Source: Haplodiscus bocki (Eukaryota). Taken from it: DNA of 64,000 bases. Location: assembly GCA_965655095.1 (NCBI GenBank), contig OZ296651.1, forward strand, positions 45,818,001-45,882,000. Direction: 5' to 3'. Below, piece by piece: positions 1 through 64,000 of the stretch. A program made the position numbers and the translations under genes. Numbering within the stretch: the stretch's first letter is position 1; each line of letters begins with the position of its first letter. Below the pieces are notes generated by a model. That model worked only from the letters and a program-made list of their open reading frames with translations, did not search any database and was not told the DNA's origin.

Positions 1-1770
1 CAAAACTTCCCCAAAAAACAGGCCCAGAAAAACTAGAAGAACAAAAGTCTTCTATCTGGCCTAAAGAAAAAAGAACTACTAGACGTTAATTTACCTCCAA
101 AAATTATCTCAATCAGTTATTGAGAGTTTTATAAAGAATATCTTACATTTTTTGTCAATTGTATGTCATTGAAATTTATAAAGTTATGAAGGATATCCTA
201 TAATTTTGTCATTTGGATTTTGGACTGATTTTATTTATACAAATAATTCTGTAAACCTGTCTAATTGCTAAGTTTATATTACTGGATTAGCGTTTTTCAT
301 TTTCAATTTTTACGTTTGTCGAATCTTTCACTGAATTAACAAGTCTTCTGGAAGTTTTAAATAATTTGCGAGAATTTGTCGAAAAATAACTTGGAATTAT
401 GCGGACGGAGTAATATTATTCTTTTTATAATTCAACGTGGAGTAAATTTGTACTATTTGCAATTTAACGAGGAAATTCAAGCTACCGCTGCTAGTGCTTT
501 TTACTGGGGACTGAAATTTCCTCCGCTCCCACTCTTGCTACTATTTCTAAGCAGTGACTCATTTTTCATTAGTGCAGTCCTTTCATTTTCCGTTTGATTA
601 TATTTGCTCCCTCGGCTGACTGAATAATTGATTATTTCATTTTCTATTTTCCCTCCATCGCTCATAAAGTCCTTGCTTTGAACTTACGCAATTTTTGTTC
701 GCGAGGCCTGCAAGGCACCTGAAAGTAAATCAATAAAAGCCCCTGAGACTTATTTCCATTAAACAAAACAACTGCGGCGGCGCCACCGCTGTATTGATCT
801 AGACAACAAAAGGAACGTTAATCACCTGCAGCACTCAGCTAGAACGAGAATTGGAACTAGAAAAAGAATTAAATTCAAGCATTAGTAATATAACGTTCCC
901 CCCTACTCGGCCTGCGACAGTATTGGTTGTCTCCTTGTCCCCAAAAAACGTTACATGTAAAGTTTTGAGCTCTTAAAAGGGTTAATATCAGACAACAAGA
1001 CGTTGGAGATAAAAAAACTCACGTTGTTTTGACGTCATGTTGACAAATATTGGCCATCTTGAGAGCTCTAGAATTTTTTTTAGGACACATATTATTGTCT
1101 TTTTTTTGGTGTTGTTTACACTGGGCTGCAAAATTGCGAATCTAAAAAGCCGTGATTGGCACATCAACTTTTCAGGCATCAGAAAGTGTTACAGCTTCTT
1201 GTTTCATTTCGACTTTTTTGAAGGACTTTTTGACAGACATCTGTTGTAGTTTTTCTGATAGTGTCAATCATGTATCCGATCAAGGTTCTCAGTTCCAGAT
1301 CTTTGATTCAACTGACAAGTCAGAATGTGCTGCGAAATTCCGCTTCGCTTGTGTGAAATTTTCCAACTGCAGTGAGTAAAATTGAGTCAATTAAATCAAA
1401 GAGTGCAGCAAAACTCTTAAGCGCATTAGGACGCAAGAAACCTCACCTGTGTTTCAAAAGTACACACCAAGAATGAAACGGAAAAACTATTTAGGCGTTG
1501 ATTCTAAGGTCTAACCTGTGCTTTCATCCCAGCTGCCCTGTCCCCAGAAATTAATCGTAAAATGTAGACCAACGATGGTACTTGAGGTTCGAACCTGTCT
1601 GTAACTTAGTTGCCATTTGTTTTATAATTGGTATCTGCTAATGGCTCTCCTAAGATCAGGGTCCGTTGAAAGGAGAGTTTTATTTTTCACAGCAGACAAA
1701 TCTTTTAGCTGAATGGGAGGTAGAACAACCGGTCGTAGTCCAACTTAAATGCTCATTTAAAGTTATGAAA

Positions 1771-1846
1771 GTGACCCTTACGGGTCTCGAACCCGGGACC
1801 TGAGGCATGGTGGCCAAGCTTCGTACTTCTTGACCACCCTACAGCC
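1771..1846 (-). repeat. tRNA-derived sequence (SINE head or tRNA pseudogene)
   Basis: Minus strand reads GGCTGTAGGGTGGTCAAGAAGT...GGTCCCGGGTTCGAGACCCG. This has an A-box-like TGGTCAAG and a good B-box GGTTCGAGACC inside a CGGGT/ACCCG T-stem, at tRNA-like spacing (~76 nt). No clean cloverleaf found. Confidence 0.55.
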
Positions 1847-3141
1847 AGGTCTGATCCTGAAAGTCAAATTGACGGTGTTAGAATGGTACAATTCTCAAGT
1901 CTTGAAAAAAGTTTGAAAGAAGGAAATTTTTCAAAAATGGTCTGAGCAGCTCAAGAATTATTTATACCAAGGTTAGGCGTTTGGAACTAAATCAAATCTC
2001 GCCACTATACTTCCAATGGGACAGAGCTTCATCATAGTGGTTGATGTACGGTTCGCGGTCTCGCTAACGGAAGTGCGTGAACCGCCCGACATCGTCCCTC
2101 CGGCACCTTCGAATGCGCCGCGCCAGGTGATGGGAACATTCTTCCACTTCGCTTCACTCCTCCGCGTAAGGCTTTATCAGGATAGTGCGAAGATGAAGAT
2201 GTAAGTTTCCTTGTGCACAGCTGAAGATGCTAGTTTTGGAGGTTTTCATAACTAAGCATTTTTTGTGTAACCCTGTTGAAAATTGTAATTCCTTAAAACA
2301 AAAACTTGATAGACTGTCCGTTGTATGTTTTCATAGTGCATTGATGTTGGACCCCATTTCTTTTAGTTCTTCAAATCAGCCTTCTCGTTGCACTCTGGTA
2401 TGTTTTCTAACAAAATTGCATTTTCGTTTTGTTGGTTGATAAAGTCAAGTTTTTTGATTCTCCGTTAGCGTTAGCATCGGTCTGTGTTGCCATCAATAAC
2501 TAGTATGAAAGGGGATAAGACTTCTCGGGGGTCCTAGAGTAGTAAAACGTGACTGCAGTTTCTCTCCTGTAGTGAAAATGTGACTGCTATGGTAGTTTTT
2601 TCTATTGCTTTTTCGGACTGAGTTACTTTACTCAATCAGTTTCATTCGTCCTTTACTGATTCACCTACTGATTGAGGCTTGGGTCAAAGGGCCCTAGTCA
2701 CGGTGTAATTGATCTTTCAGCCGAGGTAATGACGAAATTAAATCATGCAAAGATTCATGATTCGCGTTTTGTGCAACCTACAGCTCAGATCGTCGATCCA
2801 CTGTTTGAGCAACTTTTTGCAAATGGGAGCTACCAAATGATTTTTACTGATAATATTTCGATCGAAATTTTGGTGTAAAATCCTGCATGTAAAGACTTGT
2901 GAACTCTGAGAAGTGGATTCACTCAGGGCTGTTGAAGTTGTTCATTGGGGGAAGGAATTTTTTTAAATGGAACAACAAAATAGGTAATAATGTAAGTATC
3001 CTCACTAGTTTAACACACCTTCTTCACACGGTGACAAATGGAAACAATTCTTTGGTTAGACTTGCGCTAGCGTTATAAGACAGTCTTCGATTTTTTCCGA
3101 TCCGTTCACAGCTGACTCAAGTTCCTAGATTTTCACCAAAA

Positions 3142-3213
3142 GGGAGGGAGTGGCCCAGGCTCGAACCTGAGAACATTCGCTTCCCAGTTGCATACTCAAC
3201 TGAGTGACTGTCG
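3142..3213 (-). repeat. second tRNA-like remnant (possible SINE head)
   Basis: Minus strand reads ...CACTCAGTTGAGTATGC...CTCAGGTTCGAGCCTGGG. B-box GGTTCGAGCC lies in a CAGG/CCTG stem, with a weak A-box-like CTCAGTTG upstream. Confidence 0.35.
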
Positions 3214-3880
3214 TTTGAGAATCGTTTTTTCTATTGAATATCAAGCGAATGAAATATTCTTCAGCGTTTCTTACTTTTATTTTAATACTTGTATATAGAC
3301 CTTCGTGCGTGTGTAAAATTTGAAGTACCGCGACCCCTTCAAGACATTTATACGTGTTCGATTGTTTTTCACCGGTGTTCCGTTGGTGCGAGTGTTGCAA
3401 AGAATAGCTTCGACTCATGTATAATCAAGTAACATAAGATTTCTCCAGTGAGTCGCAACAGTTACCTTGGGAAACGCGATACTACTTTTAGTTGTTAGCG
3501 CACTTCTGCCAGAAAAATCCAAAGAAAGTGTGGTAGTTTTCCGTCTAACGGAAAGTTTTCTGTTCCTATGATAAAGGTAGGTAAAGTGAAACATATATTT
3601 TAACCAATCTTCTAATCTAAAGAATCATTTTATTGCAAATGTGTATCAAGAGCATCACATTCCATTCATAGCTTGGAGGATATGTTGATTACCAAATAGG
3701 TCGAAAAAGGAAACGAATATAGAATGATAGTTTTGCAAATTCACAAAAAAATCTGTGGTATCTCAAACTGTTGGATTATATGTACATTCAACAGTGTTTT
3801 GCATCAGAAAACCAGAATTAGAATTATTTTGCTTAGGGAAGCCAGAATCGTTTTTGTTTCATTACAAGCCAGTGTTGTGG

Positions 3881-3950
3881 AACAAGAGTAGCTGGGAACC
3901 GCGTGAAGTAGCCGCGCACGGCCCTAACAGGCATCGCGCGGGCAAGCGGT
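3881..3950 (-). other. candidate Helentron/HLE2-type 3' terminus (stem-loop followed by CTCTTGTT)
   Basis: CCGCGC (3912-3917) pairs with GCGCGG (3936-3941), with an inner GCC/GGC pairing, in otherwise AT-rich DNA. The minus strand then ends ...CAGCTACTCTTGTT at 3881. Confidence 0.35.
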
Positions 3951-4439
3951 AGATGGAGGTTGTGTTTGTGTTTCGGAAGTTGTGATAAACTTGTATTTAC
4001 TTGACTGGAAGAGCAAATTTCTATCAAACAGTACTGTGCTATTGGTTTACAGAAGCAATAAGTTTCACAATAACTTCTTTTTTTTCTGGGGTCCCTTCTG
4101 ATTGATGAATCGTAGTTTGGTTACAATTATTTAAATTCATTAGCAGAGATGAATTTCCCACCGTACCCTCTTTAGCGCAGGTTGACTTGCTGCTGCTTTC
4201 GAATTATAAAGAACAGTATACTCTTTGCATCAGAACAAAGCCTTCCCAAAACCCTTTGCCCACTCATACTTTAGTGGAGCAATAGACCTAGAATGTTTAG
4301 TGAAACCTAATTTCCTATTTGATTTTTTTTCAAGACAATTTCACCTGTACCAACTGAATGGAGAACGGAAGTATTGTGTTTCCTTCAAGGTATCTCAGAA
4401 ATAATGCTAGTAGTTCAACCGATGACCCCTGCTTGTTCC

Positions 4440-4680
4440 TAGCATTGAAAGTTGTGAACTTTTACCCTGGATTTTCTCAAAACGTATGCGTTCCGCTGTT
4501 TTCGTATAGTCACTGAAACCTGTTGGAAAATGTATAAAGCAAACCCCAATTTTTAAGATGAATCTCAGTTGTCAAGTACGGTCACTGCCCTAAACAGTCT
4601 CAAGAAGCCGTCGCCTTAATAATGAGGTGCGACAGACGTAAGTACTAACCAAAAGGTACAAATGCCCCACTTCACCAGGG
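4440..4680 (-). pseudogene. GIY-YIG (SLX1-like) endonuclease domain, C-terminal to the helicase
   Basis: ORF 4590..4916 ends GEVGHLYLLVSTYVCRTSLLRRRLLE, matching G-x-Y..., Y-V-(G)-x-T, RRL. After frameshifts come HLKNWGLL, TGF and ERIRFEK, resembling the W..GF..FE pattern of SLX1-type GIY-YIG domains. Confidence 0.65.
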
Positions 4681-4829
4681 GAAATTCTATGTTTGTGTGA
4701 GCGGCCAGAGGTATGCGAGGCTAAGTAAACAAAAGAGGTGACTGAATGCGGTGTTGACGAGTGTCTCGAGTAACTTTTCGCTTTTAAGAGTGCTTGAGAA
4801 GTTTTATTTGCCATTAAAGTTTTGTTTTC

Positions 4830-6030
4830 GTTAGCTAAAAATACTTTTCTGAGGTTTTGAGTTCGGCATCCTGAAACGCAGTTATTTCTTCTCCCGAAGA
4901 CAATATTCCCTCTCAATGCAATGATTTACCATTATAATTCTGCCAGTTGTTTCTCCCATGCCTTTATGAATAATCATTCCTATAAATTTTTCAACGGAAA
5001 TTGAGTTTGAAAAATGACCCTTCATGTTTTTTTAACAACCCAGATTGTTTTAGGTTCAACGTCAGAAAAATTTGTCTCGTAAAACTTGTATTATCTTTCC
5101 ATACACCAGGTAGAGCTGAAATAACCTCTATATTTTCATGCCAGTCAAATTTCGTGAACACACACATATGACACTGTGAAATGTCCAGTGATGGCATATT
5201 AACAGTTATTCTCAGCAATACTATGTTTTGCATTACTGTTAGGCTCAAAACAAATTCGATCGAAAGTGCTTTTTTTACGAATAACGGCAGCATTCAATTA
5301 CTGGTGCCGTTCATTTTTACAAATGTTGGTACTTTTGAATCGATTCCGCCAGATGTTCGTACTGTGTCGATTTGAGGATTAATTCCTTCCATTCCCTGCA
5401 AGTAGGCGAAAAAGTTGCACAGCGTCAACTGCACTGCTATCATAATAAAAAGAAGCATTTTGAAAGATGTTCTGCACAATTTTTTGATTTAGCAGTCTAA
5501 AATTTTGGGAACAGAAAACATTTTAAGAAACCTACGCTCGAAAAAGTCGGTCATGCTAACATGACTTCTCAAGACAAGTTTCTTCACGTTACTTGAAATA
5601 GCGGAAGTTGTCCAGATTAAGCGGGCCTAGGGATGCGGGAGTTGTTTGGGATTGCTTGTTCTGATGATGAGGATCCCGCTGAAGAGCGCACTTTCCCTCG
5701 ATTTCTGAAGTATGGAATCAATTGTAGCAAACTTCTCCGCGGAAACGATAGCAATTTCTTCAAAATGCAATACGTCAACTCTTTTAATGAAACTTTTTTT
5801 CAGCAGATCTTTTTTCAGTTTGTGTGCTTCTTTGTACGATACTATGGGTATTAAAGCTTTATAAAAACGGCAGAACAGAAAAGGTCGCGAATATGCATTC
5901 CCAAGAATTGCATAGCTAGTTCATTACTTGAGGATGTTACCATAAAAAATAAGCTGTGGTTCAGAGCATGAATTGTTTTTGCAATTGATTTCCAGCGGCC
6001 AGGCTTGCCTACGACAAACTGTTGTTTGAA
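4830..6030 (-). pseudogene. PIF1-family (SF1B) helicase domain of RepHel transposase
   Basis: Walker A-like FVVGKPGRWKS (5986-6018). Motif Ia-like VTSSSNELAMQFLGMHIRDLF. Motifs II-III VDVLHFEEIAIVSAEKFATIDSILQKSRESALFSGILIIRTSNPKQLP (from 5779). VLLRITVNM. QFPL/MIIHKGMGET (4948-5003). Order and spacing fit PIF1; many stops and frameshifts. Confidence 0.88.
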
Positions 6031-7099
6031 AAATACAGCGATGAAATGTTTTTACTCGTCAACGGTTTTCAGGGGTTACTTCAAAACAGCTGTTAGCTCA
6101 TCGTTGTATGACATTTGGCGATGGCGGAAGGTTATAATGAAGCGGCCTGCCCGACTTAGAATCAAGTACGTCATTGTTACTCGTTTTTGTCGTGTCGATT
6201 ACGAAATCATGAGTTTGCGATTTAGCATGGGAAAATTTTCGTTCCAGAAATTGCGACTCCTTTAGTACACTTCTGCAAGGCAGTATATAGAATGGTTAGC
6301 GTTTCAATGACCTTTTTGTAAGTTTCCATAGTGTTCAAAGAACTTTATCCGTCAACGATCGGACGATTCGCAGAACCGTCTGACACCAGACTATGAACTT
6401 TGAGCCTCAATTCGCAACGTTTTAAGATTGAACCTTTTTCTCTGTCCGTTATAGATTTGCATCTGAGACTGAACCAGACTTCTGAAAAGAAAGTCGAAGG
6501 CTTCCATCGTGGTACATATCCAAATCTGTTTAAAGCTTACGGAGTTCAAGCAACAAACTGATGAGGAAGTTTGGAATGTTCCTAGGCAGTGTGTTAGGGA
6601 AATTTACAGCAAGGATTTAGCCTCCGAGCCACGATCGTCCACGAATCTTGAAAAACTCAACACTGGATTCAGTTTCGGTTGTGTTGCAATGTGAACGTAT
6701 CTAGGCTTGGGAGTTTGGGGGTTCCTAGAAAGAATTTGGAAAAAAGCTTATGTAACAGAGGGCCTTAGGCGAATCATTTAACATGTGGTGTCAGAGCAAG
6801 AACTTGTTTCGATATTTTGATTACAATTATTCTTTTTTTTGTTCTTTCAACAGAAGATTTTGGAACTAAAAGCTTACTTCCCTAACGGAAAGTGAATCCG
6901 AACCTCTAAACACAATTTTTGACACCATATTCAGTGTTGGACAGGAATTGGTATATTTTCGTAACGTGTTCTGTTTTTTTTTGGGATCAAACGATTTTCA
7001 AGCTCAGCTTTTATAAACCTGATTCTTTTGTAGTCTCTATAACTTTGACCGGACGTTTCAACGAAGTGCTATTACCCCTGCCTTCGCTTGGCGCGACTT

Positions 7100-8620
7100 G
7101 GATTTTCAAGGGGCGTATTAACGTGAACAGAAGTGTATGTCCTAAATATGCTTTTCAATTTCAACATGCTTCAATTACAATCTGTTGATGGCAAAATGAG
7201 GCATTTTTCACAAGTGGTATTGATCTCGTTCTGAAAAACCTTTTCCGCACCTGCAATTTTCTTTTCTCAATTCGCTAACCGGGACAGTTTCAGAAGAGTT
7301 ACCATAAGTTTTTACTGTAGAGTGCGCCTGCATACAAGCTACGTAATTTGCTCGATACGTGGCAGATTTTATGGTGCCACAAATAATGAGTTCATGCTAC
7401 CTAGTATGCAAGAAAGTTCTTTGTCACCTTTGGAAAAAACGTTTCAATGAAGTCCGCCACGTAATTGTAGTTACCCGTCCTGGAATCATCGGCTACTTGA
7501 AAAGGAACTTCTAATAGATGAGCGAAATGCCACTTTCGTAAAATTTGCCATACGTCTTTAGAATGGGGCTTATCGATCATTTTGAAAGTGGTTTGAGTAC
7601 GGTTCGCAAATACCGAACCTACATATGCTTTTATTCTGTTATCGCAATGTTTGTCACGTCTGTAATTCCCCTCTTCCCTGAGTAAATTAATGTTGATTCG
7701 GTCAAAAAGTTCAGATCGTCAGCATTCTTCTTTCAGGTTACCGTCCTCTTTAAAGGACCCGGCGTTTCGATTTCAGTCAATGTAACAATTGGCGAAATGA
7801 CCCAAGTTGTGGTTTTTTTCTGATGTTTGCTCTGTTCTTTTCGTTTGTCCAAACAAATTTATGATGTTTTGGAGCGTTGACTTTCCATGTTTGAAACTCG
7901 AAGTGGAGAAAATTGTTTTTGATAGTTACCGGAAGTATATGTCTGGATATTTCTATATGCCTAACCAAAACAGTAGCGGCTTTTACCCACAACCCCATAC
8001 ACAGAAGGATATACTTTTCTATGCGGTTCATTCTCTGAGCTTGACACATTAGCAGTTTTTCGCTCGTTTAGCCAATTTAACGGTGCCATGTAAACCTGTA
8101 TGACTAGTTAAATGTTAAGGTCAGGAAAGAATTTGGCTTCCCACCTGATTGCTGCAGCCAGATTGATGGTTCTTCATTACTATTTTCTTCGTTCTTTCGT
8201 TCAATTTCGTGACGACTTTCGAAGTTTTTTGACCCGAGCTGTAAACCACTGTTCAGCACGAGGAAAGAATCCCAACACTTAACATGAAAGTTATGGAAAC
8301 AGTCAAAATGACATTGAATGAGTCATCGACCGCAAGATTTCAGGAATGATGATATCTCCGGTTATGGGAAACGATCTGCAAAGTTGAAGCCTTTTGCGAC
8401 AGATGAAGTCGCCAATGATGCTGCTGGAATCGCACCACAAATCGAAGTTTTTCACCGTTAGCTATTATATCGCAGGCAAAAACATTGCTTCAGGCTAAAT
8501 AGAAGGAACAATTTCGCCAGGACATTTAGCGATAAAAGATTGCAGGGAACGCCAATTTTCCTGATGTCAGTGATTTTTTCGCCCTATTCGGCACGGAACA
8601 TACTGCGTTCAAAACTACGT
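7100..8620 (-). pseudogene. HUH Rep (rolling-circle initiator) domain of RepHel transposase
   Basis: Pre-Rep segment LQSFIAKCPGEIVPSI*PEAMFLPAI..SICGAIP. Motif 1 PNSFLTLTFN (8107-8136). Motif 2 FEFQTWKVNAPKHHKFVW (7849-7902, in ORF 7777..8049; consensus EFQ...PHxH..W). Motif 3 ATYRANYVA (7337-7366; consensus YxxKY). Downstream VHVNTPLEN. Confidence 0.8.
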
Positions 8621-9350
8621 CGCTGCCCACTGTTTTCAAAACTTGCGCTGAATGTAGTTCAACTGCTTTACCACCACCATCCGTTTTCAAAACTTGAGTA
8701 CCTACGATTACTGCGGCATCAGTAGAAACATCAATTTCATTAGCTTCAACTTATCTTTCATCTTCCAAATCATCCTCTTTCATCGTCGGGAACTTTTGCA
8801 AAACCATAATTTCCCTATGCGTGATGTAAAAGTGTTTTTTTTTCATCTATCTCACTAAAGTGCTTCCTACACAGAACATTTTAGCATCCCTGAGAAGGAC
8901 ATCGCCTAGCTGATTTTTGACACGAGATCTCACCGAAGTGACAAAGAAACAGTTTCATGGGAAAGTCGCTATTTAACGGCAGTTTATGGGCATCGCAATT
9001 CACAAGATCCTGTCCTATTCAATTGCCAGCAAATCCAAAGCTTTTTTTCGGTCCAATTTGATCCAACCTTTTCATGAACACAACTATTTCATTCTTTTGC
9101 GGGGTAAGACCGATTTTTTCTTCATTTCTTAAGCTTACCAAAGGTGGATGTTGTGTTCCACCTTAGCTCAATCAATTTGTACCGAAAAAATGTTTCGAAA
9201 GAAGAATCGTCACTTTTGTATATCAATTTGATTGCGCCCAGTTTTTTTCAATGGAATGACTTGGAGAGAGATTGAAATGGTTCGTGGTACACTGAGTGAT
9301 TAAAGCAACAAAGTCCTGCTCATCCGCAATATCGCTCGAAACCAATCGGT
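8620..9350 (-). pseudogene. N-terminal part of the transposase: Cys/His cluster and acidic linker
   Basis: CQKSARRCPSQGC*NVLCRKHF (8857-8922) is followed by the acidic MKEDDLEDER*VEANEID, leading into the Rep region. The upstream limit is uncertain. Confidence 0.45.
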
Positions 9351-10329
9351 TGTCACCTTGTTCTCGACCTTGATATAATTGAGGAAAAGTAACCGATTAT
9401 GGGAGTGGAAAACCGTCGACTCGTCCAGTTCTCGTTCAAGTTAATCCTACTCCAAACTATCACTTCTAAACAAGCTGTTTTTTTGACCAACTATCTCAAT
9501 GAAACGAGAGATGTCTCCGTCAATAAGCGTTGTCCAGAAAACAGATGGCCACGCAAATTTAAAGCTTCAAGTTTTTCTAAAGGTTCGACGGGTTTTATTA
9601 CGCGCTACACCAGTGACAGTGGTAATAGTGCTAGTTGTCCTGGGGCTAAAAATGTACCGAGACCGCTCGTGACCCATGGCAGCAATAAGAACTGAAATTG
9701 CACCGTATACCATAGATTCGGTTTATTAGATTGTCGATAATGCCAAACAGAAATTGAAGTTTAAGCTGAACAATGATGAAGTTAGTCATTGTCGGAGTGG
9801 ACGCAATTTGTTTCAAGAACCATGATCATTGATTCCATCAAAAGTGTGTTTTATCACCTTTTTTTTGTATCTTTGGTCAGAGGATCCGTTTGTCAAAAGT
9901 TTTGCATTTCCGTTCACCAGATATGTGTGGTAACTAACAATACAACTTTTCGGCCACTTCAAGAGTCGATCGTACTATTAATCCTGAATGTTGCGGATGC
10001 AGAAATGTATCAGGGTGAGCATAGTAAGCTGATCGAACAAGCACAATTTGCAACTCAAGAAGCTGTTGTCATTTCACCAAATCAAGAACTCAGTACGTTG
10101 AAGAAAATTGTCAGTAGTGTAGAATGGAGAAAGTGTGCTTGACAATTGTCACAAGTATTTTAGTACAGTGGGGATGGAAAACGTAAATAAATTAGCATAC
10201 TGCTGTTCGAATGGTGTTTAGGGGTACTTAACTCTCTGAAGACCAGTTGAGAGTAAAACATTGTGACTCAAAATCATATCCATTCAGCTTTACAGACTCT
10301 CTGAAAAATGAATTGTACTTGCGGAAAAT

Positions 10330-11239
10330 TTTGGTCACAACTGTAGATGTCAATTGGCGGAGTGCCAAACTGCTCAGATGCACATGAACTCCCCCAACGA
10401 TGAGTTAACTGCTCAACTTCGAACCTCCATCTGGGAAGTTGTCTGTAACATGTGTACTGCCGAGGACCATTGTTGATTTTTTCAATGCATGAAACACTTG
10501 ATCATTCATAGTTCGATGGACAACTCCCAATACAAGTACAGTACCGTAGTACCTCAGCTCCTGGCTTGGGGTCAAGATGTCAAAAGTATTGTGGGTAATC
10601 GTTTGCCCCAACGCATTCTTCTTTTTTCCGGTTTTTTCTCCCTCGTCATGATCTCAAACTTCGAATATCTTTTTTTAGCGAATGTCGGACAATATTCTGG
10701 GTAAATCCGAAGCTCTCACCCCATGGACACAGACATTTTCACACGGGTTAATAACGCTATATCTGGAAAGGAAGTCGCCTACAAATATAGTTTCTTGATC
10801 AGGTTTTGTGGAGAGATGGAGGCTGTTTCCGCCTGTCTTGACTTTGAACTTCGAATATCGTTATAAAGGATTGTCTGACAGTATAGTGGCGAGATTTTCA
10901 GCTCTCACCCCTGGAAAATAGATAAAACCACAATGGCCAATAACCCTTTTTCTGAGAAGAAAGCCGCCTTTAATTACTTTCTCGTTACCAGGTGGCGTGG
11001 ATAAAATCAAATCCAATTGAAAGCCAATTGAGTTGAAAGAACATTGCTTTTTCTGAAAACGGCCGATTCGTTACTTTTGTCGTTTTTTTCAACTATCATG
11101 GAAGAATAACGGAGAAGCTCGGTCCGAGGAGGCTCTATCAAAGAAGTGAATTTTTGTAGAACAGTTTCGGTTGATGTTTTGCGCCTTTTTATCAATGATG
11201 TAACCGATGAGTAGGAGGGTTGTCAATGCTTAGCGCCAT
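10330..11239 (-). pseudogene. SGNH/GDSL-hydrolase-fold protein (possibly non-catalytic, OSK-like), with a duplicated N-terminal half
   Basis: Block I-like IFVGDFLSR, block II-like CVHGVRASDL / FPGVRAENL, block III-like VKTGGNSL, then TVLVLGVVHR and block V-like IVGGVHVHLS (DHGHLS at ~13160, DHEHLS in array copies). Probable ATG at 11239 (MALSIDNPPTHRL). Confidence 0.7.
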
Positions 11240-12139
11240 TTTCTTTTCGAATTAAAACTGTGTATATACGTTGAAGTAGTTGATACTTACCCATGCAAAC
11301 GTTATGATACAATGTCGAATTGAAGACGGAATTGATAACCATAATCGAATTGCTGAAAAGACAAATATTACAGGTTTGATCTAACTAAATTCCTACGGAA
11401 GGCACCAAGAAACGGTAAACTGACGGTACTTCCTCAAAGTCTTTTGACAAATGTGTTAGTAAAGTGTTGGAAACCAAAAATTCCGGTAACCTGATTGGAA
11501 ATGGACAAAGTGTGACATAAAAGTCAGCGGAGTCAAAAAGTATGTCTTTCGTTTACTTCAACTAAAATCTGTTGCTCCATGGGCGTCAGATTAACATAAT
11601 TGTGTATAGTCAGCCGAACATTTTAGAACTGTTGCTACGTATCCGTGAAGTCTTCACCAAAGGAATTTATGGCCAGTTAATGTATGAAAACTATGGAAAA
11701 GCGTTTTGAATCAAGTCACGTTTCGTGGCACCGAAACTCACAAACTCTCGAAGGTTTCCCCCTAAATCTATTACACTGCTGAAAATTACTGTACTAGGGT
11801 TGTCTGTTTTACGATTATGAACGAACTGATGATTTTAGCTGTGAAAGTTGCTCTTCTATAGCTTTTGATACCGAAAACTCTAAAGTCCCAGATTTTGCCG
11901 CAAAAACTTCATTTTTCCCACGTTCTATATACATTTTGGTCCTGACTTTTTTTACCAGTAGGTTGGCTGTAGAAAAGCGCTCTAACGTGATTCCGCCGCG
12001 ACTTGTGCGTGCCGAGATGCGGGACAATTTTTTTGTGAGTCACGTTTTTGACATGAGTTACCAAATTCAAAAACCTTTTGTCAACGTCAGGTTGTCGAAG
12101 ACGTGCGTTCTCTTAACATTTCTCTCTTTAGATGTTGTA

Positions 12140-12920
12140 CTATCCCCATGGTACCTTCTGTTTATCTATTTGTATGGAGTGAATTGGACTTTTGCTCAGA
12201 ATTGCCAAAGATTGGAAGTAGGCCAGCATGTTCGGCAAGTAATTTAGGCTATTGTGAATTGTTTCCGATCTCAGCCAACAATTCGGACTAGTTTTGTGAA
12301 TTGCTTTCCAACTGCTGGGAGTGTCGTTTTTCTTTGTTTTTTGTTTCATTTTCTTTATCAAGTAAGCGATTAATTGGACTTAAGTTTGTTATTGATTCCT
12401 TTTCCGTTCTTTGAGAGTCCATCAAATAAAATTTCCTCTGTAAGCGTTTTCAAGAAAACTGGAGGCGACACAAGTTTAAAAACAGATTTTACTGTTTGAA
12501 GGATTGGACGGCTTTGAATACGGGCTGTTCAAGTGAGAGACAGTTATAATGCTAGATGTTTTGCAGGTGCCAAGTTGCTGTCGACTGACAATGTTGATTC
12601 CGTCTTTGGATTCAAAATGCAATGAGGACAGAGTTGATTTTTTGGATCAACAGTAGAAGGGCCTTTCATTGGGACAATTTTGTTATCAGAAATTTGGGGG
12701 GGGGGGACGAAAAAATGGAGACTTCAACTACATCTGGGCATGGAACTGGGTCATCGGTTGCGTCACACATTAAACATTGACCGGAAGCAGAGAAGTCCAC
12801 CAAATGCAAGAGACTTCTCACGACGAGGGCGCTTGTGGCCCATGATAGCAATAAAATTAGAACGCAGCGCATGCTCTAGATTGGGTTTAAAGAAACGTTA
12901 ATAATGCCAAAGAAGGCCAC
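12140..12920 (-). pseudogene. Cys-rich protein of unknown function (progenitor-type copy)
   Basis: ORFs 12666..12872 (GQCLMCDATDDPVPCPDV) and 12140..12361 (CWLRSETIHNSLNY...DKQK). The protein words are conserved in the paralogous P and Q modules of the array. Confidence 0.55.
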
Positions 12921-13368
12921 TTTCGTAGTGAACGCTTCAGAAAAAGTTAAAGTTTAATCCTCATAAAAATGATGTTAGTCTTTTTTGAGCTTGACCCATT
13001 TCTGTTTCGGGAACCGTGATTATCGATTCCTGCGAAATTGGGTTTCTCACTTATTTTTTTCTATCTTTGATCGGATAACGTGTTTTCAAATTTTCGCAAT
13101 ACCATTTTCCAAATGTGCGTGGGATCTGATCTCAATTCGCGGGTTCCAAACGTGCTCAGGTGCCCATGATCTCTCACAACGATGAGTTTAGTGCTGAACA
13201 TCGAACCCTCAACCAGAAAATTGTTCATACCGTATGCACTATTGCGAGGACCATTGTTGAGTTTTTTGGTATGAAAATACACTTACAGTTATGTAGTAAT
13301 TCAGTTCATGGCTCGGCGCCAAGATGTCAATGTAATTGTGGGTAATCGTTCCGCCAACGAATTCTTCT

Positions 13369-16300
13369 TTGTCGTAGACCTGCCTTATCTGACTCTCGTC
13401 TGGTTTTGTACTCTCCCTGATCATCCTTCTGTTTATCCATTTGTGTGGATGAGATTGGACCTGTGCTAAAAGTTGCTGAAACTTGCAATTTGGGCAACGT
13501 ATTGAGCCATTAATCTAGGCTTTTCTGAATTGTTTCTTTACTCTGAGCCAACAATGGTGGTCGTTTCTGTGAATTCCTTTCCCTCTGCAAAGCATCTTGT
13601 TTTCAACTGTTCCCTGGGTTTTTCTTTCTGCTCAACTAGGCCAATGTTTAGACTGAGTTTTTCAACTGATTCCTACTGTTTTCCGTTCAATGAAAGTCCA
13701 TGGAATAATTTTTTGTCCGAAGGCGTTTTTCCAGATAACTGATGCCCCCGCAATTTTGGGAAACGCGATTTTTTTGGATGACGAGTTCGACGCTTTGGAA
13801 TACGCGCTGTACAAGTGACTGCGTAATATTGCTGGATGTTATGCTGGTGGCGAATTGCTCTCGACTAACAATGTTGGTACCGTCTATGGGTTGAAAATGC
13901 GGTGAGAAAGACACTGTTGATTTTTTACAACAATTGTAACAGGGCTTTTCAGTGCTAAAATAGTTTTTACATCTTGGGGGATGACAAAATTGAGACTAAA
14001 AATACATCTGGACACGGAACAGGGTCATCGCTTCCTTCACACAATAAACATTGACCGGAAGCGGAAAAGTATTGCCAGCAATGACAACTGAAAACGCAGA
14101 GCGTGCCATATTTTTCATTAAAAGAGTCCTTAATAATGCCAAAGGAGGCCACTGTTGTGGTTGACCTTTCAGAAAAACGTGACGTTTGAGCCTACTATAA
14201 ATGATTTGTCTTTTTTGAGGTGTTGTACTTTCCGCATGTTACCTTCTGTTTATCTAATTGTATTGAGTGAATTGGACTTTTGCTCAAAATTGCCAAAGAC
14301 TGGAAAGTACGCCAGCATGTTCAGCAAGTAATACGTGAAGCCGCCGTGACACGCGCGTGGTGAGATACTGGACGATTTGCTTGAAAATCGTCAGGTTTTG
14401 TAGTGTCCGCGGTCGTCCGTCCGCTTACCTCTGCAAACCATTTGTTTTCGTCTTTTTCCTGATTTTTCTTCCTGCTCAACTAGGGCAATAATTATACTGA
14501 ATTTTTCTAATAACTCCTACTGTTTTCCGTTCAATGAAAGTCCATGGAATAAATATTCGTCTGATAGCTTTGTTCCAGATAACTGATGGCCACGCAATAT
14601 CGAAAACCGCGAGTTTTTGGATGAAGGGTTGAACGCTTTGGAATTTGCGCTTGGCAAGTGAGAGACAGTTATAAAGTTAGATGTTCTGCGGGTGCCAAGT
14701 TGCTGTCGACTAACAATGTTGATAACTTGTAAGGATTCAAAATGCAATGGAGAAGACACAGTTTACTTTCTGGATCAACGGTAAATGGCCCTTTCTTTGG
14801 GACAATTTTGTTATCGGAAATTTGGGGGGGGGGACGAAAAAATGGAGACTTCAACTACATCTGGGCATGGAACTGGGTCATCGTTTGCGTCACATAATAA
14901 ACATTTACCGGAGGCAGAAAAGTCTCCCACATGCCCTATACTTCTACCGGCGGCGCTCGTGGCCCCTGATGGAAATAACAACTGAACTGAAAACGCAGGG
15001 TGTGCCGTAGATTGGATTTGAAGACTAGTTAATAATGCCAAAAGGGCTTTTTTTAATGTGGACTTTCCGGGTCAAGTTAAAGTTTAAGCTTAATCATAGT
15101 GATTGCGTTCTTTTTCGAAGTGGTTCCACTTTTGTTTCAAGAACCATCATCATCGATTTCCTCAAAATTGGGTTTATCACTCGTTGTTTTGTGTCTTGAT
15201 CAGATGAACCTGTTTTCAAACATCTGTGATTCGATTTTTCATTCAAGTGTGGGAACTAACAATACAGCCTATCGGCCACTATAACTGTCGACCGCACTAG
15301 TATATCCTATATATTGAAGATGCGAAACCCTGTCGGTTTGAGCAGAGTAAACTGATAGAACAAGAGGATTTTTCCACCCCAGAAGCTGTTATCAAACCAA
15401 GAACTCAATATGCTGAAAAAATATCAATATTTGGATCTGCAAAAAATGTTCTCGACACTTGTAACAGTTATTTTAGTACAGTTCAGAGAAGCCGTAATGA
15501 AATTTGCTTTCACGCTTTTTAACTGGTGTTCAGAGGTACTCAACTCTCCAAATACCAGCTGAAAGTCAAACATTGAAAGTCACGCTAGGAGCACAGATAT
15601 TAACCGACGAGTAGGCAAACGGTTAATTTTGGGCGCCATTTGGTTTTGAAATGAAACTGTGTAGACGTGTATGTAGTTGATACTTACCCATGCAAAACTT
15701 ATCTCAGTTCTGTAATTAAGAAGGCCTAAACCATAATCGCAGTAATTTAGTTCAAATAGACAATACAGATAGAAAAGTTTTACAAAAAGCACAGATACAC
15801 GCAAAACTGAGGATTTTTGCTTAAAGTCTGAAAATCACTTTTTGGCATGTGTAGATAAGTTATTGGAAAGCAAAGACTCCGGTAACGTGATTTGCAATTG
15901 ACAAAGTGAGGCATAAGTCTCAGCGGGTCAAAAGCTATGTTTTTCATTCACTTCAACTGAAATTTGTCGCTCCATAGGCGTCAAATTGTACATAGTGAAC
16001 GCGTATGGGCAGCCAAGAATTTTATTGCTGTTGTTAGGTATCCATAAGGTCTCCACCAAACGAAAATAAGGCCAGTTAGTGTACCAAAAACATGAAAAAC
16101 TGTTTTGAATCGACTCACTTTTCGTGGCCGAAGAAATTACAAAGTTTCGAAAGTTTTCCCTAACTCCAATTAAAATGTCACAAATTACTGCTTTTTGTTT
16201 GCTTGGCTGTGGCGATGTTGAACGCCTTGATTTTGTTCTCTATGGAAAATGCTTTTTTATAGCGTTTCATGTCAAATTTTGGAAGTCCTAGATTTTGCGG

Positions 16301-19300
16301 TAAAAGTTGGTCATCATTTTTTTTCGAACGTTCTACATTCTTCTTTGGTCCTGATCCTTTTTTAATCTGTACTTTTGCTGCAAATAGGAGCTCTTACGTG
16401 AAACAACCGCGACACGCTTGAAAATCACCTTGCTTGAAGATCATTCTCGACTTTATTTACAAAATTCAGAATATCCTTGGTCAATGTCAGGTTGTCGTAG
16501 ACCTGCCTTATCTGACTCATTTCTCTCGTCTGGTTTTGTACTCTCCCTGATCATCCTTCTGTTTATCCATTTGTGTGGATGAGATTGGACATGTGCTAAA
16601 AACTGCTGAAACTTGGAATTTGCGCAACGTATTGAGCCATTAATCTAGGCTTTTCTGAATCGTTTCTTTACTCTGAGCCAAAAATGGTGTCAGTTTCTGT
16701 GAATTCCTTTCCCTCTGCAAAGCATCTTGTTTTCATCTGTTCCCTGCTTTTTTCTTTCTGCTCAACTAGGCCAATGTTTATACTGAATTTTTCAACTGAT
16801 TCCTACTGTTTTCCGTTCAATGAAAGTACATGGAATAATTTTTTGTCCGAAGGCGTTTTTCCAGATAACTGATGCCCCCGCAATTTTGAGAAACGCGATT
16901 TTTTTGGATGACGAGTTCGACGCTTTGCAATCCGCGCTGTACAAGTGACAGCGTAATATTGCTGGATGTTATGCTGGTGGCGAATTGCTGTCGGCTAACA
17001 AGGTTGGTACCCTCTATGGATTCAAAATGCGGTGAGAAAGACAAAGTTGAATTTTTACAACAATTGTAACAGAGCTTTTTAGTGCTAGAATAGTCTTTAC
17101 ATCTTGGGGGATGACAAAATTGAGACTAAAAATGCTTCTGGACACGGAACAGGGTCATCGTTTGCTTCACACAATAAACATTGACCGGAAGCGGATAAGT
17201 ATCGCCAGCAATAACAACTGAAAACGCAGAGCATGCCGTATTTTTCATTAAAAGAGTCCTTAATAATGCCAAAGGAGGCCACTGTTGTGGTTGACCTTTC
17301 AGAAAAACTTGAAGTTTGAGCCTACTATAAATGATTTGTCTTTTTTGAGGTGTTGTACTATCCGCATGTTACCTTCTGTTTATCTAATTGTATTGAGTGA
17401 ATTGGACTTTTGCTCAAAATTGCCAAAGACTGGAAAGTACGCCAGCATGTTCAGCAAGTAATACGTGAAGCCGCCGTGACACGCTTGAAAATCATCTTGC
17501 TTGAAGATCATTCTCGACTTTATTTACAAAATTCAGAATATCCTTGGTCAAGGTCAGGTTGTCATAGACCTGCCTTATCTGACTCATTTCTCTCGTCTGG
17601 TTTTGTACTCTCCCTGATCATCCTTCTGTTTATCCATTTGTGTGGATGAGATTGGACCTGTGCTAAAAACTGGTGAAACTTGGAATTTGCGCAACGTATT
17701 GAGCCATTAATCTAGGCTTTTCTGAATCGTTTCTTTCCTCTGAGCCAACAATGGTGGCCGTTTCTGTGAATTCCTTTCCCTCTGCAAAGCATATTGTTTT
17801 CAACTGTTCCCTGGTTTTTTCCTTCTGCTCAACTAGGCCAATGTTTAGACTGAGTTTTTCAACTGATTCCTACTGTTTTCGGTTCAATAAAAGTCCATGG
17901 AATAAATTTTCGTCTGATAGCTTTGTTCCAGATAACTGATGGCCACGCAATTTCGAGAAACGCGATTTTATTGAATGACGAGTTGGACGCTTTGGAATAC
18001 CCGCTGTACAAGTGACAGAGCGTAATAATGCTGGATGTTATGCTGGTGGCGAATTGCTGTCGACTAACAATGTTGGTACCGTCTATGGGTTGAAAATGCG
18101 GTGAGAAAGACACTGTTGATTTTTTACAACAATTGTAACAGGGCTTTTCAGTGCTAAGATAGTTTTGACATCTTGGGGGATGACAAAATTGAGACTGAAA
18201 ATACATCTGGACACGGAACAAGGTCATCGCTTCCTTCACACAATAAACATTGACCGGAAGCGGATAAGTATCGCCAGCAATAACAACTGAAAACGCAGAG
18301 CATGACGTATTTTTCATTAAAAGAGTCCTTAATAATGCCAAAGGAGGCCACTGTTGTGGTTGACCTTTCAGAAAAACTTGAAGTTTGAGCCTACTATAAA
18401 TGATTTGTCTTTTTTGAGGTGTTGTACTATCCGCATGTTACCTTCTGTTTATCTAATTGTATTGAGTGAATTCGACTTTTGCTCAAAATTGCCAAAGACT
18501 GGAAAGTACGCCAGCATGTTCAGCAAGTAATACGTGAAGCCGCCGTGACACGCGCGTGGTGAGATACTGGACGATTTGCTTGAAAATCGTCAGGTTTTGT
18601 AGTGTCCGCGGTCGTCCGTCCGTTTACCTCTGCAAACCATTTGTTTTCGTCTTTTTCCTGATTTTTCTTCCTGCTCAACTAGGGCAATAATTATACTGAA
18701 TTTTTCTAATAACTCCTACTGTTTTCCGTTCAATGAAAGTCCATGGAATAAATATTCGTCTGATAGCTTTGTTCCAGATAACTGATGGCCACGCAATATC
18801 GAAAACCGCGAGTTTTTGGATGAAGGGTTGAACGCTTTGGAATTTGCGCTTGGCAAGTGAGAGACAGTTATAAAGTTAGATGTTCTGCGGGTGCCAAGTT
18901 GCTGTCGACTAACAATGTTGATAACTTGTAAGGATTCAAAATGCAATGGAGAAGACACAGTTTACTTTCTGGATCAACGGTAAATGGCCCTTTCTTTGGG
19001 ACAATTTTGTTATCGGAAATTTGGGGGGGGGGGGGGGACGAAAAAATGGAGACTTCAACTACATCTGGGCATGGAACTGGGTCATCGTTTGCGTCACATA
19101 ATAAACATTTACCGGAGGCAGAAAAGTCTCCCACATGCCCTATACTTCTACCGGCGGCGCTCGTGGCCCCTGATGGAAATAACAACTGAACTGAAAACGC
19201 AGGGTGTGCCGTAGATTGGATTTGAAGACTAGTTAATAATGCCAAAAGGGCTTTTTTTAATGTGGACTTTCCGGGTCAAGTTAAAGTTTAAGCTTAATCA

Positions 19301-22300
19301 TAGTGATTGCGTTCTTTTTCGAAGTGGTTCCACTTTTGTTTCAAGAACCATCATCATCGATTTCCTCAAAATTGGGTTTATCACTCGTTGTTTTGTGTCT
19401 TGATCAGATGAACCTGTTTTCAAACATCTGTGATTCGATTTTTCATTCAAGTGTGGGAACTAACAATACAGCCTATCGGCCACTATAACTGTCGACCGCA
19501 CTAGTATATCCTATATATTGAAGATGCGAAACCCTGTCGGTTTGAGCAGAGTAAACTGATAGAACAAGAGGATTTTTCCACCCCAGAAGCTGTTATCAAA
19601 CCAAGAACTCAATATGCTGAAAAAATATCAATATTTGGATCTGCAAAAAATGTTCTCGACACTTGTAACAGTTATTTTAGTACAGTTCAGAGAAACCGTA
19701 ATGAAATTTGCTTTCACGCTTTTTAACTGGTGTTCAGAGGTACTCAACTCTCCAAATACCAGCTGAAAGTCAAACATTGAAAGTCACGCTAGGAGCACAT
19801 ATATTAACCGACGAGTAGGCAAACGGTCAATTTTGGGCGCCATTTTGTTTTGAAATGAAACTGTGTAGACGTGCATGTAGTTGATACTTACCCATGCAAA
19901 ACTTATCTCAGTTCTGAAATTAAGAAGGCCTAAACCATAATCGCAGTAATTTAGTTCAAATAGACAATACAGACAGAAAAGTTTTACAGAAAGCACAGAT
20001 ACACGCGAAACTGAGGACTTTTGCTTAAAGTCTGAAAATCACTTTTTGGCATGTGTAGATAAGTTATTGGAAACCAATGACTCCGGTAACGTGATTTGCA
20101 ATTGACAAAGTGAGGCATAAGTCTCAGCGGTTTCAAAGCTATGTTTTTCATTCACTTCAACTGAAATTTGTCGCTCCATAGGCGTCACATTGTACATAGT
20201 GAACGCGTATGGGCAGCCGAGGATTTTAATGCTGTTGTTAGGTATCCATAAGGTCTCCACCAAACGAAAATAAGGCCAGTTAGTGTACCAAAAACATGAA
20301 AAACTGTTTTGAATCGACTCACTTTTCGTGGCCGAAGAAATTACAAAGTTTCGAAAGTTTTCCCTAACTCCAATTAAAATGTCACAAATTACTGTTTTTT
20401 GCTTGGCTGTGGCGATGTTGAACGAACTGATTTTGTTCTCTATGGAAAATGCTTTTTTATAGCGTTTCATGTCAAATTTCGGAAGTCCCAGATTTTGCGG
20501 TAAAAGTTGGTCATTTTTTTCGAACGTTCTAGATTCTTCTTTGGTCTTGATCCTTTTTTAATCTGTACGTTTGCAGCAAATAGGTGCTCTTACGTGAAAC
20601 CACCGCGACACGCTTGAAAATCACCTTGCTTGAATATCATTCTCGACTTTATTTACAAAATTCAGAATATCCTTGGTCAAGGTCAGGTTGTCATAGACCT
20701 GCCTTATCTGACTCATTTCTCTCGTCTGGTTTTGTACTCTCCCTGATCATCCTTCTGTTTATCCATTTGTGTGGATGAGATTGGATCTGTGCTAAAAATT
20801 GCTGAAACTTGGAATTTGCGCAACGTATTGAGCCATTAATCTAGGCTTTTCTGAATCGTTTCTTTCCTCTGAGCCAACAATGGTGGCCGTTTCTGTGAAT
20901 TCCTTTCCCTCTGCAAAGCATATTGTTTTCAACTGTTCCCTGGTTTTTTCTTTCAGCTCAACTAGGCCAATGTTTAGACTGAATTTTTCAACTGATTCCT
21001 ACTGTTTTCCGTTCAATGAAAGTCCATGGAATAATTTTTTGTCCGAAGGCGTTTTTCCAGATAACTGATGCCCCCGCAATTTTGAGAAACGCGATTTTTT
21101 TTGGATGACGAGTTTCTCGCTCAATATTTTGTATCTGTGATCGGATATCGCCTTTTCAAAACTTTGCAATTCCTTTTTTCGAAGTATGTGTGGGATCCGA
21201 TGTCATTTCGCGGGTTACAAACGTGCTGAGGTGCTCATGATCTCTCCCAACGATGAGTTTACTGCTCAATTCCGAACCGTCACGCAAGAAGTGCACTGTC
21301 GAGGACCATTGAGTTTTCTATCGCTTTAAACTCGTGATCATTTAGTGTTCGATGGGCGGCTCCTCAAACAAATACACTACCTTAGTAAGTCAGTTACCGG
21401 CTTGGCCCCAAGATGTCAAAAGTATTGAGGTTAGTCGTTCACCCAACGCATTCTTCGTTGTTCCGGTTCAGTTTCTCCCGTGTCGTGATTTTAAACTTCG
21501 AATGTATTTAGAAGGGAATATCTGACAATATACTGGCGAGATCTTTAGTTCACACCCCAGGAACACCGGTAATATCAAATTGGTAAAAAAATCTATTTCT
21601 GGGGAGGAACTCACTTATAAATTGCTTGTTTCTTAAACAGGTTCGGTGGTAGTGCCGACTGTTTTCCCTGTCAGAATTCTGAACATCGATTTTTCTGAGG
21701 GAATGTCTGGTAATATACTTTGGATATCTTCAGCCCTCACGCTAGGAACACAGATAATAGCCGATGTTTTGGCAAACAGTCAATTCTTGGCGCCATTTTG
21801 TTTTGAAATGAAACTGTGTAGACGTGCGTGTAGTTGATACGTACCTATACAAAATTTATTTCAGTGTTGAAATCAAGACGGCCTAAACCATAATCGCAGT
21901 ACTTTAGTTCAAATAGACAATACAGATAGAGAAGTTTTACGGAAAGCACAGATACACGCAAAACTGAGGACTTTTGCTTAAAGTCTGAAAATCACTTTTT
22001 GGCATGTGTAGATTAGTTTTTGGAAACCAATAACCCCGGTAACGTGATTTGCAATTGACAAAGTGAGGCATAAGTCTCAGCGGGTCAAAAGCTATGTTTT
22101 TCATTCACTTCAACTGAAATTTGTCGCTCCATAGGCGTCACATTGTACATAGTGAACGCGTATGGGCAGCCGAGGATTTTAATGCTGTTGTTAGGTATCC
22201 ATAAGGTCTCCACCAAACGAAAATAAGGCCAGTTAGTGTACCAAAAACATGAAAAACTGTTTTGAATCAACTCGCTTTTCGTGGCCGAAGAAATTACAAA

Positions 22301-25300
22301 GTTTCGAAAGTTTTCCCTAACTCTAATTAAAATGTCACAAATTACTCTTTTTTGCTTGGCTGTGGCGATGTTGAACGAACTGATTTTGTTCTCTATGGAA
22401 AATGCTTTTTTATAGCGTTTCATGTCAAATTTCGGAAGTCCCAGATTTTGCGGTAAAAGTTGGTCATTTTTTTCGAACGTTCTAGATTCTTCTTTGGTCT
22501 TGATCCTTTTTTAATCTGTAAGTTTGCAGCAAATAGGTGCTCTTACGTGAAACCACCGCGACACGCTTGAAAATCACCTTGCTTGAATATCATTCTCGAC
22601 TTTATTTACAAAATTCAGAATATCCTTGGTCAAGGTCAGGTTGTCATAGACCTGCCTTATCTGACTCATTTCTCTCGTCTGGTTTTGTACTCTCCCTGAT
22701 CATCCTTCTGTTTATCCATTTGTGTGGATGAGATTGGATCTGTGCTAAAAATTGCTGAAACTTGGAATTTGCGCAACGTATTGAGCCATTAATCTAGGCT
22801 TTTCTGAATCGTTTCTTTCCTCTGAGCCAACAATGGTGGCCGTTTCTGTGAATTCCTTTCCCTCTGCAAAGCATATTGTTTTCAACTGTTCCCTGGTTTT
22901 TTCTTTCAGCTCAACTAGGCCAATGTTTAGACTGAATTTTTCAACTGATTCCTACTGTTTTCCGTTCAATGAAAGTCCATGGAATAATTTTTTGTCCGAA
23001 GGCGTTTTTCCAGATAACTGATGCCCCCGCAATTTTGAGAAACGCGATTTTTTTTGGATGACGAGTTTCTCGCTCAATATTTTGTATCTGTGATCGGATA
23101 TCGCCTTTTCAAAACTTTGCAATTCCTTTTTTCGAAGTATGTGTGGGATCCGATGTCATTTCGCGGGTTACAAACGTGCTGAGGTGCTCATGATCTCTCC
23201 CAACGATGAGTTTACTGCTCAATTCCGAACCGTCACGCAAGAAGTGCACTGTCGAGGACCATTGAGTTTTCTATCGCTTTAAACTCGTGATCATTTAGTG
23301 TTCGATGGGCGGCTCCTCAAACAAATACACTACCTTAGTAAGTCAGTTACCGGCTTGGCCCCAAGATGTCAAAAGTATTGAGGTTAGTCGTTCACCCAAC
23401 GCATTCTTCGTTGTTCCGGTTCAGTTTCTCCCGTGTCGTGATTTTAAACTTCGAATGTATTTAGAAGGGAATATCTGACAATATACTGGCGAGATCTTTA
23501 GTTCACACCCCAGGAACACCGGTAATATCAAATTGGTAAAAAAATCTATTTCTGGGGAGGAACTCACTTATAAATTGCTTGTTTCTTAAACAGGTTCGGT
23601 GGTAGTGCCGACTGTTTTCCCTGTCAGAATTCTGAACATCGATTTTTCTGAGGGAATGTCTGGTAATATACTTTGGATATCTTCAGCCCTCACGCTAGGA
23701 ACACAGATAATAGCCGATGTTTTGGCAAACAGTCAATTCTTGGCGCCATTTTGTTTTGAAATGAAACTGTGTAGACGTGCGTGTAGTTGATACGTACCTA
23801 TACAAAATTTATTTCAGTGTTGAAATCAAGACGGCCTAAACCATAATCGCAGTACTTTAGTTCAAATAGACAATACAGATAGAGAAGTTTTACGGAAAGC
23901 ACAGATACACGCAAAACTGAGGACTTTTGCTTAAAGTCTGAAAATCACTTTTTGGCATGTGTAGATTAGTTTTTGGAAACCAATAACCCCGGTAACGTGA
24001 TTTGCAATTGACAAAGTGAGGCATAAGTCTCAGCGGGTCAAAAGCTATGTTTTTCATTCACTTCAACTGAAATTTGTCGCTCCATAGGCGTCACATTGTA
24101 CATAGTGAACGCGTATGGGCAGCCGAGGATTTTAATGCTGTTGTTAGGTATCCATAAGGTCTCCACCAAACGAAAATAAGGCCAGTTAGTGTACCAAAAA
24201 CATGAAAAACTGTTTTGAATCAACTCGCTTTTCGTGGCCGAAGAAATTACAAAGTTTCGAAAGTTTTCCCTAACTCTAATTAAAATGTCACAAATTACTC
24301 TTTTTTGCTTGGCTGTGGCGATGTTGAACGAACTGATTTTGTTCTCTATGGAAAATGCTTTTTTATAGCGTTTCATGTCAAATTTCGGAAGTCCCAGATT
24401 TTGCGGTAAAAGTTGGTCATTTTTTTCGAACGTTCTAGATTCTTCTTTGGTCTTGATCCTTTTTTAATCTGTACGTTTGCAGCAAATAGGTGCTCTTACG
24501 TGAAACCACCGCGACACGCTTGAAAATCATCTTGCTTGAAGATCATTCTCGACTTTATTTACAAATTTCAGAATATCCTTGGTCAAGGTCAGGTTGTCAT
24601 AGACCTGCCTTATCTGACTCATTTCTCTCGTCTGGTTTTGTAATCTCCCTGATCATCCTTCTGTTTATCCATTTGTGTGGATGAGATTGGACCTGTGCTA
24701 AAAACTGCTGAAACTTGGAATTTGCGCAACGTATTGAGCCATTAATCTAGGCTTTTCTGAATCGTTTCTTTCCTCTGAGCCAACAATGGTGGCCGTTTCT
24801 GTGAATTCCTTTCCCTCTGCAAAGCATATTGTTTTCAACTGTTCCCTGGTTTTTTCTTTCTGCTCAACTAGGCCAATGTTTAGACTGAATTTTTCAACTG
24901 ATTCCTACTGTTTTCCGTTCAATGAAAGTCCATGGAATAATTTTTTGTCCGAAGGCGTTTTTCCAGATAACTGATGCCCTCGCAATTATGAGAAACGCGA
25001 TTTTATTAGATGACGAGTTGGACGCTTTGGAATACCCGCTGTACAAGTGACAGAGCGTAATAATGCTGGATGTTATGCTGGTGGCGAATTGCTGTCGACT
25101 AACAATGTTGGTACCGTTTATGGGTTGAAAATGCGGTGAGAAAGACACTGTTGATTTTTTACAACAATTGTAACAGGGCTTTTCAGTGCTAAGATAGTTT
25201 TTACATCTTGGGGGATGACAAAATTGAGACTGAAAACACATCTGGACACGGAACAAGGTCATCGCTTCCTTCACACAATAAACATTGACCGGAAGCGGAT

Positions 25301-28300
25301 AAGTATCGCCAGCAATAACAACTGAAAACGCAGAGCATGCCGTATTTTTCATTAAAAGAGTCCTTAATAATGCCAAAGGAGGCCACTGTTGTGGTTGACC
25401 TTTCAGAAAAACTTGAAGTTTGAGCCTACTATAAATGATTTGTCTTTTTTGAGGTGTTGTACTATCCGCATGTTACCTTCTGTTTATCTAATTGTATTCA
25501 GTGAATTGGACTTTTGCTCAAAATTGCCAAAGACTGGAAAGTACGCCAGCATGTTCAGCAAGTAATACGTGAAGCCGCCGTGACACGCGCGTGGTGAGAT
25601 ACTGGACGATTTGCTTGAAAATCGTCAGGTTTTGTAGTGTCCGCGGTCGTCCGTCCGTTTACCTCTGCAAACCATTTGTTTTCGTCTTTTTCCTGATTTT
25701 TCTTCCTGCTCAACTAGGGCAATAATTATACTGATTTTTTCTACTAACTCCTACTGTTTTCCGTTCAATGAAAGTCCATGGAATAAATTTTCGTCTGATA
25801 GCTTTGTTCCAGATAACTGATGGCCACGCAATATCGAAAACCGCGAGTTTTTGGATGAAGGGTTGAACGCTTTGGAATTTGCGCTTGGCAAGTGAGAGAC
25901 AGTTATGAAGTTAGATGTTCTGCGGGTGCCAAGTTGCTGTCGACTAACAAAGTTGATAAGTTGTAAGGATTCAAAATGCAATGGAGAAGACACAGTTGAC
26001 TTTCTGGATCAACGGTAAATAGCCCTTTCTTGGGGACAATTTTGTTATCAGAAATTTGGGGGGGGGGACGAAAAAATGGAGACTTCAACTACATCTGGGC
26101 ATGGAACTGGGTCATCGTTTGCGTCACATAATGAACATTTACCGGAGGCAGAAAAGTCTCCCACATGCCCTATACTTCTACCGGCGGCGCTCGTGGCCCC
26201 TGATGGAATTAACAACTGAACTGAAAACGCAGGGTGTGCCGTAGATTGGATTTGAAGACTAGTTAATAATGCCAAAAGGGCCTTTTTTAATGTGGACTTT
26301 CCGGGTCAAGTTAAAGTTTAAGCTTAATAATAGTGATTGCGTTCTTTTTCGAAGTGGTTCCACTTTTGTTTCAAGAACCATCATCATCGATTTCCTCAAA
26401 ATTGGGTTTATCACTCGTTGTTTTGTGTCTTGATCAGATGAACCTGTTTTCAAACATCTGTGATTCGATTTTTCATTCAAGTGTGGGAACTAACAATACA
26501 GCCTATCGGCCACTATAACTGTCGACCGCACTAGTATATCCTATATATTGAAGATGCGAAACCCTGTCGGTTTGAGCAGAGTAAACTGATAGAACAAGAG
26601 GATTTTTCCACCCCAGAAGCTGTTATCAAACCAAGAACTCAATATGCTGAAAAAATATCAATATTTGGATCTGCAAAAAATGTTCTCGACACTTCTAACA
26701 GTTATTTTAGTACAGTTCAGAGAAACCGTAATGAATTTTGCTTTCACGCTTTTTAACTGGTGTTCAGAGGTACTCAACTCTCCAAATACCAGCTGAAAGT
26801 CACATTGAAAGTCACGCTAGGAGCACAGATATTAACCGACGAGTAGGCAAACGGTCAATTTTGGGCGCCATTTCGTTTTGAAATGAAACTGTAGACGTGC
26901 ATGTAGTTGATACTTACCCATGCAAAACTTATCTCAGTTCTGAAATTAAGAAGGCCTAAACCATAATCGCAGTAATTTAGTTCAAATAGACAATACAGAT
27001 AGAAAAGTTTTACAAAAAGCACAGATACACGCAAAACTGAGGACTCTTGCTTAAAGTCTGAAAATCACTTTTTGGCATGTGTAGATGAGTTATTGGAAAC
27101 CAATGACTCCGGTAACGTGATTTGCAATTGACAAATTGAGGCTTAAGTCTCAGCGGGTCAAGAGCTATGTTTTTCATTCACTTCATTTGAAATTTGTCGC
27201 TCCATAGGCGTCACATTGTACATAGTGAACGCGTATGGGCAGCCGAGGATTTTAATGCTGTTGTTAGGTATCCATAAGGTCTCCACCAAACGAAAATAAG
27301 GCCAGTTAGTGTACCAAAAACATGAAAAACTGTTTTGAATCGACTCACTTTTCGTGGCCGAAGAAATTACAAAGTTTCGAAAGTTTTCCCTAACTCCAAT
27401 TAAAATGTCACAAATTACTGTTTTTTGCTTGGCTGTGGCGATGTTGAACGAACTGATTTTGTTCTCTATGGAAAATGCTTTTTATAGCGTTTCATGTCAA
27501 ATTTCGGAAGTCCCAGATTTTGCGATAAAAGTTGGTCATTTTTTTTCGAACGTTCTGCATTCTTCTTTGGTCCTGATCCTTTTTTAATGTGTACGTTTGC
27601 AGCAAATAGGTGCTCATACGTGAAACCACCGCGACACGCTTGAAAATCACCTTGCTTGAAGATCATTCTCGACTTTATTTACAAAATTCAGAATATCCTT
27701 GGTCAAGGTCAGGTTGTCATAGACCTGCCTTATCTGACTCATTTCTCTCGTCTGGTTTTGTACTCTCCCTGATCATCCTTCTGTTTATCCATTTGTGTGA
27801 ATGAGATTGGACCTGTGCTAAAAACTGCTGAAACTTGGAATTTGCGCAACGTATTGAGCCATTAATCTAGGCTTTTCTGAATCGTTTCTTTCCTCTGAGC
27901 CAACAATGGTGGCCGTTTCTGTGAATTCCTTTCCCTCTGCAAAGCATATTGTTTTCAACTGTTCCCTGGTTTTTTCTTTCTGCTCAACTAGGCCAATGTT
28001 TAGACTGAGTTTTTCAACTGATTCCTACTGTTTTCCGTTCAATGAAAGTCCATGGAATAATTTTTTGTCCGAAGGCGTTTTTCCAGATAACTGATGCCCC
28101 GCAATTTTGAGAAACGCGATTTTTTTGGATGACGAGTTCGACGCTTTGGAATCCGCGCTGTACAAGTGACAGCGTAATATTGCTGGATGTTATGCTGGTG
28201 GCGAATTGCTGTCGGCTAACAAGGTTGGTACCCTCTATGGATTCAAAATGCGGTGAGAAAGACACAGTTGAATTTTTACAACAATTGTAACAGAGCTTTT

Positions 28301-31300
28301 TAGTGCTAGAATAGTCTTTACATCTTGGGGGATGACAAAATTGAGACTAAAAATGCATCTGGACACGGAATAGGGTCATCGCTTGCTTCACACAATAAAC
28401 ATTGACCGGAAGCGGATAAGTCTTGCCAGCAATAACAACTGAAAATGCAGCGCATGCCGTTTTCTTCAATAAAGGAATCCTTAATAATGCCAAAGGCGGC
28501 GACTGTTGTAGTTGACCTTTCAGAAAATCTTGAAGTTTGAGCCTACTATAAATGATGTCTTTTTTGAGGTGGACCTCTTTGTGTTTCAAGTACCACGATC
28601 ATCGCTTCCTTCGATATTGAGTTTCTCACTCAATATTTTGTATCTGTGATCGGATATCGCCTTTTCAAAACTTTGCAATTCCTTTTTTCGAAGTATGTGT
28701 GGGATCCGATGTCATTTCGCGGGTTACAAACGTGCTGAGGTGCTCATGATCTCTCCCAACGATGAGTTTACTGCTCAATTCCGAACCGTCACGCAAGAAG
28801 TGCACTGTCGAGGACCATTGAGTTTTCTATCGCTTTAAACTCGTGATCATTTAGTGTTCGATGGGCGGCTCCTCAAACAAATACACTATCTTAGTAAGTC
28901 AGTTACCGGCTTGGCCCCAAGATGTCAAAAGTATTGAGGATAGTCGTTCACCCAACGCATTCTTCGTTGTTCCGGTTCAGTTTCTCCCGTGTCGTGATTT
29001 TAAACTTCGAATGTATTTAGAAGGGAATATCTGACAATATACTGGCGAGATCTTTAGTTCACACCCCAGGAACACCGGTATTATCAAATTGGTAAAAAAA
29101 AATCTATTTCTGGGGGGGGAACTCACTTATAAATTGCTTGTTTCTTAAACAGGTTCGGTGGTAGTGCCGACTGTTTTCCCTGTCAGAATTCTGAACATCG
29201 ATTTTTCTGAGGGAATGTCTGGTAATATACTTTGGATATCTTCAGCCCTCACGCTAGGAACACAGATAATAGCCGATGTCTTGGCAAACAGTCAATTCTT
29301 GGCGCCATTTTGTTTTGAAATGAAACTGTGTAGACGTGTGTGTAGTTGATACGTACCTATACAAAATTTATTTCAGTGTTGAAATAAAGACGGCCTAAAC
29401 CATAATCGCAGTACTTTAGTTCAAATAGACAATACAGATAGAGAAGTTTTACGGAAAGCACAGATTAACGCAAAACTGATGAGTTTTGCTTAAAGTCTGA
29501 AAATCACTTTTTGGCATGTGTAGATAAGTTTTTGGAAACCAATAACCCCGGTAACGTGATTTGCAATTGACAAAGTGAGGCATAAGTCTCAGCGGGTCAA
29601 AAGCTATGTTTTTCATTCACTTCAACTGAAATATGTCGCTCCATAGGCGTCACATTGTACATAGTGAACGTGTATGGGCAGCCGAGGATTTTAATGCTGT
29701 TGTTAGGTATCCATAAGGTCTCCACCAAACGAAAATACGGCCAGTTAGTGTACGAAAAACATGAAAAACTGTTTTGAATCAACTCACTTTTCTTGGGCGG
29801 AAAGATTACAAAGTTCTGAAAGTTTTCCCTAACTCTAATTAAAATGTCGCAAATAACTGTATTTTGCTTGACTGTGGCGATTATGAACGAATTGATGTTG
29901 TTCTCTATGGAAAATGTTTTCTCGCGTTTCATGCCAAATTTCGAAAGTCCCAGATATTGCGGTAAAAGTTGGTCATCTTTTTCCAACGTTCTACATTCTT
30001 CTTTGGTCCTGATCCTTTTTTAAATTGTACTTCTGCAGCAAATAGGCCCTCTTACATAAAACCACCGAAACACGCATGAAAATCACTTTGCCTGAAAATC
30101 ACATTTCAACCTTATTTACTGAATTCAGAATATAATTGGTCAAGGTCAGGTTATCTTTGAGCTGCCTTATCTGACTCATTTCTCTCGTCTGGTTTTGTAC
30201 TCTCCCTGATCATCCTTCTGTTTATCCATTTGTGTGGATGAGATTGGACCTGTGCTAAAAACTGGTGAAACTTGGAATTTGCGCAACGTATTGAGCCATT
30301 AATCTAGGGTTTTCTGAATCGTTTCTTTCCTCTGAGCCAACAATGGTGGCCGTTTCTGTGAATTCCTTTCCCTCTGCAAAGCATATTGTTTTCAACTGTT
30401 CCCTGGTTTTTTCTTTCCGCTCAACTAGGCCAATGTTTAGACTGAGTTTTTCAAGTGATTCCTACTGTTTTCCGTTCAATGAAAGTCCATGGAATAATTT
30501 TTTGTCCGAAGGCGTTTTTCCAGATAACTGATGCCACCGCAATTTTGAGAAACGCGATTTTTTTGGATGACGAGTTCGACGCTTTGCAATCCGCGCTGTA
30601 CAAGTGACAGCGTAATATTGCTGGATGTTATGCTGGTGGCGAATTGCTGTCGGCTAACAAGGTTGGTACCCTCTATGGATTCAAAATGCGGTGAGAAAGA
30701 CAAAGTTGAATTTTTACAACAATTGTAACAGAGCTTTTTAGTGCTAGAATAGTCTTTACATCTTGGGGGATGACAAAATTGAGACTAAAAATGCTTCTGG
30801 ACACGGAACAGGGTCATCGTTTGCTTCACACAATAAACATTGACCGGAAGCGGATAAGTATCGCCAGCAATAACAACTGAAATCGCAGAGCATGCCGTAT
30901 TTTTTATTAAAGGAATCCTTAATAATGCCAAAGGAGGCCACTGTTGTAGTTGACCTTTCAGAAAAACTTGAAGTTTGAGCCTACTATAAATGATTTGTCT
31001 TTTTTGAGGTGTTGTACTATCCGCATGTTACCTTCTGTTTATCTAATTGTATTGAGTGAATTGGACTTTTGCTCAAAATTGCCAAAGATTGGAAAGTACG
31101 CCAGCATGTTCAGCAAGTAATACGTGTAGCCGCCGTGACACGCGCGTGGTGAGATACTGGACTATTTGCTTGAAAATCGTCAGGTTTTGTAGTGTCCGCG
31201 GTCGTCCGTCCGTTTACCTCTGCAAACCATCTTGTTTTCGTCTTTTTCCTGATTTTTCTTCCTGCTGAACTAGGGCAATAATTATACTGAGTTTTTCTAC

Positions 31301-34300
31301 TAACTCCTACTGTTTTCCGTTCAATGAAAGTCCATGGAATAAATTTTCGTCTGATAGCTTTGTTCCAGATAACTGATGGCCACGCAATATCGAAAACCGC
31401 GAGTTTTTGGATGTAGGGTTGAACGCTTTGGAATTTGCGCTTGGCAAGTGAGAGACAGTTATAAAGTTAGATGTTCTGCGGGTGCCAAATTGCTGTCGAC
31501 TAACAATGTTGATTACTTGTAAGGATTCAAATTGCAATGGAGAAGACACAGTTGACTTTCTGGATCAACGGTAAATGGCCTTTCTTTGGGACAATTTTGT
31601 TATCAGAAATTTGGGGGGGGGGGGACGAAAAAATGGAGACTTCAACTACATCTGGGCATGGAACTGGGTCATCGTTTGCGTCACATAATAAACATTTACC
31701 GGAGGCAGAAAAGTCTCCCACATGCCGTATACTTCTACCGGCGGCGCTCGTGGCCCATTATGGAAATAACAACTGAACTGAGAACGCAGTTTGTGCCGTA
31801 GATTGGATTTGAAGACTAGTTAATAATGCCAAAAGGGCTTTTTTTTTAATGTGGACTTTCCGGGTCAAGTTAAAGTTTAAGCTTAATAATAGTGATTGCG
31901 TTCTTTTTCGAAGTGGTTCCACTTTTGTTTCAAGAACCATCATCATCGATTTCCTCAAAATTGGGTTTATCACTCGTTGTTTTGTGTCTTGATCAGATGA
32001 ACCTGTTTTCAAGCATCTGTGATTCGATTTTTCATTCAAGTGTGGGAACTAACAATACAGCCTATCGGCCACTATAACTGTCGACCGAACTAGTATATCC
32101 TATATATTGAAGATGCGAAACCCTGTCGGTTTGACCAAAGTAAACTGAAAGAACAAGAGGATTTTTCTACCCCAGAAGCTGTTATCAAACCAAGAACTCA
32201 ATATGCTAAAAAAATATCAATTTTTGGATCTGCAAAAAATGTTCTCGACACTTGTAGCAGTTATTTTAGTACAGTTCAGAGAAACGGTAATGAATTTTGC
32301 TTTCACGCTTTTTAACTGGTGTTCAGAGGTACTCAACTCTCCAAATACCAGCTGAAAGTCACATTGAAAGTCACGCTAGGAGCACAGATATTAACCGACG
32401 AGTAGGCAAAGGGTTAATTTTGGGCGCCATTTGGTTTTGAAATGAAACTGTGTAGAAGTGTATGTAGTTGATACTTACCCATGCAAAACTTATCTCAGTT
32501 CTGAAATTAAGGAGGCCTAAACCATAATCGCAGTAATTTAGTTCAAATAGACAATACAGATAGAAAAGTTTTACAAAAAGCACAGATACTTGCAAAACTG
32601 AGGACTTTTGCTTGAAGTCTGAAAATCACTTTTTGGCATGTGTAGATAAGTTATTGGAAACCAATGACTCCGGTAACGTGATTTGCAATTGACAAAGTGA
32701 GGCATAAGTCTCAGCGGGTCAAAAGCTATGTTTTTCGTTCACTTCAACTGAAATTTGTCGCTCCATAGGCGTCACATTGTACATAGTGAACGCGTATGGG
32801 CAGCCGAGGATTTTAATGCTTGTGTTAGTTATCCATAAGGTCTCCACCAGACGAAAATAAGGCCAGTTAGTGTACCAAAAACATGAAAAACTGTTTTGAC
32901 TCGACTCACTTTTCGTGGCCGAAGAAATTACAAAGTTTCCAAAGTTTTCCCTAACTCCAATTAAAATGTCACATATTACTGTTTTTTGCTTGGCTGTGGC
33001 GATGTTGAACGCATTGATTTTGTTCTCTATGGAAAATGCTTTTTTATAGCGTTTCATGTCAAATTTTGGAAGTCCCAGATTTTGCGGTAAAAGTTGGTTA
33101 TCATTTTTTTTCGAACGTTCTACATTCTTCTGTGGTCCTGATCCTTTTTTAATCTGTACTTTTGCTGCAAATAGGAGCTCTTACGTGAAACCACCGCGAC
33201 ACGCTTGAAAATCACCTTGCTTGAAGATCATTCTCGACTTTATTTACAAAATTCAGAATATCCTTGGTCAATGTCAGGTTGTCGTGGACCTGCCTTATCT
33301 GACTCATTTCTCTCGTCTGGTTTTGTACTCTCCCTGATCATCCTTCTGTTTATCCATTTGTGTGGATGAGATTGGACCTGTGCTAAAAACTGGTGAAACT
33401 TGGAATTTGCGCAACGTATTGAGCCATTAATCTAGGGTTTTCTGAATCGTTTCTTTCCTCTGAGCCAACAATGGTGGCCGTTTCTGTGAATTCCTTTCCC
33501 TCTGCAAAGCATATTGTTTTCAACTGTTCCCTGGTTTTCTCTTTCTACTCAACTAGGCCAATGTTTAGACTTAATTTTTCAACTGAATCCGACTGTTTTC
33601 CGTTCAATGAAAGTCCATGGAATAATTTTTTGTCCGAAGGCGTTTTTCTAGATAACTGATGCCCCTGCAATTTCGAGAAACGCGATTTTATTGAATGACG
33701 AGTTGGACGCTTTGGAATACCCGCTGTACAAGTGACAGAGCGTAATAATGCTGGATGTTATGCTGGTAGCGAATTGCTCTCGACTAACAATGTTGGTACC
33801 GTCTGTGGGTTGAAAATGCGGTGAGAAAGACACAGTTGATTTTTACAACAATTGTAACAGGGCTTTTCAGTGCTGAAATAGTTTTTACATCTTGGGGGAT
33901 GACAAAATTGAGACTAAAAATACATCTGGACACGGAACAGGGTCATCGATTCCTTCACACAATTAACATTGACCGGAAGCGGATAAGTATCGCCAGCAAT
34001 AACAACTGAAAACGCAGAGCATGCCGTATTTTTTATTAAAAGAATCCTTAATAATGCCAAAGGAGGCCACTGTTGTAGTTGACCTTTCAGAAAAACTTGA
34101 AGTTTGAGCCTACTATAAATGATTTGTCTTTTTTGAGGTGTTGTACTTTCCGCATGTTACCTTCTGTTTATCTAATCGTATTGAGTGAATTGGACTTTTG
34201 CTCAAAATTGCCAAAGACTGGAAAGTACGCCAGCATGTTCAGCAAGTAATACGTGAAGCCGCCGTGACACGCGCGTGATGAGATACTGGACGATTTGCTT

Positions 34301-36414
34301 GAAAATCGTCAGGTTTTGTAGTGTCCGCGGTCGTCCGTCCGTTTACCTCTGCAAACCATCTTGTTTTCGTCTTTTTCCTGATTTTTCTTCCTGCTCAACT
34401 AGGGCAATAATTATACTGAATTTTTATACTAACTCCTACTGTTTTCCGTTCAATGAAAGTCCATGGAATAAATTTTCGTCTGATAGCTTTGTTCCAGATA
34501 ACTGATGGCCACGCAATATCGAAAACCGCGAGTTTTTGGATGTAGGGTTGAACGCTTTGGAATTTGCGCTTGGCAAGTGAGAGACAGTTATAAAGTTAGA
34601 TGTTCTGCGGGTGCCAAGTTGCTGTCGACAAACAATGTTGATAACTTGTAAAGGATTCAAAATGCAATGGATAAGACACAGTTGACTTTCTGGATCAACG
34701 GTAAATGGCCCTTTCTTTGGGACAATTTTGTTATCGGAAATTTGGGGGGGGGGGGACGAAAAAATGGAGACTTCAACTACATCTGGGCATGGAACTGGGT
34801 CATCGTTTGCGTCACATAATAAACATTTACCGGAGGCAGAAAAGTCTCCCACATGCCCTATACTTCTACCGGCGGCGCTCGTGACCCATGATGGAAATAA
34901 CAACTGAACTGAGAACGCAGGGTGTGCCGTAGATTGGATTTGAAGACTAGTTAATAATGCCAAAAGGGCTTTTTTTAATGTGGACTTTCCGGGTCAAGTT
35001 AAAGTTTAAGCTTAATAATAGTGGTTGCGTTCTTTTTCGAAGTGGTTCCACTTTTGTTTCAAGAACCATCATCATCGATTTCCTCAAAATTGGGTTTATC
35101 ACTCGTTTTGTGTCTTGATCAGATGAACCTGTTTTCAAACATCTGTGATTCGATTTTTCATTCAAGTGTGGGAACTAACAATAAAGCCTATCGGCCACTA
35201 TAACTGTCGACCGCACTAGTATATCCTATATATTGAAGATGCGAAACCCTGTCGGTTTGAGCAGAGTATTGATAGAACAAGAACTGATAGAACAAGAGGA
35301 TTTTTCCACCCCAGAAGCTGTTATCAAACCAAGAACTCAATATGCTGAAAAAATATCAATATTTGGATCTGCAAAAATTGGTCTCGACACTTGTAACAGT
35401 TATTTTAGTACAGTTCAGAGAAACGTAAAGAATTTTGCTTTCACGCTTTTTAACTGGTGTTCAGAGGTACTCAACTCTCCAAATACCAGCTGAAAGCCAA
35501 ACATTGTAAATCACGCTAGGAGCACAGATATTAACCGACGAGTAGGCAAACGGTCAATTTTGGGCGACATTTTGTTTTGAAATGAAACTGTGTAGACTTG
35601 CATGTAGTTGATACTTACCCATGCAAAACTTATCTCAGTTCTGAAATTAAGAAGGCCTAAACCATAATCGCAGTAATTTAGTTCAAATAGACAATACAGA
35701 TAGAAAAGTTTTACAAAAAGCACAGATACACGCAAAACTGAGGACTTTTGCTTAAAGTCTGAAAATCACTTTTTGGCATGTGTAGATAAGTTATTGGAAA
35801 CCAATGACTCCGGTAACGTGATTTGCAATTGACAAAGTGAGGCATAAGTCTCAGCGGGTCAAAAGCTATGTTTTTCATTCACTTCAACTGAAATTTGTCG
35901 CTCCATAGGCGTCACATTGTACATATTGAACGCGTATGGGCAGCCGAGGATTTTAATGCTGTTGTTAGGTATCCATAAGGTCTCCACCAAACGAAAATAA
36001 GGCCAGTTAGTGTACCAAAAACATGAAAAACTGTTTTGAATCGACTCACTTTTCGTGGCCGAAGAAATTACAAAGTTTCGAAAGTTTTCCCTAACTCCAA
36101 TTAAAATGTCACAAATTACTGTTTTTTGCTTGGCTGTGGCGATGTTGAACGAACTGATTTTGTTGTCTATGGAAAATGCTTTTTTATAGCGTTTCATGTC
36201 AAATTTCGGAAGTCCCAGATTTTGCGGTAAAAGTTGGTCATTTTTTTTCGAACGTTCTACATTCTTCTTTGGTCCTGATCCTTTTTTAATCTGCACGTTT
36301 GCAGCAAATAGGTGCTCATACGTGAAACCACCGCGACACGCTTGAAAATCACCTTGCTTGAAGATCATTCTCGACTTTATTTACAAAATTCAGAATATCC
36401 TTGGTCAAGGTCAG
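13369..36414. repeat. mixed sub-array: five ~3.13-kb units (P-Q-R-S), one 1067-bp, two 1953-bp and one 2437-bp unit
   Basis: Successive marker spacings are 3130, 1067, 3129, 1953, 1953, 3120, 2437, 3128, 3137. Long units carry the poly-G Q module and the R module (ORF MIAFFFEVV... at 15099, 19303, 26333, 31892, 35021). Confidence 0.93.
35859..36368 (-). pseudogene. longest open copy (169 aa) of the S-module reading frame, unknown function
   Basis: The same frame (..NIATAKQKTVICDILIGVRENF..WYTNWPYFRLVETLWIPNN..VEVNEKHSF) is open for 112-169 aa in about eleven units. Related words occur in the divergent copy near 11550-12030. Confidence 0.5.
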
Positions 36415-39400
36415 GTTGTCATAGACCTGCCTTTTCTGACTCATTTCTCTCGTCTGGTTTTGTACTCTCCCTGATCATCCTTCTGTTTATCCATTTGTGT
36501 GAATGAGGTTGGACCTGTGCTAAAAACTGCTGAAACTTGGAATTTGCGCAACGTATTGAGCCATTAATCTAGGCTTTTCTGAATCGTTTCTTTCCTCTGA
36601 GCCAACAATGGTGGCCGTTTCTGTGAATTCCTTTCCCTCTGCAAAGCATATTGTTTTCAACTGTTCCCTGGTTTTTTCTTTCTGCTCAACTAGGCCAATG
36701 TTTAGACTCCATTTTTCAACTGATTCCTACTGTTTTCCGTTCAATGAAAGTCCATGGAATAATTTTTTGTCCGAAGGCGTTTTTCCAGATAACTGATGCC
36801 CCCGCAATTTTGAGAAACGAGATTTTTTTGGATGACGAGTTCGACGCTTTGGAATACGCGCTGTACAAGTGACAGCGTAATATTGCTGGATGTTATGCTG
36901 GTGGCGAATTGCTGTCGACTAACAAGGTTGGTTCCCTCTATGGATTCAAAATGCGGTGAGAAAGACACAGTTGAATTTTTACAACAATTGTAACCGAGCT
37001 TTTTAGTGCTAGAATAGTCTTTACATCTTGGGGGATGACAAAATTGAGACTAAAAATGCATCTGGACACGGAACAGGGTCATCGCTTGCTTCACACAATA
37101 AACATTGACCGGAAGCGGATAAGTCTTGCCAGCAATAACAACTGAAAATGCAGCGCATGCCGTTTTCTTCATTAAAGGAATCCTTAATAATGCCAAAGGC
37201 GGCCACTGTTGTAGTTGACCTTTCAGAAAATCTTGAAGTTTGAGCCTACTATAAATGATTTGTCTTTTTTGAGTTGGACCTCTTTGTGTTTCAAGTACCA
37301 CGATCATCGATTCCTTCGATATTGAGTTTCTCACTCAATATTTTGTATCTGTGATCGGATATCGCCTTTTCAAAACTTTGCAATTCCTTTTTTCGAAGTA
37401 TGTGTGGGATCCGATGTCATTTCGCGGGTTACAAACGTGCTGAGGTGCTAATGATCTCTCCCAACGATGAGTTTACTGCTCAATTCCGAACCGTCACGCA
37501 AGAAGTGCACTGTCGAGGACCATTGAGTTTTCTATCGCTTTAAACTCGTGATCATTTAGTGTTCGATGGGCGGCTCCTCAAACAAATACACTACCTTAGT
37601 AAGTCAGTTACCGGCTTGGCCCCAAGATGTCAAAAGTATTGAGGTTAGTCGTTCACCCAACGCATTCTTCGTTGTTCCGGTTCAGTTTCTCCCGTGTCGT
37701 GATTTTAAACTTCGAATGTATTTAGAAGGGAATATCTGACAATATACTGGCGAGATCTTTAGTTCACACCCCAGGAACACCGGTAATATCAAATTGGTTA
37801 AAAAATCTATTTCTGGGGAGGAACTCACTTATAAATTGCTTGTTTCTTAAACAGGTTCGGTGGTAGTGCCGACTGTTTTCCCTGTCAGAATTCTGAACAT
37901 CGATTTTTCTCAGGGAATGTCTGGTAATATACTTTGGATATCTTCAGCCCTCACGCTAGGAACACAGATAATAGCCGATGTGTTGGCAAACAGTCATTTC
38001 TTGGCGCCATTTTGTTTTGAAATGAAACTGTGTAGACGTGCGTGTAGTTGATACATAACTATACAAAATTTATTTCAGTGTTGAAATCAAGACGGCCTAA
38101 ACCATAATCGCAGTAATTTAGTTCAAATAGACAATACAGATAGAAAAGTTTTACAAAAAGCACAGATACGCGCAAAACTGAGGACTTTTGCTTAAAGTCT
38201 GAAAATCACTTTTTGGCATGTGTAGATAAGTTATTGGAAACCAATGACTCCGGTAACGTGATATGCAATTGACAAAGTGAGGCATAATTCTCAGCGGGTC
38301 AAAAGCTATGTTTTTCATTCACTTCAACTGAAATTTGTCGCTCCATAGGCGTCACATTGTACATAGTGAACGCGTATGGGCCGCCGAGGATTTTAATGCT
38401 GTTGTTAGGTATCCATAAGGTCTCCACCAAACGAAAATAAGGCCAGTTAGTGTACCAAAAACATGAAAAACTGTTTTGAATCAACTCACTTTTCGTGGCC
38501 GAAGAAATTACAAAGTTTCGAAAGTTTTCCCTAACTCCAATTAAAATGTCACAAATTACTGTTTTTTGCTTGGCTGTGGCGATGTTGAACGAACTGATTT
38601 TGTTCTCTATGGAAAATGCTTTTTTATAGCGTTTCATGTCAAATTTCGGAAGTCCCAGATTTTGCGGTAAAAGTTGGTCATTTTTTTTCGAACGTTCTAC
38701 ATTCTTCTTTGGTCCTGATCCTTTTTTAATCTGTACGTTCGCAGCAAATAGGTGCTCTTACGTGAAACCACCGCGACACGCCTGAAAATCACCTTGCTTG
38801 AAGATCATTCTCGACTTTATTTACAAAATTCAGAATAACCTTGGTCAGGGTCAGGTTGTCATAGACCTGCCTTATCTGACTCATTTCTCTCGTCTGGTTT
38901 TGTACTCTCCCTGATCATCCTTCTGTTTATCCATTTGTGTGGATGAGATTGGACCTGTGCTAAAAACTGCTGAAACTTGGAATTTGCGCAACGTATTGAG
39001 CCATTAATCTAGGCTTTTCTGAATCGTTTCTTTAGTCTGAGCCAACAATGGTGGCCGTTTCTGTGAATTCCTTTCCCTCTACAAAGCATATTGTTTTCAA
39101 CTGTTCCCTGGTTTTTTCTTTCTGCTCAACTAGGCCAATGTTTAGACTGAGTTTTTCGACTGATTCCTACTGTTTTCCGTTCAATGAAAGTCCATGGAAT
39201 AATTTTTTGTCCGAAGGCGTTTTTCCAGATAACTGATGCCCCCGCAATTTTGAGAAACGCGATTTTTTTGGATGACGAGTTCGACGCTTTGGAATACGCG
39301 CTGTACAAGTGACAGCGTAATATTGCTGGTTGTTATGCTGGTGGCGAATTGCTGTCGACTAACAAGGTTGGTACCCTCTATGGATTCAAAATGCGGTGAG

Positions 39401-42400
39401 AAAGACACAGTTGAATTTTTACAATTGTAACAGACTTTTTAGTGCTGGAATAGTCTTTACATCTTGGGGGATGACAAAATTGAGACTAAAAATGCATCTG
39501 GACACGGAACAGGGTCATCGCCTCCTTCACACAATAAACATTGACCGGAAGCGGATAAGTATCGCCAGCAATAACAACTGAAAACGCAGAGCATGCCGTA
39601 TTTTTTATTAAAAGAATCCTTAATAATGCCAAAGGAGGCCACTGTTGTAGTTGACCTTTCAGAAAAACTTGAAGTTTGAGCCTACTATAAATGATTTGTC
39701 TTTTTTGAGGTGGACCTCTTTGTGTTTCAAGTACCACGATCATCGATTCCTTCGATATTGAGTTTCTCACTCAATATTTTGTATCTGTGATCGGATATCG
39801 CCTTTTCAAAACTTTGCAATTCCTTTTTTTGAAGTAGGTGTGGGATCTGATGTCACGGGTTCCAAACGTGCTGAGGTGCTCATGATCTCTCCCAACGATG
39901 AGTTTACTGCTCAATTCCGAACCGTCACGCAAGAAGTTTTTTATACCATGTGCACTGTGCCGAGGACCATTGAGTTTTCTATCGCTTTAAACTCGTGATC
40001 ATTTAGTGTTCGATGGGCGGCTCCTCAAACAAATACACTACCTTAGTAAGTAAGTTACCGGCTTGGCTACAAAATGTCAAAAGTATTGAGGTTAGTCGTT
40101 CACCCAACGCATTCTTCGTTGTTCTGGTTCAGTTTCTCCCGTGTCGTGATTTTAAACTTCGAATGTATTTAGAAGGGAATATCTGACAATATACTGGTGA
40201 GATCTTTAGTTCACACCCCAGGAACAGGGGTAATATCAAATTGGTAAAAAAATCTTTCTGGGGAGGAACTCACATACATATTGCTTGTTTTTTAAACAGG
40301 TTCGGTGGTAGTGCCGACTGTTCTCCCTGTCAGTTTTCTGAACATCGATTTTTCTGAGGGAATGTCTGGTAATATAGTTTTGAGATCTTCCGCCCTCACG
40401 CTAAGAACACAGATAATAACCGATGAGTTGGCAAACAGTCAATTCTTGGCGCCATTTTGTGTTGGATTGAAACTGTAGACGTGCGTGTAGTTGATACTTA
40501 CCCTTGCAAAATTTTTTTCAGTGTTGAATTTAAGACGGCCTAAACCATAATTGCAGTACTTTAGTTCAAATAGACAATACAGATAGAAGGGTTTTACAGA
40601 AAGCACAGATACAAGCAAAACTGAGGACTTTTGCTTAAAGTCTGAAAATCACTTTTTGTCATGTGTAGGTAAGTTTTCGGAAACCAATAACCCCGGTAAC
40701 GTGATTTGCAATTGACAAAGTGAGGCATAAGTCTCAGCGGGTCAAAAGCTATGTTTTTCATTCACTTCAACTGAAATATGTCGCTCCATAGGCGTCACAT
40801 TGTACATAGTGAACGCGTATGGGCAGCCGAGGATTTTAATGCTGTTGTTAGGTATCCATAAGGTCTCCACCAAACGAAAATAAGGCCAGTTTTTGTAGCA
40901 AAAACATGAAAAAAATGTTTTGAATCAATCACTTTTCGTGGCCGAAGAAATTACAAAGTTTCGAAAGTTTTCCCTAACTCCAATTAAAATGTCACAAATT
41001 ACTGTTTTTTGCTTGGCTGTGGCGATGTTGAACGAACTGATTTTGTTCTCTATGGAAAATGCTTTTTTATAGCGTTTCATGTCAAATTTCGGAAGTCCCA
41101 GATTTTGCGGTAAAAGTTGGTCATTTTTTTCGAACGTTCTACATTCTTCTTTGGTCCTGATCCCTTTTTAATCTGTACGTTTGCAGCAAACAGGTGCTCT
41201 TACGTGAAACCACCGCGACACGCTTGAAAATCACCTTGCTTGAAGATCATTCTCGACTTTATTTACAAAATTCAGAATAACCTTGGTCAAGGTCAGGTTG
41301 TCATAGACCTGCCTTATCTGACTCATTTCTCTCGTCTGGTTTTGTACTCTCCCTGATCATCCTTCTGTTTATCCATTTGTGTGGATGAGATTGGACCTGT
41401 GCTAAAAACTGCTGAAACTTGGAATTTGCGCAACGTATTGAGCCATTAATCTAGGCTTTTCTGAATCGTTTTTTTCCTCTGAGCCAACAATGGTGGCCGT
41501 TTCTGTGAATTCCTTTCCCTCTGCAAAGCATATTGTTTTCAACTGTTCCCTGGTTTTTTCTTTCTGCTCAACTAGGCCAACGTTTAGACTGAATTTTTCA
41601 TACTGATTCCTACTGTCTTCCGTTCAATGAAAGTCCATGGAACAATTTTTTGTCCGAAGGCGTTTTTCCAGATAACTGATGCCCCCGCAATTTTGAGAAA
41701 CGCGATTTTTTTGGATGACGAGTTCGACGCTTTGGAATACGCGCTGTACAAGTGACAGCGTAATATTACTGGATGTTATGCTGGTGGCGAATTGCTGTCG
41801 ACTAAAAAGGTTGGTACCGTCTATGGATTCAAAATGCGGTGAGAAAGACACAGTTGAATTTTTACAACAATTGTAACAGAGCTTTTTAGTGCTAGAATAG
41901 TCTTTACATCTTGGGGGATGACAAAATTGAGACTAAAAATGCATCTGGACACGGAACAGGGTCATCGCCTCCTTCACACAATAAACATTGACCGGAAGCG
42001 GATAAGTCTCGCCAGCAATAACAACTGAAAACGCAGAGCATGCCGTATTTTTTATTAAAAGAATCCTTAATAATGCCAAAGGAGGCCACTGTTGTAGTTG
42101 ACCTTTCAGAAAAACTTGAAGTTTGAGCCTACTATAAATGATTTGTCTTTTTTGAGGTGGACCTCTTTGTGTTTCAAGTACCACGATCATCGATTCCTTC
42201 GATATTGAGTTTCTCACTCAATATTTTGTATCTGTGATCGGATATCGCCTTTTCAAAACTTTGCAATTCCTTTTTTCGAAGTAGGTGTGGGATCTGATGT
42301 CACGGGTTCCAAACGTGCTGAGGTGCTCATGATCTCTCCCAACGATGATTTTACTGCTCAATTCCGAACCGTCACGCAAGAAGTTATTTATACCATGTGC

Positions 42401-45400
42401 ACTGTGCCGAGGACCATTGAGTTTTCTATCGCTTTAAACTCGTGATCATTTAGTGTTCGATGGGCGGCTCCTCAAACAAATACACTACCTTAGTAAGTCA
42501 GTTACCGGCTTGGCTACAAGATGTCAAAAGTATTGTGGTTAGTCGTTCACCCAACGCATTCTTCGTTGTTCCGATTCAGATTCTCCCGTGTTGTGATTTT
42601 AAACTTCGAATGTTTTTAGAAGGGATTATCTGACAATATACTGGCGAGATCTTTAGTTCACACCCCAGGAACACCGGTAATATCAAATTGGTGAAAAAAA
42701 TCTATTTCTGGGGAGGAACTCACTTACAAATTGCTTGTTTCTTAAACAGGTTCGGTGGTAGTACCGACTGTTTTCCCTGTCAGAATTATGAACATCGATT
42801 TTTCTGAGGGAATGTATGGTACTATACTTTGGAGATCTTCAGCCCTCACGCTAGGAACACAGATAATAGCCGATGAGTAGGCAAACAGTCATTTCTTGGC
42901 GCCATTTTGTTTTGAAATGAAACTGTGTAGACGTGCGTGTAGTTGATACTTACCCATACAAAATTTATTTCATTGTTGAAATTAAGACGGCCTAAACCAT
43001 AATCGCAGTACTTTAGTTCAAATAGACAATACAGATAGAAAAGTTTTACAAGAAGTACGGATTAACGCAAAACTGATGAATTTTGCTTAAAGTCTGAAAA
43101 TCACTTTTTGGCATTGTAGATAAGTTTTTGGAAACCAATAACCCCGCTAACGTGATTTGAAATTGACAAAGTGAGGCGTATGTCTCAGCGGAGTCAAAAG
43201 CTATGTTTTTCATTCACTTCAACTGAAATTTGTTGCTCCATAGGCGTCACATTGTACATAGTGAACGTGTATGGGCAGCCGAGCTTTTTAATGCTGTTGT
43301 TAGGTATCCATAAAGTCTCCACCAAACGAATATAAGGCCAGTTTTTGTAGCAAAAACATGAAAAAAATGTTTTGAATCAATCACTTTTCGTGGCCGAAGA
43401 AATTACAAAGTTTCGAAAGTTTTCCCTAACTCTAATTAAAATGTCACAAATTACTGTTTTTTGCTTGGCTGTGGCGACGCTGAACGAACTGATTTTGTTC
43501 TCTATGGAAAATGCTTTTTTATAGCGTTTCATGTCAAATTTCGGAAGTCCCAGATTTTGCGGTAAAAGTTGTTCATCATTTTCTTTCGAACGTTCTAAAT
43601 TCTTCTTTGGTCCTGATCCTTTTTTGATCTGTACTTTTGCTGCAAATAGGAGCTCTTACGTGAAACCACCGCGACACGCTTGAAAATCACCTTGCTTGAA
43701 GATCATTCTCGACTTTATTTACAAAATTCAGAATATCCTTGGTCAAGGTCAGGTTGTCGTAGACCTGCGTTATCTGACTCAATTCTCTCGTCTGGTTTTG
43801 TACTCTCCCCGATCATCCTTCTGTTTATCCTTTTGTGTGGATGATATTGGACCTGTGCAAAAAATTGCTGAAAGTTGGAATTTGGGCAACGTATTGAGCC
43901 ATTAATCTAGGCTTTTCTGAATCGTTTCTTTACTCTGAGCCAACAATGGTGGCCGTTTCTGTAAATTCCTTTCCCTCTGCAAAGCATCTTGTTTTCAACT
44001 GATCCCTGGTTTTTCCTTCCTGCTCAACTAGGCCAATGTTTAGACTCCATTTTTCAACTGATTCCTACTGTTTTCCGTTCAATGAAAGTCCATGGAATAA
44101 TTTTTTGTCCGGAAGCGTTTTTCCAGATAACTGATGTCCCCGCCATTTTGAGAAACGCGATTTTTGTGGATGACGAGTTCGACGCTTTGGAATAAGCGCT
44201 GTACAAGTGACAGCGTAATAATGCTGGATGTTATGCTGGTGGCGAATTGCTGTCGACTAACAAGGTTGGTACCCTCTATGGATTCAAAATGCGGTCAGAA
44301 AGACACAGTTGATTTTTTACAACAATTGTAACAGGGCTTTTCAGTGCTAAAATAGTTTTTACATCTTGGGGGATGACAAAATTGAGACTAAAACTACATC
44401 TGGACACGGAACAGGGTCATCGCTTCCTTCACACAATAAACATTGAACGGAAGCGGATAAGTCTCGCCAGCAATAACAACTGATAACGCAGAGCATGCCG
44501 TATTTTTTATTAAAAGAATCCTTAATAATGCCAAAGGAGGCCACTGTTGTAGTTGACCTTTCAGAAAAACTTGAAGTTTGAGCCTACTATAAATGATTTG
44601 TCTTTTTTGAGGTGGACCTCTTTGTGTTTCAAGTACCACGATCATCGATTCCTTCGATATTGAGTTTCTCACTCAATATTTTGTATCTGTGATCGGATAT
44701 CGACTTTTCAAAACTTTGCAATTCCTTTTTTCGAAGTATGCGTGGGATCTGATGTCATTTCGCGGGTTCCAAACGTGCTGAGGTGCTCATGATCTCTCCC
44801 AACGATGAGTTTACTGCTCAATTCCGAACCGTCACGCAAGAAGATATTTATACCATGTGCACTGTGCCGAGGACCATTGAGTTTTCTATCGCTTTAAACT
44901 CGTGATCATTTAGTGTTCGATGGGCGGCTCCTCAAACAAATACACTACCTTAGTAAGTCAGTTACCGGCTTGGCCCCAAGATGTCAAAAGTATTGTGGTT
45001 AGTCGTTCACCCAACGCATTCTTCGTTGTTCCGGTTCAGATTCTCCCGTGTCGTGATTTTAAACTTCGAATGTTTTTAGAAGGGATTATCTGACAATATA
45101 CTGGCGAGATCTTTAGTTCACACCCCAGGAACACCGGTAATATCAAATTGGTAAAAAAATCTATTTCTGGGGAGGAACTCTCATACAAATTGCTTGTTTC
45201 TTAAACAGGTTCGGTGGTAGTACCGACTGTTTTCCCTGTCAGAATTACGAACATCGATTTTTCTGAGGGAATGTATGGTACTATACTTTGGAGATCTTGA
45301 GCCCTCACGCTAGGAACACAGATAATAGCCGATGAGTAGGCAAACAGTCATTTCTTGGCGCCCTTTTGTTTTGAAATGAAACTGTGTAGACGTGCGTGTA

Positions 45401-48400
45401 GTTGATACTTACCCATACAAAATTTATTTCATTGTTGAAATTAAGACGGCCTAAACCATAATCGCAGTACTTTAGTTCAAATAGACAATACAGATAGAAA
45501 AGTTTTACAAGAAGTACGGATTAACGCAAAACTGATGAATTTTGCTTAAAGTCTGAAAATCACTTTTTGGCATTGTAGATAAGTTTTTGGAAACCAATAA
45601 CCCCGCTAACGTGATTTGAAATTGACAAAGTGAGGCGTATGTCTCAGCGGAGTCAAAAGCTATGTTTTTCATTCACTTCAACTGAAATTTGTTGCTCCAT
45701 AGGCGTCACATTGTACATAGTGAACGTGTATGGGCAGCCGAGCTTTTTAATGCTGTTGTTAGGTATCCATAAAGTCTCCACCAAACGAATATAAGGCCAG
45801 TTTTTGTAGCAAAAACATGAAAAAAATGTTTTGAATCAATCACTTTTCGTGGCCGAAGAAATTACAAAGTTTCGAAAGTTTTCCCTAACTCTAATTAAAA
45901 TGTCACAAATTACTGTTTTTTGCTTGGCTGTGGCGGCGCTGAACGAACTGATTTTGTTCTCTATGGAAAATGCTTTTTTATAGCGTTTCATGTCAAATTT
46001 CGGAAGTCCCAGATTTTGCGGTAAAAGTTGGTTATCATTTTTTTTCGAACGTTCTACATTCTTCTGTGGTCCTGATCCTTTTTTAATCTGTACTTTTGCT
46101 GCAAATAGGAGCTCTTACGTGAAACCACCGCGACACGCTTGAAAATCACCTTGCTTGAAGATCATTCTCGACTTTATTTACAAAATTCAGAATATCCTTG
46201 GTCAAGGTCAGGTTGTCGTGGACCTGCCTTATCTGATTCATTTCTCTCGTCTGGTTTTGTACTCTCCCTGATCATCCTTCTGTTTATCCTTTTGTGTGGA
46301 TGATATTAGACCTGTGCTAAAAATTGCTGAGAGTTGGAATTTGGGCAAGGTATTGAGCCATTAATCTAGGCTTTTCTGAATCGTTTCTTTACTCTGAGCC
46401 AACAATGGTGGCCGTTTCTGTAAATTCCTTTCCCTCTGCAAAGCATCTTGTTTTCAAATGATCCTTGGTTTTTCCTTCCTGCTCAACTAGGCCAATGTTT
46501 AGACTCCATTTTTCAACTGATTCCTACTGTTTTCCGTTCAATGAAAGTCCATGGAATAATTTTTTGTCCGGAAGCGTTTTTCCAGATAACTGATGTCCCC
46601 GCCATTTTGAGAAACGCGATTTTTGTGGATGACGAGTTCGACGCTTTGGAATAAGCGCTGTACAAGTGACAGCGTAATAATGCTGGATGTTATGCTGGTG
46701 GCGAATTGCTGTCGACTAACAAGGTTGGTACCCTCTATGGATTCGAAGTGCGGTCAGAAAGACACAGTTGATTTTTTACAACAATTGTAACAGGGCTTTT
46801 CAGTGCTAAAATAGTTTTTACATCTTGGGGGATGACAAAATTGAGACTAAAACTACATCTGGACACGGAACAGGGTCATCGCTTCCTTCACACAATAAAC
46901 ATTGAACGGAAGCGGATAAGTCTCGCCAGCAATAACAACTGATAACGCAGAGCATGCCGTATTTTTTATTAAAAGAATCCTTAATAATGCCAAAGGAGGC
47001 CACTGTTGTAGTTGACCTTTCAGAAAAACTTGAAGTTTGAGCCTACTATAAATGATTTGTCTTTTTTGAGGTGGACCTCTTTGTGTTTCAAGTACCACGA
47101 TCACCGATTCCTTCGATATTGAGTTTCTCACTCAATATTTTGTATCTGTGATCGGATATCGCCTTTTCAAAACTTTGCAATTCCTTTTTTCGAAGTATGC
47201 GTGGGATCTGATGTCATTTCGCGGGTTCCAAACGTGCTGAGGTGCTCATGATCTCTCCCAACGATGAGTTTACTGCTCAACTCCGAACCGTCACGCAAGA
47301 AGATATTTATACCATGTGCACTGTACCGAGGACCATTGAGTTTTCTATCGCTTTAAACTCGTGATCATTTAGTGTTCGATGGGCGGCTCCTCAAACAAAT
47401 ACACTACCTTAGTAAGTCAGTTACCGGCTTGGCTACAAGATGTCAAAAGTATTGAGGTTAGTCGTTCACCCAGCGCATTCTTCGTTGTTCTGGTTCAGTT
47501 TCTCCCGTGTCGTGATTTTAAACTTCGAATGTATTTAGAAGGGAATATCTGACAATATACTGGTGAGATCTTTAGTTCACACCCCAGGAACAGCGGTAAT
47601 ATCAAATTGGTAAAAAAATCAATTTCTGGGGAGGAACTCTCATACAAATTGCTTGTTTTTTAAACAGGTTCGGTGGTAGTGCCGACTGTTTTCCCTGTCA
47701 GATTTCTGAACATCGATTTTTCTGAGGGAATGTCTGGTAATATAGTTTTGAGATCTTCCGCCCTCACGCTAGGAACACAGATAATAACCGATGAGTTGGC
47801 AAACAGTCAATTGTTGGCGCCGTTTTGTTTTGGATTGAAACTGTGTAGACGTGCGTGTAGTTGATACTTACCCATGCAAAATTTTTTTCAGTGTTGAATT
47901 TAAGACGGCCTAAACCATAATTGCAGTACTTTAGTTCAAATAGACAATATAGATAGAAAAGTTTTACAGAAAGCACAGATATACGCAAAACTGATGAGTT
48001 TTGCTTAAAGTCTGAAAATCACTTTTTGGCATGTGTAGATAAGTTTTTGGAAACCAATAACCCCGGTAACGTGATTTGCAATTGACAAAGTGAGGCATAT
48101 GTTTCAGCGGAGTCAAAAGCTATGTTTTTCATTCACTTCAACTGAATTTTGTCGCTCCATAGGCGTCACATTGTACATAGTGAACGTGTATGGGCAGCCG
48201 AGGTTTTTAATGCTGTTGTTAGGTACCCATAAAGTCTCTACCAAACGAAAATAAGGCCAGTTTTTGTACCAAAAACATAAAAAACTGTTTTGAATCAATC
48301 ACTTTTCGTGACCGGAGAAATTACAAAGTTTCGAAAGTTTTCCCTATCTCTAATTAAAATGTCACAAATTACTATTTTGCTTGACTGTGCCGATGTTGAA

Positions 48401-51400
48401 CGAATTGATGTTGTTCTCTATGGAAAATGCTTTTTTATAGCGTTTCATGCCAAATTTCGAAAGTCCCAGGTTTTTGCGGTGAAAGTTGGTCATTTTTTTC
48501 GAACGTTCTACATTCTTCTTTGGTCCTGATCTTTTTTTCAATCTGTACTTTTGCAGCAAATAGGAGCTCTCACGTGGAACCACTGCGACACGGTTGAAAA
48601 TCACATTGCTTGAATGTCACTTCTCGGCTTTATTTACCAAATTCAGAATATCATTGATCAAGGTCAGGTTGTCGTAGACCTGCGTTATCTGACTCAATTC
48701 TCTCGTCTGGTTTTGTACTCTCCCCGATCATCCTTCTGTTTATCCTTTTGTGTGGATGATATTGGACCTGTGCAAAAAATTGCTGAAAGTTGGAATTTGG
48801 GCAACGTATTGAGCCATTAATCTAGGCTTTTCTGAATCGTTTCTTTACTCTGAGCCAACAATGGTGGCCGTTTCTGTAAATTCCTTTCCCTCTGCAAAGC
48901 ATCTTGTTTTCAACTGATCCCTGGTTTTTCCTTCCTGCTCAACTAGGCCAATGTTTAGACTCCATTTTTCAACTGATTCCTACTGTTTTCCGTTCAATGA
49001 AAGTCCATGGAATAATTTTTTGTCCGGAAGCGTTTTTCCAGATAACTGATGTCCCCGCCATTTTGAGAAACGCGATTTTTGTGGATGACGAGTTCGACGC
49101 TTTGGAATAAGCGCTGTACAAGTGACAGCGTAATAATGCTGGATGTTATGCTGGTGGCGAATTGCTGTCGACTAACAAGGTTGGTACCCTCTATGGATTC
49201 AAAATGCGGTCAGAAAGACACAGTTGATTTTTTACAACAATTGTAACAGGGCTTTTCAGTGCTAAAATAGTTTTTACATCTTGGGGGATGACAAAATTGA
49301 GACTAAAACTACATCTGGACACGGAACAGGGTCATCGCTTCCTTCACACAATAAACATTGAACGGAAGCGGATAAGTCTCGCCAGCAATAACAACTGATA
49401 ACGCAGAGCATGCCGTATTTTTTATTAAAAGAATCCTTAATAATGCCAAAGGAGGCCACTGTTGTAGTTGACCTTTCAGAAAAACTTGAAGTTTGAGCCT
49501 ACTATAAATGATTTGTCTTTTTTGAGGGGGACCTCTTTGTGTTTCAAGTACCACGATCATCGATTCCTTCGATATTGAGTTTCTCACTCAATATTTTGTA
49601 TCTGTGATCGGATATCGCCTTTTCAAAACTTTGCAATTCCTTTTTTCGAAGTATGCGTGGGATCTGATGTCATTTCGCGGGTTCCAAACGTGCTGAGGTG
49701 CTCATGATCTCTCCCAACGATGAGTTTACTGCTCAATTCCGAACCGTCACGCAAGAAGATATTTATACCATGTGCACTGTGCCGAGGACCATTGAGTTTT
49801 CTATCGCTTTAAACTCGTGATCATTTAGTGTCCGATGGGCGGCTCCTCAAACAAATACACTACCTTAGTAAGTCAGTTACCGGCTTGGCCCCAAGATGTC
49901 AAAAGTATTGTGGTTAGTCGTTCACCCAACGCATTCTTCGTTGTTCCGATTCAGATTCTCCCGTGTTGTGGTTTTAAACTTCGAATGTTTTTAGAAGGGA
50001 TTATCTGACAATATACTGGCGAGATCTTTAGTTCACACCCCAGGAACACCGGTAATATCAAATTGGTAAAAAAAATCTATTTCTGGGGAGGAACTCACTT
50101 ACAAATTGCTTGTTTCTTAAACAGGTTCGGTGGTAGTACCGACTGTTTTCCCTGTCAGAATTATGAACATCGATTTTTCTGAGGGAATGTATGGTACTAT
50201 ACTTTGGAGATCTTCAGCCCTCACGCTAGGAACACAGATAATAGCCGATGAGTAGGCAAACAGTCATTTCTTGGCGCCATTTTGTTTTGAAATGAAACTG
50301 TGTAGACGTGCGTGTAGTTGATACTTACCCATACAAAATTTTTTTCATTGTTGAAATTAAGACGGCCTAAACCATAATCGCAGTACTTTAGTTCAAATAG
50401 ACAATATAGATAGAAAAGTTTTACAGAAAGCACAGATATACGCAAAACTGATGAGTTTTGCTTAAAGTCTGAAAATCACTTTTTGGCATGTGTAGATAAG
50501 TTTTTGGAAACCAATAACCCCGGTAACGTGATTTGCAATTGACAAAGTGAGGCATATGTTTCAGCGGAGTCAAAAGCTATGTTTTTCATTCACTTCAACT
50601 GAATTTTGTTGCTCCATAGGCGTCACATTGTACATAGTGAACGTGTATGGGCAGCCGAGGTTTTTAATGCTGTTGTTAGGTACCCATAAAGTCTCTACCA
50701 AACGAAAATAAGGCCAGTTTTTGTACCAAAAACATAAAAAACTGTTTTGAATCAATCACTTTTCGTGACCGGAGAAATTACAAAGTTTCGAAAGTTTTCC
50801 CTATCTCTAATTAAAATGTCACAAATTACTATTTTGCTTGACTGTGCCGATGTTGAACGAATTGATGTTGTTCTCTATGGAAAATGCTTTTTTATAGCGT
50901 TTCATGCCAAATTTCGAAAGTCCCAGGTTTTTGCGGTGAAAGTTGGTCATTTTTTTCGAACGTTCTACATTCTTCTTTGGTCCTGATCTTTTTTTCAATC
51001 TGTACTTTTGCAGCAAATAGGAGCTCTCACGTGGAACCACTGCGACACGGTTGAAAATCACATTGCTTGAATGTCACTTCTCGGCTTTATTTACCAAATT
51101 CAGAATATCATTGATCAAGGTCAGGTTGTCGTAGACCTGCGTTATCTGACTCAATTCTCTCGTCTGGTTTTTTACTCTCCCTGATCATCCTTCTGTTTAT
51201 CCTTTTGTGTGGATGATATTGGACCTGTGCAAAAAATTGCTGAAAGTTGGAATTTGGGCAACGTATTGAGCCATTAATCTAGGCTTTTCTGAATCGTTTC
51301 TTTACTCTGAGCCAACAATGGTGGCCGTTTCTGTAAATTCCTTTCCCTCTGCAAAGCATCTTGTTTTCAACTGATCCCTGGTTTTTCCTTCCTGCTCAAC

Positions 51401-54400
51401 TAGGCCAATGTTTAGACTCCATTTTTCAACTGATTCCTACTGTTTTCCGTTCAATGAAAGTCCATGGAATAATTTTTTGTCCGGAAGCGTTTTTCCAGAT
51501 AACTGATGTCCCCGCCATTTTGAGAAACGCGATTTTTGTGGATGACGAGTTCGACGCTTTGGAATAAGCGCTGTACAAGTGACAGCGTAATAATGCTGGA
51601 TGTTATGCTGGTGGCGAATTGCTGTCGACTAACAAGGTTGGTACCCTCTATGGATTCGAAGTGCGGTCAGAAAGACACAGTTGATTTTTTACAACAATTG
51701 TAACAGGGCTTTTCAGTGCTAAAATAGTTTTTACATCTTGGGGGATGACAAAATTGAGACTAAAACTACATCTGGACACGGAACAGGGTCATCGCTTCCT
51801 TCACACAATAAACATTGAACGGAAGCGGATAAGTCTCGCCAGCAATAACAACTGATAACGCAGAGCATGCCGTATTTTTTATTAAAAGAATCCTTAATAA
51901 TGCCAAAGGAGGCCACTGTTGTAGTTGACCTTTCAGAAAAACTTGAAGTTTGAGCCTACTATAAATGATTTGTCTTTTTTGAGGTGGACCTCTTTGTGTT
52001 TCAAGTACCACGATCATCGATTCCTTAGATATTGAGTTTCTCACTCAATATTTTGTATCTGTGATCGGATATCGCCTTTTCAAAACTTTGCAATTCCTTT
52101 TTTCGAAGTATGCGTGGGATCTGATGTCATTTCGCGGGTTCCAAACGTGCTGATGTGCTCATGATCTCTCCCAACGATGAGTTTACTGCTCAATTCCGAA
52201 CCGTCAGGCAAGAAGATATTTATACCATGTGCACTGTGCCGAGGACCATTGAGTTTTCTATCGCTTTAAACTCGTGATCATTTAGTGTTTGATGGGCGGC
52301 TCCTCAAACAAATACACTACCTTAGTAAGTCAGTTACCGGCTTGGCCCCAAGATGTCAAAAGTATTGTGGTTAGTCGTTCACCCAACGCATTCTTCGTTG
52401 TTCCGGTTCAGATTCTCCCGTGTCGTGATTTTAAACTTCGAATGTTTTTAGAAGGGATTATCTGACAATATACTGGCGAGATCTTTAGTTCACACCCCAG
52501 GAACACCGGTAATATCAAATTGGTAAAAAAATCTATTTCTGGGGAGGAACTCACTTACAAATTGCTTGTTTCTTAAACAGGTTCGGTGGTAGTACCGACT
52601 GTTTTCCCTGTCAGAATTATGAACATCGATTTTTCTGAGGGAATGTATGGTACTATACTTTGGAGATCTTCAGCCCTCACGCTAGGAACACAGATAATAG
52701 CCGATGAGTAGGCAAACAGTCATTTCTTGGCGCCATTTTGTTTTGAAATGAAACTGTGTAGACGTGCGTGTAGTTGATACTTACCCATACAAAATTTATT
52801 TCAGTGTTGAAATTAAGACGGCCTAAACCATAATCGCAGTACTTTAGTTCAAATAGACAATACAGATAGAAAAGTTTTACAAGAAGTACGGATTAACGCA
52901 AAACTGATGAATTTTGCTTAAAGTCTGAAAATCACTTTTTGGCATTGTAGGTAAGTTTTTGGAAACCAATAACCCCGCTAACGTGATTTGAAATTGACAA
53001 AGTGAGGCGTATGTCTCAGCGGAGTCAAAAGCTATGTTTTTCATTCACTTCAACTGAAATTTGTTGCTCCATAGGCGTCACATTGTACATAGTGAACGTG
53101 TATGGGCAGCCGAGCTTTTTAATGCTGTTGTTAGGTATCCATAAAGTCTCCACCAAACGAATATAAGGCCAGTTTTTGTAGCAAAAACATGAAAAAATGT
53201 TTTGAATCAATCACTTTTCGTGGCCGAAGAAATTACAAAGTTTCGAAAGTCTTCCCTAACTCTAATTAAAATGTCACAAATTACTGTTTTTTGCTTGGCT
53301 GTGGCGACGCTGAACGAACTGATTTTGTTCTCTATGGAAAATGCTTTTTTATAGCGTTTCATGTCAAATTTCGGAAGTCCCAGATTTTGCGGTAAAAGTT
53401 GTTCATCATTTTCTTTCGAACGTTCTAAATTCTTCTTTGGTCCTGATCCTTTTTTGATCTGTACTTTTGCTGCAAATAGGAGCTCTTACGTGAAACCACC
53501 GCGACACGCTTGAAAATCAACTTGCTTGAAGATCATTCTCAACTTTATTTACAAAATTCAGAATATTCTTGGTCAAGGTCAGGTTGTCGTGGACCTGCCT
53601 TATCTGACTCATTTCTCTCGTCTGGTTTTGTACTCTCCCTGATCATCCTTCTGTTTATCCATTTGTGTGGATGAAATTGGACCTGTGCTAAAAACTGCTG
53701 AAACTTGGAATTTGCGCAACGTATTGAGCCATTAACCTAGGTTTTTCTGAATCGTTTCTTTACTCTGAGCCAAAAATGGTGTCCGTTTCTGTGAATTCCT
53801 TTCCCTCTGCAAAGCATCTTGTTTTCAACTGTTCCCTGGTTTTCTCTTTCTACTCAACTAGGCCAATGTTTAGACTTAATTTTTCAACTGATTCCTACTG
53901 TTTTCCGTTCAATGAAAGTCCGTGGAAAATTTTTTGTCCGAAGGCGTTTTTCCAGATAACTGAAGGCCCCGCACTTTAGAGAAACGCGCTTTCATTGGAT
54001 GAGGTGTTGGACGCTTTGGAATACGCGATGTACAAGTGACAGCGTAATAATGCTGGATGTTATGCTGGTGGCGAATTGCTGTCGACTAACAAGGTTGGTA
54101 CCCTCTATGGATTCGAAGTGCGGTCAGAAAGACACAGTTGATTTTTTACAACAATTGTAACAGGGCTTTTCGGTGCTAAAATAGTTTTTACATCTTGGGG
54201 GATGACAAAATTGAGACTAAAACTACATCTGGACACGGAACAGGGTCATCGCTTCCTTCACACAATAAACATTGAACGGAAGCGGATAAGTCTCGCCAGC
54301 AATAACAACTGATAACGCAGAGCATGCCGTATTTTTTATTAAAAGAATCCTTAATAATGCCAAAGGAGGCCACTGTTGTAGTTGACCTTTCAGAAAAACT

Positions 54401-57400
54401 TGAAGTTTGAGCCTACTATAAATGATGTCTTTTTTGAGGTGGACCTCTTTGTGTTTCAAGTACCACGATCATCGATTCCTTCGATATTGAGTTTCTCACT
54501 CAATATTTTGTATCTGTGATCGGATATCGCCTTTTCGAAACTTCGCAATTCCTTTTTTCGAAGTAGGTGTGGGATCTGATGTCACGGGTTCCAAACGTGC
54601 TGAGGTGCTCATGATCTCTCCCAACGATGAGTTTACTGCTCAATTCCGAACCGTCACGCAAGAAGATATTTATACCATGTGCACTGTGCCGAGGACCATT
54701 GAGTTTTCTATCGCTTTAAACTCGTGATCATTTAGTGTTCGATGGGCGGCTCCTCAAACAAATACACTACCTTAGTAAGTCAGTTACCGGCTTGGCCCCA
54801 AGATGCCAAAAGTATTGTGGTTAGTCGTTCACCCAATGCATTCTTCGTTGTTCTGGTTCAGTTTCTCCCGTGTCGTGATTTTAAACTTCGAATGTATTTA
54901 GAAGGGAATATCTGACAATATACTGGTGAGATCTTTAGTTCACACCCCAGGAACACCGGTACTATCAAATTGGTAAAAAAATCTTTTTCTGGGGGGAACT
55001 CACATTCAAATTGCTTGTTTTTTAAACAGGTTCGGTGGTAGTTCCGACTGTTTTCCGTGTCAGAATTCTGAACATCGATTTTTCTGAGGGAATGTCTGGT
55101 AATATAGTTTGGAGATTTTCCGCCCTCACGCTTGGGACACAGATAATAGCCGATGAGTTGGCAAACAGTCAATTCTTGGCGCCATTTTGTTTTGGATTGA
55201 AACTGTGTAGACGTGCGTGTAGTTGATACTTACCCATGCAAAATTTATTTCAGTGTTGAAATTATGACGGCCTAAACCATAATTGCAGTACTTTAGTTCA
55301 AATAGACAATACAGATAGAAAAGTTTTACAAAAAGCACAGATACACGCAAAACTGAGGACTTCTGCTTAAAGTCTGAAAATCTTTTTTTTTGGCATGTGT
55401 AGATAAGTTTTTGGAAACCAATGACCCCTGTAACGTGATTTGCTCTTGGCAAAGTGAGACATATGTCTCAACGGAGTCAAAAGCTATGTTTTTCATTCAC
55501 TTCAACTGAAATTTGTCGCTTCATAAGTGTCACATTGTACGTAGTGAACGTGTATGGGCAGCCGAGCATTTTAATGTTGTTAGGTATCCAAAAAGTCTCC
55601 ACCAAACGAAAATACGGCCAGTTAGTACGAAAAACATGAAAAACTGTTTTGAATCAACTCACTTTTCTTGGGCGGAAAGATTACAAAGTTCTGAAAGTTT
55701 TCCCTAACTCTAATTAAAATGTCGCAAATAACTGTATTTTGCTTGACTGTGGCGATTATGAACGAATTGATGTTGTTCTCTATGGAAAATGTTTTCTCGC
55801 GTTTCATGCCAAATTTCGAAAGTCCCAGATTTTGCGGTAAAAGTTGGTCATCTTTTTTTTCCAACGTTGTACATTCTTCTTTCGTCCTGATCCTTTTTTA
55901 ATCTGTATTTTTGCAGCAAATAGGAGCTCTTACGTGGAACCACTGCGACACTGTTGAAAATCACATTGCTTGAAGGTCACTTCTCGACTTTATTTACCAA
56001 ATTCAGAATATCATTGGTCAAGGTCAGGTTGTCGTAGACCTGCGTTATCTGACTCAATTCTCTCGTCTGGTTTTGTACTCTCCCTGATCATCCTTCTGTT
56101 TATACTTTTTTGTGGATGATATTGGACCTGTGCTAAAAATTGCTGAAAGTTGGAATTTGGGCAACGTATTGAGCCATTAATCTAGGCTTTTCTGAATCGT
56201 TTTTTTACTCTGAGCCAACAATGGTGGCCGTTTCTGTAAATTCCTTTCCCTCTGCAAAGCATCTTGTTTTCAACTGTTCCCTGGTTTTCTCTTTCTACTC
56301 AACTAGGCCAATGTTTAGACTTAATTTTTCAACTGAATCCGACTGTTTTCCGTTCAATGAAAGTCCATGGAATAATTTTTTGTCCGAAGGCGTTTTTCTA
56401 GATAACTGATGCCCCTGCAATTTCGAGAAACGCGATTTTATTGAATGACGAGTTGGACGCTTTGGAATACCCGCTGTACAAGTGACAGAGCGTAATAATG
56501 CTGGATGTTATGCTGGTGGCGAATTGCTGTCGACTAACAATGTTGGTACCGTCTATGGGTTGAAAATGCGGTGAGAAAGACACAGTTGATTTTTTACAAC
56601 AATTGTAACAGGGCTTTTCAGTGCTAAAATAGTCTTTACATCTTGGGGGATGACAAAATTGAGACTAAAACTACATCTGGACACGGAACAGGGTCATCGC
56701 TTCCTTCACACAATAAACATTGACCGGCAGCGGATAAGTCTCGCCAGCAATAACAACTGAAAACGCAGAGCATGCCGTATTTTTTATTAAAAGAATCCTT
56801 AATAATGCCAAAGGAGGCCACTGTTGTAGTTGACCTTTCAGAAAAACTTGAAGTTTGAGCCTACTATAAATGATTTGTCTTTTTTGAGGTGGACCTCTTT
56901 GTGTTTCAAGTACCACGATCATCGATTCCTTCGATATTGAGTTTCTCACTCAATATTTTGTATCTGTGATCGGATATCGCCTTTTCGAAACTTCGCAATT
57001 CCTTTTTTCGAAGTAGGTGTGGGATCTGATGTCACGGGTTCCAAACGTGCTGAGGTGCTCATGATCTCTCCCAACGATGAGTTTACTGCTCAATTCCGAA
57101 CCGTCACGCAAGAAGATATTTATACCATGTGCACTGTGCCGAGGACCATTGAGTTTTTTATCGCTTTAAACTCGTGATCATTTAGTGTTCGATGGGCGGC
57201 TCCTCAAACAAATACACTACCTTAGTAAGTCAGTTACCGGCTTGGCCCCAAGATGCCAAAAGTATTGTGGTTAGTCGTTCACCCAATGCATTCTTCGTTG
57301 TTCTGGTTCAGTTTCTCCCGTGTCGCGATTTTAAACTTCGAATGTATTTAGAAGGGAATATCTGACAATATGCTGGTGAGATCTTTAGTTCACACCCCAG

Positions 57401-60400
57401 GAACACCGGTAAAATCAAATTGGTAAAAAAATCTATTTCTGGGGAGGAACTCACATACAAATTGCTTGTTTTTTAATCAGGTTCGGTGGTAGTGCCGACT
57501 GTTTTCCCTGTCAGAATTCTGAACATCGATTTTTCTGAGGGAATGTCTGGTAATATAGTTTGGAGATCTTCCGCCCTCACGCTAGGAACACAGATAATAG
57601 CCGATGAGTTGGCAAACAGTCAATTCTTGGCGCCATTTTGTTTTGGATTGAAACTGTGTAGACGTGCGTGTAGTTGATACTTACCCATGCAAAATTTATT
57701 TCAGTGTTGAAATTATGACGGCCTAAACCATAATTGCAGTACTTTAGTTCAAATAGACAATACAGATAGAAAAGTTTTACAAAAAGCACAGATACACGCA
57801 AAACTGAGGACTTCTGCTTAAAGTCTGAAAATCTTTTTTTTTGGCATGTGTAGATAAGTTTTTGGAAACCAATGACCCCTGTAACGTGATTTGCTCTTGG
57901 CAAAGTGAGACATACGTCTCAACGGAGTCAAAAGCTATGTTTTTCATTCACTTCAACTGAAATTTGTCGCTTCATAAGTGTCACATTGTACGTAGTGAAC
58001 GTGTATAGGCAGCCGAGCATTTTAATGTTGTTAGGTATCCAAAAAGTCTCCACCAAACGAAAATACGGCCAGTTAGTGTACGAAAAACATGAAAAACTGT
58101 TTTGAATCAACTCACTTTTCTTGGGCGGAAAGATTACAAAGTTCTGAAAGTTTTCCCTAACTCTAATTAAAATGTCGCAAATAACTGTATTTTGCTTGAC
58201 TGTGGCGATTATGAACGAATTGATGTTGTTCTCTATGGAAAATGTTTTCTCGCGTTTCATGCCAAATTTCGAAAGTCCCAGATTTTGCGGTAAAAGTTGG
58301 TCATCTTTTTTTTCCAACGTTGTACTTTGTTCTTTCGTCCTGATCCTTTTTTAATCTGTATTTTTGCAGCAAATAGGAGCTCTTACGTGGAACCACTGCG
58401 ACACTGTTGAAAATCACATTGCTTGAAGGTCACTTCTCGACTTTATTTACCAAATTCAGAATATCATTGATCAAGGTCAGGTTGTCGTAGAACTGCGTTA
58501 TCTGACTCAATTCTCTCGTCTGGTTTTGTACTCTCCCTGATCATCCTTCTGTTTATCCTTTTGTGTGGATGATATTGGACCTGTGCTAAAAATTGCTGAA
58601 AGTTGGAATTTGGGCAACGTTTTGAGCCATTAATCTAGGTTTTTCTGAATCGTTTCTTTCCTCTGAGCCAACAATGGTGGCCGTTTCTGTGAATTCCTTT
58701 CCCTCTGCAAAGCATATTGTTTTCAACTGTTCCCTGGTTTTTTCTTTCTACTCAACTAGGCCAATGTTTAGACTTAATTTTTCAACTGATTCCTACTGTT
58801 TTCCGTTCAATGAAAGTCCATGGAATAATTCTTTGTCCGAAGGCGTTTTTCCAGATAACTGATGCCCCCGCAATTTTGAGAAACGCGATTTTATTGGATG
58901 ACGAGTTGGACGCTTTGGAATACGCGCTGTACAAGTGACGGATTGTAATAATGATGGATGTTATGCTGGAGGCGGATTGCTGTCGACTAACAAGGTTGGT
59001 ACCCTCTATGGATTAAAAATGCGGTAAGAAAGACACAGTTGAATTTTTACAGCAATTGTAACGGAGCTTTTCAGTGCTAAAATAGTCTTTACATCTTGGG
59101 GGATGACAAAATTGAGACTAAAAATGCATCTGGACACGGAGCAGGGTCATCGCTTGCTTCAGGCAATAAACATTGACCGGAAGCGGATAAGTCTCGCCAG
59201 CAATAACAACTGAAAACGCAGAGCATGCCGTATTTTTTTATTAAAATAATACTTAATAAAGCCAAAGGAGGCCACTGTTGTAGTTGACCTTTCAGAAAAA
59301 CTTGAAGTTTGAGCCTACTATAAATGATGTCTTTTTTGAGGTGGACCTCTTTGTGTTTCAAGTACCACGATCATTGATTCCTTCAAAATTGAGTTTCTCA
59401 CTCAATAATTTGTATCTGTGATCGGATATCGCTTTTTCGAAACTTAGCAATTCCTTTTTTCGAAGCATGCGTGGGATCTGATGTCATTTCGCGGGTTCCA
59501 AACGTGCTGAGGTGCTCATGATCTCTCCCAACGATGAGTTTACTGCTCAATTCCGAACCGTCACGCAAGAAGTGCACTGCCGAGGACCATTGAGTTTTCT
59601 ATCGCTTTTAACTCGTGATCATTTAGTGTTCGATGGGTGGCTCCTCAAACAAATACACTACCTTAATAAGTCAGTTACCGGCTTGGCCCCAGGATGTCAA
59701 AAGTATTGTGGTTAGTCGTTCACCCAACGCATTCTTCGTTGTTCTGGTTCAGTTTCTCCCGTGTCGTGATTTTAAACTTCGAATGTTTTTAGAAGGGATT
59801 ATCTGACAATATACTGGCGAGATCTTTAGTTCACACCCCAGGAACACCGGTAATATCAAATTGGTAAAAAAAATCTATTTCTGGGGAGGAACTCACTTAC
59901 AAATTGCTTGTTTCTTAAACAGGTTCGGTGGTAGTACCGACTGTTTTCCCTGTCAGAATTATGAACATCGATTTTTCTGAGGGAATGTATGGTACTATAC
60001 TTTGGAGATCTTCAGCCCTCACGCTAGGAACACAGATAATAGCCGATGAGTACGCAAACAGGCAATTCTTGGCGCCATTTTGTTTTGAAATGAAACTGTG
60101 TAGACGTGCATGTAGTTGATACTTACCCATACAAAATTTATTTCAGTGTTGAAATTAAGACGACCTAAACCATAATCGCAGTTTTTAGTTCAAATAGACA
60201 ATACAGATAGAAAAGTTTTACAAGAAGTACAGATTAACGCAAAACTGATGAATTCTGCTTAAAGTCTGAAAATCACTTTTTGGCATGTGTAGATAAGTTT
60301 TTGGAAACCAATAACCCCGTTAACGTGATTTGAAATTGACAAAGTGAGGCATAAGTCTCAACGGAGTCAAAAGCTACGTTTTTCATTCTCTTCAACTGAA

Positions 60401-61260
60401 ATTTTTCGCTTCATAAGCGTCACATTGTACATAGTGAATGTGTATGGGCAGCCGAGCTTTTTTATGTTGTTAGGTATCCAAAAAGTCTCCACCAAACGAA
60501 AATACGGCCAGTTAGTGTACGAAAAACATGAAAAACTGTTTTGAATCAACTCACTTTTCTTGGGCGGAAAGATTACAAAGTTCTGAAAGCTTTCCCTAAC
60601 TCTAATTAAAATGTCGCAAATAACTGTATTTTGCTTGACTGTGGCGATTATGAACGAATTGATGTTGTTCTCTATGGAAAATGTTTTCTCGCGTTTCATG
60701 CCAAATTTCGAAAGTCCCAGATATTGCGGTAAAAGTTGGTCATCTTTTTCCAACGTTCTACATTCTTCTTTGGTCCTGATCCTTTTTTAAATTGTACTTC
60801 TGCAGCAAATAGGCCCTCTTACATAAAACCACCGAAACACGCATGAAAATCACTTTGCCTGAAAATCACATTTCAACCTTATTTACTGAATTCAGAATAT
60901 AATTGGTCAAGGTCAGGTTATCTTTGAGCTGCGTTATCTGACTCATTTCTTTCGTCGGGTTTTGAACTATCCCTGATCATCCTTCTGTTTATCTATTTTT
61001 GTGGATGAATTTGGACCTGTGCTAGAAACTGCTAAAACTTGGAAAATAGGCCAACGTATTGAGCCATTAATCTCGGCTTTTCTGAATCGTTTCGTTCCTC
61101 CGAGCCAACGATGGTAGCTTTTTCTGTGAATTCCTTACCCTCTGCAAGGCATCTTGTTTTCAATAGTTCCCTGGTTTTTTCTTCCTGCTCAACTAGGCCA
61201 ATATTTAGACTGAAGTTTTCAACTGTTTTTCTGTTCAATGAAAGTCCATAGAATAAATTT

Positions 61261-61704
61261 CTATCCGAAGGCGTTTTTCCAGATAACTGAAGGCCCCGCA
61301 CTTTCGAGAAACGCGATTTCATTGGATGAGGTGTTGGACGCTTTAGAATACGCGCTGTACAAGTGACAGAGAGTAAAAATGCTGGATGTTATGCTGGTGC
61401 CGAATTGCTGTCGACGAACAATGTTGGTACCGTCTATGGATTCAAAATGCTGTGGGAAAGACACAGTTGAATTTTTACAACAGTTGTAACAGGGCTTTTC
61501 AGTGCTGAAATAGTTTTTATACATCTTGAGGGTTGACAAAATTGAGACTAAAAATACATCTGGACACGGAACAGGGTCATCGCTTCCTTCACAAAATAAA
61601 CATTGACCGGAAGCGGATAAGTCTCGCCAGCAATGACAACTGAAAACGCAGCGCATGGTGTATTTTTCATTAAAAGAATCCTTAATAATGCCAAAGGAGG
61701 CCAC
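61261..61704 (-). pseudogene. most intact copy (147 aa) of the Cys-rich P-module ORF
   Basis: Contains CxxxCxC, CxxC, PCP and CxxCC. It reads through the position where most other copies stop at ...SPKM*. The start is GTG and there is a premature stop after KNAFG. Confidence 0.5.
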
Positions 61705-63556
61705 TGTTTTAGTGGACCTTTGAGAAAAACTTGAAAATTGAGCCTACTAGAAATGATTTAAGTCTTTTTTTTTACCTATGTTTGTTTAAAGTACCACGAT
61801 CATCGATTCCCTCGAAATTGTGTTTCTCACTCAATATTTTGTATCTGTGATCGGATATCGCCTTTTCAAAACTTTGCAATTCCTTTTTTCGAAGTATGCG
61901 TGGGATCTGATGTCATTTCGCGGGTTCCAAACGTGCTGAGGTGCTCATGATCTCTCCCAACGATGAGTTTACTGCTCAATTCCGAACCGTCACGCAAGAA
62001 GTTGTTTTTACCATGTGCACTGTGCCGAGGACCATTGAGTTTTCTATCGCTTGGAACTCGTGACCTCTTATTGTTCGATGGGCGACTCCCTAAACAAATT
62101 CACTGCTTTAATAAGTCAGTTACCCGCCTGGCGCCAAGTTGTCAAAAGTATTGTGGTTAGTCGTGCACCCAACGCGTTCCTCGTTGTTCCGGTTTAGTTT
62201 CTTCCCTGTCGTGATTTTAAACTCCGAATGCATTTAGAAGGGAATATCTGACAATATACTGGCGAGATCTTTAGTTCACACCCAGGAACACCGGTAATAT
62301 CAAATTGGTAAAAAAAATCTATTTCTGGGGAGGAACTCACTTACAAATTGCTTGTTTCTTAAACAGGTTCGGTGGTAGTGCCGACAGTTTTCCCTGTCAG
62401 AATTTTGAACATCGATCTTACCCATACAAAATTTATTTCAGTGTTGAAATTAAGACGGCCTAAACCATAATCGCAGTACTTTAGTTCAAATAGACAATAC
62501 AGATAGAAAAGTTTTACAAGAAGTACAGATTAACGCAAAACTGATGAATTCTGCTTAAAGTCTGAAAATCACTTTTTGGCATGTGTAGATAAGTTTTTGG
62601 AAACCAATAACCCCGTTAACGTGATTTGAAATTGACAAAGTGAGGCATAAGTCTCAACGGAGTCAAAAGCTACGTTTTTCATTCTCTTCAACTGAAATTT
62701 TTCGCTTCATAAGCGTCACATTGTACATAGTGAATGTGTATGGGCAGCCGAGCTTTTTTATGTTGTTAGGTATCCAAAAAGTCTCCACCAAACGAAAATA
62801 CGGCCAGTTAGTGTACGAAAAACATGAAAAACTGTTTTGAATCAACTCACTTTTCTTGGGCGGAAAGATTACAAAGTTCTGAAAGCTTTCCCTAACTCTA
62901 ATTAAAATGTCGCAAATAACTGTATTTTGCTTGACTGTGGCGATTATGAACGAATTGATGTTGTTCTCTATGGAAAATGTTTTCTCGCGTTTCATGCCAA
63001 ATTTCGAAAGTCCCAGATATTGCGGTAAAAGTTGGTCATCTTTTTCCAACGTTCTACATTCTTCTTTGGTCCTGATCCTTTTTTAAATTGTACTTCTGCA
63101 GCAAATAGGCCCTCTTACATAAAACCACCGAAACACGCATGAAAATCACTTTGCCTGAAAATCACATTTCAACCTTATTTACTGAATTCAGAATATAATT
63201 GGTCAAGGTCAGGTTATCTTTGAGCTGCGTTATCTGACTCATTTCTTTCGTCGGGTTTTGAACTATCCCTGATCATCCTTCTGTTTATCTATTTTTGTGG
63301 ATGAATTTGGACCTGTGCTAGAAACTGCTAAAACTTGGAAAATAGGCCAACGTATTGAGCCATTAATCTCGGCTTTTCTGAATCGTTTCGTTCCTCCGAG
63401 CCAACGATGGTAGCTTTTTCTGTGAATTCCTTACCCTCTGCAAGGCATCTTGTTTTCAATAGTTCCCTGGTTTTTTCTTCCTGCTCAACTAGGCCAATAT
63501 TTAGACTGAAGTTTTCAACTGTTTTTCTGTTCAATGAAAGTCCATAGAATAAATTT

Positions 63557-64000
63557 CTATCCGAAGGCGTTTTTCCAGATAACTGAAGGCCCCGCACTTT
63601 CGAGAAACGCGATTTCATTGGATGAGGTGTTGGACGCTTTAGAATACGCGCTGTACAAGTGACAGAGAGTAAAAATGCTGGATGTTATGCTGGTGCCGAA
63701 TTGCTGTCGACGAACAATGTTGGTACCGTCTATGGATTCAAAATGCTGTGGGAAAGACACAGTTGAATTTTTACAACAGTTGTAACAGGGCTTTTCAGTG
63801 CTGAAATAGTTTTTATACATCTTGAGGGTTGACAAAATTGAGACTAAAAATACATCTGGACACGGAACAGGGTCATCGCTTCCTTCACAAAATAAACATT
63901 GACCGGAAGCGGATAAGTCTCGCCAGCAATGACAACTGAAAACGCAGCGCATGGTGTATTTTTCATTAAAAGAATCCTTAATAATGCCAAAGGAGGCCAC
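63557..64000 (-). pseudogene. duplicate of the 147-aa Cys-rich ORF
   Basis: Translation is identical to 61261..61704, offset by 2296 bp. Confidence 0.5.

Follow-up and report, generated by a model that had tools for sequence, protein, structure and literature searches.

At least 50 kb of tandem copies adjoin a long-dead rolling-circle transposon in the 64-kb stretch of DNA analyzed (the window), and the copies are the transposon's own front end. On balance, we lean toward the reading that this is a dead Helitron-like element whose front copies were first seeded by its transposase and were later expanded by recombination into a satellite; no function is implied for the latter. The locus records, in readable form and at a single site, how a transposon became a macrosatellite. 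Since one window holds the parent, the edge units left behind, the intermediates of composite type and the homogenized distal units, seeding by the transposase can be told apart from later recombination by the host. The general layout is already known from plants and fungi; this case is distinguished by unusually large units and a little-described transposon lineage.

Decayed transposase and its N-terminus

The minus strand had been described in the initial annotation as carrying a decayed Rep-PIF1 transposase, and tblastn with the intact relative P0051 bore this out, with segments in collinear order between 9015 and 4885 (lowest E, 5e-25). The decayed RepHel frame is collinear with intact Rep-PIF1-GIY-YIG proteins of 2.2-2.8k aa, and its 976 aligned codons contain 13 stops, in addition to frame changes. 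Helitron-like hallmarks are present though decayed, namely, a Rep with HUH and two catalytic Tyr and a PIF1-family helicase fused downstream of it. In the tblastn alignment to intact relatives, the motif at the HUH position lies near 7860-7900 and the Y2 motif near 7345-7357. The parts of the element are as follows:

3888 to 3944, minus strand: candidate single 3' end, a GC-rich hairpin (3905-3944) followed approximately 14 nt later by CTAC|T (3888-3891)
4476 to 4673, minus strand: decayed GIY-YIG nuclease domain, C-terminal in the RepHel frame, SLX1-like in intact relatives
4879 to 6102, minus strand: decayed PIF1-family helicase (family HMM E 6e-24; tblastn 5e-25)
7075 to 8590, minus strand: decayed Rep (HUH-Y2) nuclease region (tblastn E 8e-21 and 1e-16; HMM E 3e-16), with HUH and Y2 motifs that align to those of intact relatives
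8824 to 9018, minus strand: conserved Cys/His motif of the RepHel family (P0002 residues 805-865; HMM E 3.6e-12)
9489 to 9750, minus strand: N-terminal Cys-rich segment of the transposase-bearing copy, lineage C0 (HMM E 0.015)

The GIY-YIG remnant was the best of 852 frames with the family HMM, at a weak i-E of 0.01 and in the expected position, and hhalign gave an E of 8e-4 with a probability of 24%. The family profile matches SLX1 structures (E 2e-8 to 3e-5). Fifty matches at E<=0.001 were returned by phmmer for the helicase region; they include the sequence of the window itself and P0006, an LRR protein that we discounted as a false positive. Pfam gave no match in any of the six minus-strand long read-through frames of 3801-13500 and, on 29 short ORFs, only PIF1 at E 0.097. 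Word-seeded protein searches had no match, PDB sequence searches with window fragments returned nothing relevant, and plasmid tblastn yielded only generic PIF1 matches.

The transposase had been described as never repeated, and a Cys-rich gene had been regarded as a separate accessory. Judging from HMM, frameshift-aware and hhalign comparisons, what had been called a gene is the N-terminal part of the RepHel frame; the array therefore contains 24 copies of the transposase start, and the adjoining block (9495-13370) one more. The N-terminal segment of C0 scored 30 bits in the frameshift-aware comparison versus a shuffle maximum of 17, and the corresponding segment of the second old lineage (Cb) together with an array copy reached a joint 48.9 bits versus 19+/-2.7 for shuffles. 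An open frame of 160 codons at 61261-61743 (minus strand) spans the RepHel N-terminus, for which the HMM gave an E of 1.2e-5 at 61512-61276 and at 63808-63572. With hhalign, the array frame matched family columns 45-117 (E 8e-4, probability only 24%), and pairwise BLASTP against P0002 alone was not significant. At the DNA level, the C0 segment matches 12441-12559 and 12824-12911; it is devoid of approximately 245 bp found in the repeats, and C0 is approximately 400 codons shorter than P0002 between the N-terminal motif and 9015.

Composition and history of the array

The array of more than 50 kb that had been proposed to be built from the block is real. It extends from 13369 to 64000 on the minus strand, 21 units were counted in it by one marker, and matches to the block cover 97.8% of it. 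Two of three array gap types tested mapped to the block, and a 48-bp gap had no match to it. Its far end is not inside the window: the array runs off it, open to the right. Twelve units measure 2.38-2.46 kb, three 3.12-3.14 kb and two 1.95 kb, besides one composite of 4.2 kb and two partial units at the ends. The segments upstream of the transposase are as follows:

9751 to 10270, minus strand: spacer Y, from the SGNH-like frame to the RepHel start; full length in C0 and five array copies
10273 to 10860, minus strand: putative SGNH/GDSL-like pseudogene S, called at motif level only; 14 array copies
10925 to 12436, minus strand: segment Z; 19-21 array copies
12437 to 13370, minus strand: second old unit (Cb), comprising the RepHel N-terminus, a Y of reduced length and the final part of S, with a 410-bp deletion
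13369 to 35531, minus strand: proximal array, mixed units of 1.95, 2.44, 3.1 and 4.2 kb from old lineages C1 and C2
35532 to 64000, minus strand: distal array, eleven units of 2.38-2.46 kb and a partial one, off the window end

Self-comparison of the window gave no minus-strand matches, and no repeat copies of the Rep/helicase core were found in it. Rfam (1-24000), ARAGORN and Tandem Repeats Finder (period limit 500) each gave 0 results. It is highly improbable that assembly error inflated the length of the array: two neighbor pairs are approximately 99-100% identical, as would suit such an error, but most units differ by 2-13%, their tree structure is supported, and several unit types exist.

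The block had been taken for a single divergent one, but it is internally tandem, as it holds an old duplication (67-79% identical) and amounts to approximately 1.3 old repeat units. It is the oldest 1.3 units at the edge of the array and no unique template. This bears on the model of a multi-gene element in which a separate accessory cassette (an SGNH gene, a Cys-rich gene and unknown ORFs) alone seeded the satellite from one template block. Such a model agrees with an array built from the block and a single-copy Rep and helicase core, and S and Z could be real cargo. However, the repetition of the block itself contradicts a single template, and the Cys-rich piece is transposase N-terminus, common to P0002 and eight of 10 other long relatives; we consider the model improbable. 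Of the initial interpretation, the RepHel-GIY-YIG Helitron-like element and satellite growth in place were retained, whereas the separate cassette was not.

The array decayed neutrally and has a stepwise history. C0 is 65-69% identical to the other three old lineages, which are 72-77% identical among themselves, and this greater distance of C0 argues against one concatemer event. Cb and C1, the main array unit, have in common the 410-bp deletion with identical breakpoints (9935|10346 = 13127|13128 = 44750|44751). Array units are 87-100% identical, and five neighbor pairs (96.8-99.4% identical) were grouped with 98-100% bootstrap. Mismatches between block and array fall evenly on the three codon positions (e.g., 43/43/39), and frameshifting indels are numerous. 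Because of the missing codon-position bias, the shared deletion and the 97-99% identical neighbors, we attribute the later array growth to recombination among dead copies. Descent of the old units from distinct active subfamilies under selection was rejected, as there was no consistent third-position excess; a mild second-position dip appeared in two C2 comparisons only.

Origin of the first duplication

The RepHel N-terminus lies within the unit and Rep/helicase is single; the layout is therefore one of many element fronts and one 3' end, with the repeated 5' part and unrepeated 3' part that characterize multi-5'/single-3' Helitron arrays. The transposase probably drove the first duplication. 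In this reading, a dead minus-strand element has a fused Rep-PIF1-GIY-YIG transposase and one candidate 3' end near 3890, and upstream of it stand tandem copies of a front piece of approximately 2.9 kb (Z, SGNH-like S, Y and the first ~150 transposase codons). The first extra front copy may have been made by rolling-circle copying of a terminator-less template or by self-insertion, either of which would produce the layout of many 5' ends and one 3' end. Dead copies would then have been re-duplicated and have lost pieces, giving rise to the four old lineages observed (65-77% alike), and unequal recombination may finally have expanded two inner lineages into the satellite of at least 50 kb. The units of this satellite are 87-100% alike, whereas the edge units escaped homogenization.

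The termini supply points both for and against transposase seeding. The CTAC|T at 3888-3891 is one mismatch from CTRR|T, the 3' end of HLE1 elements, and no other 40-nt stretch on the minus strand of 3600-17600 folds as strongly as the hairpin (-11.2 kcal/mol); against shuffles, its z of -1.43 is not significant alone. In favor, none of the four unit regions tested contained sequence similar to the hairpin. Against it, at no candidate junction did we recognize a 5' terminus, either as the TC of HLE1 or as an inverted repeat that would pair with the 3' end, nor is the unit boundary pinned; in this decayed sequence, the search for short asymmetric terminal inverted repeats, as in HLE2, gave only 7-8-nt matches, at chance level, in four of six regions.

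These junctions, at which no element terminus was seen, would suit an ordinary host-made tandem duplication, through recombination or repair and with no role of the transposase, of a ~2.9-kb stretch spanning the dead RepHel start and neighboring DNA. S and Z would then not be cargo; the neighboring DNA could be host sequence or, for example, the remnant of a CR1/L2-type LINE esterase ORF1. Stepwise divergence and the shared deletion are also in line with this alternative, as are the description of SGNH domains as typical of CR1 retrotransposons (PMC4021074) and their absence from all 27 matched proteins scanned. Conversely, S is on the same strand as RepHel and only ~500 bp upstream of its start, and amplification of the front with the 3' end spared is a bias reported for Helitrons (PMC12628747). 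Pfam scans of 3801-13500 revealed no reverse-transcriptase remnant, which is a weak point since they also missed RepHel. We regard host duplication as the less probable origin, though a credible one.

The motifs of S, read by eye, have an order that we take to resemble SGNH/GDSL blocks I, II, III and V, and the protein atlas listed a single row, a GDSL esterase cluster whose 0.76 falls short of the threshold for a lead. These motifs and this one weak lead make S a weak candidate for an SGNH gene. The SGNH gene and unknown ORFs of the initial annotation had no significant database match; for S, HMM, PDB, protein and plasmid tblastn searches gave none, and a single-sequence structure model was unusable (pLDDT 30). 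A scan of genome contigs for other copies gave one locus, a 2.5-kb contig that lies wholly within the Rep region and has no flanks. For Z, the atlas returned RVT clusters at 0.77, an uninformative chance level. That Z might be the remainder of the N-terminal domain of RepHel had been suggested by eye but was unsupported, since frameshift-aware scores were within shuffles in three tests; in one of these, two controls of real sequence exceeded their own shuffles by 4-5 bits, and the shuffle null in this test therefore runs low. No PolB, capsid, integrase or reverse transcriptase was found near the block, in scans that are insensitive on such decayed DNA.

Known systems and intact relatives

Plant Helitron tandem arrays are described as having multiple 5' ends, a single 3' end (Xiong et al. 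2016, via review PMC12628747) and several to hundreds of repeats (PMC12628747), and Fusarium FoHeli elements as having multiple 5' termini with duplications typically <200 bp (PMC5148889). The present array resembles both as described there, with a repeated front part, one 3' end and decayed truncated copies. However, the units here are 2-4 kb and extend into the transposase frame, and most of the length stems from later recombination among the dead copies. Helitron-derived satellites of Hydractinia subtelomeres and Xenopus are likewise animal tandem arrays, reported with 372-bp internal units or 121-1996-nt monomers in 2-7 copies (PMC11934779, PMC12001565), whereas here at least 21 multi-kb units are tied to one RepHel.

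The transposase resembles Helraiser (PDB 7lcc) and HLE1 RepHel in its PIF1 helicase (E 5e-19) and HUH and Y2 motifs, the helicase being the sole stretch that passed against Helraiser. Its relatives are longer (2.2-2.8k versus 1496 aa) and possess an N-terminal domain of their own as well as a GIY-YIG at the C-terminus. In Sphagnum, the HLE2 family HelenSM92, compared by description only, is likewise a Helitron-like element that has captured GIY-YIG (PMC11417382); here, the domain is fused at the RepHel C-terminus in seven of nine relatives of at least 2190 aa. Texim SGNH hydrolase genes travel on fish Helitrons and are intron bearing and expressed (PMC4021074). By that description, the likeness is an SGNH-like gene upstream of the Helitron coding region, whereas S is a short dead frame.

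DUF6570, an HLE2 marker according to PMC11417382, was absent from 20 of 20 and seven of seven proteins scanned. No Exo_endo_phos, the C-terminal AP endonuclease of Helentrons, was found in 27 proteins; GIY-YIG occupies the C-terminus. Helitron_like_N gave a weak match in 11 of 20 relatives. Our literature search on the Rep-PIF1-GIY-YIG (SLX1-like) fusion returned only one GIY-YIG-bearing family, from moss, and this fused lineage is the least described part of the system. We tentatively suggest, as a possibility short of an expectation, an undescribed major Helitron clade outside HLE1/HLE2. Such a clade would have its own ~350-aa N-terminal domain and, fused to the C-terminus of RepHel, an SLX1-like structure-specific nuclease that might resolve branched intermediates of rolling-circle transposition. 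An esterase gene would be fixed upstream, in an arrangement like ORF1 and ORF2 of LINEs. The clade would occur widely among animals, some of which would still have intact copies, and its 5' part could seed multi-kilobase satellites.

The intact relatives of the fusion lineage are the more useful lead. Those relatives that are named come from hagfish and an amphipod, and six intact, closely similar proteins form one cluster, so that the role of the extra nuclease is testable. A 2A-like motif was not found on the minus strand of the window; two relatives start with one.

The transposase remnant and its relatives

The 308-codon frame at 4994-5917 gave 50 protein matches at E<=0.001, one of which was the window's own, and a Pfam search of the long read-through frames (minus-strand frames of 3801-13500) returned no match. 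Among the 20 protein matches scanned for domains, PIF1 was found in 19, Helitron_like_N in 11 and GIY-YIG in 11; GIY-YIG was C-terminal in seven of the nine scanned relatives of 2190 aa or more. The closest relatives, the database proteins P0002 and P0051, were collinear in tblastn with the window from 9015 to 4885, HUH-position and Y2 motifs included, which upholds the initial annotation of a decayed minus-strand Rep-PIF1 transposase (RepHel). The GIY-YIG remnant at 4476-4673 was the best of 852 frames (i-E 0.01; hhalign E 8e-4), and the family profile matched PIF1 helicases, Helraiser (in one stretch, the helicase) and SLX1.

Organism names were retrieved for two of the 20 clusters looked up, Myxine glutinosa and Hyalella azteca. 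P0002 and P0051-P0055 are six intact members of 2455-2468 aa, located on large contigs and forming one 90%-identity cluster, which suggests recent activity in some host. Such intact relatives are a better target for follow-up than the satellite locus. One related locus (L001:105-2507), on a contig of 2.5 kb from a bacterial metagenome-assembled genome (MAG), covers the Rep region only, without flank, and is most likely eukaryotic DNA binned into that MAG. Near the N-terminus of P0005 (residues 71-78) and P0043 (residues 47-54), two of the 21 relatives longer than 900 aa, there is what we take to be a 2A-like ribosome-skipping motif; P0005 also has a weak OTU match. The minus strand of the window showed no such motif, and no paper linking 2A to Helitrons was among the matches listed.

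The element carries the Rep and PIF1 domains by which Helitron-like elements are defined, and it works like a Helitron. In the relatives scanned for domains, it differs from Helentrons by the absence of an AP endonuclease and from HLE2 by the absence of DUF6570, the marker of that group (PMC11417382). GIY-YIG has been described in at least one moss family of Helitron-like elements (PMC11417382), SGNH with Helitrons in fish (PMC4021074), and Helitron-derived arrays in cnidarians and frogs (PMC11934779, PMC12001565). No description of a Helitron clade with a C-terminally fused SLX1-like domain was found in the literature covered, which excluded most subscription journals and Repbase.

The repeat unit and the start of the transposase

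The N-terminal domain of P0002 (~350 aa) is common to eight of the ten other long relatives. Its profile matched the array at 63808-63572 and 61512-61276 (E 1.2e-5) and at 18155-17925 (E 1e-4), and also the RepHel-proximal segment 9575-9489 (E 0.015). In frameshift-aware scoring, the 61-kb copy reached 37 bits versus a shuffle maximum of 21, and the RepHel copy 30 versus 17; neither the block copy nor the 42-kb copy exceeded its own shuffles when scored singly, and the block and 61-kb copies scored jointly gave 48.9 bits versus 19+/-2.7. In hhalign, the array frame fell on columns 45-117 of the 2374 in the family profile, with an E of 8e-4 and a probability of 24%, and its pairwise BLASTP comparison with P0002 alone was not significant. 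Judged by the profile matches and the joint score, the Cys-rich piece, initially proposed as a separate gene, is the start of the RepHel transposase. The transposase-bearing copy lacks ~245 bp of the N-terminal region that the repeats retain.

The block between RepHel and the array (9495-13370) had been regarded as a single divergent sequence that seeded the array. It belongs to the repeat itself, as revealed by three internal tandem matches (10346-10624 with 13128-13370, 9751-9935 with 12944-13127, and 9524-9747 with 12441-12911). The old unit measures ~2.9 kb and reads, in minus-strand order, Z (the segment at 10925-12436), S (a putative SGNH/GDSL-like pseudogene), Y (a spacer) and the RepHel start. 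Four old lineages were distinguished:

C0, minus strand, adjoins RepHel
Cb, minus strand, in the block (9495-13370)
C1, minus strand, in the array (13369-64000)
C2, minus strand, in the array (13369-64000)

C0 is 65-69% alike to the other lineages, and Cb, C1 and C2 are 72-77% alike among themselves. Cb and C1 have in common a 410-bp deletion with identical breakpoints and therefore both derive from one already damaged unit. Since mismatches between lineages are spread evenly across codon positions and are accompanied by frameshifts, the pattern fits neutral decay after duplication.

Segment S contains, in order, motifs that we take to be SGNH-like, read by eye. The sole tool result pointing to SGNH came from a protein atlas, where a cluster of GDSL esterases was listed at 0.76, short of the lead level; there was no match in Pfam, NCBIfam, PHROGs, PDB, protein or plasmid searches. 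An old 190-bp tandem duplication in the block (10630-10812 and 10821-11001, 67% identical) overlaps the start of S. Segment Z was also considered as the rest of the RepHel N-terminal domain; three tests were negative, and the unit boundary may therefore fall at either end of Z.

Layout, growth and origin of the array

Self-comparison of the window showed that the array starts at 13369 and continues to the end of the window, all copies in the same orientation and none inverted. Matches to 9301-13400 covered 97.8% of it (sensitive BLAST); gap types of 111 bp and 165 bp map to the block as well, and a 48-bp gap has no match to it. The 21 tandem copies initially counted are correct for one marker, Z-top (21), the other modules ranging from 5 to 24 copies (Z-low 19, Cys-rich C 24, S 14, long Y 5). 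Unit spacing was 2.38-2.46 kb in 12 cases, 3.12-3.14 kb in three and 1.95 kb in two, the remainder being a single 4.2-kb composite and two partial ends. The annotated feature is real and had been partly misread. In segment Z, array copies are mutually 87-100% alike, and every one is 68-70% alike to the block.

Recent growth of the array was local, with five pairs of neighboring units well supported and 96.8-99.4% identical. The 29-kb unit groups with units at 60-62 kb, an indication that array units have also exchanged sequence over longer distances. Divergence is greatest in the two most distal units (60040-64000), which are 87-91% alike to most of the other units and 94% alike to the one at 29 kb. 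Compared with each other in Z, the two are ~100% alike, and they have kept the longest open frame for the RepHel N-terminus; better preserved units may lie in the far part of the array. A 125-bp piece, found at 12118-12243 and in six array copies such as the one at 14204-14332, shows 88-90% identity between block and array, compared with 68-77% elsewhere, which suggests a later conversion event or the copying of a patch out of the block.

Divergence among the lineages is staged, and no 5' terminus of the element was recognized at the candidate junctions. In view of these two points, we lean only slightly toward seeding of the array by the transposase followed by growth through recombination, and consider it less likely that the duplication was made purely by the host. 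Seeding by the transposase has parallels in plant Helitron arrays, which have the same layout as that seen here, with many fronts and one 3' end; Xiong et al. described it in 27 plant genomes and explained it by rolling-circle copying of terminator-less templates (reviewed in PMC12628747). Short versions of the layout in Fusarium elements were ascribed to self-insertion (PMC5148889), and Helraiser produces circles and new 3' ends (PMC4778049).

Candidate 3' end and left flank

The strongest hairpin of 3600-17600, with CTAC|T after it, is located ~530 bp beyond the remnant of the nuclease domain; it was not significant against shuffles, so that the 3' end placed here is only a candidate. A perfect 18-bp inverted match with little extension links the left flank (1994-2011) to a site just upstream of S (10880-10897). 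Short tRNA-like (B-box-like) remnants, noted by eye on the minus strand at about 1780-1830 and 3150-3205, may be debris of SINEs; neither ARAGORN nor Rfam gave a match. The flank also contains a GC-rich open stretch of 75 codons (1977-2204, plus strand) that ends near a GT splice-like site and has no Pfam match. The CpG observed/expected ratio was 0.87-1.01 across flank, RepHel, block and array; these old repeats are thus not CpG depleted, which suggests that DNA methylation is low in the host.
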